A DNA stretch of 64,000 nt from the sequence record PV654397.1. One strand, 5' to 3'. Below are positions 1-64,000 of the stretch, one piece after another (within the stretch, counting starts at the first letter, position 1; the number at the start of each line of letters is the position of its first letter). A model generated the notes under the pieces. That model made no database searches, was not told where the DNA came from, and saw only the letters and a list, made by a program, of their open reading frames with translations. A program made the translations under genes and the position numbers.

Positions 1-178
1 CCATTAATGACAATTTCAGTATTAACAAAATACTCACGTAATTCTTCTAGATAATTTGACCATATTTTATGGGTAAACGCATTTTTATTAATTGTGTTAG
101 TACTTCGGTGATTGTGGTGTAATTTAAATAATTCCATATAAGTGAATTGTATATGTTTGTAATTCATATTTCCCCTTA

Positions 179-207
179 CAAAAATAGCCCGAACTTATGT
201 CGGGCTA
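179..207 (-). terminator. Rho-independent terminator
   Basis: TAGCCCGA-N7-TCGGGCTA hairpin followed by a T-run on the minus strand, just past the stop at 214. Confidence 0.8.
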
Positions 208-213
208 TATGTA

Positions 214-828
214 TTATTCATCGTCATCATCGTCGTCGAGATCTAGGTAAATGTCACTATCACCATCATCGAAGTACTCAACCACTACACCAGGAATGTT
301 CAGTGCTGTGAACATCGCATCATATTTTTCATCAGATGGGATAAGAACAAACTCATCAATGCTTTGAATTTCAGGCATACGATCTTCAGGAATACCCATT
401 TGCAATAAGGATTGGATGATTTTTTCTTTGTATTCTTGGAACTTCTCTTCTGATTCAAAATCCATAATAAGTTGTGCTACATAACCATCTTCGTTACCAA
501 ATGCGATTGACATTTGTGCATCAGTACCGACATATGACCATGTACGCTTGCCAGTATTTTTCTCAATGAAGTTCTGAATTTCAAGAACGATTTCATGACG
601 AGAACTATTGGCAATGTTGTTAAGGTTAGCAACACCAGCAATAATTTCTGAACTGTCATTGGATTCTTCGAATGTGCCATAGTCACCTAATACATATTGA
701 ACACCATCACAATGTAATGCATATGCATAATCCAAATCAGCAAGTGAATCACACTTACCACGGATTGGGCGTAGGGAAAGCCCTAGGCGAAGATAACGAA
801 AGTATGTATTAGTATTTGTATTTGTCAA
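214..828 (-). CDS. Hypothetical protein with acidic C-terminal tail
   Basis: ORF; likely TTG start at 828 preceded by AGGAG; ends DLDDDDDDE. Confidence 0.7.
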   Translation of the reverse strand: MTNTNTNTYFRYLRLGLSLRPIRGKCDSLADLDYAYALHCDGVQYVLGDYGTFEESNDSSEIIAGVANLNNIANSSRHEIVLEIQNFIEKNTGKRTWSYVGTDAQMSIAFGNEDGYVAQLIMDFESEEKFQEYKEKIIQSLLQMGIPEDRMPEIQSIDEFVLIPSDEKYDAMFTALNIPGVVVEYFDDGDSDIYLDLDDDDDDE

Positions 829-1117
829 CGTAATGCTCCTTAACAATATAAAAGTAGTTGCTGTTGTTGTCAAAAAAGATGACTAATCCTTTGTAGACAT
901 TTACACCAATCTTGATTTGGCATATTTTATTCGATTTACAAGCCTCAGTCAATAACATTTTGTGCTCTTTACTGAAAGTGTGGAAGAGTGGTTTTACATG
1001 CCACATCTCCACACCATCTAGTACTGGAAAATGTTCACTGAATTTGATCATTGATTCTTGCAAAAAATAACCTGTTAGATTCGAATCATCAGACATGTAA
1101 GTTCGCCAGGAAGTCAA
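809..1117 (-). CDS. Hypothetical protein (probable start 1096)
   Basis: ORF in the tiling path. Confidence 0.65.
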   Translation of the reverse strand: MTSWRTYMSDDSNLTGYFLQESMIKFSEHFPVLDGVEMWHVKPLFHTFSKEHKMLLTEACKSNKICQIKIGVNVYKGLVIFFDNNSNYFYIVKEHYVDKYKY

Positions 1118-1382
1118 TTACTTCGTCATGTGTTAACTTATCACTACGCTCTAGAACATTGATGATGAATGGTGTTTGACTATATAATTCAGCCAGAAAC
1201 GCAACTTCATCAGATGTATAAGAATATCCCATAGGAACAACTTGTGCAGTCCAGTTTCCTAAAGTTTTGTTTGCAATGATTGCAACCACCGTATTACCTT
1301 TGAATTCAACATGGATTGAACGGAAACCCGAATCCTCATTCTGATCCCAAAGTACTGGGTTAGTTTTAAACAGTACTGACAT
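1089..1382 (-). CDS. Hypothetical protein
   Basis: ORF in the tiling path. Confidence 0.7.
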   Translation of the reverse strand: MSVLFKTNPVLWDQNEDSGFRSIHVEFKGNTVVAIIANKTLGNWTAQVVPMGYSYTSDEVAFLAELYSQTPFIINVLERSDKLTHDEVIDFLANLHV

Positions 1383-1384
1383 AG

Positions 1385-1918
1385 TTATTTCCTCATGTAT
1401 TTTATTACATCTTCAAATAGTTTAGTTTTCAGTGCATCATCATTACCAGGTAGAAAAGTACTGAAGCTATTAAAATCTTCATTCTTGGCAAACTCACGCA
1501 TCTGTGTGGAACTGTAGCGACTTATATTTCGGTCAATTCCAGCTTGAACTGCCTTGATTGAACAAAAATTATATAACTTCCCATTGTACGTGTCAAGTGT
1601 TTTTTGGAATGGTTCAAGTCTATCTGAACCACATATGAAAAGAACATCTAAGTACTTTCCATCCAGTTCTCTCATTATATCAAACAGATTATCTTCTGTA
1701 TAGATATTTTCTTGTACAGATGGGTAAAATCCTTCTGTATAGTACATTTTCAGTTCAGGAGGTAATGGGTTTTTGATGGCATCAGTACTGGTACTAAGGA
1801 ATATTTTCAAATCAGCATTGTACTGTTCTTGTAGTGCTTGTGCTTTTTCAAACACTAAGCCATGTCCGTGATGTATTGGGTTACATCTCATGAATGATAG
1901 TATACATGTTTCTTTCAT
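1385..1918 (-). CDS. HxGH-family nucleotidyltransferase (phage cytidylyltransferase/NMNAT-like)
   Basis: RCNPIHHGH (HxGH), KNPL, CGSDR and SSTQMR motifs of the HIGH nucleotidyltransferase fold. Confidence 0.8.
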   Translation of the reverse strand: MKETCILSFMRCNPIHHGHGLVFEKAQALQEQYNADLKIFLSTSTDAIKNPLPPELKMYYTEGFYPSVQENIYTEDNLFDIMRELDGKYLDVLFICGSDRLEPFQKTLDTYNGKLYNFCSIKAVQAGIDRNISRYSSTQMREFAKNEDFNSFSTFLPGNDDALKTKLFEDVIKYMRK

Positions 1919-2439
1919 ATGTTCTTCATCACCTGACCAATAGATTTAAGATGGTTGATTTTAGCTGGAGTCAAATACTTATCCAGTACTATTAAACAAC
2001 TAGGGAATGGAGCACTGTCAGTCTTTTTATCTGGTTCTTCAGGGATACCGAACTTTAAGCGACCTTTTATAAAACAAATACAATCACAAACTTTCGCAGC
2101 ATAATCCTGAAAGGCTATAGTATCAGTTCTTGATGGTACGAGAATCAGTACTGTAGCACCTTTGTTATATGCATCAACTGCCTTAGATAACCACGTTTTC
2201 AAATCACTGTACGGTGGGTTGAGCCACACGATATTGTTTCCCCAGTCCTGTTCAAGTGAATTGTCTTCTGGTGTAAAGAACTTATCACACAATGCAGTTT
2301 CTTTGACACACGCTGCATCTAGTGTAAATTCCCAGAGTTCATCCAAATCTTCAAAGAAATCCTTTGGAGTAGTCCAGTTATCTTTTCCAGTACTGAAATG
2401 TACTGATTGTTTTTTCTTCGAAGCATCCTTCTTCGACAT
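1915..2439 (-). CDS. dam: Phage DNA N6-adenine methyltransferase (T1/HP1-type Dam family)
   Basis: W-T-T-P, FTLDAA, catalytic WLNPPY, VPSRTDT, FIKGRLKF and APFPS motifs. Confidence 0.88.
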   Translation of the reverse strand: MSKKDASKKKQSVHFSTGKDNWTTPKDFFEDLDELWEFTLDAACVKETALCDKFFTPEDNSLEQDWGNNIVWLNPPYSDLKTWLSKAVDAYNKGATVLILVPSRTDTIAFQDYAAKVCDCICFIKGRLKFGIPEEPDKKTDSAPFPSCLIVLDKYLTPAKINHLKSIGQVMKNI

Positions 2440-2455
2440 ACATAATTTCCTTTGA

Positions 2456-3052
2456 TTATAGACAGTTAAGTACTATGTCATCAAAAGTACTACTGTCAAT
2501 GTTGTATTCATATAAAAATTTAAAATGTGATCCATAACGCATCATCAGATTAAACTCTTCTTCAGTATTAAATTTGTAATCATGAAGAGTTTCAAGGGTA
2601 CATGTTAAACCTAAAAACTCAATAATTTCTGATGTTACATCATTTCCTGAATTGAAGTATTTAACCCAAACACATTTTCCTTGTGGGTTGAATTTTCTAT
2701 ATTCTCCTTCTAGTTCTCCATTGACGATATGTGCTTTCGCACTGATTAGATTATTACTATAACGCTCTTCGTAGTAGTTCCCATAACGAGCTTTAAGAAT
2801 TGTAGGCTTCTTGGTTGGAAATAACTTAATGGAAGTTAATTCAAAACCGCACTGCAACTCTTTGATGTACGAAATACATCCCTTTTCTTTAATCACAACA
2901 AAACCAGTAAAATTCTCTTGGTCTTGGTTCTGATTGTCTGAATCAACAAATTCTAGTGTTTTATAAGTGACGCTTTTAGATTTTTTAATAAATGACATCA
3001 TTATTCCTATGGAAACATCAATGACTGTACATGGCGTTGACTGCATCAACAC
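2456..3052 (-). CDS. MORN-repeat/YwqK-like protein
   Basis: NGELEGEYRKFNPQGKCVWVKYFNSG MORN-variant repeat; C-terminal EEEFNLMMRYG. Confidence 0.55.
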   Translation of the reverse strand: MLMQSTPCTVIDVSIGIMMSFIKKSKSVTYKTLEFVDSDNQNQDQENFTGFVVIKEKGCISYIKELQCGFELTSIKLFPTKKPTILKARYGNYYEERYSNNLISAKAHIVNGELEGEYRKFNPQGKCVWVKYFNSGNDVTSEIIEFLGLTCTLETLHDYKFNTEEEFNLMMRYGSHFKFLYEYNIDSSTFDDIVLNCL

Positions 3053-3621
3053 CAGTCGAATTATACACGCTTCGCATGTCTAATTCGACGAAAGTACTAT
3101 GATTTGTTTTAATTAATATTGACGGGGTTTGCTTGAGCATATTTCATCCCCCCGCAGGGGAAAGAACAAAAAAAAGTTTGACGCTGGTGGCCTTCACATA
3201 GTTCATATCACGAATTCTCTTACGAGGCGAAAGCGGGTTGCTCTGTTTCTCTCTATCGCGGTTCTTGTAGCAACGGTCGTCGGTCTTAAACATCCCGACA
3301 CATAATACAAATACCATATGACCAGTACTTGTATTTGATTTCACGAATTTTGGACGCAACTATATTGTATAAATTACGACCGCAAATTTCTCATGAAATC
3401 TCCCTTAGATAATTGGTAAGGTGCGATCCTTATATGTCTATCGAGGAACTCTCTTTATCCTATTGGAGTTCTTTATACAGCCGCATTGCCGTGAGTGGTT
3501 CAAACTATGCCATCATCTAACGGGTTTCATTTGCTGTTCGTACTGAAAGGACTACTCATCTACCCTCTACTTTTCGAGTGGATTAGGCTTTAATCATTTC
3601 CATATGGAACCTTTCAGGATT

Positions 3622-3655
3622 AAAAAAAGGCGACAACATATTCTGCTGTCACCTT
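3622..3655 (-). terminator. Rho-independent terminator
   Basis: AAGGTGACAGC-loop-GTTGTCGCCTT plus T-run on the minus strand after ORF 3684. Confidence 0.75.
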
Positions 3656-3683
3656 ACATTATATCATAAACTTATGGTCTGTC

Positions 3684-4532
3684 TCAGTTGTATTCTGTTT
3701 TTTCAGTGAAATTAGTTAAGATATCTGCACTTAAGCTTCTCATAACCTCAATCTTACTTGGCATGAACCTGTGCTTGTTTTTTACATACAACTCATCATC
3801 TTCAATGAAAGATGTGAACATGAATACCATATCTTCACGTGGAATTGAGAGAATATTACAGTTTTCATTTTCAGCAACAGGGGAATCATTGTAGTACTTA
3901 GAGAATGCAGTACTTTGACGACCGATTATGATAGAATTTCGGATTAGAAAATTACTACAGTACTGAAAATCTTTGTAGTACTTGTCAAGGATATATGGCA
4001 TTATCGCTTCTTTCACTTCTTCATATCCATTGGTACTATCAATTTCAGTACAATAATCTTCTCGGTCTTTTTTCCCTCGATGATTATCAAACTCGTACTC
4101 AAAGAATAAATTTTTATTTAATGAATCATTTGAACCAACTGATCCACTATAGTATGATTTTCTATCATTCATTCGATCATCGGGGCATGATGCATACATA
4201 GAAATGTCATGTGTTGACGTACCGATATAAATTTTCTTAGTAATGTGATTGTACGCGATGTAATCATAATCTTGTACTCCAGTGAGCATTAACTGGAACA
4301 TCAATTCATCAGGAACATCAATTAACGGGTACTCAAACTTCGAATATCTACTACGACAGAAATTCTTTTCAAATGCTCGATATGCGATGAAATCTTTTAG
4401 GTTTGTAATAGATTCATGCTCATGTGTACTACTGGTGCGTACATTGACATTAGTAGACGAGCAATACCCTTCAGATTCTTCTGCGTAGTCATAATAACCC
4501 TTATTGTAGTCAACGATTAGATAAAGTTTCAT
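3684..4532 (-). CDS. Hypothetical protein
   Basis: 282-aa ORF with GGAGA RBS; internal DELMFQLMLTG resembles the family-A motif. Confidence 0.8.
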   Translation of the reverse strand: MKLYLIVDYNKGYYDYAEESEGYCSSTNVNVRTSSTHEHESITNLKDFIAYRAFEKNFCRSRYSKFEYPLIDVPDELMFQLMLTGVQDYDYIAYNHITKKIYIGTSTHDISMYASCPDDRMNDRKSYYSGSVGSNDSLNKNLFFEYEFDNHRGKKDREDYCTEIDSTNGYEEVKEAIMPYILDKYYKDFQYCSNFLIRNSIIIGRQSTAFSKYYNDSPVAENENCNILSIPREDMVFMFTSFIEDDELYVKNKHRFMPSKIEVMRSLSADILTNFTEKTEYN

Positions 4533-4544
4533 ATATCTCCAGAC

Positions 4545-4575
4545 AAAAAAAAGACGAGATATTATATCCCGTCCT
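4545..4575 (-). terminator. Rho-independent terminator
   Basis: GACGGGATAT/ATATCTCGTC stem plus T8 on the minus strand. Confidence 0.75.
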
Positions 4576-4583
4576 TTGGTTTA

Positions 4584-4889
4584 TTAGTGGCTTGCCCAGC
4601 AGTAAACAGGACGTAGATTTTCCATTGGGTTTACTTCAGGCTTCAGTACTGTAACACGAACTTCATACGGAGTACCATCTGCATGATGGAACGTTTCGTA
4701 ATGAATACTCTCAATGAAGGTTTCATATTCTTCTTGAGAACGTGAACGAACTGATGGGGAATATTTCTTTTTGGTATCTGATTTTAGTGTAACACTTACT
4801 AGTTCTGATTCTTCACCATTTTCAAGTTTATTGAAATCGAACTCTGGTACACCTTCAAACATATCAAATTTCATTCCGTTGTCTTCCAT
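4584..4889 (-). CDS. Hypothetical protein
   Basis: ORF with RBS, ends at a terminator. Confidence 0.7.
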   Translation of the reverse strand: MEDNGMKFDMFEGVPEFDFNKLENGEESELVSVTLKSDTKKKYSPSVRSRSQEEYETFIESIHYETFHHADGTPYEVRVTVLKPEVNPMENLRPVYCWASH

Positions 4890-4940
4890 TTTAAATTCCT
4901 TTTTATATAATGTTAGTTAGATAGTTTTTAATAAATCAGA

Positions 4941-5327
4941 TTAGATTACGTCATACGGTAGAGTACCGTGACGGAATTTATCAAGTTGTGCAAGAACTTC
5001 TTTTCGTTCAACAATCTCTGGCACATCTTCTTGCAGTTGGTCACATACTTCAACGATGAAATCCCAATCGCTCTCACAACTCACACGTACTGCTTCAATT
5101 GTTTTCCAATCAGCACTAATTTCACCTTCAGGATTTACATACGAAGGCCATACCTTTCCATAGTCTTGTACTGATTTGTCGTTAAGAACACGAATAGCAT
5201 TGAAAATCTGTCCAGTACTGAAGTGTTTAGTATTCTTCATGTCTTCTAAGCAACATAGCTTAGGTTCACCCTGGACTTCAATCAGAAGTACACCACCAAT
5301 AGCTTTTAGAACAGAACTTGTATTCAT
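4941..5327 (-). CDS. Hypothetical protein
   Basis: ORF with GGAGA RBS. Confidence 0.75.
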   Translation of the reverse strand: MNTSSVLKAIGGVLLIEVQGEPKLCCLEDMKNTKHFSTGQIFNAIRVLNDKSVQDYGKVWPSYVNPEGEISADWKTIEAVRVSCESDWDFIVEVCDQLQEDVPEIVERKEVLAQLDKFRHGTLPYDVI

Positions 5328-5360
5328 CTATATCTCCATTTATCAAAAAAAGATGTGAAC

Positions 5361-5388
5361 ATTATATCACAAGGAATTGTCATGTCCA
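5361..5388 (-). promoter_or_regulatory. sigma70 promoter with TGTG extended -10
   Basis: TGGACA-N16-TATAAT with TGTGA preceding the -10. Confidence 0.55.
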
Positions 5389-5398
5389 CAATATTTTA

Positions 5399-5692
5399 TC
5401 AAATAGTCAAACTTTCGTGCCAGTTATTGAAATCGTTAATAGCCAGCATAAACATATTCTCATCATTAAATTCTAGAATATGTTCATTGTATAAGTAGCT
5501 AATGTACTTATTACTACAATGTTTGCTATTCATAATTAGCATTTCAACTGCACGTTCATACGAACATGGGCTGAGATACAATTTTGTTCCATCAGGGTGC
5601 TCAATCTCCACTGCACCAGGTGGAATAAAACGTTCACCAGTATAAGGGATATACGGCTCTGTTTTGAAAATAAGTTTGAATTTAGTATCCAT
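5399..5692 (-). CDS. Hypothetical protein
   Basis: ORF with GGAGA RBS. Confidence 0.7.
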   Translation of the reverse strand: MDTKFKLIFKTEPYIPYTGERFIPPGAVEIEHPDGTKLYLSPCSYERAVEMLIMNSKHCSNKYISYLYNEHILEFNDENMFMLAINDFNNWHESLTI

Positions 5693-5708
5693 ACCAAATC
5701 CTCCATAA

Positions 5709-6557
5709 TTACATTGTTTCTTTTATGTTGCGTAACATAGTATTAACTATGTTCATCTTCCCGCCTAACTTGAAGTAATATTCCAATTTATTAATAATAT
5801 TACTTTTTAATATCTCAAATATTTGATATTCATTTGTTTCGAAACTAAGTTCGAATTGGAAAGTATATAAATTGTTGAATAGATGTACCAACGATGCATC
5901 AGGTGATTCCATTGTAAATGTGTAGTTGGCACGATAACCAGTACTAATCACTACTTCCGATGATTCACCTTTCATGGATATGTCAATATTATACATCATT
6001 GGGCGACCAGTTGCAATATCTTTCATTCGGAAGAATGCAGTACTACGATACACAACACCATCTTCGGTAACCTTTTCTTGTATAGTTATATTTGAAACTT
6101 CACTCTCTTTGAATTTGGATTCGAATGAATGAATACGATTTGATTTTTCATCATCCGTATACATAGTGCATGTATATTTTCCAAAATCATCTCTAGATGT
6201 ATATGATTTATCGCTGGCGGTTTTATAAAACGAAACCCCATTGATGTGTTCTTCTTTGTACATCATTGTGTCATTGGATTTGTAGTATGAACAATTAGGT
6301 GTTGAAAGAGATTCAAAATTGTTCACATCATGACAGTAAGAAATAGAAGAATCGCTATACAGTACTACATCACGAATTGCAACTTCTTTTGAAGTACCTT
6401 TTTTGACAGAAATTTGAAAGTCATTGCATGGGAAGATTCTATATCCATCGTATGTATCTGATGTACTGATACCAAATGGTGTTGGGGAATTCAGAAATTC
6501 GTTGATATGTTCAAGTACTGAATACTTTTTGAAATTACGAAAATCTGTTGTATCCAT
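5709..6557 (-). CDS. Hypothetical protein
   Basis: 282-aa ORF with AGGAG RBS. Confidence 0.8.
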   Translation of the reverse strand: MDTTDFRNFKKYSVLEHINEFLNSPTPFGISTSDTYDGYRIFPCNDFQISVKKGTSKEVAIRDVVLYSDSSISYCHDVNNFESLSTPNCSYYKSNDTMMYKEEHINGVSFYKTASDKSYTSRDDFGKYTCTMYTDDEKSNRIHSFESKFKESEVSNITIQEKVTEDGVVYRSTAFFRMKDIATGRPMMYNIDISMKGESSEVVISTGYRANYTFTMESPDASLVHLFNNLYTFQFELSFETNEYQIFEILKSNIINKLEYYFKLGGKMNIVNTMLRNIKETM

Positions 6558-6584
6558 AGTAATACAATCTCCTAAATTTCGGAC

Positions 6585-6613
6585 AAAAAATTAGTCGAGA
6601 ATAAATCTCGACT
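6585..6613 (-). terminator. Rho-independent terminator
   Basis: AGTCGAGA-N5-TCTCGACT plus T-run. Confidence 0.7.
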
Positions 6614-6722
6614 TGTGTTTTACTTTACCATTCTTCATTGCTTTTTTACGGTCCACATGTGTTTGAGGTTTATTAAACTCATTCATATGCTTTTGTACAA
6701 AGTTGTTTACATTTTTAGCCAT
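6591..6722 (-). CDS. Small basic phage protein (43 aa, not in the ORF track)
   Basis: MAKNVNNFVQKHMNEFNKPQTHVDRKKAMKNGKVKHKSRFILD; resembles the N-x-V-x-KH..FNK..H-x-DRKK..KHK pattern of small phage proteins. Confidence 0.65.
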   Translation of the reverse strand: MAKNVNNFVQKHMNEFNKPQTHVDRKKAMKNGKVKHKSRFILD

Positions 6723-6724
6723 AC

Positions 6725-7198
6725 TTACTCCAAATCGGGATCTTTAACTGTTAGGCTTTCAATATCACTTGCGTAAAGAACTACATTAGTTTGTGTCTCT
6801 GATACTTTAAAATCATGATAACTATCTTTCACTTTAAAATTATCCAAAATAAACCCTTTACTACAACACATCATGATTTTATCATCTTTGATAGTGTATG
6901 TATTCTTTTTCTTACGTACTTCAGATTGTGGGGTAATATTATCATTGTTACGAATAACACAATCAATGTACTCGTCATTTGTACTCATAGGCATACCCAT
7001 GATAAACGAATTACTAGTACTGATTGTTAGTATGAAAACATTAGTATTTGGATTGTGAAAGAAGTCGTGCATAGTTTTACTGCATAAAAACAAGCACTGA
7101 ATTATGTCCTTTACATTGAACATTATATCATGAACTTTGAATGCGTCCAACTCTAAAATGTCATCTATCTTTCCATTCTCAACAGTTTTAATCTCCAT
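6725..7198 (-). CDS. Hypothetical protein
   Basis: ORF in the tiling path. Confidence 0.7.
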   Translation of the reverse strand: MEIKTVENGKIDDILELDAFKVHDIMFNVKDIIQCLFLCSKTMHDFFHNPNTNVFILTISTSNSFIMGMPMSTNDEYIDCVIRNNDNITPQSEVRKKKNTYTIKDDKIMMCCSKGFILDNFKVKDSYHDFKVSETQTNVVLYASDIESLTVKDPDLE

Positions 7199-7240
7199 GA
7201 TCTATCCTTGATCTTCAAAGGCACTCCATGTGCACATATA

Positions 7241-7741
7241 TTAGGTCACAGCTTTGTATTTCTCCATTGCTTCGGTGATATTCAATACTGCTTGCGGTAC
7301 GTCACTTTTGTTGTATGCAGTGGTTAGTTTTTCCATGTTATTGAGAAGACTTAGAAACAATGGAAGTACTTCTGCATTGTCACTGAAGTTACAATCATTG
7401 ACAGTACTCAATTGGAATAACTCACCTGCATCAACATTGAGTGTGTTGTATTCTTTAACAATGTTTTCTTCAGTATTGAAGATGTAGAATACAGTCCCCA
7501 TGTGGTGTAAGTATACACCAGTATCATTCTGAATATGACATGGGGTGATTACAATTGCTGTGTTATCAATATTATTTACTATTGTCAAACGAAGACTATG
7601 TAACCCAAAGATTACAGTACAATCCTTTGTACTGTGTTGGATCTGGTCACTAGTAAAGGAAGACCCACTATGATTTTTAGATCCATTTAGTATTTCTTTG
7701 ATAATTTTAAATGAATACTTCATCGAATTAGTTAAAAGCAT
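7241..7741 (-). CDS. Family A (FQxS) protein
   Basis: GELFQLSTV. Confidence 0.75.
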   Translation of the reverse strand: MLLTNSMKYSFKIIKEILNGSKNHSGSSFTSDQIQHSTKDCTVIFGLHSLRLTIVNNIDNTAIVITPCHIQNDTGVYLHHMGTVFYIFNTEENIVKEYNTLNVDAGELFQLSTVNDCNFSDNAEVLPLFLSLLNNMEKLTTAYNKSDVPQAVLNITEAMEKYKAVT

Positions 7742-8141
7742 GAACTTTACCTTTAAGTAAATTAATTAATGTTCGCATAGATTCAGTACTGACAGTACCA
7801 AAATCAACACCTAAGCACTCGTATTGAAAGAACTCAATAGAATCAATTGAGTCCAAAGGAATCTCAACAACCTGATTCCCTATACCAGACATAGTAACAT
7901 TGCTTTTATTAATCGTCAAGAAGTTTTTTGAATAAGTATTAAATTTTAGTGAAATCGCATCGGGGTGCTTTGTAACAATGCAGTACTGGGAGCCATACAC
8001 ATATAGTACTTTACTTTCACTAAGATCCGTTTTAAAAAAATGAATCCCATTGAAGTATTTCTCATTGGCTTTCATCGCCGCGATTAGTTCATCTGTTGTT
8101 GTTAACCTTGTTTCGTTCTTCGTTAAACTGTTGAAAAGCAT
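7728..8141 (-). CDS. Family A protein
   Basis: IEFFQYECL. Confidence 0.7.
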   Translation of the reverse strand: MLFNSLTKNETRLTTTDELIAAMKANEKYFNGIHFFKTDLSESKVLYVYGSQYCIVTKHPDAISLKFNTYSKNFLTINKSNVTMSGIGNQVVEIPLDSIDSIEFFQYECLGVDFGTVSTESMRTLINLLKGKVHAFN

Positions 8142-8562
8142 AGAATACTACCTTAACCATTTGTAGTGTTTCAGACATTACTTCTGATGAAAATTCAACA
8201 TCATTGAATTTCAGCATAGTGTTCTGTGTAAAGAAAGTTGCTTCTAAGTCTTCCAGATTGAAGGGTTCATCAAACAAATTAGTACTGAACATGTCAGTCT
8301 TCTTCTTGTATGTGAACAAGAATTTGGAATTATAACGAAGAACTATTTCATCTTTATTAACCAAAATACGTGCAATGTTCTGACGTGTCAATGTGGTAAT
8401 GTTTAAATTGAACACGTTCTTGCGTGTTTCAGTGATATCAACAAAATACCCATCTCCCTGATGGATATTACATCGTACATCCAACCCTTTCTGTACTGTA
8501 TTGAACAGTGCATCTTGAATAAAATAATTTGCTGTATCGATGTTTCCTAAAATGTCTAACAT
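8089..8562 (-). CDS. Family A protein (degenerate)
   Basis: EATFFTQNTM. Confidence 0.65.
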   Translation of the reverse strand: MLDILGNIDTANYFIQDALFNTVQKGLDVRCNIHQGDGYFVDITETRKNVFNLNITTLTRQNIARILVNKDEIVLRYNSKFLFTYKKKTDMFSTNLFDEPFNLEDLEATFFTQNTMLKFNDVEFSSEVMSETLQMVKVVFYAFQQFNEERNKVNNNR

Positions 8563-9074
8563 AACTTCTCCTTGATTGCTGTCATATTTAGAAGAAATTC
8601 TTCAAGCAATTCCTCTGTAACATACTCAACATACCAGAATATCACAATATCTTTTGAAAGTCGAGTATTCTTAAAAATATCTACTAACTCTTTGTAGTAC
8701 TCAAGATCATATACATCTTTTATAATTAGTGAGTACTGAAATAGTGATTCTTCAGTTAACTTAAATTCTGGATATAGTAAGTCATTAAATTCTAATGATT
8801 CTGATTGTACTTTTATTTTAGTGAAGTCATTTGTTAATCCACCATTACATCCATATAATGCAGCGTAATTCACGAACTTGGCTTTTGGATTAAAATCAAG
8901 AACAGTTTCACCATTATATGACAATCGGTGGAACGCCGTGAACTTTGTAATTTGCCACGGTTGCTTAATATCTAAGTCATTTATGTCTTTATTATTGTAC
9001 ATAAGAACAGTGAATATTTCAGCAATCTTCAATAATAATTTAGTACGTGCTAGTACTGTCATAGGTTCAATCAT
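8556..9074 (-). CDS. Family A protein
   Basis: EESLFQYSLI. Confidence 0.75.
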   Translation of the reverse strand: MIEPMTVLARTKLLLKIAEIFTVLMYNNKDINDLDIKQPWQITKFTAFHRLSYNGETVLDFNPKAKFVNYAALYGCNGGLTNDFTKIKVQSESLEFNDLLYPEFKLTEESLFQYSLIIKDVYDLEYYKELVDIFKNTRLSKDIVIFWYVEYVTEELLEEFLLNMTAIKEKLC

Positions 9075-9487
9075 TATACACCTTCATATTCATCAAGGAA
9101 ATCTTCGATGATCATTTCTGCGTCATCCATGTGCATAGCATCAACTTCAACAATGCGAACCTTAGACGTATCCCAAATCATATAGCTAGGAACTGTATCT
9201 GGTTCGTAATCGTTTTTGTACTGAACTGCATCATAGCCGTTAATTTCGCAGTACTCAATCACTCCACGCCATTCGTCGTCACTGCCCATATCCGTCCACA
9301 GAAGCACGTTATCAACATCAACTTCTAAGGTATGTAAGTATACTGTATCAGCGTCAACAACGTTCAGTGGGCTTCTCAGCTTGCGTAATGCAGCTTCTAA
9401 AGCACTGTGTTTGCCACCCATATGAAGGCCACCATACGGGATATAAAAGTTATCAATTTTTACAGTACTCGCATGATACAGTTTCAT
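9074..9487 (-). CDS. Putative ADP-ribosyltransferase-fold protein
   Basis: N-terminal LYH, G-L-H-x-G, and GYDAVQYKNDYE..SYMIW pattern typical of small polyvalent-type ART domains. Confidence 0.45.
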   Translation of the reverse strand: MKLYHASTVKIDNFYIPYGGLHMGGKHSALEAALRKLRSPLNVVDADTVYLHTLEVDVDNVLLWTDMGSDDEWRGVIEYCEINGYDAVQYKNDYEPDTVPSYMIWDTSKVRIVEVDAMHMDDAEMIIEDFLDEYEGV

Positions 9488-9496
9488 TATTCATTC

Positions 9497-10081
9497 CTAT
9501 TTCAGTACTTTGACCAGGGCTTTAACCGCTGTTTCAAGTTGTGCAAAGTCGTTGATTGTAAGATAATGAATACCCAATGTACTCATTTCTGAATCTATTT
9601 TACTATACAAATCGAACATGTCAAGTAGATATTGATATGTATATGACTCCGATGACACACATGATTCTTGAAATAGACGTTCTTCCATATCATTTACTAC
9701 TTCATCATTTGCGTCTCGAATCACACCATCTTTGTATGTGTAGTAAATCTCATCCCATTCATCTGATAAGCGGAATAGTAAAGGTTTACCATTAAACATC
9801 TCAAGGTCATATGCATTGACTTCACTCAATAACATATCATCAGGATCAGGTGTGAAATCGAATTGAGCGAGTGAAGAACCATCATAATCCTTAAGGAATA
9901 CACCAATAGCATTCAATTTAACTTCGCCATAATTGCCATTCTTGAACTTTACACGAATATTAATATCAATGTTTTGAACAGTATCATCATCTTGGAATTG
10001 ATAATCAATTTTATACTTTTCCCAAAGTTTTTTAATATCTTTAAAGTACTTAATTTTACTTTCTATTTCTTTAAAGTTCAT
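9497..10081 (-). CDS. Family A protein
   Basis: EERLFQESCV. Confidence 0.75.
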   Translation of the reverse strand: MNFKEIESKIKYFKDIKKLWEKYKIDYQFQDDDTVQNIDINIRVKFKNGNYGEVKLNAIGVFLKDYDGSSLAQFDFTPDPDDMLLSEVNAYDLEMFNGKPLLFRLSDEWDEIYYTYKDGVIRDANDEVVNDMEERLFQESCVSSESYTYQYLLDMFDLYSKIDSEMSTLGIHYLTINDFAQLETAVKALVKVLK

Positions 10082-10709
10082 CTGGAACCGCCATCTCTTG
10101 TATGTTCTTGCATTTTATCATTGCACAATTAGTATGTAAAATGATAGCGTACTTGTGTAATGATTTAATTTTATAACACTCATTAAGTACTGAAATGATT
10201 CCCCATAACTCTTCTACATCAATAGTGATAGGTTCACTAGTACTAAGTTGCATTAGTGCTGCTTCCACATCATCTTTGTTATTGATTTTGAACTGCATAC
10301 CACGTTTCAGTATTTTGGTTTTTGGGTTATACTCTGCCATTACATCACCTTCAGGGTAACCCTCGTGTAATAATAATGTAGTCTCATAATCTCCACAATT
10401 GAAATTAATTTCATCATAGTCAGGAACACAAATCATTCCTTCACCATATTGATTATCTACTGATTCGATTGTTAAAATACGCTGATGTTCATTACTCAGG
10501 ATAATAGAATCATGCCAGTACTGCGTAGTGAATTTACTACGTTTCTTTTGACAGCACATACTTGACATGGGACCATACTTTTTATATAGGGACTTCTTGA
10601 ATGCTATCGCATCAGGAGCCACCTTAATAACTTCTCGAATTAGGTCAATAGCTTCTTGATAACTTTTTCTCATTTGTCGTACCCATATAAAATATGATCT
10701 AAAGTGCAT
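10071..10709 (-). CDS. Family A protein (degenerate)
   Basis: EAALMQLSTS. Confidence 0.65.
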   Translation of the reverse strand: MHFRSYFIWVRQMRKSYQEAIDLIREVIKVAPDAIAFKKSLYKKYGPMSSMCCQKKRSKFTTQYWHDSIILSNEHQRILTIESVDNQYGEGMICVPDYDEINFNCGDYETTLLLHEGYPEGDVMAEYNPKTKILKRGMQFKINNKDDVEAALMQLSTSEPITIDVEELWGIISVLNECYKIKSLHKYAIILHTNCAMIKCKNIQEMAVPDEL

Positions 10710-11221
10710 TGAACTTCTTCATGGAAGAACAGTGGGTAAATTTGTATCAATTTTTCTTTAAGTTCAAGTGAATGGCATAATTCTAATGCTTTGATACAAT
10801 CTTCATATTGAACTAAGCTATGTATTGTACTTAACTGGAAATGTTGTTCTTCAGAGTAAGCTAAATCATATACCAAATTATCATCTAAAAGGTTTGATTT
10901 CTTTGAAGGATCAAGTACTGTGTTGCTATGACCTACCCAGAAAAATGCATTGGTGTTCATATTATTACAACCCCAACCTGCCCCCATTTTCTGGTGAATA
11001 GCAAAGACACAACTATCATAGAGATTAATACCAAGACGCTCTTCGTTGACATAAATCGTAACACCATCGATTGTCATGGTTATTTGGAAACGCATTGAAC
11101 CTTCACTTCGTGAACGTGCACAGAAGCCAAGATAACGGTTGATAATTGTATTGATTTTATCTGCCCATCCTTCCACATCTTTGGATGCACATAATTTAAA
11201 AAGATCATGACTTTGATTCAT
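10670..11221 (-). CDS. Family A protein
   Basis: EEQHFQLSTIH. Confidence 0.75.
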   Translation of the reverse strand: MNQSHDLFKLCASKDVEGWADKINTIINRYLGFCARSRSEGSMRFQITMTIDGVTIYVNEERLGINLYDSCVFAIHQKMGAGWGCNNMNTNAFFWVGHSNTVLDPSKKSNLLDDNLVYDLAYSEEQHFQLSTIHSLVQYEDCIKALELCHSLELKEKLIQIYPLFFHEEVQCTLDHILYGYDK

Positions 11222-11232
11222 GTAGTTCTCCG

Positions 11233-11814
11233 TTAATCAAGCATAAGTGGCATCATCGCCCATATCTTTTTCATAATCATATCTTCAGTAAAAACAAACG
11301 TTTTAGGTGCAGTATATGATATTGACAACCCAAATGGAAGTACGATTGCATCATCAATTATATTATGAATATCAAACCATGTTTTTACACAATCATATGG
11401 TGGAAGTTCATGTATTGTACTTAACTGAAAGTATTGTTCTTCACCAAATGTACTGCAATCAATATCACAAATTTTAGTGAATTGTTGATTCCATTTAGAT
11501 ATAATACTGTTTTTATTATTGAACATATTAGTTCTATGCATGAAACCATTTCTGCTAATATGATTTGATATTGCGTTTTCTTCAATATCATTGCTTATTT
11601 TAAAATTCATGTCAAAGTTGTAGTGCGAACTCGACGATTCTTTGAATTTTAAATGAAAATAACGATTGTTATTAATTTCCATTTCAATACAAAACACATC
11701 TGAATCAAAACGATTAAACTTGTAATCGTTGTCTTCAGGTAGAGTCTGTAATTTTTTCATAACACCAAGCATAGGGTGCACTAAGCTTCTAATAAAATCA
11801 TTAGTTATTTTCAT
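11233..11814 (-). CDS. Family A protein
   Basis: EEQYFQLSTIH. Confidence 0.75.
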   Translation of the reverse strand: MKITNDFIRSLVHPMLGVMKKLQTLPEDNDYKFNRFDSDVFCIEMEINNNRYFHLKFKESSSSHYNFDMNFKISNDIEENAISNHISRNGFMHRTNMFNNKNSIISKWNQQFTKICDIDCSTFGEEQYFQLSTIHELPPYDCVKTWFDIHNIIDDAIVLPFGLSISYTAPKTFVFTEDMIMKKIWAMMPLMLD

Positions 11815-12307
11815 AGTATTCCTTTAGAACTTTAAATGATTCAACAATACTATCTTGTGTGTAATTAGAACTATATACAATTGCATTTGATTTGATTGAC
11901 CACAGATATGACATAAAGGTTATAACACTACTACATGAACTTAATGTATTGTTTTGGAATTCATTTTCTTCAATGTTATCAGTACTGGTATTGATGAATT
12001 GGATAGTATCTTGTTTCTGATTAGACATTGAAACTAAAGTACAATCAGTATAAGGAGTGTACAAAAACGTCTCATTACTAATTGAACTATCATTAGTATA
12101 TGATGGTTTGGTAATATAAATCAAACGCATGATATCACGCTCAATACCCGATTTACGACTTTCCACTAAAGAAATCATATCTATATTTTTCATATGATCA
12201 ACATTGACATGGAACTTTTTGTTTAGAATTACATCTTTTGGGGAATTTTTATATGAAGATAAGATCTCATACATCTCAACTAATTCTCGTGCATTTAATA
12301 AACTCAT
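11801..12307 (-). CDS. Family A protein
   Basis: EENEFQNNTL. Confidence 0.7.
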   Translation of the reverse strand: MSLLNARELVEMYEILSSYKNSPKDVILNKKFHVNVDHMKNIDMISLVESRKSGIERDIMRLIYITKPSYTNDSSISNETFLYTPYTDCTLVSMSNQKQDTIQFINTSTDNIEENEFQNNTLSSCSSVITFMSYLWSIKSNAIVYSSNYTQDSIVESFKVLKEYYENN

Positions 12308-12732
12308 GTTTTGTCTCTTAATGAAAGAATATCCTTAGTATAAACTGATATAGAAATGTGATTGTATTTCATCATTAATTTATACACATAAGAAGCTAGT
12401 ACTAAATCGTAAATTAATTTAGTATCATACAGTACTCCGTATTGTAAAGCAAGTGAATCAATATCATCTTTACTTTCAATATCCAGAAATGTGCCGAAAT
12501 ATGTAGTACCGTGGAGATGAAAATTGGAATTAATGCAATCAATGCATTCATTGTCCAACAGAGTAGATGATGATGCCCTCGGTGAATCCCAAATAGTCAC
12601 TGCGTGTATGCCCTCAACGAACAAATCTATCCATATTTTGTGTCGTTGTCTTTTTTTTGTTTTATAATTTTCTGGATTTGAAAGTGTAGTTTCAATTATA
12701 TCCCATATGTATAAGCATTCATCTCTTGTCAT
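12304..12732 (-). CDS. Hypothetical protein in the array
   Basis: Coupled ORF; DDIDSLALQYG at the motif position. Confidence 0.7.
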   Translation of the reverse strand: MTRDECLYIWDIIETTLSNPENYKTKKRQRHKIWIDLFVEGIHAVTIWDSPRASSSTLLDNECIDCINSNFHLHGTTYFGTFLDIESKDDIDSLALQYGVLYDTKLIYDLVLASYVYKLMMKYNHISISVYTKDILSLRDKT

Positions 12733-13310
12733 TATAGCACCTTGTCCATTGCTGCATTTAATGCTTTTAAACGATCAACATTCAAAGTATTGAAGATGTA
12801 CGTTCCTAAAATGTGGAAATCGAACTGGTTCTTTTTGTATGTGTGATAAATTAAACTACAAAAAACAACAGTACTAAGAACCTCTTCCGGTATAACGGTG
12901 CTCATCTGAAACAGTTCTTCATCAACTGTACTTGATTCTGGATTGATAGCTTTTAACTCATACTCTTTATCACCGAATAGTACTTTAATATTATATAAAA
13001 CACCAACAGTACTAATATGAAATGGATGGTGTGAAAAACTTCCATCATCATTAATTTGGATATCGGATCTAATCTCGCACTCTTCATTACTTTTACTATT
13101 ATTTTTTACAATACAAATATTCCTGGCACCAGAAATAGTAAGAATACCGTGATCGTAATATTCTTTGGACATACATTTAGATGAAAATGACACATCACGA
13201 ATGAGGTAATGTTTGTTAATTTCTTTTGCACTACCAACAATGTGTAGCATCTTTGTACTGATATCATATAGCTGTTGGTGGCGGTCTGTCATATAACTAT
13301 AAGCGTTCAT
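12732..13310 (-). CDS. Family A protein
   Basis: DEELFQMSTV. Confidence 0.75.
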   Translation of the reverse strand: MNAYSYMTDRHQQLYDISTKMLHIVGSAKEINKHYLIRDVSFSSKCMSKEYYDHGILTISGARNICIVKNNSKSNEECEIRSDIQINDDGSFSHHPFHISTVGVLYNIKVLFGDKEYELKAINPESSTVDEELFQMSTVIPEEVLSTVVFCSLIYHTYKKNQFDFHILGTYIFNTLNVDRLKALNAAMDKVL

Positions 13311-13881
13311 ATGTATCCTTGATGTTTTTGATTGCCGTGTGTAGCTCTTTTAATGTATCGGATTCACAGTTAATGAACTTACTATACATTACCAATTCGC
13401 CAGTGTCAATAGCTTTTGCAGTTTCATAGCAAAGCATCATGTACTCAAATTCCTTGAAGTTGTCAAGTACTGATCTCTGGAAAATGTATGCTTCACGAAT
13501 GTCTTCACTTTGATCTAGTTCTGGTGGAATTTCCAAATATGTATCATTCTCTACGTCATCAAAATTAGATTCAACAATTCGATTAATATCTTCGTGTAAA
13601 GCATTGACAAATATCATGTTTGGAGTAATGGAACCGATTTGCTCACTATGCCTTGATGTGCGGATATACATTGCCATAGTATCCCATGAACCTTTTTTCG
13701 TCGTTCCATAATCGTAAACTTTATAAGACTCCAGTACTACTGAACCAAAACGATATGGTGATTTGCATTCAACTTTAAGACGATAATTTCCAATAGGCTC
13801 ATGTTCAGTAATGTTGTGCTTTTCAGATAGTTCTGCAATGTCATGCATCAATTTCATAATTTGAATGTGTTCAGCTTGCAT
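13297..13881 (-). CDS. Family A protein
   Basis: EAYIFQRSVL. Confidence 0.75.
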   Translation of the reverse strand: MQAEHIQIMKLMHDIAELSEKHNITEHEPIGNYRLKVECKSPYRFGSVVLESYKVYDYGTTKKGSWDTMAMYIRTSRHSEQIGSITPNMIFVNALHEDINRIVESNFDDVENDTYLEIPPELDQSEDIREAYIFQRSVLDNFKEFEYMMLCYETAKAIDTGELVMYSKFINCESDTLKELHTAIKNIKDTYERL

Positions 13882-14444
13882 TATAAGTCCTCTAATTTAA
13901 CAGGTACATGTTCATTGATGAACGTCTTAAGAGCCAGTACTAGATCTTCTAATTCTTCTGTACTGAATTTTAATATAGTTTTAAAGATTATCAATTCATT
14001 TCTTTCTATAATCTTTGGAATTTCATATGCTAACATAAGATTGCGAACAGTACCAGCGTTGTGTATGAGGTTCGCATTGAATAAAAGTACATCGTACTCG
14101 TCTTTTTTAATTTTATAATTGTACTCTTCAATTACTTCATGTGTGTATGTATTCTTATAGGCAATTTTATTTTTATGAAATTTATAACCAACAGTAACAC
14201 TATCATCATAAAATGTAGAACGATAATCTTGTTTTCTATCGCCGGACGAAATGATGTGTAATGCTGTGTATTTGTCCTCAACATCTAACTCAATGTTTGC
14301 ATAACTGTTAACGGTTTCATTCTTTAGGACGTTAATGTTATATTTCTCATTAACTTTAATGTACTGGCGTGCACCATTATCATCAATGAACTTAAAACAA
14401 TGCTTTACCAACAATGTGATTTCTTTAATTAATTCAGTACTCAT
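13881..14444 (-). CDS. Family A protein (degenerate)
   Basis: DVLLFNANLIH. Confidence 0.7.
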   Translation of the reverse strand: MSTELIKEITLLVKHCFKFIDDNGARQYIKVNEKYNINVLKNETVNSYANIELDVEDKYTALHIISSGDRKQDYRSTFYDDSVTVGYKFHKNKIAYKNTYTHEVIEEYNYKIKKDEYDVLLFNANLIHNAGTVRNLMLAYEIPKIIERNELIIFKTILKFSTEELEDLVLALKTFINEHVPVKLEDL

Positions 14445-14471
14445 ATCTTCTCCTGTACTCTGTTAAAAGCG

Positions 14472-14500
14472 ATTATAACACACCTGAATGCTCATGTAAA
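14472..14500 (-). promoter_or_regulatory. sigma70 promoter with TGTG extended -10
   Basis: TTTACA-N17-TATAAT, TGTGT before the -10. Confidence 0.7.
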
Positions 14501-14511
14501 GCACTAAACAC

Positions 14512-14533
14512 AAAAAGACCCATGAGGGTCTTT
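14512..14533. terminator. Terminator hairpin
   Basis: AAAGACCC-ATGA-GGGTCTTT. Confidence 0.7.
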
Positions 14534-15116
14534 ATTTTGGTAAAACGCTGTCAATGTACGCTAGAGCCTCATCTCGGAGGTACGTTCCATCTATTGTTAT
14601 GTAATAGTTCTTAGGGATATCACTACCAATCTTCTCGTAAATTTTCATACATGATATCACATCTTCATCACAAATGGTACTCAATTGAAACTGTACTTCA
14701 TCAGTTAAAGGTACGATATCATGTTTAGATGGGGGGTTGGTATTTTCATTCAAAACAATATCAAACAAATTAGGAGTATTCTTTGACGAAATGTAACGAT
14801 GTTTACTACGAATTACCATTCTCGACAGAGAAATACTGGAACTCCATCTTGGGTCCACATCTTCGTATGTTAACGCAATTAACATTTCATAATAATCTTG
14901 GAATTTCATTGATGCATAATATGTTTTGTCCTCACCGTACATTCCAAATGATTTGAATTCAATGTCACCTACATTGTGTGTATCGCTATCACTATTCACG
15001 AATTTTAACAGACTGTTGATTAGTCTGATTAGAATATCATCTTTATTCATTATCAGATAACTCCCTGTGCATGTTGTATAAATCTCTAAAGTCCTGATAG
15101 AAATCTTTTTCTTCAA
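14532..15116 (-). CDS. Family A protein (start likely over-extended)
   Basis: DEVQFQLSTI. Confidence 0.75.
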   Translation of the reverse strand: MKKKISIRTLEIYTTCTGSYLIMNKDDILIRLINSLLKFVNSDSDTHNVGDIEFKSFGMYGEDKTYYASMKFQDYYEMLIALTYEDVDPRWSSSISLSRMVIRSKHRYISSKNTPNLFDIVLNENTNPPSKHDIVPLTDEVQFQLSTICDEDVISCMKIYEKIGSDIPKNYYITIDGTYLRDEALAYIDSVLPK

Positions 15117-15609
15117 GAATATCTTTTAAACTAGGAATCTCATCCATAATCTCATCGATATCAGTTTCAATAGTAAAACCTGATTTATAATTTTGTAAGA
15201 GATAACTAAAAGCAACAAGATAAAGAATTTCATTTGGTTTATGAATTAACATGTGTTGGAACATAACTGATTCTAAATCAGATTCAGTACTAAGGTCAGC
15301 ATAACATGTATCGTTGGTGTCAATTCGTACTGTACTTGAATTTGGATTCCATGTAAAGCAATGTGTTCCAACTGTTCCCAAACATCCTACTCTTGTACTA
15401 TCATTTGTTCCCAAAAAGATATAAAAATACGTTTCATCTGTATAATCGTATTTTTGTACTTTACCTTTTTTAAGGCATAAATCATTATCCTTTCGAAAAG
15501 TTTTAGATGATAGTGTATCAATGATGCACATTAATGTTTTTGCAAATGCAATACAATGACGTAATTCAAGTCTATGGAAATTATAATTAGTAAAATTCAT
15601 AAAATTCAT
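15043..15609 (-). CDS. Family A protein
   Basis: ESVMFQHMLIH. Confidence 0.75.
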   Translation of the reverse strand: MNFMNFTNYNFHRLELRHCIAFAKTLMCIIDTLSSKTFRKDNDLCLKKGKVQKYDYTDETYFYIFLGTNDSTRVGCLGTVGTHCFTWNPNSSTVRIDTNDTCYADLSTESDLESVMFQHMLIHKPNEILYLVAFSYLLQNYKSGFTIETDIDEIMDEIPSLKDILEEKDFYQDFRDLYNMHRELSDNE

Positions 15610-16151
15610 AATTGTACCTTCAATATTTTATCAGCAATTGATATAACCTTATCACTGAATACATTACCAATCTCAATTCTTATATACATCGCAGGTGGAA
15701 TCTTTCCCTGAAGTGCATAATATGTTTGTATACCTAAGTACTCATTATTTGATAATGAAAATTTGATTCTCTCCATATCTATGTCTGATTTTGGTAAATC
15801 TAAGAATTCATGATGGTAGTCAACATTTTCAGTGTATATCTGTTCGACGTAATTTGAATAGTCACTACTAATGTAGATGCTATCATCACGAACAATTACT
15901 TTATAATCAGAAGGTTCAAACTTATCTTTAGGAGAAAAGAAGACATCATCTATCTTCTCTTCTCGGACACCGAATAACAATTTACCATCGTACTTTACAT
16001 CAAGCATACTACCTAGAATAGTAATTACACAATGATCATCAATATTATGACGTAAAGAACGAGTCTTGTATTTTGGGTTAATGAAAATTTTCATTAATTT
16101 TATACAAATGTCGGCAATGCATTTTACATTATCATTTTCTATGTACATCAA
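15606..16151 (-). CDS. Hypothetical protein in the array
   Basis: Coupled ORF, motif not clear. Confidence 0.7.
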   Translation of the reverse strand: MMYIENDNVKCIADICIKLMKIFINPKYKTRSLRHNIDDHCVITILGSMLDVKYDGKLLFGVREEKIDDVFFSPKDKFEPSDYKVIVRDDSIYISSDYSNYVEQIYTENVDYHHEFLDLPKSDIDMERIKFSLSNNEYLGIQTYYALQGKIPPAMYIRIEIGNVFSDKVISIADKILKVQL

Positions 16152-16626
16152 AAACCCTCTTTAATTCTTTTACATTTTTAATGAATACTTTCATTGCAGA
16201 GATCTCAAAAGATAATGATTTAAAATTGCAGTACTTTTTAAAGTACGACATAATGAATAGCATCTTGAGTTCTTTTTCTGTGTAAATTAAACTATTTTGA
16301 AAGTAACTTTCTTCTGATAAATCATCAAGAAACGGATATAAAACTCCATTTGGAGTCAAGAACATGACACGTTCACTCCAAGATCTAAATGAAATGTAAT
16401 CAGTCTTACCACATTCATATAAGGAGTTTATCATGCCATCAATCATTAAGGAGAACTCAATACTGTATCCTAATCGTTGACATTTGTATCTCTTATCTTC
16501 TTTCTTTGTAATTACGAAGTGGCGACCCAATGAGTCTTTGTTATCGAAAATGAAATCAACTGTCTCTAAACACTCCTTAGCGAACTTCATAGTTTCTCTG
16601 TACTTTCGGTTCATTAGTCTCTCCAA
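16132..16626 (-). CDS. Family A protein
   Basis: EESYFQNSLIY. Confidence 0.75.
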   Translation of the reverse strand: MERLMNRKYRETMKFAKECLETVDFIFDNKDSLGRHFVITKKEDKRYKCQRLGYSIEFSLMIDGMINSLYECGKTDYISFRSWSERVMFLTPNGVLYPFLDDLSEESYFQNSLIYTEKELKMLFIMSYFKKYCNFKSLSFEISAMKVFIKNVKELKRVFDVHRK

Positions 16627-17027
16627 ACTTTACCAGGGAAGTGTTTCTCGTAGAACTCATTATCACTTAACATATAATCAGGTGTTTCTACTTCTATGGG
16701 TTTGTAGAATGTTTCTGGAATGTGTGTGATTTTATTTGGTTGTACTTTATGTTCGCGTAAAACCTTCTGTATAGCTCCTAGACGTTGTAAATCAATACAG
16801 CCCGGTAGAACTAAGCTGTACTGAAATAGCTCATCAGGGGTCATTATAGATACATCTTTGGCTTGTTTGATTTTATTGTTGGCATTAATGAATATATCAA
16901 ATCCAAGTACTGCATTATAGCTTACATATGTTGTTTTGTTTTTGTCAATAGCTGCACTTAAACTATATCCATATATTCCATGTTGGTCAACAATGCATCG
17001 TTGCATAATTTTAATCATTTCGAACAT
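16614..17027 (-). CDS. Family A protein
   Basis: DELFQYSLV. Confidence 0.75.
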   Translation of the reverse strand: MFEMIKIMQRCIVDQHGIYGYSLSAAIDKNKTTYVSYNAVLGFDIFINANNKIKQAKDVSIMTPDELFQYSLVLPGCIDLQRLGAIQKVLREHKVQPNKITHIPETFYKPIEVETPDYMLSDNEFYEKHFPGKVWRD

Positions 17028-17373
17028 AATTTACCTCGTATGTGTTATAATTCCACGTTTTAACACTATCCATTTGTATATCCTGAACTTCATGGAAATA
17101 TTTAAGTACCTTCTGGTATTCCATTAGTTCGTACACATCGTCAGTATTGACAGTGCTCTCCTGAAACAATTCCTCTTCTGATAAAGTACTATAATCAGGG
17201 ATTTTTATTTCAGAATATATCTCATTCATATATGAATCATTTTGGTAAATCTGTAGATAAAACTGATTATATTCAGGGATATAGGTTACGAAATGGTTCT
17301 TGATGAATTCATATCTTGAAGCAAAGCAATCATTGCCATCCGTCATGTACTGAATTGTTGTTGTATTATGCAT
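17011..17373 (-). CDS. Family A protein
   Basis: EEELFQESTV. Confidence 0.75.
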   Translation of the reverse strand: MHNTTTIQYMTDGNDCFASRYEFIKNHFVTYIPEYNQFYLQIYQNDSYMNEIYSEIKIPDYSTLSEEELFQESTVNTDDVYELMEYQKVLKYFHEVQDIQMDSVKTWNYNTYEVNYVRND

Positions 17374-17848
17374 TCAAATAATCCACGCATTTATGGTATA
17401 CATCTAAATCTAAAAAGAATCGTTGTTTGTATTTGTAATGATGAAGTAGTGCACCATAAAGTAATATAGCATTAAGTACTTTTGCATCATGAATACAAGA
17501 CCCTTGGAAGTACATTTCTTCTGTCATGAAAACTAACTCATTGTACGGGATAAGCACTGAATCTCTAAATGTATCAATGTTAATCTTCAAATCGGACCCT
17601 TGGCAATATGAAATATATTCACCTCGGTAATGAAAGTCATTATCGTCAAAGTACTCAGCATATACTTGATTGTTCCTATTATTTTTAAAGGCAAGTCTTC
17701 CTTTGGTTGAACTGAATTGGTCATATTGGAACATTCCACCAAAAGGCATTCCACCGAAAGGTTGGGGACTTCTGAACTCCTTTGCAATGCGATGAATGTT
17801 AGATGCAAATTCTAAAACACCATCGTAATCATATTCTGTTGTAATCAT
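17366..17848 (-). CDS. Family A protein
   Basis: EEMYFQGSCIH. Confidence 0.75.
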   Translation of the reverse strand: MITTEYDYDGVLEFASNIHRIAKEFRSPQPFGGMPFGGMFQYDQFSSTKGRLAFKNNRNNQVYAEYFDDNDFHYRGEYISYCQGSDLKINIDTFRDSVLIPYNELVFMTEEMYFQGSCIHDAKVLNAILLYGALLHHYKYKQRFFLDLDVYHKCVDYLNA

Positions 17849-18324
17849 AGACCATTTTTCTCCATGTACTCAATGATTTCATCTACGAAGTTTAAATCCA
17901 TATAGAATCTATCATTTGCGTCATTGAGTTCATCTTTAAGTACTGTAAAAATTGTAGAACTAAACACGATTCTCTCATTGTACAAAGTACTGTACTGGAA
18001 GAATTCTTCTTCTGATCTAACATTAAATGTGTCATATTCATCATCATCATTAGATCTAGGATGATAGTACTTAAAACTATCAGATGTATGGAAACAATAT
18101 GAGATAAAATCCCCTGATGGTGCATCGTCAAGTACACGAATACCACAGAAATTCTCATCTGTAGTATGCAACAAATTGCTATTCATTGACAAATAATTTT
18201 TGTACGCATAAAGTGTGCATCGTGGGAGAATTATATTCTCTTTAACTGTTACAAAGAACTTATGAAGTTTAATGATATTTTGTGCGATTTTTTGTGCATT
18301 GCTAAATGATAGGTCTTTGGACAT
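17845..18324 (-). CDS. Family A protein
   Basis: EEEFFQYSTLY. Confidence 0.75.
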   Translation of the reverse strand: MSKDLSFSNAQKIAQNIIKLHKFFVTVKENIILPRCTLYAYKNYLSMNSNLLHTTDENFCGIRVLDDAPSGDFISYCFHTSDSFKYYHPRSNDDDEYDTFNVRSEEEFFQYSTLYNERIVFSSTIFTVLKDELNDANDRFYMDLNFVDEIIEYMEKNGL

Positions 18325-18357
18325 TGTGATATAACCCTTTACAATTAATATAAAGAG

Positions 18358-18387
18358 ATTATATCACAAAGATTTGGAGGGTGTCAA
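18358..18387 (-). promoter_or_regulatory. sigma70 promoter with TGTG extended -10
   Basis: TTGACA-N18-TATAAT, TGTGA before the -10. Confidence 0.7.
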
Positions 18388-18974
18388 GAGTTCTCACGAA
18401 GTTCTACCATTTCTTTCCATACTAAATGGTAATCTTCTAAGTCCAGATAGAAGTCTTCATTTAAGTGCTCATATAAGTACTTGTACATGAATAGTACACC
18501 TAAATTGTATTCAGTATTAAGTAATGATTGTTGGAAGTAGTTTTCTTCATTTAGTTCTATATCCATGAACTCAAATCTACCTAGACCTTTTAATGTACGT
18601 ATCTCAACATGTGAAGTATCTGTTTTACTGAAGCACATGAATCCACCTCTAAATTCGGGATCATATTCACATTCATACTGTCCACTGTTATTATAGAAAT
18701 CTCTCCCATTTACTTTATCTTTTGGCTTTAGAACTGATACATGAATGTCGTCATCTTTGTACATTGAATGATTTATCTTTTTTAAACATTTTATCTTATT
18801 TTCTTTAATGTACTTGATAATATCAATTATATCTTGTGCAGTACTGATAGCTGCCTCAAACGTATCCAACTTAAGATGATTGTATAGAGTTCCCTCGTTC
18901 TTTATTTTATCTAACATACTAACCTCATAGTTCATACATCTTTGATTTGAATTGCATTGGTCCACCAACTTCAC
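18384..18974 (-). CDS. Family A protein
   Basis: EENYFQQSLL. Confidence 0.75.
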   Translation of the reverse strand: MKLVDQCNSNQRCMNYEVSMLDKIKNEGTLYNHLKLDTFEAAISTAQDIIDIIKYIKENKIKCLKKINHSMYKDDDIHVSVLKPKDKVNGRDFYNNSGQYECEYDPEFRGGFMCFSKTDTSHVEIRTLKGLGRFEFMDIELNEENYFQQSLLNTEYNLGVLFMYKYLYEHLNEDFYLDLEDYHLVWKEMVELRENS

Positions 18975-19263
18975 ATGGATAATTTTCCATAATACGATTC
19001 AAAAGTATCTGGTACTGTTGTAGTACTTCAATTTCCAAATGTATACTACTATCCAGTACTAATGACTCCTGGAACAATTCACCTGTATCTAAACATGAAA
19101 AATCATTTATAGTTAGCATTGGCTTATCATTGGTACGCAATGTAAATGATTCCTCATTTCGGATTAATGTACAGAATTCATTATGTTTTCTGTTATAATT
19201 CATTTTAACCAATAATAACTTAGTGTGAGTTGCGTACATTATTTTTACTAATTCAGTCTTCAT
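18925..19263 (-). CDS. Family A protein (short type)
   Basis: GELFQESLVLD. Confidence 0.75.
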   Translation of the reverse strand: MKTELVKIMYATHTKLLLVKMNYNRKHNEFCTLIRNEESFTLRTNDKPMLTINDFSCLDTGELFQESLVLDSSIHLEIEVLQQYQILLNRIMENYPCEVGGPMQFKSKMYEL

Positions 19264-19612
19264 AACGGAATAAAATTCTCCTGTACTGCTCCGGCTTAGT
19301 ACTCAATCTCTTCACCGGATAATTGTCGAAGATCCTTTTCATTTCTTTCTGGATTAAACAAAGAAAATCAAAATCACAATAGTATTTTTTATCCCATACT
19401 AAACTTTCTTGAAACAACTCATCTTCTTGCATTAGCGTAGTATCAATTGTATCTTCACGTGTATTTGAGTACGCTTCATGACATTGAAAACCATCCTCGG
19501 ATAATCCTAATGTATATGCCGCCATTTCAAACATATCATCATTTGTCTTTAACGAAAGTAAACAACAAACGTATTTTTTCGTTGTGTAGTAAGTAATGCT
19601 AATGGTATTCAT
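19253..19612 (-). CDS. Family A protein (short type)
   Basis: EDELFQESLVWD. Confidence 0.75.
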   Translation of the reverse strand: MNTISITYYTTKKYVCCLLSLKTNDDMFEMAAYTLGLSEDGFQCHEAYSNTREDTIDTTLMQEDELFQESLVWDKKYYCDFDFLCLIQKEMKRIFDNYPVKRLSTKPEQYRRILFRYED

Positions 19613-19617
19613 TGGAT

Positions 19618-20220
19618 TTAAACCTCAGTATAAAGCTTACAATAGCTTTCATCGAAATCAAAAATACTTCTCAAGAACTGACAAAGGTCAGTAAAAATAT
19701 TTACATTTGCTATATACACATTATCAAATTCTGTTCTTTCGAAGAATGTATGCATAGAATTTGTAATATATCTCATTGCAGATTCACGCTGCATTGTTAT
19801 ATCATTTGTGAACATCGCATCTTCATCAGTACTGACTAATTCAATATCAAATGATTGCATATATGGGATACTCTTCCCTAGTGCAAAGCTATCACCGTAT
19901 GATGCTTCAACTGCACCTTTAGAATACACCAATTGATATAAGTCCGAAATAGGGTTATAAAAAGTACGACATATTGATGAACATAATTTATTATCTATCC
20001 AAAAGAAAACCCTATTTGTATTACCGTCAAATGCTATACGCAATCCATCACCATCTAACGATATATCACCATCGAGATTAAAAGAGAACTGAACTAATGC
20101 TTTTTCTAAGTCCATTCTTTTGTGATAAATGATTTCTTGCATATAGATAATATCATTTACTAATTTCTTAAAATACAAATGAACCTCAGTACTACAACAT
20201 TTATTTGCATTTAATAACAT
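19618..20220 (-). CDS. Hypothetical protein, degenerate family A
   Basis: EDAMFTNDIT. Confidence 0.65.
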   Translation of the reverse strand: MLLNANKCCSTEVHLYFKKLVNDIIYMQEIIYHKRMDLEKALVQFSFNLDGDISLDGDGLRIAFDGNTNRVFFWIDNKLCSSICRTFYNPISDLYQLVYSKGAVEASYGDSFALGKSIPYMQSFDIELVSTDEDAMFTNDITMQRESAMRYITNSMHTFFERTEFDNVYIANVNIFTDLCQFLRSIFDFDESYCKLYTEV

Positions 20221-20807
20221 AGTAGATCCTTATACATTGCATGTATTCTTACAATGTCTCTGTAATAACTCATATCTTCACGATTATCATTAAAAACAGT
20301 AACACTGAACACAGCAGTACTAATTGAACTATCAACAATGTACTCTTTTAATTTATTATAAAGATATATGCACTTAGTAGATGTATCATCCCACATAAGA
20401 CTATTTTGAAAGATGTTTTCTTCTGTGTTAGGATATAAGTACTGCTCAATCTTGTACCCCAATGAACTATCACAGTTTTTATATACAGAAATAGATGGGA
20501 CATTCATATTGCACATAATACTAATAACATTATCATTGTATGTAGAAATTAAACTGGTACTGGATGCTACACTTTCATCGTAATTCAGTACTGAAATTCT
20601 TGCATTATCTGTGCAGTACAGATGTTTCATTCCACCTCTCATAGCCATAGTAAGAAATTTATCAGTGAACCATATTCCTTTTGTTTTCAGTATAGTTTCA
20701 TGCATAAGATAAGTTTCAATGAAGATTTTTACACGCTCAAATGCCAAGTCAAGTTCATTGTACATAACGGATATCCTTCTGTAAAGAATCAATATATTCT
20801 TTAACAA
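20211..20807 (-). CDS. Family A protein
   Basis: EENIFQNSLMWD. Confidence 0.75.
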   Translation of the reverse strand: MLKNILILYRRISVMYNELDLAFERVKIFIETYLMHETILKTKGIWFTDKFLTMAMRGGMKHLYCTDNARISVLNYDESVASSTSLISTYNDNVISIMCNMNVPSISVYKNCDSSLGYKIEQYLYPNTEENIFQNSLMWDDTSTKCIYLYNKLKEYIVDSSISTAVFSVTVFNDNREDMSYYRDIVRIHAMYKDLLCY

Positions 20808-20982
20808 CTTGTTCCTGATACTGTGTACCCAAATACATCAGTACTTTTAACTCTTTGAATTCAGTACTATATGAGTTGATTTGCATCATTCTTTTAGAGT
20901 ATATACCGAATAGTTTGTTAATGTCATCTTGGTCTATTATTTTCATAAATTCTCTTTTTGACCTTATTTTGTAAGTACTCAA
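20755..20982 (-). CDS. Family B (LGTxYQ) protein
   Basis: YLGTQYQEQVVKEYI. Confidence 0.75.
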   Translation of the reverse strand: MSTYKIRSKREFMKIIDQDDINKLFGIYSKRMMQINSYSTEFKELKVLMYLGTQYQEQVVKEYIDSLQKDIRYVQ

Positions 20983-21151
20983 TATAACCCTTCATCGCAA
21001 CATCCTGTTTGTTAGAGCCAACGAAGAACAAAAGCTTGTATTCATGATAATTCATATTGGGCTTAGTGTTGAACCATATATCCCACACTGCACTCACAGT
21101 TCTTGTATATTCAATTCTATTAAATGTCTTTGAATACTTCATCGAAATCAA
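20924..21151 (-). CDS. Family B protein
   Basis: FVGSNKQDVAMKGYI. Confidence 0.7.
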   Translation of the reverse strand: MISMKYSKTFNRIEYTRTVSAVWDIWFNTKPNMNYHEYKLLFFVGSNKQDVAMKGYIEYLQNKVKKRIYENNRPR

Positions 21152-21656
21152 CCTTTAATAAATTGATATTTAAATTACTGTTAAATGCCATCTGTAATTC
21201 CATATAGAACTGAATGATAGCATAGTTTGGTTCAGTACAAGAAAGTTGAAAGCACTGTTCGTCGAATGAATGATAGTTATATTTTGGCATATTAATAGTG
21301 TACATTACTTCAGGATGCCCCCACTTCATAGCGTATACACTAATGTCATTGTTCTTTTTCTTTTTCTTAAACGATAATTGTTGGATATTACCATCTTTAT
21401 CAAGTAAAATAGAATTACCCGATACTGAAGAACCAATTGAAAGCAATGATGTATCAATGACGTGTTTCTCACGTATCTCACACTTCTGGAATGCACCATT
21501 CCCTTGTAGAAGTTTATGGAAATCGTACTTCTCACTAATAACTGTACTAGGATCAATTAATCCAGTACTGCATTTTTTCAGTACTGGTACGATAGTGCGA
21601 ATCTTTTTTGATAAATCTTGTAATGCATCATAATCATTAATGTTAATTTTTCTCAA
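21120..21656 (-). CDS. Family A protein
   Basis: DEQCFQLSCT. Confidence 0.7.
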   Translation of the reverse strand: MRKININDYDALQDLSKKIRTIVPVLKKCSTGLIDPSTVISEKYDFHKLLQGNGAFQKCEIREKHVIDTSLLSIGSSVSGNSILLDKDGNIQQLSFKKKKKNNDISVYAMKWGHPEVMYTINMPKYNYHSFDEQCFQLSCTEPNYAIIQFYMELQMAFNSNLNINLLKVDFDEVFKDI

Positions 21657-22099
21657 ACGGATGCCTCTTCTATAGTAACGAAATCAACTAACCTATCAAG
21701 TTTTTCAGTGTCTAGGTAAAATATATCCAGTACTGACTTCTGATATAGTACACTAAATGTACATAGATTGTCTAGTGTTCCTTCATTATAAACAGTACTT
21801 CCCTGGAAGTACCCTTCTTCTGTACTCAGAGATAAAATATCAGAAATTTTAAAAGATTCTTCATTCTCATGACGCTCTATCGTAACTTCATCATATTTTC
21901 TGTTCAATGAAATATAATCGTATGCTAATTCAATAGTACTACAGTTGTTGTTGCTAGTGTCAAATAAAGAATCAATTGTAATCTTCGTGCCATTAGAAAC
22001 TTCTCTTCGTTCATCATCTACGTATTCAGGATTTTCTTTGAAGAACTTAACAACTTTTAGAATATCATTTGCTTTCTTGATTGCACTTTCGTAACTCAT
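21653..22099 (-). CDS. Family A protein
   Basis: EEGYFQGSTVY. Confidence 0.75.
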   Translation of the reverse strand: MSYESAIKKANDILKVVKFFKENPEYVDDERREVSNGTKITIDSLFDTSNNNCSTIELAYDYISLNRKYDEVTIERHENEESFKISDILSLSTEEGYFQGSTVYNEGTLDNLCTFSVLYQKSVLDIFYLDTEKLDRLVDFVTIEEASV

Positions 22100-22539
22100 T
22101 TTTTTCTGGACTCCATATATATCACCTGATTTAGTTCATATACATAATCTAAATCAATGAATATAGAATTATTAAAGTTCTCTTTCAGGAATGCATTAAA
22201 AACTACTAAAGCTCTTAACGCCCCATTTGGGTATATAGTACTGTACTGGAAGTAAGCATCTTCTGAATTTAAAAATAGTACTTCTTCTTCTGTGAATTCA
22301 AAATATTTGCCATCTTCCTCTATAGAATAGAAAGTTCCAGAATCCCATACGAAGTACTTGAATTCCAAATCATAATCATGTGACTCGTACTTATATTCAT
22401 TACCTAATCCTAGTATATCTGTTCCAACACTTATAGTACTAATATATGCCCCTTTATAGTCTAAGTACTTTACATTATTTTGAAAGAACTTTACTATATT
22501 AACTAATTCTTCAGCGTGCTTAAGAACACTTTCGTACAT
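22096..22539 (-). CDS. Family A protein
   Basis: EDAYFQYSTIY. Confidence 0.75.
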   Translation of the reverse strand: MYESVLKHAEELVNIVKFFQNNVKYLDYKGAYISTISVGTDILGLGNEYKYESHDYDLEFKYFVWDSGTFYSIEEDGKYFEFTEEEVLFLNSEDAYFQYSTIYPNGALRALVVFNAFLKENFNNSIFIDLDYVYELNQVIYMESRKK

Positions 22540-22853
22540 TATATTTCAATCTCTATATATTTTTGGGTAATTAAGTAATCCCAGTAGTACTTCACTTGTT
22601 TTTGTATCTCAAGTAAAGCATAAAAATTAATTCTCTTATCCCATACAAGTGATTCCTGAAAAATAAATGATTCATGATCATCTCTGTAATCGCATTCAAG
22701 GAAGTCAGGAATATAATCACAATCGTGAAGATATTCAATCATTAAAGATTCATTACATCTTCTAATGGCAAGGAGCTGGAAATTATCATGATCGAAGAAA
22801 TACATTAAACTAATTGTACCAGGAATGTACTGAATACTGTATAAGAATTTCAT
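22539..22853 (-). CDS. Family A protein (short type)
   Basis: ESFIFQESLVWD. Confidence 0.75.
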   Translation of the reverse strand: MKFLYSIQYIPGTISLMYFFDHDNFQLLAIRRCNESLMIEYLHDCDYIPDFLECDYRDDHESFIFQESLVWDKRINFYALLEIQKQVKYYWDYLITQKYIEIEI

Positions 22854-23293
22854 CGTTTGCCCTTATATGCTTCACGTACATATTCATAATCCAAATAAAA
22901 TCTTGTACTATCAATACTTTTAAAGTACCACATAATAACTAAAGTATCTAGTACTTCATCATCATACAAAGTACTATTCTGAAAGTAATACTCTTCACTA
23001 TCCCACGGACCTTTCAGTACTTCAAAGTTCAATTTTAAAGGTCTGCTGCGATTATAAAAACGGATTTCACCACCATAAGCATAACTGATAAATTCTGCAT
23101 CTGGATTGTATTGTGAAAAATCTGCGGGACTTTTGGAATTCAGCCCAAGAATAACTGTAGTTGTGGTAAAATCACTATCCTTGTAGTAGTTACCATTCTC
23201 GGCTTTGTATACTTCTTCGAACTTCCCAGCCTTGATATCTTCAATATATACCTGTAGTTCTTTTGCTTTATCCAGAGCACTTTGTAATGACAT
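22850..23293 (-). CDS. Family A protein, GPW subfamily
   Basis: GPWDSEEYYFQNSTLY. Confidence 0.8.
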   Translation of the reverse strand: MSLQSALDKAKELQVYIEDIKAGKFEEVYKAENGNYYKDSDFTTTTVILGLNSKSPADFSQYNPDAEFISYAYGGEIRFYNRSRPLKLNFEVLKGPWDSEEYYFQNSTLYDDEVLDTLVIMWYFKSIDSTRFYLDYEYVREAYKGKR

Positions 23294-23759
23294 TATCTTC
23301 CCCTACAGTATTCTCTACGTATTCATAATCGAAATAGAAACTATCAGAACCAATACTTTTAAAGTACCACATAATTACAATAACATCTAATTCTTCTTCA
23401 TTGTACACAGTACTGTTCTGGAAGTAATATTCTTCACTATCCCACGGACCTTCTAGTACTGAATACGGAATGATTGTGTCATAATCATCGTAATCAGGGC
23501 TGTAAATTATAATATCTTCATCTCTACAATAACTAATGTACTGATTGTACATATGATATTCACAGTCATCAGTATCACCCGTATCAGTGTGTAGTACTAA
23601 TGTTTCTGCACATATCTCTGACTCATCATAATCGTCGCGGTCTTTTACAAAAAATTCAGTATCAGATGTTTTATACACACCAGGCACTGAACCTTCTTGT
23701 ACCATAATCATGTACTCATGAATCTTCTTTGCTTCTTTCAATGCACTTTCTAATGACAT
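23268..23759 (-). CDS. Family A protein, GPW subfamily
   Basis: GPWDSEEYYFQNSTVY. Confidence 0.8.
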   Translation of the reverse strand: MSLESALKEAKKIHEYMIMVQEGSVPGVYKTSDTEFFVKDRDDYDESEICAETLVLHTDTGDTDDCEYHMYNQYISYCRDEDIIIYSPDYDDYDTIIPYSVLEGPWDSEEYYFQNSTVYNEEELDVIVIMWYFKSIGSDSFYFDYEYVENTVGEDNVITKCSG

Positions 23760-23761
23760 TA

Positions 23762-24202
23762 CTAATCCCCTGTACTTAAATATTCACATGCTCCCCAGTC
23801 AAGGAAGAAGGGTTCAAAATTCAATTCCTTAAAGTACCACAAAACAACCAAGGAATCAAGCATTTCTTGGTTAAAAATAAGACTCTGTTGGAAGTAATAC
23901 TCTTCAGTACCCCACGGCCCATCAAGTACCCCGAAGTCAACAGGTGTATTTGATGTGTCAAAAGTAATCTTAGTACCTGGAATATATACAAAAAAACTAG
24001 TATATTGACTACATGAAGAGTACTGTATAGTATTGTCTTTATCATGGCCCATAAGTAAAATATCATCAGAGTATGTCTTTATACCTGATAGATAATACTC
24101 ATTACCAAATGCACTTACTTTATCACCATAGAAACCACTTTTTATGTTATCGTGGAAGTGATGTATTTTGTGTGCCAGTTTAAGTGCACTTGCTAAACTC
24201 AT
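23762..24202 (-). CDS. Family A protein, GPW subfamily
   Basis: GPWGTEEYYFQQSLIF. Confidence 0.8.
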   Translation of the reverse strand: MSLASALKLAHKIHHFHDNIKSGFYGDKVSAFGNEYYLSGIKTYSDDILLMGHDKDNTIQYSSCSQYTSFFVYIPGTKITFDTSNTPVDFGVLDGPWGTEEYYFQQSLIFNQEMLDSLVVLWYFKELNFEPFFLDWGACEYLSTGD

Positions 24203-24669
24203 ATATCCTCTTTAATAACTCGTAGTAGATCCAAGTCCAGATAGAAGCTAGGACAATCGGTATTATTAAAGTACCACAGAATGACAAGCTTGTCAAGCAC
24301 ATATTCCTCGTAGATAGTATTCTGCTGGAAGTAGAACTCTTCACTTCCCCAGTCATTATCCAGTACTGAATACGGAAGATGTTTCTCTGCTGCACCAGTT
24401 ATAATGTCAGTATATTGTATTAAAATATCAGCATCACGACAGAAGTACATGTAATTATCTTCCAGGTTAACATCACACCCAGTGAGTGTTGTTTCAGAAG
24501 AATCTAAGTTTTCTTCGTACATGTGAATGTACTCACTACTGTCATCGTATATCATTCGACAATAAGCTTTACCTTCCTTGAATAGATACCCATTGAGTTG
24601 ATTGAGTACTATTTCCTTTTTACATAAATCAATTAACTTAGCAATTTCTAATGCTCTTGCAAAACTCAT
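24199..24669 (-). CDS. Family A protein, GPW subfamily
   Basis: NDWGSEEFYFQQNTIY. Confidence 0.8.
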   Translation of the reverse strand: MSFARALEIAKLIDLCKKEIVLNQLNGYLFKEGKAYCRMIYDDSSEYIHMYEENLDSSETTLTGCDVNLEDNYMYFCRDADILIQYTDIITGAAEKHLPYSVLDNDWGSEEFYFQQNTIYEEYVLDKLVILWYFNNTDCPSFYLDLDLLRVIKEDI

Positions 24670-24670
24670 A

Positions 24671-24856
24671 TCAACTCCTGTGTTGTGTCTTGATATAATC
24701 TCGGTAAACCATGTGAATATTAGCTATATACAATTCACTAATATCATATGTACCGAAGTACATATCATTCCTAATGCTGTTGTTATGTCTAATATCAATT
24801 ACGAATCGTCGAAGTATTGTATTCATAAATGATTCCATTTGTTCTTTTTTATTCAT
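24671..24856 (-). CDS. Small protein, possibly degenerate family B
   Basis: MYFGTYDISELYI. Confidence 0.55.
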   Translation of the reverse strand: MNKKEQMESFMNTILRRFVIDIRHNNSIRNDMYFGTYDISELYIANIHMVYRDYIKTQHRS

Positions 24857-25269
24857 AGCTTAAAACGATACCTATCTTTGGAATCAGTCTCTATGCAGAT
24901 TCTTCTATATTCTTTCATCTTCTGTTGGAGTTCAATTACTTCCTCTAGTGTACACAAGTACTTCTTGTCAAATATTAATGACTCTTGAAATATTTCAGCC
25001 TCACCCTGTACTGTTGTATAGTCTTTCATATTTTCTACAATTGTTCCTTTGGACTGATAATCAATGAAACTAAAGTAAGCACCATTAAATTTAATGTACT
25101 GATCCATTTTGTGTTCATAATCACCTTTGTTAAGATTGCAATACACTTCCAGTGAAGTACTAATCTTAGGTATAAACATTGAATAATCATATTTCATATT
25201 ACTTACCTGCATTGAAATAATAGTTACTTGTTGTTGGGGTAGATGTATCAAAGGTGTTTTCTTTAACAT
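24853..25269 (-). CDS. Family A protein, CNLxKGD subfamily
   Basis: CNLNKGD; AEIFQESLIFDKKY. Confidence 0.8.
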   Translation of the reverse strand: MLKKTPLIHLPQQQVTIISMQVSNMKYDYSMFIPKISTSLEVYCNLNKGDYEHKMDQYIKFNGAYFSFIDYQSKGTIVENMKDYTTVQGEAEIFQESLIFDKKYLCTLEEVIELQQKMKEYRRICIETDSKDRYRFKL

Positions 25270-25564
25270 ATCTCTTCATTTCATTTTGTATAAAAATCAT
25301 ATCTTCTATTGTACATGAGTACTTATTCTTGTCAAACACCAAAGAAGCTTGAAATAGTTCAACATCATCCAGTACTGTATAATCTGTAATACTTTCAGAG
25401 TTATAGTCGAAGTCATCATGCAATACATCAATGAAATTAAAACACAAATCCGAGTACTGAATATATAAACTCAACTCATGTTCCGAATCACCCTTGACAA
25501 GATTACAGCACAAATCCCACCCCGTTCTGGACTTACAAACGTACATTGAATAATCATATGTCAT
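25199..25564 (-). CDS. Family A protein, CNLxKGD subfamily
   Basis: CNLVKGD; VELFQASLVFDK. Confidence 0.8.
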   Translation of the reverse strand: MTYDYSMYVCKSRTGWDLCCNLVKGDSEHELSLYIQYSDLCFNFIDVLHDDFDYNSESITDYTVLDDVELFQASLVFDKNKYSCTIEDMIFIQNEMKRYVKENTFDTSTPTTSNYYFNAGK

Positions 25565-25920
25565 TCTGGTATTCCTATATTGAATTTGTATTCTTGATTA
25601 ATACTGACATTGCCTTTATTCAAAGAGTCATACTCTTTCATTTCATTTTGTATTGCAATAACTTCTTCAAATGTACACAAGTACTTCTTATCAAATACTA
25701 ATGACTCCTGGAATAGTTCAGCGGCATCCATTACTGTATAATCCGGCATATCCTGATGCGGATACTGTAATGAATTGTAATCAATGAATGTAAATTTACC
25801 CTGAGTGAAATGAATATACTCATTTGCACTGTGCATCAAATCACCTTTGTTTAAATTACAAAAGTACTGAAAACTGTTCTTAAAAGAATGTACTGATATT
25901 ACAAAATCAAATTCCATCAC
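25561..25920 (-). CDS. Family A protein, CNLxKGD subfamily
   Basis: CNLNKGD; AELFQESLVFDKKY. Confidence 0.8.
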   Translation of the reverse strand: MMEFDFVISVHSFKNSFQYFCNLNKGDLMHSANEYIHFTQGKFTFIDYNSLQYPHQDMPDYTVMDAAELFQESLVFDKKYLCTFEEVIAIQNEMKEYDSLNKGNVSINQEYKFNIGIPE

Positions 25921-26342
25921 TCTTCTCCTAGATTAAAAAATTTCCAGAAATCAACTTCACCAGTACTGCACCAGATATCTATACATTCCTTGTGAATACA
26001 TTTAATTCTATGCTGGATTTCAACCATCTCTTCTAATGTACAGATGTACTTCTTATCAAATACTAATGCCTCCTGAAACAGTGCAGCATCATCAAGTACT
26101 GTATAGTCCTGCATCTCGATAGATATCCCATGAAACCCAGTACTAAAATCCATCAAATAAAAGTCAGCATTCCAGTACTTTAAAATCTTGTCCCTGGCGT
26201 AGTTTAAATCACCCTTGTATAAGTTACAATGCGTAACTAACTCACCAGTGTACATGAATGTCCTTGCACAAAATTCATTATATTTTATTTGCATCTTCAT
26301 TTCAATCGTAATCTCTACTATAATTAATAAGGTAAACGCCAA
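25917..26342 (-). CDS. Family A protein, CNLxKGD subfamily (5' end uncertain, next to gap)
   Basis: CNLYKGD; AALFQEALVFDKKY. Confidence 0.75.
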   Translation of the reverse strand: MAFTLLIIVEITIEMKMQIKYNEFCARTFMYTGELVTHCNLYKGDLNYARDKILKYWNADFYLMDFSTGFHGISIEMQDYTVLDDAALFQEALVFDKKYICTLEEMVEIQHRIKCIHKECIDIWCSTGEVDFWKFFNLGEE

Positions 26343-26391
26343 TATAAGGAGAACGTTTGCGGCGGGGTATTTTTTGTTTCAGGAAACATGA

Positions 26392-26441
26392 NNNNNNNNN
26401 NNNNNNNNNNNNNNNNNNNNNNNNNNNNNNNNNNNNNNNNN
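26392..26441. other. Assembly gap (50 N)
   Basis: Run of N with atypical homopolymer-rich flanks. Confidence 0.98.
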
Positions 26442-26502
26442 ACATGTTTTTCAGCGAAAATTTTTTTGACCCCCCCCTGCGGCCTGTGAAAACAAAACGT
26501 CT

Positions 26503-26727
26503 CTATTTATTCAGCCTAGAAAGCTTGATTTCTTCAATCCTTTTCATCGCACAAAGCCTTCGACTCGTCTTCTCGTATATATTCAATACTCGTTGTACTG
26601 CATTATCTGCATCATCTGCAACTGCAATCTGAACCAAATATGTATCCTTCAAAATCGAATCCATCATGTATTCAAAACCTTTCACACTATAACAATATAC
26701 CACTTCCGGCTCTTCAAACGTAATCAT
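26503..26727 (-). CDS. Hypothetical protein
   Basis: ORF in the tiling path. Confidence 0.55.
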   Translation of the reverse strand: MITFEEPEVVYCYSVKGFEYMMDSILKDTYLVQIAVADDADNAVQRVLNIYEKTSRRLCAMKRIEEIKLSRLNK

Positions 26728-26917
26728 AATTCCAATCCCCTATCCCATCTAACCTTCTAAGATATCTTGCGTAAATTATTTCGAAATATCTGTGCAACGA
26801 AATTACGGATTGCTCATAATCATCATTCCTGTACATTGTGCATGTAAGAAAATCATTTAAACCGTAATCTAAACTGCACTTGAACTTCTCCTTTGCAACA
26901 TCTCTAAAATTATCCAT
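26714..26917 (-). CDS. Hypothetical protein
   Basis: ORF with AGAGGA RBS. Confidence 0.6.
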   Translation of the reverse strand: MDNFRDVAKEKFKCSLDYGLNDFLTCTMYRNDDYEQSVISLHRYFEIIYARYLRRLDGIGDWNYDYV

Positions 26918-27080
26918 AATATGTCCTCTGCACAGCGTAGGTGTACTGTGAACTCAGCACCGTTAATAGGTAATCTATGTTGTAAGCACGATTTCCTCGT
27001 TGACTAGCACGACTAGAATAAAGAATATTATCCACATATGTATCGAACTGTTCTTCAAATAACTCTTTCATCAGCACCCT

Positions 27081-27707
27081 TTAGCACCCTTTAACAACTT
27101 TTGAAATGTAATCTTCTAATGCACCAATGTTCTTTGTATTCGTTCGAACTAAAAGATAACTTAAATTCTCGAACTCCTGAACATAATGCTTAACAGCGTA
27201 CATGCATCGTAATTCAAAATCTGTATGAACCGTTTTGTACTGAAATAACATCTCTTCTGAAGCATCTAAAAGCTCTGTAGCTTGTTCTGTACTGAACTTA
27301 AAGGGATTCTGTACTCCTGAACTAAAACACTTTTGTTCGTTCGTCTGGACACCCTGTGATAGATATAATCCTGTGCTACCATCTTGTGTTGATATCGAAT
27401 TGAAACCATTACTTGCAACCATTAAATCTGAACTCAATACAAATAATAATTTATCTTCCTTATGAATTAATAAATCTGACTTCAGGGATTTTATTCCTGT
27501 ACTGGTTATATCACCTATACTAAGATTGTCACTGAACTTCTCAGCGTTGTTCGCAATGCTCTGGACAAGATTTTTTAATCTCTTAATGGCACTTCTGTCT
27601 TTTTCTAATGTATCTAATAAACTCATTGAACTCATTGTACTTTCCTTACATATTTGTACCGAACAAAACGGAACTTTGAATGCCATTAATCGACACTTCA
27701 TGTACAT
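27081..27707 (-). CDS. Family A protein (start likely over-extended)
   Basis: EEMLFQYKTVH. Confidence 0.75.
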   Translation of the reverse strand: MYMKCRLMAFKVPFCSVQICKESTMSSMSLLDTLEKDRSAIKRLKNLVQSIANNAEKFSDNLSIGDITSTGIKSLKSDLLIHKEDKLLFVLSSDLMVASNGFNSISTQDGSTGLYLSQGVQTNEQKCFSSGVQNPFKFSTEQATELLDASEEMLFQYKTVHTDFELRCMYAVKHYVQEFENLSYLLVRTNTKNIGALEDYISKVVKGC

Positions 27708-27990
27708 ATATATTTTGTCTGAATACCTGAAGCAATTGAACTAAACTTTGTTGCATAATAATATGCATCGCTAAATTATCAAAGGCCGTTTCGTGTTGGA
27801 ATCGTGCAGCTTCATCTTCTATGAAATTCGGAACTTGGACTGGATTCTCAAAATTTGTCCTTGTACTGAACTGTACATCATTGTCCTGTACCTTAATACC
27901 ATATGAATTATCATTGTTATCAACTACATCAAATTCAATTAAACTACCATCTTTACTGACGTTTACTATATAAACTGAAAATCTACTCAT
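27646..27990 (-). CDS. Family A protein
   Basis: DEAARFQHETAF. Confidence 0.7.
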   Translation of the reverse strand: MSRFSVYIVNVSKDGSLIEFDVVDNNDNSYGIKVQDNDVQFSTRTNFENPVQVPNFIEDEAARFQHETAFDNLAMHIIMQQSLVQLLQVFRQNIYVHEVSINGIQSSVLFGTNM

Positions 27991-28505
27991 AATCCTATTT
28001 CCTTTAAATCTTCCAAAAATGTTTCATAATCACTTAAGGAAAAAAAGATATCCGTATCGATGTTCGCATCTAATACATTATACAAATTCTGCATCTGTAA
28101 CACATCAGGAGCATCAATCAATGATTGCTGGAAATATGCAGCTTCATCTTCTAAAATATCCCTGAATGTTCTCTCTCGTACTCTGTGGTGTACTGAATTG
28201 AATATTGTTTTCTCATCCTTAAGCATTGGTAGGTATCGAATGTACATGTGTTCTCTTAGCTCAGGACTGATGGAACCCCTGAACTGTAACACGTATTCGA
28301 AGCACATAGCAACATCCTGAAGGTAATTGGCACTGTAATTATTGCTGTAAACAATCTTATGACTTCTGAACTCATCATCATTTCTGAACCAATTGTCACC
28401 TACTCTGGTGTACTTATGACTAAGCAATCCACCCTCTAACGCTTTGATGATCTTCAAAATGTTGTGTGCAAATGCATATGATGTATTGTACTTGGCCTGA
28501 TACAT
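27987..28505 (-). CDS. Family A protein
   Basis: DEAAYFQQSLID; start trimmed to MYQAKY downstream of the promoter at 28549-28577. Confidence 0.75.
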   Translation of the reverse strand: MYQAKYNTSYAFAHNILKIIKALEGGLLSHKYTRVGDNWFRNDDEFRSHKIVYSNNYSANYLQDVAMCFEYVLQFRGSISPELREHMYIRYLPMLKDEKTIFNSVHHRVRERTFRDILEDEAAYFQQSLIDAPDVLQMQNLYNVLDANIDTDIFFSLSDYETFLEDLKEIGL

Positions 28506-28548
28506 GTGTGCCTCAACCTTATCTTGTGTTAAAATATTCACTGAAATG

Positions 28549-28577
28549 ATTATAACACAAAAGCACCACGATGTTAA
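28549..28577 (-). promoter_or_regulatory. sigma70 promoter with TGTG extended -10
   Basis: TTAACA-N17-TATAAT, TGTGT before the -10. Confidence 0.65.
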
Positions 28578-28714
28578 GCACTCTGTTGTCAAAATCATCT
28601 TGTGATGTAGGATGCAAGGACGCATTGATGTTAAAATTCACTATATCATTGTGGAATTGGTATGTGAACAAATCAAACTTCGTATGCCTTTGTTTGATAT
28701 CATAGGCGGTCATA

Positions 28715-29323
28715 TTATATATTCAACCCTTTAACAATGGAAATAAATTCTTTGTAAACATTTTCAGGTAAAGCTCTACTACCATAAAGAACACTAAATT
28801 CAGGTAACATATCCGAAATCTCTTTCGCTAAATTTATTTCATCCCTGAACATTTGCACAGGCATGATATCCTGTACCAATGATAACTGAAAGAAAAATGA
28901 TTCAATATCTTCATGCACCTCTGAATTTAAATAAATCTCTTCTGGAAACTGGGCTGTACTGTAATAATAAAATACATCAATTCTTTTTTCATTATTTTGT
29001 ACAAGAGGTAAATTTCTTTCGTCTCTCTTATTAATATTTGTTTTCCATGACTCAATGTTATTCGGAACCCAAAACTCATAAGGTGTCTTCTCTCCTGAAA
29101 TATTATCCAGCTTCAATCCATAATATTCACTTTCGCCGTACTTTTGCTTCAAAACAATACCTGTACTACTGATGTTTACAATGTACGTATCAACAATCCC
29201 TTCTGTGGTAAAAGGAATATTTAACTCTGAACCTTCAGGGTACTTAGCATTGAATGCATCTAATGCTTTACTTAGCACTGGAATTGTATTTGTACTGTAC
29301 TTCATTAATTGGTCTATGTTCAT
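28715..29323 (-). CDS. Family A protein
   Basis: ESFFFQLSLVQD. Confidence 0.75.
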   Translation of the reverse strand: MNIDQLMKYSTNTIPVLSKALDAFNAKYPEGSELNIPFTTEGIVDTYIVNISSTGIVLKQKYGESEYYGLKLDNISGEKTPYEFWVPNNIESWKTNINKRDERNLPLVQNNEKRIDVFYYYSTAQFPEEIYLNSEVHEDIESFFFQLSLVQDIMPVQMFRDEINLAKEISDMLPEFSVLYGSRALPENVYKEFISIVKGLNI

Positions 29324-29895
29324 TTTAATTCCCCTGTAATCACTGCATTTACTGCACTTGATGCAAATAAACTGATATTTGAACGATACATATCGTACAC
29401 TGTACTTTCTTTCTTGTGCACAATGAAATCATAAAGATCGACGAATGCAGGAATAATAATCTTGAATGATTTATTTGGGTACGTCCCAAAATCAACTGTA
29501 CTCAATTTTGCAACGAGCATAACAACAAAGATTTCTTCTGGACTATGCAATGTACTGTACTGAAAATATTCCTCAGCACTCATGGCACTTATTGCATTTA
29601 TATCTTGTGTTTGTAATGTAATATTAAGATATTCAAAAATAGAATAAAACTCTGATTTTGTTTGTATTTTGTATTTGTCAATTGGGGTATCTCTCATGAA
29701 CCATAAACGATCTTGTCCATAAAAAGGAATGATTGAATTTGGGGAAGCCAGAAATACTTCTTCTCTATCAATATCCTTTAACTCAATTTGCATACCGGAT
29801 GAATTGGCAATAATTAATTCATTAAAAATATAATGAACCTTGTGTACAATCTCTTGTACTGAATTGAAATCATCTGGTATTTTAAAATTTTCCAT
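29320..29895 (-). CDS. Family A protein
   Basis: AEEYFQYSTLH. Confidence 0.75.
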   Translation of the reverse strand: MENFKIPDDFNSVQEIVHKVHYIFNELIIANSSGMQIELKDIDREEVFLASPNSIIPFYGQDRLWFMRDTPIDKYKIQTKSEFYSIFEYLNITLQTQDINAISAMSAEEYFQYSTLHSPEEIFVVMLVAKLSTVDFGTYPNKSFKIIIPAFVDLYDFIVHKKESTVYDMYRSNISLFASSAVNAVITGELK

Positions 29896-29922
29896 AGGTA
29901 TCTCCTTAAAAAATGATTACAC

Positions 29923-29951
29923 ATTGTACCATGCATTTGTACTCGTGTCAA
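29923..29951 (-). promoter_or_regulatory. sigma70 promoter
   Basis: TTGACA-N17-TACAAT upstream of ORF 29895. Confidence 0.7.
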
Positions 29952-29969
29952 ACAAAAAAAGCCCATATC

Positions 29970-30467
29970 TTACGATACAGGCATGTTTATTTGAATTTCA
30001 TTGTACAAATCATCAATATATAGACATGAAAACGATAAACTTTCTTTAACTATATTGTTGTGATAAAGCATTTTAAATGCAATATAGAAAAATAAATCAA
30101 TATCATCATGTACTAAATTCTGCTGGAACCACCACTCTTCTGTTAAATCTTGTGCATTAAAATCATCAGGAACTACAATTGACGACATATCAGCATCTTC
30201 TTTGTACTCAAACCACATGTCGTCATTTGGATAACGTTCATGCTTCTCTGGGTAACAATTGCTGGGATTAAATGCTAAAATATAAAATGCCGTCGCAGAA
30301 TGTTCTTTATTATAAAATGAATTATTCCACACCTGATACCTTTCACCAACATCAAACTCTTTTGATACTGATGTTATTGCACATAATGTACGATATATTG
30401 TTTCTATTTTGTGAACAAATTTAAAGGCTGCATCTAAACTGAACTCTAAATCAGACATGCGGTGCAT
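29970..30467 (-). CDS. Family A protein
   Basis: EEWWFQQNLVHD. Confidence 0.75.
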   Translation of the reverse strand: MHRMSDLEFSLDAAFKFVHKIETIYRTLCAITSVSKEFDVGERYQVWNNSFYNKEHSATAFYILAFNPSNCYPEKHERYPNDDMWFEYKEDADMSSIVVPDDFNAQDLTEEWWFQQNLVHDDIDLFFYIAFKMLYHNNIVKESLSFSCLYIDDLYNEIQINMPVS

Positions 30468-30787
30468 AAAATTACCTCAACTAAAATAAGAACGGTATTG
30501 AATTCGATGCAACCTTTGATACCTTGATTGTACATGTACTTTGCTACTACATATTTCTGTACTAAATTATAATTATTAAATTCCTCAAAATTGTAATTTA
30601 GAATGAAATTTGTACTCAAAAATAACTTATGCATCTCTAATGCACTCTGATAATATTTGTACAACTCTCTGATATCAATACTTTGTAAATCACTTTGTTC
30701 ATATCTATGATAAGGAATGGCTTCAATTTCAATACTATAAAACCATTCTCTTAACTTCTTAATATCAAATGTATTATTCAGCTTCAT
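30446..30787 (-). CDS. Hypothetical protein, degenerate family A
   Basis: FEEFNNYNLV. Confidence 0.6.
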   Translation of the reverse strand: MKLNNTFDIKKLREWFYSIEIEAIPYHRYEQSDLQSIDIRELYKYYQSALEMHKLFLSTNFILNYNFEEFNNYNLVQKYVVAKYMYNQGIKGCIEFNTVLILVEVILCTACLI

Positions 30788-31343
30788 AACTCAATACCTC
30801 CATTAAGCACTCATAAACACCATCAATCGCATAAGCACAAAAACTGAAATTAATTTTGTTATTCTTGTGTAATGGACTATTGTATACTGTACTCAACATA
30901 ACACTATAAAACAAAGAACGTTCATGTGTAAATAATGATTCCTGAAAAAATGCTTCCTCTGATTTAATTTTATTATATTCAATCGATTGATCATTAGAAT
31001 AAAATGAATCTTGATTTGAATTGTACCATGTGTAATCCAAATCATTCTTTGATATAACTGGTGTTGGATTAAACTGTAAAAGACTAATAACACTACGGGC
31101 ATTTGGGGTATCAGGTGTATTGAATCGTTTGTCAAAATAACTTGTGCACGCAATATGTGAATCAAAATCAGATGGTTTAAACCCCATGAATGCGTTAATG
31201 ATTCTTGTATATGGTTTTTTATTATGTGCTGCTTTTTGTACATTATATAAGGCTGCAACAATACAAGCTAACTTTTGTCCCATTAGGATTGCATTAGCGT
31301 AGGTGTACTGAATTTCATTGCTGGTACGGTACTTCGAGATCAT
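30774..31343 (-). CDS. Family A protein
   Basis: EEAFFQESLF. Confidence 0.75.
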   Translation of the reverse strand: MISKYRTSNEIQYTYANAILMGQKLACIVAALYNVQKAAHNKKPYTRIINAFMGFKPSDFDSHIACTSYFDKRFNTPDTPNARSVISLLQFNPTPVISKNDLDYTWYNSNQDSFYSNDQSIEYNKIKSEEAFFQESLFTHERSLFYSVMLSTVYNSPLHKNNKINFSFCAYAIDGVYECLMEVLSYEAE

Positions 31344-31665
31344 GGAACAGCCTCACTTTGCCTAACTCGTCATTGGATATTAATTCGTTAACAGCTTTCT
31401 GTATATTCCTTAATAATAGCACATCAAATCCTTTTGTGTCAAGCACACATTGCATTTGGAAGAATTCTTCTTCTGATAATGTATTAAAATCCACAAAATT
31501 GTCTAATATTACGTCATTATCCAAATGTGCCATGTGCCATGTATTTCTTTCGGAGCGTTTAATAAAATTCCATCCATCTGGATAATCGGGTTCTAATTCT
31601 ACATATATCCCTGATAATGTATAAAGCATTTTATACTTCATAACTATTGTACTCATTGCTTTCAC
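31315..31665 (-). CDS. Family A protein, MKYKMLYT subfamily
   Basis: DFNTLSEEEFFQMQCVLD. Confidence 0.8.
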   Translation of the reverse strand: MKAMSTIVMKYKMLYTLSGIYVELEPDYPDGWNFIKRSERNTWHMAHLDNDVILDNFVDFNTLSEEEFFQMQCVLDTKGFDVLLLRNIQKAVNELISNDELGKVRLFHDLEVPYQQ

Positions 31666-31973
31666 TGTACGTCGATGTCATAATACGCTCCTACTTCATA
31701 ATCTTTCTTGCTTTGGAATTCATTAACGACTTTCTGTATATTTCTTAATGTTACCATGTCATGTCCGTACATGTCAACCACCAATTGCATTTGGAAAAAT
31801 TCTTCTTCAGATAATGTATTAAAATCTATAAAATAATCCGTAACAACATGTGCGTCTAAATTTGCCATGTACCATTGATTGGTATCGACCTCTTTAACCA
31901 AATTCCATGCATCTGAATCGGATTCTAATTCTACATATATTAATGTTAATGTATACAGCATTTTATACTTCAT
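31662..31973 (-). CDS. Family A protein, MKYKMLYT subfamily
   Basis: DFNTLSEEEFFQMQLVVD. Confidence 0.8.
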   Translation of the reverse strand: MKYKMLYTLTLIYVELESDSDAWNLVKEVDTNQWYMANLDAHVVTDYFIDFNTLSEEEFFQMQLVVDMYGHDMVTLRNIQKVVNEFQSKKDYEVGAYYDIDVQ

Positions 31974-32469
31974 AACTATATCCTTGCATTAATAAATCAT
32001 AAACGTTTGAAAGGTGCGGAATTTTGATATAAAATTTAAAACCCTTAATTAAAGGATTCGCGTACAATGAACTGAATAACTTTAGATAATGTATTTGACG
32101 AGGACTGTATAATAACGATTTCTGAAATAATTCAGCACTACAATCTGAACTAATATCAATTAAATCAATTCGTGCTTCTACTTCATCATCTTGTTTCAAA
32201 ACATAAAAGAAATAATCGTTTGTGTTGACCCACAAATACCCTTCACTATTTTCGTATATAACAGGAGATGCTTGTTCTGGATTGCCTTGGGCAAATGCTG
32301 CAAAACAAACTTTTGCATTACTTTCATCTTTAAACATAAACGATAATTTATCATATCTATCTTCTATGCGTAAATCACCTATAAAAATGTACTTATGCAT
32401 AGAATGATTATTCTTGAGCATAAGCATTACTGTACTAATCTTGTGTGCTAATAATTCTATCTCATTCAT
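31963..32469 (-). CDS. Family A protein, MNxIELL subfamily
   Basis: AELFQKSLLY; ends MQGYSYEV. Confidence 0.8.
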   Translation of the reverse strand: MNEIELLAHKISTVMLMLKNNHSMHKYIFIGDLRIEDRYDKLSFMFKDESNAKVCFAAFAQGNPEQASPVIYENSEGYLWVNTNDYFFYVLKQDDEVEARIDLIDISSDCSAELFQKSLLYSPRQIHYLKLFSSLYANPLIKGFKFYIKIPHLSNVYDLLMQGYSYEV

Positions 32470-32475
32470 ATATTA

Positions 32476-32556
32476 TTACCTATTGATAGATACATCGTCA
32501 TTGACTTCTAATTCAACATAAATCATATCTTTTGTATACAGCATTTTATACTTCAT
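32476..32556 (-). pseudogene. Truncated third copy of the MKYKMLYT gene
   Basis: Reads MKYKMLYTKDMIYVELEVNDDVSINR-stop (26 aa) and lacks the FQ motif. Confidence 0.7.
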
Positions 32557-33106
32557 AACTATATCCTTGCATTAAAAGATCATAAGCAATATCAACTAAT
32601 TCTAAACGAATGAAAAATTTTAAATTATCTTTCAATGGATTCAAATGCATTGTACTAAACAACATAAGATACTTCATTTGATTTGTATTGTATATTAGGG
32701 ATGTCTGAAATACTTCTGCTTCATTGTAAGGATCAATGAATTTTATACCTTCTTCACTATAATCCGTTTTGGAATTTTGATATATAAAATAATCATCACC
32801 ATAATTGTACCACAAATAACCTTCAAAACTGGAATCAAATTCTGAATTTTCATTTCGCATTAAAGGTGATACTGAAATTGGATTTGAACCAACTGTTGCA
32901 CAAACCTCAATGAAAGCATCTTCATTTCCCTTAACTTCTTCTTTGATTTTATCATTGTACTGTCCTGCAAAACCAGCTTTTACTTCCAAATATAAACTAC
33001 TCCCAACTTTATTAATTCTTAAAAGGGAACTCTGTACTGTATTCGCATTGTTCAGCACTAACGATATTGTGCAAATCTTATGTACCAATAACTCAATATC
33101 ATTCAT
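32546..33106 (-). CDS. Family A protein, MNxIELL subfamily
   Basis: AEVFQTSLIY; ends MQGYSYEV. Confidence 0.8.
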   Translation of the reverse strand: MNDIELLVHKICTISLVLNNANTVQSSLLRINKVGSSLYLEVKAGFAGQYNDKIKEEVKGNEDAFIEVCATVGSNPISVSPLMRNENSEFDSSFEGYLWYNYGDDYFIYQNSKTDYSEEGIKFIDPYNEAEVFQTSLIYNTNQMKYLMLFSTMHLNPLKDNLKFFIRLELVDIAYDLLMQGYSYEV

Positions 33107-33117
33107 ATTGGTATTCC

Positions 33118-33300
33118 TTAATTTGGTGGATTTGGATGTAATAACTGATCTATATAATTTAAATGTTCTATTGTAACTAATGAAAGATAATAATTGTAAT
33201 TATCTATACCACCCTTTAAATGTATATTGTAATACATCTTGATACTTACTAATAAAGAATCATTTAAATCATTTATTGCTTTTGTATTAACGGTTTTCAT
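33118..33300 (-). CDS. Small hypothetical protein
   Basis: 60-aa ORF with RBS. Confidence 0.5.
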   Translation of the reverse strand: MKTVNTKAINDLNDSLLVSIKMYYNIHLKGGIDNYNYYLSLVTIEHLNYIDQLLHPNPPN

Positions 33301-33439
33301 TAATGTTCTTCTCTTAAAAAACGCTTAATGGCACAATCTAAATAAAAATCATAATACATCATATCTCTATTCTTAACCCATACACAATAATCTGCATTAA
33401 TATTTCTTAATAATATATTCATATTATAATCTTCACACC

Positions 33440-33850
33440 CTAATCGTGCCATTTAATAGGATACTCCGTTCCATTTATTGTATAAGATATAATCCATCCG
33501 TAATGAATAGGATGATTTTTGTCTGAATCAGGAATAAAATATAAAGATGTACTGGGGTTATAACTGAATAAATCGTTGTTACCAATTGTAAAATGTGATA
33601 ACTCAATCTTCCTTGTACCTGTACTTGGACGAAGAACATTCTTAACACCGAAGACTGTACCTTGATATTTCTCGGAAAATTCAAACAATGCATCTGCAAT
33701 TAAATCACGAAACTCCGCATGTATGGTTTCAAAAAAATCTATATTACACGATGTTTTAATATCCTTGAACTCCTTATATAAAGAGCTTCTTGTATTCAAA
33801 AGAAATATTACTTTTTTAAGATCCTGAACTATTTCTGGATTCATATTCAT
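33440..33850 (-). CDS. Hypothetical protein
   Basis: ORF in the tiling path. Confidence 0.7.
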   Translation of the reverse strand: MNMNPEIVQDLKKVIFLLNTRSSLYKEFKDIKTSCNIDFFETIHAEFRDLIADALFEFSEKYQGTVFGVKNVLRPSTGTRKIELSHFTIGNNDLFSYNPSTSLYFIPDSDKNHPIHYGWIISYTINGTEYPIKWHD

Positions 33851-34100
33851 TTATCTCATTCTGTAACTTATGCATCAAAATTTGTATATTAATTTTTCGT
33901 CCAAGGTGATTGAGAAATTTCTGTACCATTTCTTCTTGTACTGATGTACCAAGATAAAATAACATATTAAATTCCGATAACCTCAGAGCAAAATCGTCAT
34001 CTCCCCCTTGTAAACAAAAATCCCTGTACTTTGATGCATACAAATAACGGTTTATTTTTTTGTACATTTGGGTCTGCATTGTATCTCCTTTTTCATGCAC
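33816..34100 (-). CDS. Family B protein
   Basis: YLGTSVQEEMVQKFL. Confidence 0.75.
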   Translation of the reverse strand: MHEKGDTMQTQMYKKINRYLYASKYRDFCLQGGDDDFALRLSEFNMLFYLGTSVQEEMVQKFLNHLGRKINIQILMHKLQNEINEYESRNSSGS

Positions 34101-34264
34101 CTTATTAGATTATCAACGTATTGATCCTGTACTATTGTCCCTAGATAAAATGATACTTCGAACTCTGATAATTTTATATTGAAAGGATCTACATATACAT
34201 CTTTAATAAACTCTTTGTACTTCAACATATATGCATTAGGTATATTCTTATATATCGATTTCAA
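34052..34264 (-). CDS. Family B protein
   Basis: YLGTIVQDQYVDNLI. Confidence 0.75.
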   Translation of the reverse strand: MKSIYKNIPNAYMLKYKEFIKDVYVDPFNIKLSEFEVSFYLGTIVQDQYVDNLIRCMKKEIQCRPKCTKK

Positions 34265-34559
34265 TGATCCTCCCTGACATACCTTGTATTAGCTTATCAT
34301 ACATATCGAGCATCACTTTTTGAATACTAATTAATACTGGCATCGTGCAAATATCAATGTCGTATATTAAGCTGTACTGGAATAATTCCTCTTCCTGCAT
34401 GTGTACTAAATTAGGTAAAAGATAATTGTCTGCCTCTTCATCCTGGTACTTGAAATGCATAACACCATCCTTTTTGTACAAAAGAATGTCAATATCACCT
34501 AACTCTTCTGCATAACCAAAAATACATATACTCGATGTTTTTGCTATATTAAATTTCAT
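34248..34559 (-). CDS. Family A protein (short type)
   Basis: EEELFQYSLIYD. Confidence 0.75.
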   Translation of the reverse strand: MKFNIAKTSSICIFGYAEELGDIDILLYKKDGVMHFKYQDEEADNYLLPNLVHMQEEELFQYSLIYDIDICTMPVLISIQKVMLDMYDKLIQGMSGRIIEIDI

Positions 34560-34568
34560 ATTCTTCTC

Positions 34569-34919
34569 TTATATGTAGAATTCACATACGCGTTGAACAA
34601 AATTCTTTGGAAGATGACAATGTGCAATCATCTGCTTTTGTACTTCCTTCATGTCTTCGAATGTAAATCCTAAAGAATCATCATGTACTAACAAGTACTG
34701 AAACTCTTCTTCTTCAGAGATAGAACATAAATTCGGTACTGAAATTGTTTTTGCTTTTCTTGCACCCAATTTCCAATGAAAAGAATTATTGCATTTTCTG
34801 TACTCAAATATCTTCAACCCAGAACCTGTATTAAAATCAGCTACTACAATGTAACATGAATTCTTACGTACAATACAATTGAACTTACGCATTATCTCCA
34901 CCTCTCTCCGTCTGTACAA
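34569..34919 (-). CDS. Family A protein (short type)
   Basis: EEEEFQYLLVHD. Confidence 0.75.
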   Translation of the reverse strand: MYRRREVEIMRKFNCIVRKNSCYIVVADFNTGSGLKIFEYRKCNNSFHWKLGARKAKTISVPNLCSISEEEEFQYLLVHDDSLGFTFEDMKEVQKQMIAHCHLPKNFVQRVCEFYI

Positions 34920-35137
34920 GAGTACTGGTACGTTGTCGTTAGGGTAGGGACCATGTTTGTAATGGGCATGTTGTTAACAATAACCGTAACAGGCATAAGA
35001 ATCGTCTCTACTCTACTCTGTCCTGTCCTTGTACAATTCATCTTCTGCATTTCATCTGAATCCATGAAATACAATACAAATGGTGCAATCCCAAGAACAA
35101 TACACAAGACGATAAGGAAATTTAAAAAATTCAACAT
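34892..35137 (-). CDS. Small membrane-anchored protein
   Basis: Hydrophobic N-terminus FLIVLCIVLGIAPFVLYF; two Cys in the soluble part. Confidence 0.65.
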   Translation of the reverse strand: MLNFLNFLIVLCIVLGIAPFVLYFMDSDEMQKMNCTRTGQSRVETILMPVTVIVNNMPITNMVPTLTTTYQYSCTDGERWR

Positions 35138-35196
35138 AATTTTTACCCCATGATTAACGTACAGGTACTATATCAGTAATGAAAAGTACTGTCAAG

Positions 35197-35571
35197 CTAG
35201 TATTGCACTGTTCTAATGAAAGTACCTTTACTCATGGATTTAAGCTTATGAACCTCTTCCTGCATACCCTTAATTAACCCTAAAGGTATAGGTAAATCAT
35301 GTACTAAGCTGTACTGAAAGTATTCTTCTTCAGATAAAGTACTAACATCTGGAATGCCAATTTTAGTTAGATAATCTTGATGTGTTGACCAATAAATTAT
35401 ATCTTCAGTACTATTGTACTCCCCATATACTGAACAATATTGATGAATATCTTTCCTGTACCCTTGAGCAATAAAGAACTTATCTACTGCATTACCAGCA
35501 TTAATAGAATTCACTTCGATTGTCACAGTACTTGAGCTTGTTTTTCCTTTACTATGCATATTAATCCCCAA
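35197..35571 (-). CDS. Family A protein (short type)
   Basis: EEEYFQYSLVHD. Confidence 0.75.
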   Translation of the reverse strand: MGINMHSKGKTSSSTVTIEVNSINAGNAVDKFFIAQGYRKDIHQYCSVYGEYNSTEDIIYWSTHQDYLTKIGIPDVSTLSEEEYFQYSLVHDLPIPLGLIKGMQEEVHKLKSMSKGTFIRTVQY

Positions 35572-35747
35572 ATTAGATATCGAACACTATCAGCTTGATA
35601 GTTAGTTCCTACTGTGTGTTTTAATATTAACTCATCTTTCAGTACTGAACATTCTGCATTAGATATAGGAAGAGAATTAATTCTTTGAATTTCTGGTCGC
35701 AAAATACCGCGAAGCTTGCGGTAATCTTCGTATGATAATATTTTCAT
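35523..35747 (-). CDS. Family B protein
   Basis: TVGTNYQADSVRYLI. Confidence 0.75.
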   Translation of the reverse strand: MKILSYEDYRKLRGILRPEIQRINSLPISNAECSVLKDELILKHTVGTNYQADSVRYLIWGLICIVKEKQAQVL

Positions 35748-35750
35748 TGT

Positions 35751-36095
35751 TTAGTACTCAACGATGTGTTCTTCATAATCACCATTAGGCTCCTGTTTAG
35801 ATTCTTTCATTAGTACTACCATTTTATGTACTAATGGCATAGGAAACTCCAAATCCCATACTAATGATTCTTGAAAGTATTCCTCTTCAGATAAAGTACT
35901 TAAATCTTTAATATCAACGTGCTTGTATATTTTATTTTCGTAATTAACAAATGATATATATAAATCACTAACATAAGAATCATAGGTAATTGTGAATGGT
36001 TTACCCTTGTAATCCATTACATCTCTACATAGACTACTTTTGATATATGTATGTTCAAATGATTTATATACCTTGAGTTGTATATTAGTTTTCAT
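35751..36095 (-). CDS. Family A protein (short type)
   Basis: EEEYFQESLVWD. Confidence 0.75.
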   Translation of the reverse strand: MKTNIQLKVYKSFEHTYIKSSLCRDVMDYKGKPFTITYDSYVSDLYISFVNYENKIYKHVDIKDLSTLSEEEYFQESLVWDLEFPMPLVHKMVVLMKESKQEPNGDYEEHIVEY

Positions 36096-36369
36096 ATTTC
36101 TCTTTATTAGCTTGTTTAGATTGTGTGGTTTTATAGTGAATTAAATCTATTAATGTAATCAAGTACAACGTCAAATAGTACTCTTGTTGATCTGTACCTA
36201 ATGATACAAAGAACTTGTGCTCATAGATTAAAACCTGTTTCTCTTCAAATGGACATTTAATCCTCTGTATAGGCTTAAGTAAATGATAGTACTTATTAAA
36301 TCTATGATACATTTCTAGTTCTGTCAGTACTTTCATATTAAACACGTACTCCATTAGCTGTAGCATCAC
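36085..36369 (-). CDS. Family B protein
   Basis: SLGTDQQEYYLTLYL. Confidence 0.75.
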   Translation of the reverse strand: MMLQLMEYVFNMKVLTELEMYHRFNKYYHLLKPIQRIKCPFEEKQVLIYEHKFFVSLGTDQQEYYLTLYLITLIDLIHYKTTQSKQANKEKYEN

Positions 36370-36559
36370 GTAAAGCTGTCAAATACTTCTGTACTGCTTG
36401 CTCTTGCTTATTTGTACCTAAAAGTATATACATCCATAATTCACTGTAATGTACATCTTCTGTATAAGGGTTGTTGTAACTTTTTGATAATATAGCATCA
36501 AATTCAGATGCATGAACCCTTGCGAACTTAAGCATATCTTGTTGTGTTATGATTCTCAT
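36338..36559 (-). CDS. Family B protein
   Basis: LLGTNKQEQAVQKYL. Confidence 0.75.
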   Translation of the reverse strand: MRIITQQDMLKFARVHASEFDAILSKSYNNPYTEDVHYSELWMYILLGTNKQEQAVQKYLTALRDATANGVRV

Positions 36560-36771
36560 ATCTTTTCCTGTACTATCTGCATAAGAATCTCTATGTGTGA
36601 ATTAACAGTTCTCTCTTGATGCTGTGTTCCTAAGAGTGTCAGTACTATCATATCTGAACGCAAAAGATTTTTCTGAAGTTCACTTATATCAGTTCTTGAA
36701 TCAAGTGCCATATATTTGTGATTATTCTTCCTGAATAGTGCCAAGTACTCTTGATTTGATATTTCCTTCAT
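36556..36771 (-). CDS. Family B protein
   Basis: LLGTQHQERTVNSHI. Confidence 0.75.
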   Translation of the reverse strand: MKEISNQEYLALFRKNNHKYMALDSRTDISELQKNLLRSDMIVLTLLGTQHQERTVNSHIEILMQIVQEKI

Positions 36772-36998
36772 AGTTTATCCCTGATGCCATTTAAAAGTGC
36801 TCTAATATGCTCCTGTACGAATTTGTACTGACTGTCTGTTCCTAGAGTGAGTAGTAATCTTAAATCTGAACTTTTGATATGATATTCTAAATCATTATTT
36901 GATTCTTGCATCAGTTTCTTAAAGGATGAGAAGTTTGCAGCCATTAGTTCAATGTATTCTGCTGTTCCTAGGGGTTTGTGTATTGGCTGTTTGTGCAT
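36768..36998 (-). CDS. Family B protein
   Basis: TLGTDSQYKFVQEHI. Confidence 0.75.
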   Translation of the reverse strand: MHKQPIHKPLGTAEYIELMAANFSSFKKLMQESNNDLEYHIKSSDLRLLLTLGTDSQYKFVQEHIRALLNGIRDKL

Positions 36999-37210
36999 TT
37001 TAATTTTATTACCCTTTTGAGTGTATTAATGTAATTATACACATTGGCTTCTTGATAGTTAGTTCCCAGTGTAGCTTGAACATAGATTTCATTTAACTTA
37101 ATAATTTTATCAGTATCTGGTAGTTTTGATGTGTTAATGGCAAATAACTTCAAAAACAGTCCATTTAAGATTGTTAGGTATTCTTCGTCGGTAATGATTC
37201 GCATTTGCAT
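36968..37210 (-). CDS. Family B protein
   Basis: TLGTNYQEANVYNYI. Confidence 0.75.
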   Translation of the reverse strand: MQMRIITDEEYLTILNGLFLKLFAINTSKLPDTDKIIKLNEIYVQATLGTNYQEANVYNYINTLKRVIKLKCTNSQYTNP

Positions 37211-37416
37211 TGGATAAACCTTTTTAGTTCTTTGATGTAATCATTAATATTGTATTCTTGATAGTTAGTCCCTAGTGTAGCTTGAACATAGATTTCACTC
37301 ATTAGAATATTTTTTTCTTCATCAAGTAAATCTGTGGTCTTTGCTATATACAATTTTAGAATTAAACTACTTAATAGTTCGTGGTATTCACTTGGTGAAA
37401 GGATTTTCATTTGCAT
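37174..37416 (-). CDS. Family B protein
   Basis: TLGTNYQEYNINDYI. Confidence 0.75.
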   Translation of the reverse strand: MQMKILSPSEYHELLSSLILKLYIAKTTDLLDEEKNILMSEIYVQATLGTNYQEYNINDYIKELKRFIQCKCESLPTKNT

Positions 37417-37622
37417 GTTCTCAGTACAGATTCTTTAAGTTCATCGATGTAGTCCTCAACGAATTGCTCTTGGAAGTTAGTTCCAACATATAAAAGAACT
37501 CTTAAATCTGCTCTAAGTAACTCTTTTTCATCCTCATCTATATCAGACAATGTTATGTTTAAGAATTTACTTGTATTAAAGATTAACAATTCTGTTTGTT
37601 CACTGTGGTTTAAAATTTTCAT
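37407..37622 (-). CDS. Family B protein
   Basis: YVGTNFQEQFVEDYI. Confidence 0.75.
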   Translation of the reverse strand: MKILNHSEQTELLIFNTSKFLNITLSDIDEDEKELLRADLRVLLYVGTNFQEQFVEDYIDELKESVLRTCK

Positions 37623-37830
37623 AATCTCTTTTTGCTTTCCTCGCCAAAAGGTACATATACGATTCTTCGTATTGTGCTTGGAAGTTTGTGTTTAAGAGTC
37701 GAAACAACTTCTGTTCTTCTAGAACGAGTTGCTTATCTTCATAACAACGGTAGCGTATCAACTTTTTGTATTCGATGTTGATTACATCCATTACTATAAG
37801 CCCATGTTCATCATCTGTCAAGTGCTTCAT
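37600..37830 (-). CDS. Family B protein
   Basis: LLNTNFQAQYEESYM. Confidence 0.75.
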   Translation of the reverse strand: MKHLTDDEHGLIVMDVINIEYKKLIRYRCYEDKQLVLEEQKLFRLLNTNFQAQYEESYMYLLARKAKRDYENFKPQ

Positions 37831-38069
37831 GCTTTTTTTCTTTTCCTGATGTGTTTAGTTAAAAGGTATATTAGTTTTCTGATGTATTCTTCTTGATAGT
37901 TTGTTCCTAGGAGTGCAAGAAGTTTTGCTTCAACTAAAGCTAATTGACGTTCTTCAAATGTGTGTTCCAGTATGTACTTTGGGTTTGATTTTTTAGAAAT
38001 TGCACTATTAGTTTTCATTACAATCTTATGATATTCATTAACTGTTAGGATTTTTAAATTCTTGAGCAT
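37827..38069 (-). CDS. Family B protein
   Basis: LLGTNYQEEYIRKLI. Confidence 0.75.
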   Translation of the reverse strand: MLKNLKILTVNEYHKIVMKTNSAISKKSNPKYILEHTFEERQLALVEAKLLALLGTNYQEEYIRKLIYLLTKHIRKRKKA

Positions 38070-38295
38070 GTATCTTTTCCTTTATAGAGAATTTAAGATA
38101 TCGAAGCATACTTTCAATGTAATACTCTTGTCTGTCAGTTCCAAGAAAGTACAGGAGTTGAATGTATAAAACTTCTGCACTCCTTTCGGCATGTGACTTG
38201 TTTGTGTCGTTTGGAAGTTGATTTGTAAGTTTTCTGGATTTAATTAATCGTTCTTTTAACTCATCGTCTGTTAAGTATATCATTTTATTTTGCAT
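38038..38295 (-). CDS. Family B protein
   Basis: FLGTDRQEYYIESML. Confidence 0.75.
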   Translation of the reverse strand: MQNKMIYLTDDELKERLIKSRKLTNQLPNDTNKSHAERSAEVLYIQLLYFLGTDRQEYYIESMLRYLKFSIKEKIHAQEFKNPNS

Positions 38296-38515
38296 TTACT
38301 TTTTCCTTAATACTCATTACAAGATGTTCAATCATATTTTGAACCATAAATTCTTGTTTATCAGTTCCAAGAACGTATGGTAGCTTCTGAAACAATACAT
38401 TCGCAGACATTTCATATATTGATTGATTTGGAACGAACTTAAGAGTAATGTTATTGGCTTTTAACATCTTCTCTTGAAATTCTTCATTCGTTAAGTATAT
38501 CATTTCACTTTGCAT
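38285..38515 (-). CDS. Family B protein
   Basis: VLGTDKQEFMVQNMI. Confidence 0.75.
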   Translation of the reverse strand: MQSEMIYLTNEEFQEKMLKANNITLKFVPNQSIYEMSANVLFQKLPYVLGTDKQEFMVQNMIEHLVMSIKEKVNAK

Positions 38516-38741
38516 TTACTTTTTCCATAATAGTAATTTTGAGATATTTAATTATACGTTCAACGTGATACTCCTGCCTATCAGTTCCAAGAAGGTATGG
38601 TAATGACTGGAATAAAACTTCTGCACTCCTTTCTGCTGGGGTTTGGTTTGGGTTGTGTGGAAGATATTTTGTAAGTTTTTTGGATTTATCTAGTCTTTCT
38701 GTTAACTCATCATGTGTTAAGTATATCATTTCATTTTGCAT
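38505..38741 (-). CDS. Family B protein
   Basis: LLGTDRQEYHVERII. Confidence 0.75.
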   Translation of the reverse strand: MQNEMIYLTHDELTERLDKSKKLTKYLPHNPNQTPAERSAEVLFQSLPYLLGTDRQEYHVERIIKYLKITIMEKVNAK

Positions 38742-38968
38742 TTAATGTTTCTTACATAAATTGTCTGGATTAAACAATCAATCCAAGTTTGAATATATTG
38801 GTTTTGATACTGTGTGCCTAAGAGACTCTGCATTTTAAACTCTGCTTCAAGTTCATATCTCTTTTCTATAGAAAAGCTCAAATGACCATATTCTTTATCG
38901 TATCTTCTCAGTGCTTCCCCAATTCTATCAAATCTTTCTGCTAATCTGATGTTATTCACAATATTCAT
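38726..38968 (-). CDS. Family B protein
   Basis: LLGTQYQNQYIQTWI. Confidence 0.75.
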   Translation of the reverse strand: MNIVNNIRLAERFDRIGEALRRYDKEYGHLSFSIEKRYELEAEFKMQSLLGTQYQNQYIQTWIDCLIQTIYVRNIKCKMK

Positions 38969-39243
38969 CGATCAGTACACCTCAGTGGTTGGGTCATTTG
39001 ATGAAAGTACAGCTTACCTTTGATTTCCAATAGTAACTCAGCAATTAATCGATTTACTTCTGGCTCTTGATAGTTTGTTCCCAATAATACACCCATCTTT
39101 AACTCACGCATCATAATCATTTTCTTACTGTGTTGAATTTTTTGGTTGTGATAGATTGTATTACGTTTGTGCGTAATTTTTGTCATACGCTCGGTATATT
39201 CATCTTTACTTAAATTGATCATTTGCATGTTCATCAACCTCAC
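38965..39243 (-). CDS. Family B protein
   Basis: LLGTNYQEPEVNRLI. Confidence 0.75.
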   Translation of the reverse strand: MRLMNMQMINLSKDEYTERMTKITHKRNTIYHNQKIQHSKKMIMMRELKMGVLLGTNYQEPEVNRLIAELLLEIKGKLYFHQMTQPLRCTDR

Positions 39244-39454
39244 ATTTATTTTCGATACAAATCATGAGTTCTCTAAGATAGTTTTTTATCTTACCTTCCT
39301 GATGGTTCGTCCCCAGGAAGTTGCATAACTCTGCTTCTATTATTTTGATTCTTCTGGTGTCAGGTTTCAATCTTTTGTTATTGAAGATTTGAATCCTTAT
39401 ATCCCTTGATGCATTTAAACGTTTTTGATATTCATGGAAAGATAAATTAATCAT
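39206..39454 (-). CDS. Family B protein
   Basis: FLGTNHQEGKIKNYL. Confidence 0.75.
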   Translation of the reverse strand: MINLSFHEYQKRLNASRDIRIQIFNNKRLKPDTRRIKIIEAELCNFLGTNHQEGKIKNYLRELMICIENKCEVDEHANDQFK

Positions 39455-39669
39455 TTACTTTGTATCTCTCTCTTGAGGGCATCAATTAACAACAGTACAG
39501 CATTCTCTTGATAGTTTGTTCCTAAGACTGAAAGCATCTTAATCTCATTTACTACAATCAACTTCTTTGAGCGTTCAATAATGTTACTATTATAAACGGC
39601 GTTACGTGCTGGATAAGTTTTTGCAAGACGTTCATAATATTCATCTTTACTTAAATTAATCATTTGCAT
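39451..39669 (-). CDS. Family B protein
   Basis: VLGTNYQENAVLLLI. Confidence 0.75.
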   Translation of the reverse strand: MQMINLSKDEYYERLAKTYPARNAVYNSNIIERSKKLIVVNEIKMLSVLGTNYQENAVLLLIDALKREIQSK

Positions 39670-39878
39670 TTACTTTTGACCTCCTTGACTAATGCATCAA
39701 CCCACATGTCTATATACATTTGTTGATAGTTTGTCCCTATGAGTGCCCCTGCATAGAGTTCAGCTATCATTGCATGTTTTAGGTTGGCAGGGATGCTCTT
39801 ATCAGATTGAATCTTTACTCTTCTGTTGGCACATGTTTTCAGGAGTCTGATGTATTCAAAGCCTTGTAATTTTCTCAT
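39660..39878 (-). CDS. Family B protein
   Basis: LIGTNYQQMYIDMWV. Confidence 0.75.
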   Translation of the reverse strand: MRKLQGFEYIRLLKTCANRRVKIQSDKSIPANLKHAMIAELYAGALIGTNYQQMYIDMWVDALVKEVKSKCK

Positions 39879-40090
39879 TCTTTTGATATCACCTTGTTAC
39901 GTAAGGCACTTAACAATACGTCAGTGTAGATGTTTTGATAGTTTGTTCCTACGAAAGCACCCAACTTCATTTCAGCTATTATAACACATTTATCCTCTTG
40001 TGCAATAGACTTGTCTAAAGAAATACTAACAACTTTCCTTCTTATAGCTTGTAACCTCCAATGATACTGATACTCATTTAGGGTTATCAT
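39875..40090 (-). CDS. Family B protein
   Basis: FVGTNYQNIYTDVLL. Confidence 0.75.
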   Translation of the reverse strand: MITLNEYQYHWRLQAIRRKVVSISLDKSIAQEDKCVIIAEMKLGAFVGTNYQNIYTDVLLSALRNKVISKE

Positions 40091-40325
40091 TCTCTCGCCT
40101 CCATATCTCGGTTCTAATGTGTTGACATTGTGCTTCGATGAACATATCTATTGATTTGGCAATTGCGTTTTTATCTGTGCCAGTCATCAGTACAAGCATC
40201 TCGGCCTCACAGTGAAGTAAACGCATGATATCATAGGGTAATATTCCAGATACCGTGTCATAGTGTTTCTGTGCCAGTGTCTGTAATAGTTTACAATACA
40301 TTTTGTGATTTAGTCTGTGTCGCAT
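40074..40325 (-). CDS. Family B protein (degenerate)
   Basis: MTGTDKNAIAKSIDMFI. Confidence 0.7.
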   Translation of the reverse strand: MRHRLNHKMYCKLLQTLAQKHYDTVSGILPYDIMRLLHCEAEMLVLMTGTDKNAIAKSIDMFIEAQCQHIRTEIWRRENDNPK

Positions 40326-40582
40326 TTTTTATTCCATTCTTTTTTGGCCTTGATGGTTTTATATTGGATTTGGTTTCTTAATGCTGATAAGTATCGTTGA
40401 ATGAACAGATCTTGATAGTTTGTTCCAATGAATTTCATAAGATAAAGTTCACCGTTGATAACATCCACTTCAGGTGCACCATATAAGGCATTGTTTTTTC
40501 TAAGGGCATGGATTAAAGAGAATAGGGCAGTTTGATACTCAACTCCTGATAAAGTCTTCATGTTTTGTGAGCCAATAATCAT
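40310..40582 (-). CDS. Family B protein
   Basis: FIGTNYQDLFIQRYL. Confidence 0.75.
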   Translation of the reverse strand: MIIGSQNMKTLSGVEYQTALFSLIHALRKNNALYGAPEVDVINGELYLMKFIGTNYQDLFIQRYLSALRNQIQYKTIKAKKEWNKKCDTD

Positions 40583-40796
40583 CTAGTTTATCCTGTATAA
40601 CATTCATTAATTGTTCGACATATTCTGTGCAAAACTTATCTTGATATTGAGTCCCCATAAAGTACAGCAACCATAGCTCATTAACTTTAGCTCGCATTTG
40701 GTTCCATGTAAGGCTGGGGTCATCGTAGACTATCCTTGCTATAGGGGTTAGTTTACGGACTATAGTTTCATATTCATCTAGTGTTAAGTGTTTCAT
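40539..40796 (-). CDS. Family B protein
   Basis: FMGTQYQDKFCTEYV. Confidence 0.75.
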   Translation of the reverse strand: MKHLTLDEYETIVRKLTPIARIVYDDPSLTWNQMRAKVNELWLLYFMGTQYQDKFCTEYVEQLMNVIQDKLDDYWLTKHEDFIRS

Positions 40797-41017
40797 TTAC
40801 CTAAATCCCTGACATGACATTTTAAGGCCGTGATGTGGTTGTCAACCATAACCTCCTGATAGTTTGTTCCTACAAATGGTATTAATGTTGAGTCTGTTAG
40901 TATAACATACTTTTCATTGGATGTTAGTGATTCATCATCGTAAACTTGAAGTCTAAAGTTCTTCCCTTGTTCTAATCGTTTAAGATATTCTTGGGTGTTT
41001 ATGTCTTTCATTTGCAT
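40793..41017 (-). CDS. Family B protein
   Basis: FVGTNYQEVMVDNHI. Confidence 0.75.
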   Translation of the reverse strand: MQMKDINTQEYLKRLEQGKNFRLQVYDDESLTSNEKYVILTDSTLIPFVGTNYQEVMVDNHITALKCHVRDLGK

Positions 41018-41226
41018 TTGTCCCTTATTAGATCAGTGAGGGCAACTATGTGTGCAACAACATACTCTTCCTGAAAGTTCGTCCCCAGTACAGCCATCAT
41101 GCGTATATCGGTGGTGTTTATCCTGTGTTCCCTTACACATAAACCTTCTGTGTGAGGAAGTGTAAAATATTTGTTTATTGCAGCAATGATAATTTTATTC
41201 TTCTCGTAATTACTTAAATGTTTCAT
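41008..41226 (-). CDS. Family B protein
   Basis: VLGTNFQEEYVVAHI. Confidence 0.75.
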   Translation of the reverse strand: MKHLSNYEKNKIIIAAINKYFTLPHTEGLCVREHRINTTDIRMMAVLGTNFQEEYVVAHIVALTDLIRDKCK

Positions 41227-41435
41227 AGTTTGCTCTTAATGTATTTCTGGAGTGCAATTATATACTCATTCAAGAAGTGCTCCTGATAATCTGTGCCGAG
41301 GAATGCACCCAATAGTATATCATTTTCCAATACTAATGCTAAGTTCAAATCATCAGTCTCTTCATATACTATGAGAATTTCAAGTTGTCTTGCAGCGACG
41401 CGTTCGGTATATAGATTTGAGTTAATGCTATTCAT
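41223..41435 (-). CDS. Family B protein
   Basis: FLGTDYQEHFLNEYI. Confidence 0.75.
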   Translation of the reverse strand: MNSINSNLYTERVAARQLEILIVYEETDDLNLALVLENDILLGAFLGTDYQEHFLNEYIIALQKYIKSKL

Positions 41436-41644
41436 AGTTTACTCTTAATGTAATTCTGGAGTGCAATTAAGTATTCCCCTACATAATACACCTGAAAGTC
41501 TGTATCCAAAAATGCACCCATAAGTAAATCTTTTTCTAATACCCTTGATAAGTTAAGGTCTGCATTTGAATTGTATATAATTAAGATTTTATTCTGGACA
41601 GAAACAAAACGTATCTTATATTCTTCTGGTGTTAAAAAAATCAT
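41432..41644 (-). CDS. Family B protein
   Basis: FLDTDFQVYYVGEYL. Confidence 0.75.
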   Translation of the reverse strand: MIFLTPEEYKIRFVSVQNKILIIYNSNADLNLSRVLEKDLLMGAFLDTDFQVYYVGEYLIALQNYIKSKL

Positions 41645-41850
41645 AGTTTACTCTTAATATCTTCTATTAAAAAATGAATCCAATCGTCAACATACTCTTC
41701 CTGATGGTTTGTGTTCAGTACAGCCAACATGCGGATCTCTGCTCTTGCAACTTGGATTTCAGTTTTAGAAAGGTCTTTGCTGATATCAAACATTAAGTCC
41801 ATGTATTTCAAGATAAGACCGAATGATTGGGTTCGTGTTATAGTTTTCAT
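41641..41850 (-). CDS. Family B protein
   Basis: VLNTNHQEEYVDDWI. Confidence 0.75.
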   Translation of the reverse strand: MKTITRTQSFGLILKYMDLMFDISKDLSKTEIQVARAEIRMLAVLNTNHQEEYVDDWIHFLIEDIKSKL

Positions 41851-42047
41851 TGTTTCCTCGTGGACAATATTTCATTTTTCAATGCATCCATATATTGAAT
41901 CACCCATCTTCCCTGATAGCTTGTACCCAATGTAATCAAAAGGTATAACTCAATTCGTTCTAAGTTTGTGTCTGTGTTATAAATCTTTACCATGTTTTTA
42001 CGTAACAGTTCTTGATAATCTTCTTTATTTAAAATACGCATTTTCAT
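41847..42047 (-). CDS. Family B protein
   Basis: TLGTSYQGRWVIQYM. Confidence 0.75.
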   Translation of the reverse strand: MKMRILNKEDYQELLRKNMVKIYNTDTNLERIELYLLITLGTSYQGRWVIQYMDALKNEILSTRKQ

Positions 42048-42241
42048 AGTCTACCTTTTATGTCCCTTCGTAATTCTTGTAAGTATAGTTCGATATACTT
42101 TTCTTGATAGTTAGTTCCTATGAAAAGTTTCATAACCAATTCACGCTTATATGCAATACCACGGATATGTGACATATGTAGGATATATGCCATGTTGGAT
42201 ATGAGTGTGTGGTTGTGCTCTTCTTGAGTTAAAATACGCAT
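42044..42241 (-). CDS. Family B protein
   Basis: FIGTNYQEKYIELYL. Confidence 0.75.
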   Translation of the reverse strand: MRILTQEEHNHTLISNMAYILHMSHIRGIAYKRELVMKLFIGTNYQEKYIELYLQELRRDIKGRL

Positions 42242-42381
42242 AGGGACTCCATTAAAAATAATATCAATCCAATAATATACGATTCATATAAAAAGTCAAT
42301 AACATTTTATAAGTAATACCCCTTTATCGAAGTCGCTAAGGTTACCCGCCCTTTAGCCCCCTACGCATTTTGCCATAGTCC

Positions 42382-42466
42382 AATCCCTTTTTATTCATAA
42401 AAGTCAAGGGATTACCTATGCATTTTTTTAACGCTGAAGTTTAAAAATGCCTTGACTTTTTTATGA
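42382..42466. repeat. Nested imperfect inverted repeats at the compositional boundary
   Basis: TCATAAAAGTCAAGG (42395-42409) vs CCTTGACTTTTTTATGA (42450-42466); inner GCATTTTT..AA/TTAAAAATGC; alternative AATCCCTT/AAGGGATT. Confidence 0.6.
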
Positions 42467-42490
42467 TTCAGTACTAAATCCCTTTACGCA

Positions 42491-42700
42491 TTAATCCTTC
42501 GTTACGCTTACGATTATCTGTGTATCCCCATAGTCCTGCCATACTTCCACGCCAGCCGTCGCCCTGGTTAGTCGTGCTGTCATCTGCTTAATGGTCTTAG
42601 GCTTTAGTGGAACCTGTTGCAGTACTGTACGCATAGTATCATCGACGTTATCGTGTACGCCTGCAATAGTGCCTAGGACGCTGTATACTGTATAGAACAT
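42491..42700 (-). CDS. Early-region hypothetical protein
   Basis: ORF with GGAGG RBS. Confidence 0.7.
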   Translation of the reverse strand: MFYTVYSVLGTIAGVHDNVDDTMRTVLQQVPLKPKTIKQMTARLTRATAGVEVWQDYGDTQIIVSVTKD

Positions 42701-42768
42701 ATGTATGCCCTCCTGATATAGTTAAGGCCGCTACAAGGCGGCCTATGATGTTTGGTGATGTGTAACGC

Positions 42769-43170
42769 TTACAGTCCTAAGATAGTGCGTGCTTCGTTAC
42801 GTTCCGTGCACAGCTGCATGATGTGAGCAAGTAAGTCCTTGCTAATGTATCCGGTGTTCATAGCTTCACGAATAGATACATCATAAGCACCGAACCCCGT
42901 GCGAACGATACGCACATCATTCAGGTTAGTATTATAGATACCGCCGAGATCAACGGCTTCGAATACTACATCAACAGAATATTCATTGTTGCCATCGTGG
43001 AAGTTTTCCAGTGCAATAGTATTGGATACCGCCCAACGTTTGCAGTTTCCAATGATGCGGCACTGTTCCGGTTGGATAGTGCCATTACTTACAGCGTACT
43101 CCAGTGCATCTTTACCAAAAGTCCGAGCCAGTACTAAAACGTCAGCGAAGGAAGTGATTGAGAAGGTCAT
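42769..43170 (-). CDS. Early-region hypothetical protein
   Basis: Start trimmed to MTFSI after the cassette RBS. Confidence 0.75.
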   Translation of the reverse strand: MTFSITSFADVLVLARTFGKDALEYAVSNGTIQPEQCRIIGNCKRWAVSNTIALENFHDGNNEYSVDVVFEAVDLGGIYNTNLNDVRIVRTGFGAYDVSIREAMNTGYISKDLLAHIMQLCTERNEARTILGL

Positions 43171-43255
43171 GATAAAACTCCTTAATTTAGGAGGGAGAAC
43201 CATTTCCCCCTCTCTATGTAAAACATTATACATGAATCTAAGTACTATGCAAGTA

Positions 43256-43591
43256 CTATTTCATTTTAATACCTGGATTCAGGTAACGGTGAGAGCCGTA
43301 TTCTGGAGAGGTTTCGGTCCAGTACAGTAAATCGATAGTCCCTTTAGCGTTAATCTTATCTACCAGCTTATTCATCTTAGCGTATACTACATCAGCATCG
43401 ATGCGTTTAAAGCCAGTAGCTTTAGTGAAGTAGTAATGATTTACTTCGCTATCGTTAAGGATATACCGAGAACCGTCAGCCGTTTGTGCGACAATGAATG
43501 AGAATGATACTTTACGATCAAGGCCGTCGCAGTATACAGATGAATCATTGGTACGGATGAAAGCTTTAACGATATCGATTGAAGTACTCAT
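43256..43591 (-). CDS. Early-region hypothetical protein
   Basis: ORF with own promoter and RBS. Confidence 0.75.
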   Translation of the reverse strand: MSTSIDIVKAFIRTNDSSVYCDGLDRKVSFSFIVAQTADGSRYILNDSEVNHYYFTKATGFKRIDADVVYAKMNKLVDKINAKGTIDLLYWTETSPEYGSHRYLNPGIKMK

Positions 43592-43752
43592 GGTGAATCT
43601 CCTAACTTTGTGGGCCGTCGCACCGTTGCCGCCCTACGAGATACATTATTGCAGTACTGATATACTTTGTCAATACTTTTTTATTAATAGTTTTAGTTCC
43701 ACCAGCAGATAGTTACTCACCGTTATTAACTATATATTTTGGATACACCTAT

Positions 43753-43814
43753 GCACCCTGTGGGCTAGTTTTTGTCTATGCGTATATAATAGCAAAGGGA
43801 CTGACCGGAGTCAA
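43753..43814 (-). ncRNA. ORF-less promoter + CTAGCCCACAGGGTGC element (copy 1), candidate sRNA
   Basis: TTGACT-N17-TATTAT with the -35 inside a terminator hairpin; motif at 43753-43768. Confidence 0.45.
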
Positions 43815-43826
43815 TCCCTTTTTTTA
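43795..43826. terminator. Repeated terminator hairpin GGGACTGAC-CGGA-GTCAATCCC (also at about 46055, 49334 and a variant at 53352)
   Basis: 9-bp stem with T-runs; identical copies directly after minus-strand gene stops. Confidence 0.75.
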
Positions 43827-43837
43827 TTCTTTTTTTG

Positions 43838-44038
43838 TTAGATGATTCTCCAATCATCAACGATCATGGTAAGATACCGAACCAGTGATTCGAGTGATTC
43901 GTGTTCTCGATAGTCTGCCGCTCCACCAGCGGTACAAGTACAGCCGATTAAGCCGTTTTGTAGTTCCTGGATCTTTACGTCGATCTGGTTGGCTTTAGCT
44001 TCTTTCAGTACTTCAACCAGGGCGATAGCGATAGACAT
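43838..44038 (-). CDS. Early-region hypothetical protein
   Basis: Cassette-driven ORF. Confidence 0.7.
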   Translation of the reverse strand: MSIAIALVEVLKEAKANQIDVKIQELQNGLIGCTCTAGGAADYREHESLESLVRYLTMIVDDWRII

Positions 44039-44128
44039 AATGTTTTACTCCAAACTATTGGCGGGAGAACTATTCCCCCGCTCTATGTAAAACATTATAC
44101 ATTACTGGTTAGTACTGTCAAATAGTTT

Positions 44129-44386
44129 TTATGAAATATCTTCGATGTAGTCGGCCCATTTCATTTTTTCAGTACTGTCAATGGCTACCGGATTATTTGG
44201 ATCAAACCATTCACCATCACCGCAATACATACCCACGGCTACGGTTTTATAGCCATCCTGGGCCGTACACCACGACATTGCACGATAGATATGGCCTTTA
44301 ACTGGTTGCAGTACTGGTAACGTTTTATGGTCTTCTACGTAGGCCATAGCTTGAGGATTTACCCGATATTGTGTGAACTGATCCAT
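44129..44386 (-). CDS. Early-region hypothetical protein
   Basis: Cassette-driven ORF. Confidence 0.7.
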   Translation of the reverse strand: MDQFTQYRVNPQAMAYVEDHKTLPVLQPVKGHIYRAMSWCTAQDGYKTVAVGMYCGDGEWFDPNNPVAIDSTEKMKWADYIEDIS

Positions 44387-44462
44387 TATGTTTCCCCTTG
44401 TAGTTAGTAAAGTTATTACATCAGTACTATCAAGCTATGTCAATAGTACTGAAATAAAACTT

Positions 44463-44687
44463 TTAGATTAGATTATTGAGGCCGTCAATGGTAGACTCAC
44501 TTTCTTCTTTCTCCCATTGTCGGTAGTACTTCCATGCTTCATGATAGGTGGCGATTAGTTCATCTTTTTGATCCTGGTTACATGCCAGTACTGAATCACG
44601 GTGAGCGGTGTTATAGATAGAATCGAATGATTTCTTCTCTTCTGCCAGGTTAGCTACTTCCCGCATCAGTTCATCAAAGTTAGCCAT
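44463..44687 (-). CDS. Early-region hypothetical protein
   Basis: Cassette-driven ORF. Confidence 0.7.
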   Translation of the reverse strand: MANFDELMREVANLAEEKKSFDSIYNTAHRDSVLACNQDQKDELIATYHEAWKYYRQWEKEESESTIDGLNNLI

Positions 44688-44754
44688 TTTATTACTCCTT
44701 TTAGTGGGGGAGGATATCTCCCCCTATGCAAAACATTATACTTTGTTTTAGTTA

Positions 44755-45018
44755 TTATGCAAGTACTTTTTTCATATAAACATTAAATTCTACACCGCCG
44801 TAACCTTCCACGATGATATGTTTTGCGTTATCACGTTTGCACATAGTGAAACCGTTGTTGATATGTTCTGCATTTTCCAGGGCGACATCACCGATAGCGG
44901 CACATACGGCACTAATAACAGTATTCCGCAAAGTACTGGTATCATTGGCGGTCATAGTAGTTTGCAGTACTACGTTGTCGTATACGTGTGCATTGATAGT
45001 GATTTCGATAGTGTTCAT
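44755..45018 (-). CDS. Early-region hypothetical protein
   Basis: Start trimmed to MNTIEI. Confidence 0.7.
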   Translation of the reverse strand: MNTIEITINAHVYDNVVLQTTMTANDTSTLRNTVISAVCAAIGDVALENAEHINNGFTMCKRDNAKHIIVEGYGGVEFNVYMKKVLA

Positions 45019-45105
45019 GGTGTATCTCCTGGACTTGAGGGGAAACCATTTCCCCCTCTCGATATAAAACATTATACGTTAATCTAACTACAATGCAAGT
45101 ACTTT

Positions 45106-45297
45106 TTAAATTTTATTTCCGATATAGTCCGGTCTATTCTTTTCGGTCATACGCTTTGCTAATGTCTGCATATGGCTTATAGCGTTCAAGGTGTCTTCCT
45201 CCAGGGATGAATCAAGATAATCAGGATCATTCTTCACCTTGCAATGATTATGATATCGTAGTACTGCCAGTACTTTTTTAACTTCTTCTACTGTCAT
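45106..45297 (-). CDS. Early-region hypothetical protein
   Basis: Coupled to the upstream ORF. Confidence 0.65.
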   Translation of the reverse strand: MTVEEVKKVLAVLRYHNHCKVKNDPDYLDSSLEEDTLNAISHMQTLAKRMTEKNRPDYIGNKI

Positions 45298-45566
45298 AAT
45301 AAGTACCCCACTTCGTTAGCTTTCAGGTTAGTATCAATCATCAGTGGATTTTTGTAGTTCACAAAACGATTAGTTTTTTCGATAGCAAATCCCATATAAT
45401 CCAGCTTACTAACAGTACATTCATTCTTAAAAACTTCTTTCGCTGCATCGATTGCTGATTGCATGGATAACCGACCATCTAAATTAATGTTTCCAAATGA
45501 TCCACCAGCAGAAGTAGGATTACCGTTCATATCTTTAATGATCATAGTAGCGGAGTAGCTAGACAT
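45294..45566 (-). CDS. Early-region hypothetical protein
   Basis: Cassette-driven ORF. Confidence 0.7.
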   Translation of the reverse strand: MSSYSATMIIKDMNGNPTSAGGSFGNINLDGRLSMQSAIDAAKEVFKNECTVSKLDYMGFAIEKTNRFVNYKNPLMIDTNLKANEVGYLL

Positions 45567-45650
45567 AATTTTGTTTCCTTTTAGTATCGGGGAGAACTAT
45601 TCTCCCCTTGATGTAAACTATTATACAGTACTGGTATACTTTGTCAATAC

Positions 45651-45872
45651 TTAATTACGGTTAAAATGATATGTGCCTTTATCATCCTGTACGCCCCATA
45701 CTGATTTACCATCAACACCAGTGAAGCCGGATTGTAATTCAATATGGAAACCATTATTATCAACTACAAAAACTTTTTTATTTTCATCCCGATAACATTG
45801 ATATTCTGAATCAACATTAAAGGCCGCATCATTCAGTAGATTGGAAGCGTAAATGCAAGTCATTGTAGTCAT
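45651..45872 (-). CDS. Early-region hypothetical protein
   Basis: Cassette-driven ORF. Confidence 0.7.
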   Translation of the reverse strand: MTTMTCIYASNLLNDAAFNVDSEYQCYRDENKKVFVVDNNGFHIELQSGFTGVDGKSVWGVQDDKGTYHFNRN

Positions 45873-46007
45873 GATTTTATTCCTTATTGCCAGGGAGAAC
45901 CGTTCCCCCTCTCGATATAAAACATTATACTTGATTCTAAGTACAATGCAAGTACTTTTTAAAAAATAGTTTTCAGTACTGAATACTTATATAATAGATA
46001 CACTTCC

Positions 46008-46074
46008 GCACCCTATGGGTCAGTGAGTTATCTCTCAATGGATATATAATAGCAAAGGGACTGACCGGAGTCAA
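46008..46074 (-). ncRNA. ORF-less promoter + CCCATAGGGTGC element (copy 2)
   Basis: Same architecture as copy 1. Confidence 0.45.
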
Positions 46075-46092
46075 TCCCTTTTTTAATCTTTT

Positions 46093-46677
46093 TTATCGTG
46101 TTACCTTACTTGCTGCCACATCACGCTTTTTATAGTACTGATTCCAGATATTGCTGGTTAAACCGTAATCAAGTACTTTAATAAGTCCATTACGATCCTG
46201 GCCGATATTCTGTTTTCTGATATCTCTTATCGTTAGTGTTGATAATGTATCATCAACGTGTTGTAGTGCATCAGCAAAGCGGTGCTGGCGTTCGATTGCA
46301 TTACGTTTAATATTGTACTTTAATTCATTGCACGCGTTTACGTGCTTCACACTGCCTTTGCTTGCAGTACTCAACCGATCCATAACGATAAACATATTAT
46401 CAGGATCGCATAAATGCATATGCACCTTTGCAAAGTACTGTTTCAACTGAGGGCGGTCATAGTCTAAAAAATTCCATACCTTACATTCAGTTTCATTTTG
46501 TTCTACACCCGCATCACAATTCGCGACCTTAATCACTAACCGATCATTTAAAGCGAATACTATACGGGAAGAACCAGCACCGATGATCTCCAGGCCAGCT
46601 AACCGACAAGCTGAAAGGATCTCTTTGTTGGTTTCCATTTCTGACAGTGTACGGATGAATTTAGTATAATTACGCAT
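46093..46677 (-). CDS. Ser/Thr protein kinase-like protein
   Basis: IGAGSSRIV glycine loop, VIKVA, QNETE helix C, FIVMDRL hinge, DIRKQNIG catalytic loop, VLDYG. Confidence 0.85.
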   Translation of the reverse strand: MRNYTKFIRTLSEMETNKEILSACRLAGLEIIGAGSSRIVFALNDRLVIKVANCDAGVEQNETECKVWNFLDYDRPQLKQYFAKVHMHLCDPDNMFIVMDRLSTASKGSVKHVNACNELKYNIKRNAIERQHRFADALQHVDDTLSTLTIRDIRKQNIGQDRNGLIKVLDYGLTSNIWNQYYKKRDVAASKVTR

Positions 46678-46708
46678 TGCATGTTCTCCTTGAGTTAATG
46701 AAACTATA

Positions 46709-46951
46709 TTACAGTACTTTACTATCAATGGCAACTACTTTTTTAACATTAACGGCGTGGATCACTTCCTTCGTGTTTTTAGTACTGAATACTTTCGCCG
46801 CTCCTTGTTCGACCGTGATACGATAGCGACCATTAACATCAACCATATTAATAAAGTCCGGCGTGCTGAATGGTGTTGTTTTACATTTGAGTACTGTTAA
46901 CAGTTCCACCAGCGATGTAGTTTCTTTGATACGTTTTTCTAAAGTAATCAT
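46709..46951 (-). CDS. Early-region hypothetical protein
   Basis: Start trimmed to MITLE; upstream module duplicated at 47227-47284. Confidence 0.7.
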   Translation of the reverse strand: MITLEKRIKETTSLVELLTVLKCKTTPFSTPDFINMVDVNGRYRITVEQGAAKVFSTKNTKEVIHAVNVKKVVAIDSKVL

Positions 46952-47008
46952 TTTGTTTCCCCCGTGTTGGTATGTACATATAGTACTAAAACATTTGAGT
47001 ACTGTCAA

Positions 47009-47227
47009 TTAGATAATATTATATTTCTTAAAATAAAATGCGTCTTGTGTTGGTTGATACTCGATACCGTTACCGTTATTGACTTCAACTAATAAACCTT
47101 TGTCAATTAGTTTTTTAATAGTACGATACCCTTGTTGAAAATTGGTAAAATGTGAATCATTACGAAAGGTATAACCGTGCTTAACTGCTTCATCAATAGT
47201 TTTCTTTTCGATTTTAGATAATTTCAT
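47009..47227 (-). CDS. Early-region hypothetical protein (possible winged-helix-like)
   Basis: Start trimmed to MKLSK; TIKKLIDKGLLVEV. Confidence 0.65.
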   Translation of the reverse strand: MKLSKIEKKTIDEAVKHGYTFRNDSHFTNFQQGYRTIKKLIDKGLLVEVNNGNGIEYQPTQDAFYFKKYNII

Positions 47228-47280
47228 TTTGTTTCTCCCGTGTTGGTATGTGTACATAGTACTAAAACAATTGAGTACTG

Positions 47281-47535
47281 TCAACGTGATATTAGTTTTA
47301 TTTTCTTATTGTATTGTTGATGCTCATAAAGGTTTATCTTTCCTGTGTTCTCGATTACTATCCTGTTGTTAGTGTCCACGTCGATTACACGCAGTTTCCC
47401 GTTGCTTAACTTCCTAGGTAATAGGTTACCATTAATAAACTCATTAGCAAGCTGTACGGCCTTTGTGATGATTCTCTGAGGTGCTTTATAGTGTACCCGT
47501 AAGATGTTATCTTTATATAGTTGAACCTTAATCAT
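47281..47535 (-). CDS. Early-region hypothetical protein
   Basis: ORF with RBS. Confidence 0.7.
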   Translation of the reverse strand: MIKVQLYKDNILRVHYKAPQRIITKAVQLANEFINGNLLPRKLSNGKLRVIDVDTNNRIVIENTGKINLYEHQQYNKKIKLISR

Positions 47536-47596
47536 TTTGTTTGTCCTATAAAAAAGGCGGGAACTGATCCCGCCGTGTTGTTAGTACTGCAAGTTA

Positions 47597-48001
47597 TTAG
47601 ATAACCTGGCGGCGTTTACTGTATACTGTTACACGATTACCCTTACGATCATGTCGGATCTCTTTCTGGTTGCGAATCAGTTCACTTGGACGCTTAAGGT
47701 TTGCCAGGTGATCCGCGTGAGTCCATGCGGTGTGGTTTACCTGTACTTTGATATCAGAATCAGCGATAAACTCATCTTGTGCGTCAAGTATTGCCGCCAG
47801 CATATCCGCTCGTTTTAGTTCTGCTGCTGTCAGTACTGGCTCAGGTGAATTCACAATATCAGAGATTTCTTTGAACTGTACGGCCCAGCGTTGACCTTTC
47901 GGTGCTGTCGTTCCCATGTCTTTAAATGCTGCTCCTTCCTCGCGTGCAACAATACGGGCAGCTTCACGGGTAGCGTAGAATTTAGTAATCATGGTATACA
48001 T
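47597..48001 (-). CDS. Early-region protein, paralog of 61283-61549
   Basis: Shared FxATRE.AR..AR..GA.FKDMG..G.RWA and DRKGNRVTVY. Confidence 0.8.
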   Translation of the reverse strand: MYTMITKFYATREAARIVAREEGAAFKDMGTTAPKGQRWAVQFKEISDIVNSPEPVLTAAELKRADMLAAILDAQDEFIADSDIKVQVNHTAWTHADHLANLKRPSELIRNQKEIRHDRKGNRVTVYSKRRQVI

Positions 48002-48087
48002 CCTATTAGTTAAGTTAGTACTACAAGTTAGAGTCTATTATAAAGTACTATCTGGGCAATGTCAAATAGTACTTTAAATGGATTCTA

Positions 48088-48411
48088 TTACATGTCTTTC
48101 TTACGTTTTACATCGTGGTAGCGAACTGTTATTTCTTTGTTGATCTCTTCCTCGATGCGGTGAATAACTTTTTCTTTCGGGTTGAAACCTATTACAGTTT
48201 CCTTAATGATTTCTAAACCCGTGTACTCGCCTTGTGTGCCGTAACCGTATGTAAAGGTTTCGTGTCCCAGGTCTTCCCAGCGATCACCAATCAATGCGGA
48301 CACGTAGCAGGAGTGGTAAGTATTGCCGTGGCTATCAGTCCACCGATTAACTTTAATGTCAAAGGAGGTTACAATTTTCAGTTCTACTTTCTGGGTAAGG
48401 ATCATAGCCAT
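48088..48411 (-). CDS. Early-region protein, paralog of 55287-55610
   Basis: Shared RWTDSxGNTYHSCxVS and FTYGY. Confidence 0.8.
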   Translation of the reverse strand: MAMILTQKVELKIVTSFDIKVNRWTDSHGNTYHSCYVSALIGDRWEDLGHETFTYGYGTQGEYTGLEIIKETVIGFNPKEKVIHRIEEEINKEITVRYHDVKRKKDM

Positions 48412-48498
48412 TTTTATTTCTCTCTCTTTGTTAGGAGGGGAACCATTCCCCTCGCTTGATGTAAACTATTATACAGTACTAAGATACTTTGTCAATAC

Positions 48499-48681
48499 TT
48501 ATTTTTTGGAAAGTTTACGCATTAATTCTACGCTTTCTTGTGAACGTTTTGCTACTTGACAAGCTGCATGGGCAGTAAACATTTTTGTATAGTCTGACGC
48601 TTTGCCACCGAACCGAGCGGCACGTTCACGGGCACTTGGAACTAATACGATTTCTTTCTTACAGATAGTGCACTTAGCCAT
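48499..48681 (-). CDS. Small putative Zn-binding protein
   Basis: CTIC...HAAC; start trimmed to MAKC. Confidence 0.65.
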   Translation of the reverse strand: MAKCTICKKEIVLVPSARERAARFGGKASDYTKMFTAHAACQVAKRSQESVELMRKLSKK

Positions 48682-48769
48682 TTTAATTTCTCTCTCTTTG
48701 TTAGGAGGGGAACCGTTTCCCCTCACTTGATGTAAACTATTATACAGTACTAAGATACTTTGTCAATAC

Positions 48770-49045
48770 TTAAGTATTGTAAATGTCGTGAATAGTGATA
48801 AAGTTTTTACGACCGTAAACATGTAAATCAGTATCAATGTAGTGCTTATCAAGTACATCCTCGACGCTTAAAGACGTGTCGTGAATATCTTCATAAAATT
48901 GTGGATCAACAATCGTGCTTAAGTCATCTGGCGTTAACTTATCGTTAAGACATTGAACCGCCTGGATATCTGCTTCACGTTTCCATTGTTCCAGATTAGT
49001 AGTCAGTACTTGCTCGATTTCGTTAGCTGTAAGTAAAGTCCGCAT
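48770..49045 (-). CDS. Early-region hypothetical protein
   Basis: Promoter-driven acidic ORF. Confidence 0.7.
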   Translation of the reverse strand: MRTLLTANEIEQVLTTNLEQWKREADIQAVQCLNDKLTPDDLSTIVDPQFYEDIHDTSLSVEDVLDKHYIDTDLHVYGRKNFITIHDIYNT

Positions 49046-49114
49046 TTTAATGTTTCCTTATCAGTGGTTGATGTAAGTATTATACTCGTTTAATTTCTAT
49101 TGTCAAACTATTTT

Positions 49115-49187
49115 ATCAGGGGAGTTTTTCGTATGTCTTACTCCTGGACTACTTAACGGGGTTACTTATTTCGTTCCCCGTCCTGAT
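49115..49187 (-). ncRNA. Candidate 73-nt three-way-junction small RNA (copy 1)
   Basis: Own TTGCAT-N16-TATAAT promoter; AUCAGG/CCUGAU closing stem, ACGGGG/CCCCGU and GGAGU/ACUCC hairpins; no ORF; second copy at 60606-60680. Confidence 0.55.
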
Positions 49188-49290
49188 GTAAAACATTATA
49201 CTTGATTCTAAGTACAATGCAAGTACTTTTTTAAAAATAGTTTTCAGTACTTGATAGTACTAGCCACCAGCAAACAATAGATACATTTAT

Positions 49291-49352
49291 GCACCCTGTG
49301 GGCTGATTTGTTTCTATGCGTATATAATAGCAAAGGGACTGACCGGAGTCAA
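49291..49352 (-). ncRNA. ORF-less promoter + CCCACAGGGTGC element (copy 3)
   Basis: Same architecture as copy 1. Confidence 0.45.
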
Positions 49353-49516
49353 TCCCTTTTTCAAATATTTTTAAACTTCTTTCGGGTTGCGATATGTGAT
49401 AGCGTTCGGGTACATTTGTTTAATGTTATTCCATGCCTGGTTAACATTATAACCACTTGATCGAATCAGTTGGTTATTACCGACACCTTGAAACACTACT
49501 TCAAATAAGAATTCTT

Positions 49517-49690
49517 TCATGCTTTCACCTCTCGATCTGCTTTGCCTTTACGCCAGGCTGTTGCTAATTGTTCGCGTTGCCATAAGTCGAGTGATACGTA
49601 AAGTTTTGCATTATCACCCTTCGGATATTCGCCAGTAGTACCAATCCGATAAAACAGATCTTTCAGTACTGTTAATTCTACCTGGACCAT
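49517..49690 (-). CDS. Early-region hypothetical protein
   Basis: Start trimmed to MVQVEL. Confidence 0.65.
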   Translation of the reverse strand: MVQVELTVLKDLFYRIGTTGEYPKGDNAKLYVSLDLWQREQLATAWRKGKADREVKA

Positions 49691-49776
49691 TATACTTTCC
49701 TCTTTGTTCGGAGGGGAACTATTCCCCTTCCGATATAAAACATTATACACTTTATTCAGTACTGTGCAAGTACTTT

Positions 49777-49989
49777 TTAATCTTTCAGCCAATGATCCTG
49801 AATGAATTTTTCACCGGAACCTTGCTGCATTGATTGTAACAGACGTTCGCGATGAGCGGCGGCGAATTGCTCAGTACTATGCGTTACACCTGGTTGATAT
49901 CTGGATTCACCATTTGGGGCGATGTATTGTACATCCCACGGTTTTTCGTTAGTATCAGACCATTTACGAACGATTAGTTGACCTTGCAT
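49777..49989 (-). CDS. Early-region hypothetical protein
   Basis: Cassette-driven ORF. Confidence 0.7.
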   Translation of the reverse strand: MQGQLIVRKWSDTNEKPWDVQYIAPNGESRYQPGVTHSTEQFAAAHRERLLQSMQQGSGEKFIQDHWLKD

Positions 49990-50062
49990 TTTTCTTTCCT
50001 CTTAGTGGGGAGAATCATTTCTCCCCTTCATGTAAACTATTATACAGTACTGGATTGCATTG

Positions 50063-50359
50063 TCAATATTTTATTACTTCTTCGTATAATTTATCTAGTA
50101 CTTCGTATATTTCATTTAATGCACTTGATTTAAAAGCTGATAAGCTATACCCTTCATCTTTTAAAAATTTAATAAATTCAGTTGATGACGTGAATCCGAT
50201 CGTTTCATGTGGGAATGAAAAATCAAACGTTCCTTGCATTACGCATTTAAATTCATCAGGTGAAAACGTGTTACCTTTTTCCCGTCGCATAGTGAAAAAT
50301 GTAACACCTGGAATAAACTTAAGCTGTTCCCGTGATTCAACTTCAATAACTGTTTTCAT
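50063..50359 (-). CDS. Early-region hypothetical protein
   Basis: Cassette-driven ORF. Confidence 0.7.
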   Translation of the reverse strand: MKTVIEVESREQLKFIPGVTFFTMRREKGNTFSPDEFKCVMQGTFDFSFPHETIGFTSSTEFIKFLKDEGYSLSAFKSSALNEIYEVLDKLYEEVIKY

Positions 50360-50442
50360 ATATTACCTCTTAGTGGGGAGAATCATTTCTCCCCTTCATG
50401 TAAACTATTATACAGTACTATAATCTATTGTCAAATACTTTT

Positions 50443-50631
50443 TTACAGTTTATGAATTAATTCTTTATCTAAGCGATAGCGTACATTATTAATGGTAACA
50501 GCATTATTTTTAATGCTACGCTGTACGGGTCCACCAGCAATAACAAACGTTGCTTTATTGCCCCGAACAATGATAGCACTTCCAGGATTACCGAAATCAT
50601 CTTGTACTAAAATACTTGATAAGTTTTCCAT
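50443..50631 (-). CDS. Early-region hypothetical protein
   Basis: Cassette-driven ORF. Confidence 0.65.
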   Translation of the reverse strand: MENLSSILVQDDFGNPGSAIIVRGNKATFVIAGGPVQRSIKNNAVTINNVRYRLDKELIHKL

Positions 50632-50711
50632 TTTTTTATTTCCTCTTAGTAGGGGAAGATGTTTCCCCTTGATGCAAGTACTATAACAGTACTGAAAACT
50701 AAATGCAAGTA

Positions 50712-51068
50712 CTATGATAAAATCATGATAGGATATTCACTATCTATCAATACCTCGAATCCGAAACCTTCGTACCATTCTTTAAGATTAAAGGCGTTAT
50801 CTTCTCCCGTATCGCATTCTAAGATGATACAATCTGAATCATCTGCGGCATCAATAAAGGCATTCATTAATTCGTTACCTTCACCATTGCCCCGACTATC
50901 AGGATCAACATAAAGAGAATCAATAAACGCTACACGGTCATAATCAAGATCCGGTGCAATGATTCCACGTTTAACAAACCAGTACTGCAATTGTGCTACT
51001 TTGCCCTGTACCTGATAACCAGTGATCTCGCCATTGTCAGTAGTACGCGTGATATGTTGTATTCCCAT
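50712..51068 (-). CDS. GNAT-family acetyltransferase
   Basis: IDSLYVDPDSRGNGEG acetyl-CoA motif A; LKEWYEGFGFE motif B. Confidence 0.85.
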   Translation of the reverse strand: MGIQHITRTTDNGEITGYQVQGKVAQLQYWFVKRGIIAPDLDYDRVAFIDSLYVDPDSRGNGEGNELMNAFIDAADDSDCIILECDTGEDNAFNLKEWYEGFGFEVLIDSEYPIMILS

Positions 51069-51131
51069 GATTACTATCCTCAGTTAAGATATAAAACATT
51101 ATACACTATCTTTCAGTACTGTCAATACTTT

Positions 51132-51389
51132 TTATCTCATAGATCTATGCCAACAATTACGCGGATCTCTTTTAAAAGTACTATCATGATCCTCCTGGCA
51201 AGTAATACAATACATGCACCCTATAACGGCCTGGCGTCGATTCTCAGGGATTTTATCGCCGCAGTCGAGGCAATGTACTAGTGATTCTCTTTGTGCGTTA
51301 ATTTGCTTTCTAGCGTGGTTAACGGCTGCCTGAATCACTGCATGAATCTCGTCTTGTTCGGCCCCGTCTTTCGCGTATCCTACTGCCAT
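51132..51389 (-). CDS. DksA/TraR C4 zinc-finger protein (YbiI-like)
   Basis: MAVGYAKDGAEQDEI N-terminus; CLDCGDKIPENRRQAVIGCMYCITCQE. Confidence 0.88.
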   Translation of the reverse strand: MAVGYAKDGAEQDEIHAVIQAAVNHARKQINAQRESLVHCLDCGDKIPENRRQAVIGCMYCITCQEDHDSTFKRDPRNCWHRSMR

Positions 51390-51646
51390 TATTTTAACCT
51401 CATTATAAAAATACTATAGTACTGTAATGCTACAATAATACTACTAGTGCTAATCTTATTCAAACCACATGATACTACATATCCCCCAGCATTACCACGG
51501 ATAGTAACGCCTTCGTATTGTCTATATAAATTCAACTGCGTTTATTGCCTTTGATCAAGAATTGATCAGAATTATACGCCTTATGCTAAATTGATCCAGT
51601 ACTTTTTTTGATCATTTATTGATCGATATTATATAGTTACATTTGT

Positions 51647-51715
51647 GCACCCTATGGGTTAGTGACGTTCTCGTCTTGATGTAAGTATTATGCCAGTACT
51701 GGAGGATATTGTCAA
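51647..51715 (-). ncRNA. ORF-less promoter + CTAACCCATAGGGTGC element (copy 4)
   Basis: TTGACA-N17-CATAAT then ACATCAAGACGA..GTCACTAACCCATAGGGTGC. Confidence 0.45.
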
Positions 51716-51719
51716 TAGA

Positions 51720-51923
51720 TTATTTTAATTTTTTTCTGTCATTGATTAATGCTTTCAGTACTATACTAATAACTTGCAATGATTCATCAATGACAATGAA
51801 ATTATTCTCTTTCATTAGATGATAGTTACCATTGATTGTATATTCTAACGAGTACTGTTTACGTTTAATTTTTGATAATGTTTCTATTTGTTTTTGTACT
51901 GATTTCATGCTAATCATTGTCAA
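51720..51923 (-). CDS. Early-region hypothetical protein
   Basis: ORF. Confidence 0.55.
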   Translation of the reverse strand: MTMISMKSVQKQIETLSKIKRKQYSLEYTINGNYHLMKENNFIVIDESLQVISIVLKALINDRKKLK

Positions 51924-52022
51924 ACGTCCTGTAACGCATTCTAACGAGATAAACGGTTTAGTACTGGCATTGTATAGGGTAAATGATTAAAGCCCACCAG
52001 CGTTAACCAGTGGGCTATAATA

Positions 52023-52166
52023 TTACATCTTGCGGATAATCTTAACAGTATCTTTCACCGATTTACCGTTTTGCTGACATTGCTCGATCATCGCGTATTG
52101 TTCTGCGGTCAGATCCTCGCCAGTTTTTGCCAGTACTGCGTCGATGAATGAATCCAGTGCGATCAT
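52023..52166 (-). CDS. 47-aa protein (not in the ORF track)
   Basis: MIALDSFIDAVLAKTGEDLTAEQYAMIEQCQQNGKSVKDTVKIIRKM with own promoter and RBS. Confidence 0.6.
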   Translation of the reverse strand: MIALDSFIDAVLAKTGEDLTAEQYAMIEQCQQNGKSVKDTVKIIRKM

Positions 52167-52256
52167 TTTGTTTCTCTCTTAGGTTAAGTTAACTACTGTT
52201 TATAAAACTTATTATACAGTACTATCAAACGTTGTCAATAGTACTGGTAATATATT

Positions 52257-52436
52257 TTAGCGGTAGTCGTCGTATGCTTTATTCACCTGGCGAATATAAC
52301 TTTCAAAGGCTTCGTCTACCGTTTCATACTCCCGAACATAATCACCATATGAAACTACATACATACCTTTTTGATCTTCAAACGTCATGATGATAGAATC
52401 CAGACCAACGATTTCAGTTTTTGCGATGATAGCCAT
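52257..52436 (-). CDS. 59-aa protein (not in the ORF track)
   Basis: MAIIAKTEIVGLDSII... with own promoter and RBS. Confidence 0.6.
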   Translation of the reverse strand: MAIIAKTEIVGLDSIIMTFEDQKGMYVVSYGDYVREYETVDEAFESYIRQVNKAYDDYR

Positions 52437-52518
52437 TTTTAATTCCTTAATAGTGTAGTTGATAAAAGTTATTATGTCAGTACTATCAAACTATGTCAAT
52501 AGTACTGTGATAATATTT

Positions 52519-52731
52519 TTAGTTAATGATAGTCAGTGTAAAATTGTAATCACCTGCCTGGTATAGTACTTTGTCGCCGAACGTTCCAACACGTTTCATA
52601 TTGCAATAGATACCCATAACACTTTTTACATCTTTGATATTCCGAACGCCAGTAATATCCTTGTTTAAATGATCGTGATCAGAAAATAAAACTTGTTTTG
52701 CATTTTTCAGTACAGTGCAGATATTAGCCAT
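52519..52731 (-). CDS. Early-region hypothetical protein
   Basis: Cassette-driven ORF. Confidence 0.7.
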   Translation of the reverse strand: MANICTVLKNAKQVLFSDHDHLNKDITGVRNIKDVKSVMGIYCNMKRVGTFGDKVLYQAGDYNFTLTIIN

Positions 52732-52826
52732 TTTGTTTTCTCTCTGTTAGTGGGGAGAATCATTTTCTCCCCTTGATGTAACTTATTATACAGTACTATA
52801 ATCTATTGTCAAACTATTTTTTTATA

Positions 52827-53168
52827 TTATTCGAAATCTTCTGGACCGGACTGATAATCATCTTCACCGTATGCACTTTCTAACCGCTCGCCAGTGTGAT
52901 CATCAGTTAGTGAGTCATCCTCATAGTTCACGTCTACGCCAGTGATGTAAAACTGGCTATCGTCTGGATCATTGAAATTAATTTTTTGGATGTTTACAAT
53001 AACTGTATTGATACCCAGGACACCGCCATCAGCCGTTACAAAGTACTGATAGTTTTCGCAACCGCCTGAATTGAAACCGTAATTAATTTCGGCCCGACCA
53101 TCATTTAAACGCAGTGCCTGAGCGATGATTTCATTTTCAAAGTTAGATTGAGCAATTGAGATAGTCAT
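52827..53168 (-). CDS. Acidic early-region protein
   Basis: Cassette-driven; VNYEDDSLTDDHTGERLESAYGEDD. Confidence 0.75.
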   Translation of the reverse strand: MTISIAQSNFENEIIAQALRLNDGRAEINYGFNSGGCENYQYFVTADGGVLGINTVIVNIQKINFNDPDDSQFYITGVDVNYEDDSLTDDHTGERLESAYGEDDYQSGPEDFE

Positions 53169-53302
53169 GATTCGTTTCCTTATTACCAGGGGAAACCGTT
53201 TCCCCTTTCGATGTAAAACATTATACGCTTATTGAGATAGTTTGCAAGTACTTTTTAAAAATAGTTTTCAGTACTCAAACATTATATAATAGATACACTT
53301 AT

Positions 53303-53369
53303 GCACCCTGTGGGCTAGTGAGCTATCTCTCAATGAATATATAATAGCAAAATGGCTGACCGGAGTCAA
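53303..53369 (-). ncRNA. ORF-less promoter + CTAGCCCACAGGGTGC element (copy 5)
   Basis: TTGACT-N17-TATTAT. Confidence 0.45.
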
Positions 53370-53608
53370 CCACTTTTTTCATTTATTTTTAGCTTTTAGA
53401 ATCGCCGCCTTTCGCGTCATGCCTTGCTTGATGTATTCCTGTACTTTCGCTTTACGTGCATTCGCTTTATTTGCTTTCGTAAACGCCGAACAACTTTTAT
53501 AGTTTAAACCTGTTGGATTCATTTAAATCACCATAAAGAATAGATAGGTTACTAACAACGCCGCGATCAATGCACCGACCAGGGCCGAACTATAGTAAGC
53601 TAATGTTT

Positions 53609-53761
53609 TCATTTTTTAGCCTGAAAGTAATGTTTAATTTGTGCGGCGGTCAGTGCACAATTACGCAGGAAGTTTTCTGTATAACTTTTGCGAGTACTGA
53701 AAGAGAATTGACCTTTGCCGTTGCCGATAGTAACATCAAACCGAGCGTTGTATTGTTTCAT
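53609..53761 (-). CDS. Early-region hypothetical protein
   Basis: Start trimmed to MKQYN. Confidence 0.6.
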   Translation of the reverse strand: MKQYNARFDVTIGNGKGQFSFSTRKSYTENFLRNCALTAAQIKHYFQAKK

Positions 53762-53847
53762 TTTGTTTCTCCTGTTATTGGGGAGAATCATTTCTCCCCT
53801 CTATGTAAAACATTATACGCGTTTAAAAACTAATTGCAAGTATTATT

Positions 53848-54099
53848 TTAAACGTTGTATTTTAAACTTTGTGCGACTAATTTCGCACGGTCAATCATAT
53901 TCTGCCATTTTTGGATCTCTTCTGGTAGAAAACGATATTCACCAATTACAATAGTGATACACTGGTCAGCCTTGTCGATGTATGTGGTATCAATCTCTAC
54001 TTGAACGGGTACACGTTCGCCGTACTCAGTCCCTGGGATAATGCAATCATTATCATAAGTTACAGTAGTAGCAGTGTCTTTGATTAAAATTGTTTCCAT
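53848..54099 (-). CDS. Early-region hypothetical protein
   Basis: Cassette-driven ORF. Confidence 0.7.
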   Translation of the reverse strand: METILIKDTATTVTYDNDCIIPGTEYGERVPVQVEIDTTYIDKADQCITIVIGEYRFLPEEIQKWQNMIDRAKLVAQSLKYNV

Positions 54100-54397
54100 T
54101 ATACTTTCCTCGTTAGGTGTAAGGGGAACGTTTTCCCCTTCATGTAAACTATTATACAGTACTAAAAACTAATTGCAAGTACTATTTTTTAGATTTACGC
54201 AAACTTTCTACCATCTCAGGAGTAAGGCCCGGCGGGTAGGAAACTACTTCATCAACGAAACGTAAAGGGAATACCCCAGCGAAAGGTGAACGTGCTTTCT
54301 TAGTATTACTCTTTTTTGATGCTTTCATTTCATATTCCTTAATTAGTGGGGAGAATCATTTCTCCCCTTCATGTAAAACATTATACGCGTTTAAAAA

Positions 54398-54607
54398 CTA
54401 ATTGCAAGTACTATTTGAAAGTAAATGCTCATACGCTACATTAACTACGTTTTCAATAACCGACTGTACAGAAAGATCCCCCACGTCCTGGCTATAGTAG
54501 AAATCGCTTACAGTGGTGTCATCGTATGCAAATACTTTACCAGGTACTGCATCAATCACATACATATTAACCTTTAAGATGTCGATCTTATCCTGTACAG
54601 TAAGCAT
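54398..54607 (-). CDS. Early-region hypothetical protein
   Basis: ORF. Confidence 0.6.
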   Translation of the reverse strand: MLTVQDKIDILKVNMYVIDAVPGKVFAYDDTTVSDFYYSQDVGDLSVQSVIENVVNVAYEHLLSNSTCN

Positions 54608-54612
54608 ATTAA

Positions 54613-54885
54613 TTAACCTTTTAAGTACTGGCTTAAGTAGTCTTGTTGATCTTCGGTGATTGCAGCCATCTTCCCTAGTACTGGATTAATGATATAATCC
54701 CCTGTAACGTCCTGTAACGCATTCTCAGGCGGTTTAACGGCTGGGGTAGCCATAGCCATTGCCTGGACTTGTTCGACGCTGTAACGCTCATAAAGGCGGC
54801 ATTCTTCCGGTGTTAACATAGCATCAATGCGTTTCATCGGTTTAATGATGCTTTCGATCTCATTCAGTACTTGATTAACGTTCAT
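54613..54885 (-). CDS. Early-region hypothetical protein
   Basis: ORF. Confidence 0.6.
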   Translation of the reverse strand: MNVNQVLNEIESIIKPMKRIDAMLTPEECRLYERYSVEQVQAMAMATPAVKPPENALQDVTGDYIINPVLGKMAAITEDQQDYLSQYLKG

Positions 54886-54936
54886 GGTATAATCCCCAAT
54901 ATAAGCGGCCTAAATCGACCGCTAACGATGTTTTGA

Positions 54937-55206
54937 TTAATAGGTGTATGGTTGACGTTCAAACAATGATTGCACGTTGTACGCCCCACTAATGGGCTTT
55001 GCTGGCAAATCGATTTTATATTGTTCACGCTTAAAGATAATAAAACGGCAATTGTTTTTAACATCAAAATTGATTGAACGTTCCAGGAGTTTACCATCGT
55101 GCACAAATACAAGATAACCGCTCGCTACTTGTTTTGTAGTACTGGTTGCAACCATAGACCGACGAACATGAGTACCTGCATCGATTAAAGTACTGATATT
55201 TTTCAT
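54937..55206 (-). CDS. Early-region hypothetical protein
   Basis: ORF with GAGGA RBS. Confidence 0.65.
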   Translation of the reverse strand: MKNISTLIDAGTHVRRSMVATSTTKQVASGYLVFVHDGKLLERSINFDVKNNCRFIIFKREQYKIDLPAKPISGAYNVQSLFERQPYTY

Positions 55207-55286
55207 TATACGATCCTCTTAAGTTAATTTAATTTCTTTCCCCTATGCAGACACTATATCAAAGTATCTGCATAAAGTAAAGCTAA

Positions 55287-55610
55287 TTAAAGATCTTTTT
55301 TGCGTTTAACATTCTGTACAGTACAATGCAACGGGATATTAAGATCATTGCACAAACGAGTAAGGGAGGTTTCATCAGTATTAAGCCCGTCTACTGATTC
55401 CTTTAAGAGAGATAACGCCGTTTGTTGATATGCATCTTCATAGCCATAAGTAAATGATTCAACCGCCAGATCATTCAAACCGTTATCCAGTTCGACGCTT
55501 ACATGACAAGAATGATAAGTATTGCCATATGAATCAGTCCAACGTTTACCGTCAACATTGATTGCACGGATTGCAGCCAGGGAAACGGTGTTAATGATAG
55601 TTTTAGCCAT
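55287..55610 (-). CDS. Early-region protein, paralog of 48088-48411
   Basis: RWTDSYGNTYHSCHVS. Confidence 0.8.
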   Translation of the reverse strand: MAKTIINTVSLAAIRAINVDGKRWTDSYGNTYHSCHVSVELDNGLNDLAVESFTYGYEDAYQQTALSLLKESVDGLNTDETSLTRLCNDLNIPLHCTVQNVKRKKDL

Positions 55611-55928
55611 TTTTGTATTCCTTAAATTAATATGTTGTCTTGATAAAATCTATTATGCCAGTACTATCAAACTATGTCAATAGTACTGTGATAATATTTT
55701 TACTTACTTTTTTCTTTCTTTATTGCTTCCACCTGGTCGGCCCATTCTTTACCCCATACTTGTAAATTATAATGGTACTGGCAAAGAGCAACTCCCCGCT
55801 TTAAACCCGTAATAGATTTCTGACCACATTGACAAGTTTTCATTTTAGTTTCCTTGTAGTGGGGAGAACCATTTCTCCCCTTGATGTAATGTATTATACT
55901 TTATTCGATTTACTTTGCAAGTACTTTT

Positions 55929-56156
55929 TTAATTTAATTCATCCAGGCAAAGGATACGCTCAACGCCCAAATCAGTTAAACTAATCGACGGCACTTGATA
56001 GGTTTCAATGTATGCTACACTTGCCCACTGACCGAACTCATTAACGGCCCAGGTATTCATTGCATTTTGCAATTCCGCACCTTCCTTGTTGGTAATGACT
56101 GCAACTACTTGTTCGTTGCCAGTAGTACCAGATACGCGAGTAATGATAATAGCCAT
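55929..56156 (-). CDS. Early-region hypothetical protein
   Basis: Promoter-driven ORF. Confidence 0.7.
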   Translation of the reverse strand: MAIIITRVSGTTGNEQVVAVITNKEGAELQNAMNTWAVNEFGQWASVAYIETYQVPSISLTDLGVERILCLDELN

Positions 56157-56605
56157 TTTTTAATTCCTATTCAGTAGTTGATGTATGTATTATGCCAGTA
56201 CTTAAAACTATTGTCAAACTATTTTTTAAAGTTTATCAATGATTGATGCCGTTTCATTGATAGTCTTGCCGTGTTTTGCACACGCGATAACTGCTTTAAA
56301 TTCCTTTGATGACCAATCTTTCTTACTGCATACTGACATTACTTGTAAAGTAAAACAATCCAGGTCATAAGTATTCATCTTTATATCCTCAGTTAGTTAA
56401 GGTGTCTTGCCTTGATGTAATTAATTATACGCTAATCTCTTAATCGTGCAAGTACTTTTTATTACTTTTTGCAAAATACTTTAAACGCTCTCAATCGCAT
56501 TACAACGACCTTAACGCCACCAGCTAGGGCAATGCATCAGATAATCAGTTTAATGCGTTAGAATCGTTTCTAGGCGGTGCTGGTGGCCTGGTAAACGATA
56601 AACAC

Positions 56606-56632
56606 AAAAAAGCCCACCGTTTAAGGTGGGCT
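56606..56632 (-). terminator. Rho-independent terminator
   Basis: AGCCCACC-N6-GGTGGGCT plus T6. Confidence 0.8.
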
Positions 56633-56653
56633 AGTGATTCAGTACTTTAATTG

Positions 56654-57136
56654 TTATGCTTCAACTTTGCGATGAGCTTCGATCCATTCCTCGCGAGTCA
56701 TACCACTGGAGTTAATCGCGTCCAGTACTACCGCAATGCAGTTACCACGCACCGGAATCAGATATTCTTCCCCGTTGTCCAGTACTACCGCTACGCGTTC
56801 CTGAATCCATTTTTTGGCTTTTACTTCTGGCTTGTCTTCCCCATACTTAACCGCCAGGGCTTTTTGTGCCATCTCTGTAACTACTTCCAGATCCAATCCA
56901 ACTACTGCCGCCTGGATACTTTCAATTGTTGCTTGTAGTTCTGCTTCACGGGCCGCCTTTGCCGCTTCAATTTCTGCCGCTTTATTTGCTTGTAGTTCTT
57001 TCGCAGTACTGTACGCGATGTTAAAATTATTGCGTACCGCTTTCATGGTATCGTTATCCAGTTCAGCCAGGATCTCAGCCGCGACGTTAGTTTCATTTGC
57101 TACCAGTGCTTTGATGAATGATTTTACATTAGCCAT
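56654..57136 (-). CDS. Divergent H-NS/StpA-like protein
   Basis: Ala/Glu coiled coil, then VLDNGEEYLIPVRGNCIAVVLDAINSSGMTREEWI aligning by eye with H-NS [35 protein letters not shown]. Confidence 0.6.
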   Translation of the reverse strand: MANVKSFIKALVANETNVAAEILAELDNDTMKAVRNNFNIAYSTAKELQANKAAEIEAAKAAREAELQATIESIQAAVVGLDLEVVTEMAQKALAVKYGEDKPEVKAKKWIQERVAVVLDNGEEYLIPVRGNCIAVVLDAINSSGMTREEWIEAHRKVEA

Positions 57137-57341
57137 TTTATAAATCCTCAATTAAAGTTTAGTTTACGTTTATTAGTGTATCAAAGTTTTCTCGACGTGT
57201 CCAGTTTTTCGTTCGACTTACTGGCGGTCTACTTAGTGCTCCCCGTCTTGATGTAATACATTCTACGCTTTTCTGTGGTAATGTCAACTACTTTCTTAAA
57301 ACTATTTTCAAAGTATCTCAGTACTACGATACTACAAAAAC

Positions 57342-57363
57342 AAAAAAGCCCACCAGGTGGGCT
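57342..57363 (-). terminator. Rho-independent terminator
   Basis: AGCCCACCAGGTGGGCT palindrome plus T6. Confidence 0.7.
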
Positions 57364-57369
57364 ATGTAC

Positions 57370-57600
57370 TTAATCAGTGAGTAAAATATTAAACACTTTA
57401 CCATTTAACGTTATTGGTGCACTGCTACCAGGCTCAAGATCCGTTAATATACCTGCAATCGCTTTATCATTGGCGACCTTTCCAGTGTCCAACAGTACTA
57501 CAGTACTGATAAGATTAACGCTCGTTTCAATATCATAATGCACGGCGTTAAGTAGTTGTGTAGTACTGCTTTCGTTAAGTAAAACAATTCGCTTAGTCAT
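57370..57600 (-). CDS. Early-region hypothetical protein
   Basis: ORF. Confidence 0.65.
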   Translation of the reverse strand: MTKRIVLLNESSTTQLLNAVHYDIETSVNLISTVVLLDTGKVANDKAIAGILTDLEPGSSAPITLNGKVFNILLTD

Positions 57601-57621
57601 GATGTTACCCCGTAGTATCTA

Positions 57622-57921
57622 TCAACGGCAATTAATAACGCCGGTATGCGTTACTTTCTCAGTATCCATTACAGTGACCGAACCGCGTTTAGTACTGGCA
57701 TCATAATAAATTGTTGTGCTACCGTTTTCGTCTTCTTCATGGAACGGGCCGTTTTTAAATGCTTCCGGCTGGATCTCTAAATCCTTTAATACAATCTCGC
57801 CAGTTCTTTCATCGGTCATTGCAACAGTGCACTGAATGAATTTTTCACTACTTACATCTAATGACGCATTAACAGCGAAAGAGGAAACAGATAAAGCCAG
57901 GGCGATGATTGCAATTTTCAT
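57622..57921 (-). CDS. Exported/periplasmic protein
   Basis: Sec signal peptide MKIAIIALALSVSSFAVNA; two Cys. Confidence 0.75.
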   Translation of the reverse strand: MKIAIIALALSVSSFAVNASLDVSSEKFIQCTVAMTDERTGEIVLKDLEIQPEAFKNGPFHEEDENGSTTIYYDASTKRGSVTVMDTEKVTHTGVINCR

Positions 57922-58005
57922 TTGATTATCCTTAGTTACCAGGGGGAACCGCTCCCCCTTGCGATGTAAAATATTATACAGTACTAAAAACTATTATCAA
58001 GTACT

Positions 58006-58242
58006 TTATGATTTTTTATAAAACATTTCAGCCGTGATATTTTTACCCGTTGGTTGTACTTTATCCAGAATTTTTTGATGCCCAGGCCGTCCAAATGAAT
58101 ATGATCCGTAAACCGTAAACCAGTAGTTACCCTCAGTGTTTACATGTACAGCACAATAGGGTACACCCCGCGATTCATCACTAGTAAAGTGTACTACCGT
58201 TCCCGTTACATTCGCAGACGTTGATTTGATTTGTTCAAGCAT
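58006..58242 (-). CDS. Early-region hypothetical protein
   Basis: Cassette-driven ORF. Confidence 0.7.
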   Translation of the reverse strand: MLEQIKSTSANVTGTVVHFTSDESRGVPYCAVHVNTEGNYWFTVYGSYSFGRPGHQKILDKVQPTGKNITAEMFYKKS

Positions 58243-58351
58243 TTTCTTATTCCTTAGTTACCAGGGGAACCGCTCCCCCTATGCAAAACATTATACGCGT
58301 TTAAAAACTAATTGCAAGTATTTTAATAAAAAGTATTTGAAAAAATAGTTG

Positions 58352-58481
58352 TTGACAAGTGCATCCAGTACTGGCATAATTACTACATCAAGACGAAACA
58401 GTCACTAACCCACCGGGTGCCGAGATCCGTCTATTAAATGATTCAGTACTGAAAAAGTAACGGGGAGTTATTATCTCCCCG
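58352..58481 (+). ncRNA. Plus-strand promoter + CTAACCCACCGGGTGC element (copy 6), about 100-nt candidate sRNA
   Basis: TTGACA(58352)-N17-CATAAT; motif 58405-58420; hairpin CGGGGAG/CTCCCCG at 58461-58481; no ORF. Confidence 0.5.
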
Positions 58482-58486
58482 CGTTG

Positions 58487-58708
58487 TTATTTTGTAAGGT
58501 ATAAACAGAAGTCACCTTTATTTGCTACGCCGCCAGTGTAACGCGAGGAATAGTTAGAAACGTCCTGGACTTCTGCTATTACCAGGGTATCATCATTCAA
58601 TTCGTCGCAGAAGCAAACGGCTGGATCTTGTACGCCGATTTTGTCAGCATGTTCCCGCATAGATTTAACCAGTGCTTCCAGTTGGGAAAGAGTAGTGATA
58701 TTAGCCAT
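58487..58708 (-). CDS. Early-region hypothetical protein
   Basis: Start trimmed to MANIT. Confidence 0.7.
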   Translation of the reverse strand: MANITTLSQLEALVKSMREHADKIGVQDPAVCFCDELNDDTLVIAEVQDVSNYSSRYTGGVANKGDFCLYLTK

Positions 58709-58792
58709 TGTATTTTCCTCATTACCAGGGAGAACCATTTCTCCCTTTGATGTAAACCATTATACAGTACTGAAAACTAATTGCAAGTACTT

Positions 58793-58981
58793 TTAATTAA
58801 ATTCCATAAAATCATTTTCAACGTGCACAACAATCTGATTATTTTTAAAGGACGCAGAAAACTCTATACAATCATAAACCGCTTTTTCTGTTACCAGACT
58901 ATGAGCACCAATCGGATTAATTGGGGATTGAATTGTTTCAATCTCGTTACCTTGTTCATTAACGATTAAAATATTAAACAT
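58793..58981 (-). CDS. Early-region hypothetical protein
   Basis: Promoter-driven ORF. Confidence 0.6.
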   Translation of the reverse strand: MFNILIVNEQGNEIETIQSPINPIGAHSLVTEKAVYDCIEFSASFKNNQIVVHVENDFMEFN

Positions 58982-59020
58982 TGCCGTTACTCCTGGATAG
59001 TGTTAACTCGATATAAAGTA

Positions 59021-59203
59021 TTATACGCCTTTATTGCTTAGTGTCCAGTGATCACGCATCATACGCCCCGCACGATCCCAGCTAGTAGGCATGGGTATGC
59101 CTTGCAATTCGTTAGGGGAGATCTCGACCTCGATCCCTACATCAATAACAGTCATTCCAGCTTTCGCAGCTTGCTCGCGGATAACCTCAGATAATGTTGT
59201 CAT
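59021..59203 (-). CDS. Early-region hypothetical protein
   Basis: Promoter-driven ORF; upstream module duplicated at 58990-59020 and 59212-59250. Confidence 0.6.
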   Translation of the reverse strand: MTTLSEVIREQAAKAGMTVIDVGIEVEISPNELQGIPMPTSWDRAGRMMRDHWTLSNKGV

Positions 59204-59277
59204 GATTAAAGCTCCTGGATAGTGTTAACTCGATATAAAGTATTATACAGTACTGAAAACTAATTGCAAGTACTTTT

Positions 59278-59538
59278 TCAATATTGTTTGTCGTCGTCTT
59301 CCTCGATGAATTGACCGACGAAATGATCTACTTTCGCTTTGAGGCTTTTATAATCTTCTTCTACTTCCTTTAAACGTTCCTGGTAGTATTCCAGTGCTTG
59401 AATATACGCCGCCTCAGCAGTTTTTGCACGCATAGCTAAATTCATTCCACGCGTTTCATCAAATAGCCAATAACCATCGGTGCAATGACTGATAGATAAT
59501 GATTTACTTAGTGCTGTATAGCTAATTACTTTACTCAT
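59278..59538 (-). CDS. Early-region hypothetical protein
   Basis: Cassette-driven ORF with C-terminal coiled coil. Confidence 0.7.
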   Translation of the reverse strand: MSKVISYTALSKSLSISHCTDGYWLFDETRGMNLAMRAKTAEAAYIQALEYYQERLKEVEEDYKSLKAKVDHFVGQFIEEDDDKQY

Positions 59539-59595
59539 TAGATAACCCTCAGTAAAGGCGGGAACTATTACCCGCCATTATCTCAGTACTGAATA

Positions 59596-59835
59596 TTACA
59601 TTCCAACCATTGCAGCACGGATCGCAGTAGTGCTATACTTAAAGCCGTCCGGCGTTGTAGTAGTACCGTTGGCTTTTAATCTGCGGTACATACATTCCGC
59701 AGCAATATCTTTAGTTCTACTTTGTGCGATGCAACTTTGAGCAAGCCGATACAATGACTCACCGTTATTAATCCAAAGGCTTACATTCCAATGAGTTTTG
59801 TTTTTGTGACCGTTGTAAGTTTTAGTACTAGCCAT
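59596..59835 (-). CDS. Early-region protein, paralog of 61638-61877
   Basis: GHKNKTHWNVSLWINN...TPDGFKYSTTAIRAAMVGM. Confidence 0.8.
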   Translation of the reverse strand: MASTKTYNGHKNKTHWNVSLWINNGESLYRLAQSCIAQSRTKDIAAECMYRRLKANGTTTTPDGFKYSTTAIRAAMVGM

Positions 59836-59925
59836 TTTTAAATCCTCGTTTGAGCGGGGAACCACTCCCCGCCTCGATATAAAGTATTATACGCTTTTAA
59901 ACTTAGTTTGCAAGTACTTTTTAAA

Positions 59926-60537
59926 TTAATATTCGATTGATTCCACTACGCCATCAATAACATTGAATTGATACTCGTTACCCTCAATCAGTGCCGTAAT
60001 GTTTTCAGTAGTGAATTGATCCTCATATGCATTCTCTAAATCACGGTACAACTTGCGGGACAATTCACGAATAGTTTCAGTGAGTAGTTCCTCAAGCTCA
60101 TTAACTAACGTTTCTTGTTTTGCGGTTAAATCAGTGTAAGCCGATTCAATGTACCCGCTTACCGTGTTTTCGTGTGCGTAGCGAGAGTGTGAACGTTCTA
60201 CACTCATTGCCAAATCATCTTCATTCAACAAGTGACGGATAGAACGATATTTCGTTAACGCTTTAATCTTGCGTAAAAACTTCACTGCGTCCACGCTGTC
60301 AGTACTGATTGATGCACCGTCACCCTGGGACCAAAAACCGCTGAATTGTATTTCAGCTTCATTAATGCCATATTCCGGTAGTACTGTTTCTTTATAGTAT
60401 TCAATTTCACTTTCAGAAAAATAATTGTCGTTTGAGTTTTTTTCACGTTCCCGAACCAGTTCGATAGCTGACGTTTGTTGTTCTGCGTTCAATTCAGAAA
60501 AAGCCATAACATAAGTAGTAGTAGTGATAGTTTTCAT
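59926..60537 (-). CDS. Acidic phage hypothetical protein
   Basis: 203 aa, FSGFWSQGDGAS motif. Confidence 0.8.
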   Translation of the reverse strand: MKTITTTTYVMAFSELNAEQQTSAIELVREREKNSNDNYFSESEIEYYKETVLPEYGINEAEIQFSGFWSQGDGASISTDSVDAVKFLRKIKALTKYRSIRHLLNEDDLAMSVERSHSRYAHENTVSGYIESAYTDLTAKQETLVNELEELLTETIRELSRKLYRDLENAYEDQFTTENITALIEGNEYQFNVIDGVVESIEY

Positions 60538-60605
60538 TTTGTAACCCTCATTCAGTAGTTGATGTAAGTATTATACGCTTTTAAAAACATTTGTCAAACT
60601 ATTTT

Positions 60606-60680
60606 ATCAGGGGAGTTTTTCGTGTGCCTTACTCCTGGGCTACTTAACGGGAAGTTACTTATTTCGTTCCCCGTCCTGAT
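60606..60680 (-). ncRNA. Candidate three-way-junction small RNA (copy 2, 75 nt)
   Basis: Near-identical to 49115-49187 with stems preserved; own promoter. Confidence 0.55.
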
Positions 60681-60761
60681 GTAAAACATTATACGCCTTT
60701 AAACATAGTTTGCAAGTACTTTTTAAAAATAGTTTTCAGTACTGAATATTAAAAAAAAGTA

Positions 60762-60934
60762 TTGACAGCATTATCAAGTACTGGCATAATATACCCCATG
60801 ACAACAGCTAACCCACCGGGTGCACAATTGTAACTATACTAAACTAATTTTGCTATAGATACACTCCCGCACCCTATGGGCTACGGCTTATCTGCCAATG
60901 AATACATTATGCCAGTACTGACAAAATAAGTCAA
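60762..60934. promoter_or_regulatory. Convergent promoter pair, each followed by the CCCANNGGGTGC element (copies 7 and 8)
   Basis: + TTGACA(60762)-N17-CATAAT, motif 60808-60823; - TTGACT(60934)-N17-CATAAT, motif 60869-60884. Confidence 0.65.
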
Positions 60935-60964
60935 TACCGGCAATTGTAAAGATTTGTAAACTGC

Positions 60965-61195
60965 TTATACTGCAATCGCGTCCAGGCTGTAATAATAATA
61001 AGTGCCGTATTGGTGTACTTTATTACCTTTTATTTCAGTACTGAATGAATCCGAACGATTTGCATATGATGTTAATTTAAAGTACTTTGATTTGCTGATA
61101 CGTTGCCATACACCACAGATCCGCTGTAAGTAAGTAGTTTTATTCGTGGTAGTATCTTTTACGGTTTTAACTTCAGTCATATACATATTAGTCAT
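60965..61195 (-). CDS. Early-region hypothetical protein
   Basis: Cassette-driven ORF. Confidence 0.7.
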   Translation of the reverse strand: MTNMYMTEVKTVKDTTTNKTTYLQRICGVWQRISKSKYFKLTSYANRSDSFSTEIKGNKVHQYGTYYYYSLDAIAV

Positions 61196-61282
61196 TTTTA
61201 TTACTCCAGGTTATAGGCGGGAAGTGTTCCCGCTCTCGATGTAAAACATTATACGCCATTAAACATAGTTTGCAAGTACTTT

Positions 61283-61549
61283 TTATTCAAGTACTGCAAT
61301 CTTTTTTGTACGGTACACGGTCACGCGGTTGCCCTTTCGGTCGAGCTTTATTTCTACCACTCGACGCGATACACTATCGGGACTTTTTAAGGCCGCTAAC
61401 CAGTACTGTAATGATCTGGCGGTACTACGCTTTACAATGGCCCAACGTTTACCACGTTCCGATTGTACGCCCATATCTTTAAACGTTGCCCCGTCCTGGC
61501 GTGCGGCGATCCGAGCTTGTTCACGCGTCGCAAAATACTTAATATTCAT
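61283..61549 (-). CDS. Early-region protein, paralog of 47597-48001
   Basis: FATREQARIAARQDGATFKDMG...DRKGNRVTVY. Confidence 0.8.
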   Translation of the reverse strand: MNIKYFATREQARIAARQDGATFKDMGVQSERGKRWAIVKRSTARSLQYWLAALKSPDSVSRRVVEIKLDRKGNRVTVYRTKKIAVLE

Positions 61550-61637
61550 GCTGTTGCCCTTATCGTTGGTGTATGAATAAAACACTATTATAAAGTACTA
61601 TCCCCGTGCAATAGTACTTTAAATAAATTCTATTCTA

Positions 61638-61877
61638 TTACATTCCAACCATCGCCGCACGGATCGCAGTAGTGCTATATTTGAATCCGTCCGGTGTTTT
61701 ATCTTGTCCAGTCTGTTCTAAAAATAACATCATATGACGGGCCGCATCATTGCGATTAGTGTTGTCGTTAATAAAATCCAGGGCCAACCGATACAATCCC
61801 TCATCGTTATTAATCCACAGGCTTACATTCCAATGAGTTTTGTTTTTGTGACCTAAGAACATTTTTGATTTAGCCAT
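61638..61877 (-). CDS. Early-region protein, paralog of 59596-59835
   Basis: GHKNKTHWNVSLWINN...TPDGFKYSTTAIRAAMVGM. Confidence 0.8.
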   Translation of the reverse strand: MAKSKMFLGHKNKTHWNVSLWINNDEGLYRLALDFINDNTNRNDAARHMMLFLEQTGQDKTPDGFKYSTTAIRAAMVGM

Positions 61878-61970
61878 TTTTTTAATCCTCTTATATAGTG
61901 GGGAACTATTCCCCACCTGATGTAAAACATTATACGCTTTTAAACATAGTTTGCAAGTACTTTATTAAAC

Positions 61971-62333
61971 TTATTTGTAAATTTTGCCACTGTCAGCCCA
62001 TACCAGGAAACGAGGCATATTATCCCATGCATCTTGTTTTAAGTTTAAGCCGTGCAATTCCTCAGTTGTTGCCATCCCTGGTACTGGCTTACTACACACC
62101 GCGAAATTTTCGCCCATATACTGATAAACCATCGTCAAATCATTTGAGATCATTATATGGATCATTGAATCCAGCATCAAAGTAGCGGCGTATTGTTCAC
62201 GCTTAAGCGGCAACATTGCAATAAGTTCCCGATAAGCTGCAATGTGAATTTTTACCGTTTCAGCCGGAAGACCTTTCATCTCATCGCGGAAGTTTACCAG
62301 GTTAAGCATGATTTTATTGATTTGAGTCGCCAT
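61971..62333 (-). CDS. Early-region hypothetical protein
   Basis: Start trimmed to MATQI. Confidence 0.75.
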   Translation of the reverse strand: MATQINKIMLNLVNFRDEMKGLPAETVKIHIAAYRELIAMLPLKREQYAATLMLDSMIHIMISNDLTMVYQYMGENFAVCSKPVPGMATTEELHGLNLKQDAWDNMPRFLVWADSGKIYK

Positions 62334-62643
62334 CGTTTTAATCTCTCTTAATGTGTAGCGGGAAGTGTTCCCGCTCTCGATGTAAAACATTATACGCTTT
62401 TATCAGTACGGTGCAAGTACTTTCTACAAATACTTTTAAAATAGTTTTCTTTCTATATAGGAGTACTATTATTCAGTACTGAATCAATCCACCAAATCAT
62501 CCCTATACCCCGTAAAACGGCCTCAGACGCATTCTAACGCATTAATACACCTAAGCTATACATTTGCACCACTCCCAACAATCCAGGGCGTTACGGGCCG
62601 TTTAAACGCGTTAAATTATTTTCAATTATTTTGTTTTTAGGTA

Positions 62644-62945
62644 TTGACTTGATCCTGAAAAAGCGTATAATTACTACATAGACGCGAGAAAGCGGAAACC
62701 CCAGAGGGTGCGGAATTACGCCCAAAATTCAAGATATAAAAAAAGGATACACTCCCGCACCCTAGCAGGTAAACGCACTTTCTCAGTACTGAAATATAGT
62801 ACCATAGTCCGGCCCAGGATAGCAAGCAAATTAATTAAAACTTTTTTGCTTCCAGGGTATTGCTTTATTTTTTCAGTACTGTATAATAGTTCCATCAAGT
62901 CGAGAAAGACTCAAGCCCACCGGGTGCATAGTTACGCCCAAAATT
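62644..62945 (+). promoter_or_regulatory. Two plus-strand promoters each followed by a CCC.NNGGGTGC element and TTACGCCCAAAAT, with an inverted degenerate element between (copies 9-11)
   Basis: TTGACT(62644)-N16-TATAAT, motif 62696-62711; TTGCTT(62860)-N16-TATAAT, motif 62913-62927; inverted copy 62757-62769. Confidence 0.6.
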
Positions 62946-63107
62946 CAGTACTGAAAAAATTTTTAAAAATATCCGTCCAGGTCGTTGACATTGCCCCCAG
63001 TTTATAAGATAATGATTCCAGATTCAGAAAAATCTAACTCCAGATACTGCGGGGAAACTATCCCCACGCGGTAGGGGAACTATTGGAAAAACAAAATAAA
63101 ATTTTGA

Positions 63108-63280
63108 TTTAGCCGTCTATACTTCCAGACGTGTAACCATCTAGCCGTTTAGCCATCCAGCCATCCAGAAATCTAGCCGTTTAGCCGTCTAGATGGATAG
63201 CCATCTTTACTTCCAGACTTCTGGAGGGCTAGACATATCTACGCCCAAAATCCATCCAGGGTAACTACACCCAAAATCCG
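63108..63280. repeat. Short iteron-like repeats in non-coding DNA
   Basis: 7x AGCCRTY within 63110-63206, 2x TACTTCCAGAC, TACRCCCAAAAT at about 63240 and 63266. Confidence 0.7.
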
Positions 63281-64000
63281 TCAGTACTATACCATAGATC
63301 TATCTTTTGAAAGGGAGTATTCAGTACTGCCATCATAGCCCTCACTATGTTACCCTAGGAGGATGAAGACTATCATGTAGTACTGAATACTGTTAGAGGG
63401 AATCCACCAGCTTGTGCTGGTGGCATAATGCTTTAGATTAAAATCAGTACTGATACCATTCTGTTAATATCAGTACTGTTATTACGATTTTCATATGAGG
63501 TTCAAAAAGATGTACCACCACAGGAGGAACTATCTTTTCTGTACTGTCTCACGACAGGAGGTAGAGTAAATGAATTGTTCGCAGCAACTCATCACCCTAT
63601 GTAGAACATTATACAGTACTGAATCATAAAGTCAATAACTTTCTTTCATCTTTCAGTACTGATATTCTTGAGAACTACCCGACTACAAACATCATTATAT
63701 CCCACAAATCATAAACGTCCCAACGTAAATTTCAACTTTCGAAGATCCAACTTTTATTTCATAGGTACTCCAAAATTTTTAGGATCGAGATTTAGGATGG
63801 AGTACTAACCAACTTTTTGCTGGAGCCTCAAGGGGTAATTGAATTTTACCCCGAAGGGTAAAGGGGTAATTGAAATTAAGGTGAAAGTAATAATTCAGTA
63901 CTAATCATTGCGTGATTACTTTTGATTACATTTGATGTAATTTGCAAAATGGAAAAGGAGCTTGGAAACTACAAAGTACGGCAGACTTCCTCTGCCTACT

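Follow-up and report, generated by a model that had tools for sequence, protein, structure and literature searches.

The put RNAs of phage HK022 (putL and putR) are nascent RNAs made by host sigma70 polymerase from phage early promoters; they are built of stem-loops and need no ORF, and putL begins at about +3 (PMC9378689). A put RNA is about 70 nt long, with two long stems and a triplex; put occurs in two copies per genome and always faces the genes. Lambda nut (boxA plus boxB) and RfaH ops are promoter-proximal signals in leaders. In the T4-type phages, PeSLs are repeated intergenic cassettes that join a terminator stem-loop to a sigma70 early promoter in variable early regions (PMC2839356, PMC4122927); they precede genes and are defined by stem-loop plus promoter. 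In the Pseudomonas jumbo phage PA5oct, a phage related to the Rak2-like phages, two ORF-less regions of the long direct terminal repeat (DTR), ncRNA001 and ncRNA002, are highly transcribed and make up 1-5% of phage reads through infection (PMC7318152); these regions are 236 and 451 nt, single-copy, and were reported without known promoters. The pre-early region of T5 lies in a long DTR packed with small host-takeover genes under very strong sigma70 promoters, presumably the first DNA to enter the cell. Here we analyzed a 64,000-nt stretch of sequence record PV654397.1 (the window), in which a repeated, promoter-coupled and predicted non-coding element shares some features with each of these systems but differs in others.

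The window is from an Asteriusvirus jumbo coliphage and is 100% identical to phage WPEC5, window positions 43000-63500 corresponding to WPEC5 record positions 662-21162. Every motif position recurred in that record with an offset of 359,664 bp, which gives repeats at 1-21662 and 359665-381326; the right end of the window is therefore the right copy of the DTR. A 21.5-kb DTR is annotated in vB_Ec-M-J, and a DTR was confirmed experimentally for fEgEco12 (PMC13070987). A sequence-only reading of the window had noted eleven ORF-less, promoter-driven copies of a shared motif, and this observation was confirmed. The exact pattern CTARCCCAYMGGGTGC occurred 5 times and, with up to 2 mismatches, 9 times (0.06 expected). 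The core CCCNNNGGGTGC occurred 10 times against 0.04 expected, at 43753, 46008, 49291, 51647, 53303, and 60869 on the minus strand and at 58409, 60812, 62700, and 62916 on the plus strand, which are ten of the eleven sites. The eleventh, at 62757 on the minus strand (TTACCTGCTAGGGTGC), is a degenerate copy that keeps CCU/AGG pairing and GGGTGC but was missed by our covariance model. Two small corrections were needed: the last copy starts at 62912 and not at 62913, and the plus-strand copies are not the only strong plus-strand promoters, since a further one without the motif lies at 62985-63013. The sequence-only reading did not recognize that the region is the DTR of the phage, and it missed the confinement of the motif to the repeat, its conservation in four named genera plus an unclassified Erwinia phage, and the fixed geometry of head-on pairs. 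In whole-genome scans, all copies lay in the DTR in WPEC5 and CBB and in one ~20-kb region in GAP32, RaK2, and pEa_SNUABM_50, with 20, 24, 13, 8, and 12 copies, respectively, and none elsewhere in 346-381 kb.

All ten window copies found by the covariance model had a sigma70-type promoter at a fixed distance that scored 9-12 of 13 (12 consensus positions plus a TG bonus). The same was true of all 67 distinct copies from six phages, against 6.5% of random positions in the same regions. The promoter of the 62757 copy, which the sequence-only reading had considered unclear, was read from the sequence as a hexamer pair with a TG. In four copies the -35 hexamer is embedded in a terminator hairpin, as had been proposed; three of these hairpins are located in the table, and the one upstream of 43753 was read separately. 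No Shine-Dalgarno sequence plus ORF of at least 25 aa was present within 134 nt downstream of any copy, nor within 260 nt for the four plus-strand copies, 62757, and 51647. The ~30-aa CDSs that the WPEC5 record places over some copies start at the TTG of the -35 hexamer and are spurious. The features of the region are listed below.

Coordinates of the terminal repeat and of the eleven predicted RNA modules in the window
Feature	Position	Strand	Promoter	RNA element	Adjoining features	Covariance score (bits)
Right DTR copy	42339..64000	.			21,662 bp; window end is the right terminus of the genome; contains all motif copies	
Module 1	43739..43814	-	TTGACT-17-TATTAT (about 43814-43786), -35 inside a terminator hairpin; start near 43779	short H1 (UAG/CUA); core 43768-43753; H3 to 43741		38.7
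Module 2	45994..46074	-	46074-46046, fused to 12-bp terminator stem 46081-46054	46041-45994; H1 UGAG/CUCA	followed by the UUCAGUACUGAA hairpin plus a U run, then a second promoter	57.8
Module 3	49277..49352	-	49352-49324, fused to terminator 49359-49332	49319-49277	Chi site directly behind it (49264-49271)	
Module 4	51633..51715	-	TTGACA-17-CATAAT with TG (51715-51687)	51679-51633; H1 GACG/CGUC	followed by a GATC cluster and the DksA/TraR-like gene	
Module 5	53289..53369	-	53369-53341, fused to terminator 53376-53349	53336-53289; H1 UGAG/CUCA		54.8
Module 6	58352..58492	+	58352-58380	58388-58434	faces against the genes; followed by UUCAGUACUGAA and bidirectional terminator 58461-58481; predicted discrete RNA of about 100 nt	
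Module 7	60762..60837	+	60762-60790	60801-60837; weak H1	head-on pair A; GGGTGC-N45-GCACCC to module 8; read-through RNA folds at -29.6 kcal/mol, z = -5.2	26.3
Module 8	60855..60934	-	60934-60906	60901-60855; H1 GGC/GCC	head-on pair A	41.9
Module 9	62644..62725	+	62644-62671	62678-62725; H1 CGC/GCG; core CCCCAGAGGGTGC	head-on pair B	29.2
Module 10 (degenerate)	62744..62825	-	TTGCTA-18-TACTAT (62825-62796)	core CCUGCUAGGGUGC; H3 62763-62744	head-on pair B; H3 runs straight into U7, which looks like a terminator; predicted RNA of about 55 nt	not found
Module 11	62860..62941	+	TTGCTT-16-TATAAT with TG (62860-62887)	62894-62941; H1 AGUC/GACU	outermost copy, facing the terminus	48.5

Whereas the sequence-only reading recognized only a CCC-NNN-GGG mini-palindrome, comparison of the copies indicated that the motif is the invariant core of a folded RNA module of about 48 nt. 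The module begins with H1, a 5'-terminal hairpin whose shape is conserved but whose sequence is free, with a purine-rich loop. A linker of 3-4 nt follows, and then the core RCCC-AYM-GGGUGC, in which GGG can pair with the upstream CCC (H2) or GGGUG can pair with YRYCY 7-12 nt further on (H3); the two helices exclude each other. In H1 all four pairs change on both sides, with 121 compensatory cells against 38 +/- 4 in shuffles (0 of 500 reached this value), and 95% were paired against 17-59% when slid. These pair counts lean towards the structure, because the alignment behind them was fitted to the model. RNAalifold returned H1 plus H2. H2 has CCU/AGG double changes in two copies, and H3 was 91% paired against 33-56% when slid; all natural variants of GGGUGC (AGGUGC, GGAUGC, GGGUAC, and GGGUGU) keep H3 pairing. 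However, H2 and H3 rest mostly on invariant or one-sided variation, so the switch is plausible but not proven.

Several copies appeared to be closed units. A terminator lies 60-62 nt after GGGTGC in the plus-strand copy at window position 58388 and in copies of three relatives (loci L016 5019-, L011 10850+, and L014 14747+), and similar GC-rich hairpins were seen by eye in two RaK2 copies (L013 12954+ and 20021+) and in L016 12232-. H3, or its place, is followed by a T5 run in GAP32 and CBB copies. In contrast, most gene-facing copies have no clear terminator and run into the next promoter, and these could be leaders rather than free small RNAs. Head-on pairs keep an exact GGGTGC-N45-GCACCC spacing in four of the six phage lineages. 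The only RNA libraries that hold this sequence are metatranscriptome contigs, which show neither starts, ends, nor strand. A Pfam search of 30 DTR proteins identified only a GNAT acetyltransferase, a DksA/TraR zinc finger, and DUF7249, and thus no partner protein. Searches of Rfam, E. coli genomes, HK022 put, the PA5oct ncRNAs, and the literature, as far as it was searchable, gave no match.

The analysis itself establishes the anatomy described above, with the module starting at about +3 of transcripts that host sigma70 RNA polymerase should make from the strongest immediate-early promoters of the repeat, and the covariation shows that the module works as a folded single strand, most simply the transcript. 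We are confident that this is a real structured, promoter-coupled RNA family. The product and the mechanism are inferred from sequence alone. In this view, each module is a non-coding transcription unit of its own: several copies that face away from the genes would run into a terminator about 100 nt from the start, a few would end at H3 plus a U run after about 55 nt, head-on pairs should stop each other, and gene-facing copies would run into the promoter of the next gene. With 10 copies per repeat, and so 20 per packaged genome, the module should be among the most abundant RNAs in the first minutes of infection. H1 would shield the 5' end from decay, and the bistable H2/H3 core would be the working part, bound by a protein conserved either among Enterobacterales hosts or among these phages. 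The RNA would act by amount, titrating or recruiting that protein, and gene-facing copies may also serve as leaders. Antisense pairing looks unlikely, since the invariant bases lie in stems and no similar or complementary stretch was found in 5,426 E. coli genomes. The interpretation offered by the sequence-only reading was thus partly supported: its first option, abundant early small RNAs that bind a protein, is the one we also favor, on the basis of copy number, promoter strength, terminators closing several copies 55-105 nt from the start, and invariant bases lying in stems rather than loops, but none of its three proposed functions (decoy, nut/put-like antitermination, and R-loop primer) is demonstrated. 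The distant relative PA5oct provides a partial precedent. The reading as a trans-acting protein-binding RNA remains tentative, somewhat less likely than not, and the exact 45-nt spacing of the head-on pairs points to a constraint that a simple sponge does not explain.

The strongest alternative, although unlikely, is put-like (or nut/ops-like) control of elongation, in which the nascent module would bind the RNA polymerase that made it, alone or with a factor, and make it resistant to pausing and termination. Transcripts from module promoters would then read through the short internal terminators of the repeat, while transcripts from ordinary gene promoters stop. In support of this, the module resembles putL in its start position and stem-loop construction, and six or seven copies head runs of genes that contain terminators. 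The terminators fused to module promoters have 12-bp stems, against 7-8 bp for the others, and long stems are reported to resist processive antitermination (PMC10325885). H1 loops such as GAGAAA, GCGAAA, and AGAUAA recall boxB-type purine loops, and the 12 invariant bases are, by inference, about the size of the non-template strand of a transcription bubble and end in TGC followed by a purine. However, the covariance model found nothing in HK022 (best E 0.37, inside the portal gene), the module is 48 nt against about 70 nt with a triplex for put, and no boxA or ops sequence accompanied the copies. Nearly every DTR gene has its own promoter, so read-through is not obviously needed. Four of the eleven copies face away from all genes, and some are followed at once by a terminator or use part of the element as one. 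In addition, all 67 copies sit at the 5' end, which antitermination does not require, as putR lies about 270 nt downstream.

A role as R-loop replication origins or primers is doubtful. Transcripts from the ORF-less promoters would form stable hybrids in the AT-rich DNA just downstream and prime leading-strand synthesis, as at T4 oriF and oriG, and head-on pairs would give two-way starts or antisense control, as with ColE1 RNA I and RNA II. Consistent with this, the G-rich core (GGGUGCGGAG) is followed by very AT-rich DNA, head-on pairs with fixed geometry lie near the DTR ends in four lineages, and these phages have a T4-type replisome (PMC5259590). On the other hand, ten or more origins in 21 kb is unusual, a covarying 5' hairpin and an invariant structured core are not features of T4 R-loop origins, and H1, H2, and H3 would compete with hybrid formation.

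Slightly less likely still is a signal at the DNA level, in which CCCAYMGGGTGC and the inverted GGGTGC-N45-GCACCC pairs would be binding sites for a phage or host protein (early-promoter shut-off, insulator, packaging, or end function), or the head-on promoters would act as transcription barriers that shield the repeat ends, with the RNA as a by-product. The 45-bp spacing is exact in 20 pair members, about five helical turns centre to centre; pairs lie about 1-3 kb from the terminus in the window and near both DTR ends in CBB; and the modules are embedded among AGTACT palindromes that look like operators. However, the compensatory changes in H1 and the CCU/AGG changes in H2 are not expected for a duplex-DNA site, the orientation is always fixed relative to the promoter, and most copies are single. 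The least likely reading is a PeSL-type regulatory cassette only, in which the conserved stretch would be the initial transcribed sequence of a duplicated promoter-terminator cassette, kept because it helps promoter escape and 5'-end stability and provides homology for shuffling genes in a hyperplastic region, with no function of its own; although four copies are terminator-promoter fusions, the DTR is a mosaic among relatives (only 40-86% of the query covered, in many pieces), a metatranscriptome contig joins 60748 to 60855 so that a relative lacks one module, and ordinary DTR genes also start with CAUC.AGAG plus a 5' hairpin, twelve bases stay invariant across phages that otherwise share little DNA identity while the flanks diverge, the cassettes carry no gene, the ordinary gene cassettes of the region lack the core, and paired copies keep a fixed spacing.

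Compared with the T5 pre-early region, this locus likewise lies in a long DTR packed with small host-takeover genes under very strong sigma70 promoters, presumably the first DNA to enter the cell, but a repeated structured RNA module is not known to have been described for T5. The modules share with lambda nut and RfaH ops a promoter-proximal position; the H1 loops recall boxB, and the 12-nt core is ops-sized and can, by inference, form a mini-hairpin, whereas there was no boxA enrichment near the modules, no ops match, and no N-like or RfaH-like gene identified in the repeat. As in PA5oct, the modules are ORF-less regions inside a long DTR, but the covariance model found no match in the DTR of that phage (best E 1.1, filters off). 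Four window copies have the terminator-promoter fusion of PeSLs, but here the conserved part lies downstream of the start, folds as RNA, and has no gene behind it. Finally, the module and HK022 put would both be nascent, stem-loop RNAs of host sigma70 polymerase from phage early promoters; the module is shorter than put, at about 48 nt, and it occurs 10-12 times per repeat, in both orientations and in head-on pairs.

The observation made in the sequence-only reading was confirmed: the pattern it had described gave 5 exact matches and 9 matches with up to two mismatches (0.06 expected), and the core CCCNNNGGGTGC occurred 10 times against 0.04 expected, all between 43.7 and 63 kb. The eleventh site, 62757 on the minus strand, was a degenerate copy (TTACCTGCTAGGGTGC). 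The sequences around the sites showed in every case a sigma70-type promoter (TTGACA or TTGACT, a 16–18 nt spacer, then TATTAT, CATAAT or TATAAT, often with an upstream TG), a CA(T/A) start-site motif 6–8 nt after the -10 hexamer, and then the conserved stretch. No copy had a ribosome-binding site plus an ORF of at least 25 aa within 134 nt, and six copies had none within 260 nt. The ~30-aa hypothetical CDSs that the public WPEC5 annotation places over some of the modules begin at the TTG of the -35 hexamer, upstream of the start, and are almost certainly artefacts; a small ORF across the motif was rejected because it starts upstream of the transcription start. Whereas the sequence-only reading had described the plus-strand copies as the only strong plus-strand promoters found, only five sites on the plus strand of the whole 64-kb window reached 11 of 12 promoter matches, of which three were module promoters, one was a further strong promoter without the motif, and one lay inside a gene.

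The region was 100% identical to Escherichia phage WPEC5, an Asteriusvirus jumbo myovirus of 381 kb, and whole-genome work therefore used the WPEC5 record. Every motif position recurred in that record with an offset of 359,664 bp, which indicated that the record carries a 21,662-bp direct terminal repeat (DTR). A 21.5-kb DTR is annotated in the relative vB_Ec-M-J, and a 21.0-kb DTR was confirmed by restriction mapping in fEgEco12 (PMC13070987). All genes of the repeat are small, lie on the minus strand and read inward from the terminus, and nearly every one has its own promoter followed by a 5' hairpin, in a PeSL-like unit with about 26 members (repeat families D1–D6) consisting of AAAAAGTAC-TTGCAA or TTGACA, a 16-nt spacer, TATAAT, gttttaCATCgagag, a GGGGAAC..GTTCCCC hairpin, and then SD and ATG. 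Pfam recognized only a GNAT acetyltransferase, a DksA/TraR zinc finger and two DUF7249 paralogues among 30 of these proteins, with no RNA-binding candidate; the DUF7249 paralogues were carried by a duplicated segment with 2042-bp spacing and 84–89% identity.

Coordinates of features in the window, and in related phages where stated
Position	Strand	Feature
42339-64000		Right copy of the direct terminal repeat; the window ends at the genome terminus
42339-64000		Highest density of the AGTACT palindrome, which occurs in the whole window
43200-63650		Gene cassettes (about 26 copies, e.g. 45909-45964, 53797-53852)
43699-63423		Chi sequence GCTGGTGG, 12 sites; inverted pair at 63404-63423
43765-43857, 45973-46074, 49244-49333, 53268-53369 and others		CDSs of the public WPEC5 annotation over modules
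upstream of 43753		Terminator fused to a module promoter
46081-46054, 49359-49332, 53376-53349		Terminators fused to module promoters, 12-bp stems
47556-47574, 56611-56632, 57347-57363, 58460-58482		Other terminators of the repeat, 7-8 bp stems
51553-51621		Five GATC sites (GATCAA repeats), between module 4 and the DksA/TraR-like gene
58388	+	Module facing against the genes
58461-58481		Bidirectional terminator behind module 58388+
59594-59839 and 61636-61881		Duplicated segment with two DUF7249 paralogues
60748-60855		Interval with plus-strand module 7 and its promoter, missing from a wastewater contig
62300-64000		ORF-less terminal 1.7 kb
62757	-	Degenerate module copy
62860	+	Outward-facing promoter
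62985	+	Outward-facing strong promoter without the motif
63110-63230		Iteron-like direct repeats, TAGCCGT(C/T)TA and CCATCCAG
about 22800-22860 of L013 (RaK2)		Inverted repeats between head-on module pairs
about 2550-2600 and 3100-3150 of L016 (Hallingskeid)		Inverted repeats between head-on module pairs
about 22340-22370 of L014 (a further relative)		Inverted repeats between head-on module pairs

To determine how widely the module is spread, a sensitive DNA search was conducted with one 86-nt module, and it was found in 52 phage records, which besides Asteriusvirus included Klebsiella RaK2, K64-1 and KP13-7, Cronobacter GAP32, Pectobacterium CBB, and Erwinia pEa_SNUABM_50, pEa_SNUABM_19 and Hallingskeid. 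We then built a covariance model (R1; 48 positions, two helices) from 15 ungapped copies, because the MAFFT alignment (A1) was not consistent in the region of the 5' hairpin H1. The model found 76 copies in the window and six relatives, and in whole-genome scans it found 20 in WPEC5 (10 per repeat), 24 in CBB (12 per repeat), 13 in GAP32, 8 in RaK2 and 12 in pEa_SNUABM_50. Every copy lay inside the DTR or, where none is annotated, inside one region of about 20 kb, and none lay elsewhere in 346–381 kb. The E-values from this quickly calibrated model are rough, and it is the bit scores (26–67) and the complete absence of hits outside the repeats that carry the argument. In IMG/VR, model-positive loci all came from contigs of 345–378 kb or from one 109-kb fragment, and single pattern hits on small viral contigs were all model-negative. 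A 14-base pattern scan of bacterial genomes was uninformative, returning only single hits in unrelated, mostly high-GC genomes at about the chance level for 596 Gb. The module was absent from the DTR of the distant relative PA5oct, and searches of the literature for the motif strings and for transcriptomes of these genera found nothing relevant. The only RNA libraries containing the sequence were metatranscriptomes; four runs of these consisted of Logan contigs from wastewater and whole-organism samples, which show presence only, give no starts, ends or strand, break at the repeated cassettes, and may be virion DNA. One contig from a wastewater RNA library joined the two ends of the interval holding plus-strand module 7 and its promoter with 8 other letters between; a circulating relative therefore lacks this module, so modules are gained and lost as units.

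All 67 distinct copies carried a promoter scoring at least 9 of 13 at a fixed distance, against 6.5% of random positions in the same regions; finding the motif equally often without promoters had been named beforehand as a result that would refute the family. In the model-fitted alignment, the module consisted of A(U/A) as the likely 5' end; H1, a stem of 3–5 bp with a purine-rich loop such as GCGAAA, GAGAAA, AGAUAA or AGAACAA; a linker of 3–4 nt, often CUAA or UUAG; and the core RCCC-AYM-GGGUGC, followed by a 6-nt loop with A at +3 and U at +6 and then by (G)YRYCY. H1 was the best-supported helix. All four of its pairs changed on both sides (for example GC 35 and CG 22 at one pair), there were 121 compensatory cells against 38 ± 4 in shuffles with none of 500 shuffles reaching that number, and pairing was 95%, against 17–59% when the partner was slid. 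RNAalifold returned H1 plus H2 on the same alignment. Because this alignment was fitted to the model, these numbers lean towards the structure; however, the 40 or so distinct stem sequences can be read directly from the unaligned copies. A naive longest-stem test did not separate real from shuffled sequence (3.9 against 3.4 bp), and each module folded alone was not significant (z about -1), as expected for small hairpins. H2 (CCC:GGG) was almost invariant, with CCU/AGG double changes in a CBB copy and in the degenerate copy of the window. H3, a third helix that the sequence-only reading had not seen, forms when GGGUG(C) pairs with positions +7 to +12. It was 91% paired in 72 sequences, against 33–56% when slid, and every natural variant of GGGUGC (AGGUGC, GGAUGC, GGGUAC, GGGUGU) kept H3 pairing, although the GGGUGC side hardly varies, so that the variation is effectively one-sided. 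H2 and H3 share the GGG and cannot form together. We infer from this that the core may be a two-state element, although such a switch rests on limited variation.

We next analyzed what lies behind the modules. Several single copies facing against the genes run into the bidirectional terminator of the neighbouring gene 60–62 nt after GGGTGC; this holds for window 58388+ and for copies in CBB, pEa_SNUABM_50 and Hallingskeid, and predicts discrete RNAs of about 100 nt, whereas two RaK2 copies showed similar hairpins only by eye. In the degenerate copy, H3 runs straight into U7 and scores as a terminator, and one copy each in CBB and GAP32 has a T5 run directly after H3. Copies facing the genes are followed by an AGTACT palindrome and then, 45–65 nt after GGGTGC, by the -35 hexamer of the ordinary promoter of the next gene in all the phages examined. 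Most of the gene-facing copies had only a weak AU-rich hairpin plus U run, or none; in the window three of them have a weak UUCAGUACUGAA hairpin plus a U run. About 28 copies form head-on pairs, and in 20 of them, from the window, CBB, GAP32 and pEa_SNUABM_50, the spacing is exactly GGGTGC-N45-GCACCC, even though the intervening sequence differs. A transcript that read through a pair would fold into a long hairpin (-30 kcal/mol, z of -4 to -5). Between the head-on pairs, RaK2 (L013), Hallingskeid (L016) and L014 carry inverted repeats such as GAGAATGATAATGATTCTC, in which we count 16 of 19 matches to the Fur-box consensus; no such sequence lies in the pairs of the window.

The palindrome AGTACT (often TTCAGTACTGAA) occurred 6.4 times per kb in the repeat against 2.9 per kb in the rest of the window. 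It sits inside promoter spacers (TTGACA-N8-CAGTACTGGCATAAT), lies 10–50 nt behind 41 of 67 modules, against 20% of random windows, and appears beside the modules in all five relatives compared, so it is a candidate operator for an early-transcription regulator. The E. coli Chi sequence occurred 12 times in the window against 0.38 expected, with eleven sites in the terminal repeat, nine on the minus strand, and an inverted pair 0.6 kb from the terminus, which suggests protection of the incoming DNA ends from RecBCD. The GATC cluster behind module 4 falls within 70 nt, where 0.72 sites per 320 nt are expected, and the orthologous place in Erwinia phage Hallingskeid also has GATCAA repeats. The iteron-like repeats lie in the non-coding stretch next to the genome terminus, downstream of the outward-facing promoters, and may be a packaging, end or origin signal.

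The analysis itself establishes a conserved, structured, promoter-coupled, non-coding module that is confined to the terminal repeat (or, where none is annotated, to one region of about 20 kb) of Rak2-like jumbo phages of Enterobacterales; what the module does is a matter of inference from sequence alone. We infer that it is made as RNA by host polymerase at once after DNA entry and in large amounts, with 20 templates per genome under near-consensus promoters. H1, at +3, would act as a 5'-end shield, which matches the 5' hairpins of the ordinary gene leaders in the same region; 5'-terminal stem-loops have a stabilizing effect in E. coli. The invariant H2/H3 core would be the working part, recognized by a protein. 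The functional interpretation in the sequence-only reading, which offered small RNAs acting as protein decoys, nut/put-like antitermination signals or R-loop primers, was supported only in part. We tentatively favour a dose-driven, trans-acting protein-binding RNA, because several copies appear to be closed units, they occur in both orientations, the invariant bases sit in stems, and no host complement was found in the E. coli genomes searched. Three narrower ideas were dropped on inspection: a CsrA sponge, because the GGA in the H3 loop is missing in about a third of copies; a -10-like hexamer after H3, because the key T is present in only about 55% of copies in AT-rich sequence; and pairing of the H1 loop AGAUA with UAUCU, which was seen in one subfamily only.

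Of the alternatives, put-like action on the polymerase is the least unlikely. It fits the +3 position and the long-stem terminators at module boundaries, and the difference in stem length between these and the other terminators of the repeat could matter if the module confers read-through; however, it sits badly with the away-facing copies, the self-terminating copies, and a promoter in front of every gene. A bolder and improbable form of this reading is that the module is a second, independent example of a nascent RNA that reprograms host RNA polymerase by itself, in the manner of put but from virulent jumbo phages, with the bistable H2/H3 core as the switch. The fixed-geometry head-on pairs at the ends of the repeat would then use the same module to build transcription barriers or two-way R-loop starts, and one small RNA and DNA module would organize immediate-early transcription, and possibly replication, of the first 21 kb that enters the cell. 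R-loop origins alone were considered improbable, and a DNA-level site or barrier slightly more so; the 45-bp spacing argues for it and the H1 covariation argues against it. A PeSL-like cassette with no function of its own was the least likely of these readings.

Rak2-like jumbo phages (Asteriusvirus, Alcyoneusvirus, Mimasvirus, Eneladusvirus and relatives) are isolated again and again as therapy and biocontrol candidates, yet their first minutes in the cell are almost unknown and the roughly 60 small genes of the terminal repeat carry no annotation. A structured RNA made, as predicted, from 10–12 of the strongest early promoters, and conserved while the surrounding genes turn over, is likely to be a main player in host takeover, in defence against host systems, or in control of early transcription. 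The family now has a covariance model, defined helices and clear mutational targets (the CCC, GGGUGC and YRYCY segments), so the question can be tested directly, and it would also correct current annotations, which either leave these loci blank or place spurious 30-aa genes on them.

The module was compared with known systems one by one. A cmscan of 42000-64000 against Rfam 15 at E up to 5 gave only two chance-level hits (Trp_leader and S15), neither at a module. [quoted passage not shown] For lambda-type nut sites, in which boxA lies next to a boxB hairpin and works together with an N protein, boxA-like words (YGCTCTTTA) were at or below chance (21 against 28.9 expected) with none at a module, and Pfam gave no N-like hit among the 30 DTR proteins. 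The RfaH ops element GGCGGTAGNNTG had no match with up to 1 mismatch in the window. As to mimicry of a host CRISPR repeat (RNA anti-CRISPR) or another host RNA, blastn of a module against 5,426 complete E. coli genomes gave no match at E up to 10, although short partial mimicry would be missed. Unlike the tandem repeats of ToxI-like antitoxins of type III toxin-antitoxin systems, which lie next to an endoribonuclease toxin gene, the copies are dispersed 0.1–7 kb apart, each with its own promoter, and no ToxN- or AbiQ-type hit was found by Pfam among the 30 DTR proteins scanned. The terminator stem-loop fused to a sigma70 early promoter that characterizes the PeSL cassettes of T4-type phages was found in 4 of 11 modules, the other 7 lacking the fusion, but the module does not directly precede a gene that it expresses, since no SD plus ORF lies within 134–260 nt and gene-facing copies are followed by a second promoter before the gene. 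The features of a stand-alone bacterial or phage small-RNA gene, namely its own promoter, no ORF and a terminator within about 50–300 nt, come together at 58388+, at 62757- and in away-facing copies of CBB, pEa_SNUABM_50 and Hallingskeid, whereas two RaK2 copies show such hairpins only by eye and most gene-facing copies have only a weak AU-rich hairpin plus U run, or none. The nearest biological precedent is the pair of highly transcribed ORF-less DTR regions of PA5oct (PMC7318152), although these are unrelated in sequence and structure. Taken together, the module, embedded in PeSL-like terminator-promoter cassettes, would work most like a promoter-proximal RNA element (put, nut) or a sibling small-RNA family.

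Follow-up and report, generated by a model that had tools for sequence, protein, structure and literature searches.

A described RNA of comparable size and position is the put RNA of phage HK022 (putL and putR), a factor-independent, cis-acting antiterminator and antipausing RNA. putL is about 70 nt long, contains two stem-loops, starts just after an early sigma-70 promoter of the phage and acts on the polymerase that made it (PMC9378689). In put, the contacts come from the stems, a triplex and a bulge, and the RNA binds the zinc-binding domain of the RNA polymerase beta-prime subunit, suppressing pausing and termination. Lambda-type nut sites and rrn antitermination leaders place a boxA and a boxB hairpin with a GNRA-like pentaloop after early or tandem promoters, while 5'-terminal stabilizing stem-loops of the E. 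coli ompA 5' UTR type put a helix at or within a few nucleotides of the transcript's 5' end, ahead of a leader and a ribosome-binding site, and need no conserved unpaired sequence. Phages also make decoys, such as pseudo-ToxI antitoxin mimics and solitary CRISPR-repeat RNA anti-CRISPRs. Finally, the interval between promoters A1 and A2 of the T7/T3 early leader has been available as sequence since the T7 genome was determined, but we found no annotation of it as an RNA element.

Here we analyzed a stretch of 64,000 nucleotides (the window) from record PV654397.1, the jumbo coliphage WPEC5 of the PBECO4/121Q group. An initial annotation, made from the sequence alone, had described at 49115-49187 and 60606-60680 (minus strand) a duplicated 73-75-nt RNA candidate, predicted to fold as a three-way junction with ACGAAA in two loops, and had inferred a tRNA-sized sRNA acting as a protein sponge or as a decoy substrate for a defence nuclease. 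We found that the duplicated element is real and that it belongs to an unannotated family of structured leader RNAs, located between two tandem host-polymerase early promoters in this phage, in T7 (between A1 and A2) and in hundreds of other enterobacterial phages. Its function is not known.

The element compares with the described systems as follows. With the T7 A1-A2 leader it shares the same core (a hairpin, a UAAGUAGAC joiner and a hairpin with loop AUAAGUC..CGAAAAA), made by host polymerase from the first strong early promoter and lying directly before the next promoter; the window's copies and the T7-type sequences align column by column. In T7-like phages, however, the core starts about 39 nt into the A1 transcript, behind another hairpin, and has no closing helix, whereas here the element starts at the predicted +1 and is closed into a three-way junction, and copies 1 and 2 have a much larger hairpin 2 with an extra UAAGUA and ACGAAA. 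With put it shares a length of about 70 nt, two stem-loops and a position directly downstream of an early host-polymerase promoter. Our model of the core (R1, see below) found no sequence or structure match in the HK022 genome, a one-directional comparison since no put model was built, and the conserved parts here are unpaired purine-rich strands; binding to polymerase and effects on pausing or termination were not assayed, so that the likeness to put is by analogy only. As in the nut and rrn leaders, the element follows early or tandem promoters and has a hairpin with an A-rich loop, but this loop is 14-17 nt long, no boxA-like match occurs in the terminal repeat, and boxA matches in the window are at chance level. 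The T7 group, by contrast, carries a separate sequence matching the rrn-type boxA (GCTCTTTAACAA) downstream of A3, at about 790-805 of the phiA1122 sequence examined. As in the ompA type, the predicted fold of copies 1 and 2 pairs from +1, although mRNA half-life was not measured; unlike that type, the element keeps a 9-nt joiner and a 14-17-nt loop nearly invariant across unrelated phages and is followed by a second promoter. As for the decoys, small, structured, non-coding phage RNAs that are made early and could bind a host defence protein, the element has no tandem 34-36-nt repeats, no terminator and no known partner, and inspection, without a formal comparison, revealed no resemblance to the type I-E or I-F repeat hairpins.

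Three copies of the element in the terminal repeat

The 500 bases around the element are 100% identical to WPEC5, a 381-kb genome, and 92-98% identical to PBECO4, 121Q, G17 and other Asteriusvirus genomes. Pattern hits in the WPEC5 record occur at two places 359,664 bp apart, which puts the window at the right-hand 64 kb of the genome; about the last 22 kb (window ~42.3-64 kb) is then the direct terminal repeat. This repeat is packed with early promoters. A regular expression found 34 promoter-like sites on the minus strand between 43.2 and 63.6 kb, against 5 on the plus strand of the whole window. Most have the form TTGCAA or TTGACA, a 16-nt spacer, TATAAT, then GTTTTAC and ATC(G/A)AG, and about 24 of them are followed within a few nucleotides by a short GC hairpin (for example GGGGAGAAAUGAUUCUCCCC), a ribosome-binding site and a small ORF. 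The start of these transcripts resembles the start of the T7 A1 transcript (AUCGAGAGGG).

The observation reported in the initial annotation was confirmed: both minus-strand sequences read exactly as described there, and a 27-nt and a 32-nt probe each matched only these two places, with 0 matches expected by chance. The three-way junction is the minimum-free-energy and centroid fold of both copies, at -20.2 kcal/mol (z = -3.2) for copy 1 and -18.6 kcal/mol (z = -1.6) for copy 2, while the opposite strand folds worse and less uniquely. The two copies differ by 3 substitutions and a 2-nt insertion that lengthens helix 2. The spacers of the flanking promoters are largely different, so the element is much better conserved than the promoter spacers beside it, which we read as selection on the element rather than on the region. 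The start at +1 is plausible, because the upstream promoter (P1) has the same -10-to-start spacing and the same AUC start as T7 A1.

Copy 1 (73 nt; 49115-49187, minus strand, as are all features of the three loci) comprises a closing helix AUCAGG/CCUGAU (49187-49182 with 49120-49115), a hairpin 2 ACGGGG/CCCCGU (49181-49176 with 49161-49156, 14-nt loop), the joiner UAAGUAGUCCA (49155-49145) and a hairpin 3 GGAGU/ACUCC (49144-49140 with 49125-49121, 14-nt loop). Its P1 (49195-49222) reads TTGCAT, a 16-nt spacer and TATAAT, followed by GTTTTAC, with +1 at the A at 49187, and has the same architecture as about 34 other minus-strand early promoters in the terminal repeat. A second promoter, P2 (49079-49106; TTGACA, 16-nt spacer, TATAAT, 12 of 12 matches), has its -35 starting 8 nt after the element, and is followed by an ORF of 91 aa (48770-49045; acidic, pI 4.4, phrog_14947), a homologue of which follows the element in phage muut. 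Copy 2 (75 nt; 60606-60680) forms the same predicted three-way junction, with helix 2 lengthened to 7 pairs. It lies between P1 (60688-60715; TTGCAA, 16-nt spacer, TATAAT) and P2 (60570-60597; 12 of 12 matches, again starting 8 nt after the element), upstream of an ORF of 203 aa (59926-60537; acidic, pI 4.5, phrog_5162).

A third, diverged copy, not noticed in the initial annotation, is found at 57180-57252. It shares a 33-nt ungapped core with the other two and is of the type ancestral to RaK2-like phages. It has no separate hairpin 2, since GACG near the 5' end pairs with CGUC after hairpin 3, and its hairpin 3 is CCAGU/ACUGG. Its P1 (57260-57287; TTGACA, 16-nt spacer, TAGAAT) lies just after an intrinsic terminator at 57363-57347. 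Only a weak P2-like site follows (57184-57156; TTGATA, 17-nt spacer, TAAACT), then an ORF of 160 aa (56654-57136; phrog_27871) and a terminator at 56632-56611. Genes related to this ORF follow the element in Salmonella phage Munch and Erwinia phage Hallingskeid. All three downstream ORFs are acidic (pI 4.4-4.9) and of unknown function, and analysis of the proteins gave no functional clue. In T7 the first gene after the same leader encodes the acidic anti-restriction protein Ocr; no homology to Ocr was found or tested.

No terminator-like site lies between the element and the ORF at any copy. As encoded, the element is the 5' leader of a longer transcript from the upstream promoter of a tandem pair, and a species of ~75-90 nt would need processing or a block at P2. 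Each copy does have its own promoter, but it lacks an intrinsic terminator or other defined 3' end (a processed 3' end was not examined), so that a discrete, tRNA-sized sRNA gene is not supported. ARAGORN likewise detected no tRNA or tmRNA gene in the window. The claim that no ORF is present is right in substance: a 31-codon ATG frame overlaps copy 2, but it starts upstream of +1, and the 2-nt indel puts the two copies in different frames. A leader peptide was rejected for the same difference in frame and because there is no start codon after +1. Presence of a small transcript had been named as a test of the initial proposal, but the one raw-read RNA run examined gave 0 reads on 56800-60900; metatranscriptome contigs show presence rather than transcription. 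There are no expression or probing data for this phage.

A core shared with T7-like phages

The conserved core is an unpaired UAAGUAGNC joiner followed by a hairpin with a covarying 4-6-bp stem and a purine-rich loop of 14-17 nt (UAAGNC...CGAAAAA). In the myovirus versions the very 5' end is locked into a closing helix, with or without an extra hairpin, which gives the three-way junction. R1, the model built from the joint alignment of the window's copies and the T7-type sequences, scored the three copies at 49.7 bits (copy 1, 49155-49120, E 1.5e-16), 48.3 bits (copy 2, 60646-60611) and 54.6 bits (copy 3, 57235-57200, E 2e-18). Nothing else in the window exceeded 12 bits.

BLAST with 101 nt around copy 1 found the three-way-junction form in all Asteriusvirus genomes and, at 88-94% identity, in some phi92-like phages (EmilieFrey, muut, outra) and some rV5-like phages (A73, W70, A7_1, A5-4). 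In each case P2 follows, but the genes after it differ. Between Asteriusvirus and phi92-like phages, the shared block starts near +1 of P1 and runs through the -35 of P2 (at 2440-2680 of the EmilieFrey and muut sequences examined), continuing in muut through the ORF; the P1 promoter itself is unrelated, suggesting that the element-P2 cassette moves horizontally. In Escherichia phage CMSTMSU, a record flagged UNVERIFIED, the copy (about 250-330 of the sequence examined) lacks part of the 5' strand of hairpin 3 (GTCGAGTAAG instead of GTCCAGGAGTAAG), which may be a real defective copy or a sequencing error.

BLAST with copy 3 and with its Salmonella-phage relative reached RaK2, K64-1, Munch, 7t3, Hallingskeid and the rV5-like UPEC06 and LTH01 and, unexpectedly, also T7, T3, phiA1122, phiYeO3-12 and many Klebsiella, Yersinia, Serratia and Citrobacter podoviruses. 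A 65-nt T7 query found 485 T7/T3-like phage records with one place each. In T7 this is nt 528-592, inside the leader of the A1 transcript and ending 1-2 nt before the -35 of A2. In every locus read, the element is transcribed from a strong promoter and followed by a second promoter-like site 0-110 nt downstream (a weak one at copy 3); the layout of copies 1 and 2 is seen in T7-likes, Munch, Hallingskeid, RaK2, K64-1, UPEC06 and EmilieFrey. Several deposited annotations (in the records of WPEC3, SD-series Salmonella phages, UPEC06, Hallingskeid, A7_1 and JP4) call short hypothetical proteins across the element, which, given the non-coding pattern of conservation, are probably spurious.

Other searches delimited this distribution. 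An exact-pattern scan of IMG/VR for the copy-1/copy-3 core found nothing, whereas a looser pattern matched forty contigs, most of them T7-like (one is a Munch-like jumbo contig) and a handful being chance matches in coding regions. R1 found no match in HK022, T5, T4 or the type genomes of rV5 and phi92, and there was no match in complete E. coli genomes. A loose-pattern scan of bacterial genomes returned at least 120 stretches; those examined were chance matches, apart from one T3-like phage contig binned in a MAG. Comparison with Rfam 15, one of the checks suggested at the outset, gave no hit at or above a gathering threshold in the window, only chance-level hits below threshold near copy 1, and none in the T7 leader. 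No annotation of the element was found in any of the records read. Literature searches found no paper describing the element, and the exact T7 sequence appeared only as template or guide sequence in three papers, although older work on T7 pausing was not covered and prior mention of hairpins in the A1 leader is not excluded. As a family spanning podoviruses and jumbo myoviruses the element appears to be new, whereas its general kind, a structured early-leader RNA of a phage, is known.

Covariation among related phages, which had likewise been proposed as a test, strongly supported hairpin 3. Over 26 distinct sequences from five phage lineages, 92.3% of cells pair against 76.1% in shuffles (0 of 500 shuffles reach the observed value), four of six pairs show double compensatory changes (GGAG/CUCC, CCAG/CUGG, CCUG/CAGG, CUUG/CAAG), and structures slid by 1-3 columns pair at only 31-42%. 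The stem variants are GCCUG/CAGGU, GCCUG/CAGGC, GCUUG/CAAGC, ACCUG/CAGGU, GCCUG/CGGGC, GCCAG/CUGGU, ACUUG/CAAGU, UCCUG/CAGGA, CCAG/CUGG and GGAG/CUCC, and the G-U pairs fit the sense strand only. The invariant positions are mostly unpaired, namely AGUAG in the joiner and UAA, C and GAA in the loop. In T7-likes, the small hairpin before the joiner also keeps pairing while its stem changes (CCGG/CCGG, CCAG/CUGG, CCAC/GUGG, GCUG/CGGC, CGGG/CCCG), and the whole A1 leader folds as three successive hairpins with z = -3.4.

Of the three helices of the junction, only this hairpin 3 has strong covariation support. MAFFT with RNAalifold across element types recovered hairpin 3 alone; the closing helix and hairpin 2 do not align by sequence, and we consequently relied on per-sequence folds and a crude helix test. 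Diverged members folded independently each gave a closing helix, an unpaired joiner and hairpin 3, the closing helices of the myovirus forms having quite different sequences (AUCAGG/CCUGAU, GACGG/CCGUC, CGGC/GCCG, GCGGC/GUCGC and GCGACG/CGUUGC). The shuffle test was marginal in its loose version (combined p of about 0.05) and gave about 0.006 across 8 lineages when restricted to the observed positions, a restriction chosen after seeing the data, so that support for the closing helix is modest. The thermodynamic z-scores of several family members are unremarkable, from -0.1 to -0.9. As to the ACGAAA motif, it is present in both loops of copies 1 and 2, but in relatives the first-loop copy reads ACGAAG or ACCAAA, and hence the two identical sites are not conserved; the motif that repeats and is conserved is UAAG(U).

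Possible roles of the element

The interpretation offered in the initial annotation is thus supported only in part: the element is a non-coding, structured, RNA-level feature that starts at a promoter's predicted +1 and carries conserved single-stranded purine-rich segments resembling recognition sites, but a discrete sRNA gene and conservation of the two ACGAAA sites were not supported, and the sponge or decoy role was neither tested nor excluded. What the analysis supports well is the identity of the element, a conserved structured RNA made by host sigma-70 RNA polymerase as the first 73-75 nt of the P1 transcript, with no terminator before P2 and the small ORF; how it works is inference, as function was not measured. 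We put the probability of a real conserved RNA element at about 0.85, and that of the cis-acting mechanism described next at only 0.35-0.4.

In the version that we tentatively prefer, the element would act as RNA on the sense strand, probably folding while being transcribed and presenting its UAAG-containing purine-rich single strands to a conserved host component of the transcription or RNA-decay machinery. The nearly invariant unpaired strands call for a sequence-specific partner and, because the phage groups share few proteins, this partner is most simply a host component, although none has been identified. As a cis-acting leader module, the element would change the fate of the polymerase or transcript that started at P1, giving pause or termination resistance in the manner of put, plus protection of the paired 5' end, and the phage would then have a robust class of very early transcripts beside the ordinary P2 transcripts. 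Against this view, T7 host-polymerase transcripts that include the element stop largely at the early terminator TE, which argues against strong processive antitermination there. Moreover, P2 produces mRNA without the element, so that the downstream gene does not obviously need it in cis, a fact that suits a trans-acting product about as well.

Such a trans-acting product, an adjusted form of the initial proposal, is the main rival, still live although we consider it less likely. P1 would exist mainly to make the RNA itself, and the leader would be released by processing in the AU-rich stretch after the closing helix, by RNase III further downstream as in T7, or by a polymerase parked at P2. 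It would then titrate or decoy a conserved host protein, such as an RNA-binding regulator, a ribonuclease or a defence nuclease or sensor, through its two or three UAAG-containing single strands. In favor of this reading, P1 plus the element is a self-contained add-on upstream of a complete promoter-leader-ORF cassette, which precedes unrelated genes in different phages; phage groups with few common proteins share it, pointing to a host factor; the unpaired nucleotides are the most conserved positions; and the RNA is among the first made, from the terminal repeat or from the first 600 nt of T7. On the other hand, no defined 3' end exists, no small RNA species has been shown, no partner is known, and the ACG triplet in the loop varies to AUG, GUG and AAG, so that it is not a strict anticodon mimic. 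For this last reason, mimicry of the tRNA-Arg anticodon loop (U-ACG-AA) was rejected.

Unlikely, in our view, is a plain structural leader, a sturdier version of the 5' hairpin carried by most early transcripts of this phage, which would protect the 5' end from RNase E or RppH and keep the untranslated leader structured and poor in Rho-binding sequence, with no specific partner. The abundance of hairpin-bearing early leaders in the repeat, the resemblance of the first 16 nt of the element to that canonical leader, the pairing from +1 and the C-poor single strands agree with it. However, simple protection does not explain near-invariant unpaired sequence kept across podoviruses and myoviruses while the stems change, nor the constant placement before a second promoter, and in T7-likes the element lies behind another hairpin.

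A DNA-level element of P2, in which the A-tract and inverted repeats would serve as an UP element or as a protein or polymerase binding site that tunes the downstream promoter and the RNA fold would be incidental, is very doubtful. In T7-likes the hairpin ends 1-2 bp before the A2 -35, so CGAAAAAC lies where an UP element would, and one record annotates a -35 signal under the match. But stem positions change by compensatory pairs, including G-U pairs, which a protein-binding palindrome would not do, the distance to P2 varies from 1 to about 110 bp, and copy 3 keeps the core with only a weak P2-like site. A decayed leader plus ribosome-binding site, left after duplication of a promoter cassette and kept only by linkage, is very unlikely: although the 5' end is homologous to canonical leaders and AGGAG sits in the 5' strand of hairpin 3 in copies 1 and 2, the family is kept in hundreds of genomes with compensatory changes, AGGAG is replaced by GCCAG, GCCUG or ACUUG in other members, and the element is conserved far better than the neighboring spacers.

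Other identities were considered and dropped. In T7, CUGAUAAG...GAAA resembles by eye the hammerhead core CUGAUGA...GAAA, but the catalytic G is missing and the motif is absent from copies 1 and 2 and from phiA1122. CsrA and Hfq sites were rejected because there is no GGA in the loops and too few ARN repeats, and loop-loop kissing because both loops are purine-rich. Pairing of UAAGUA with the UACUUA of the P2 discriminator, not tested here, would span only 6 nt.

If the element is functional, a single short RNA motif is shared by phage lineages with almost no proteins in common, at the same place in the earliest host-polymerase transcription unit, including the classic A1-A2-A3 region of T7. 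The question is accessible in T7, for which genetics, in vitro transcription from A1 and genome-entry assays already exist, while the jumbo phage contributes natural variants (a three-way-junction form, a form without hairpin 2 and a copy without a strong P2). A functional element would add a family to the RNA databases, would improve annotation of early regions of therapeutic coliphages, and might reveal a new way for phages to handle the host transcription, RNA-decay or defence machinery at the very start of infection. A bolder possibility, not excluded but unlikely on present evidence, is a pan-phage "first RNA", made within seconds of DNA entry by T7-like podoviruses, RaK2-like jumbo phages and other coliphages. 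It would either reprogram the polymerase that transcribes it, as a factor-independent put-like antipausing or antitermination RNA that could also speed transcription-driven genome entry, or disarm a conserved host ribonuclease or immune sensor as a decoy; either case would be a new functional RNA class, unnoticed in the best-studied 100 nt of T7.

Other repeats in the window

A four-copy repeat family was observed at 43742-43834, 46002-46094, 49280-49372 and 53297-53389. Each copy has a 12-bp hairpin (AAAGGGATTGACTCCGGTCAGTCCCTTT) that reads as a terminator on the plus strand and a weaker one on the minus strand, beside a small conserved hairpin, GCACCCTGTGGGC, and one copy lies just upstream of P1 of element copy 1. 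Between 19000 and 42200, several families of direct repeats fall inside what look like arrays of paralogous genes, for example eight copies of TTGATAGTTTGTTCC... between 37.0 and 40.9 kb, and 145-nt and 300-nt repeats at 22.9-24.4 and 38.0-38.8 kb.
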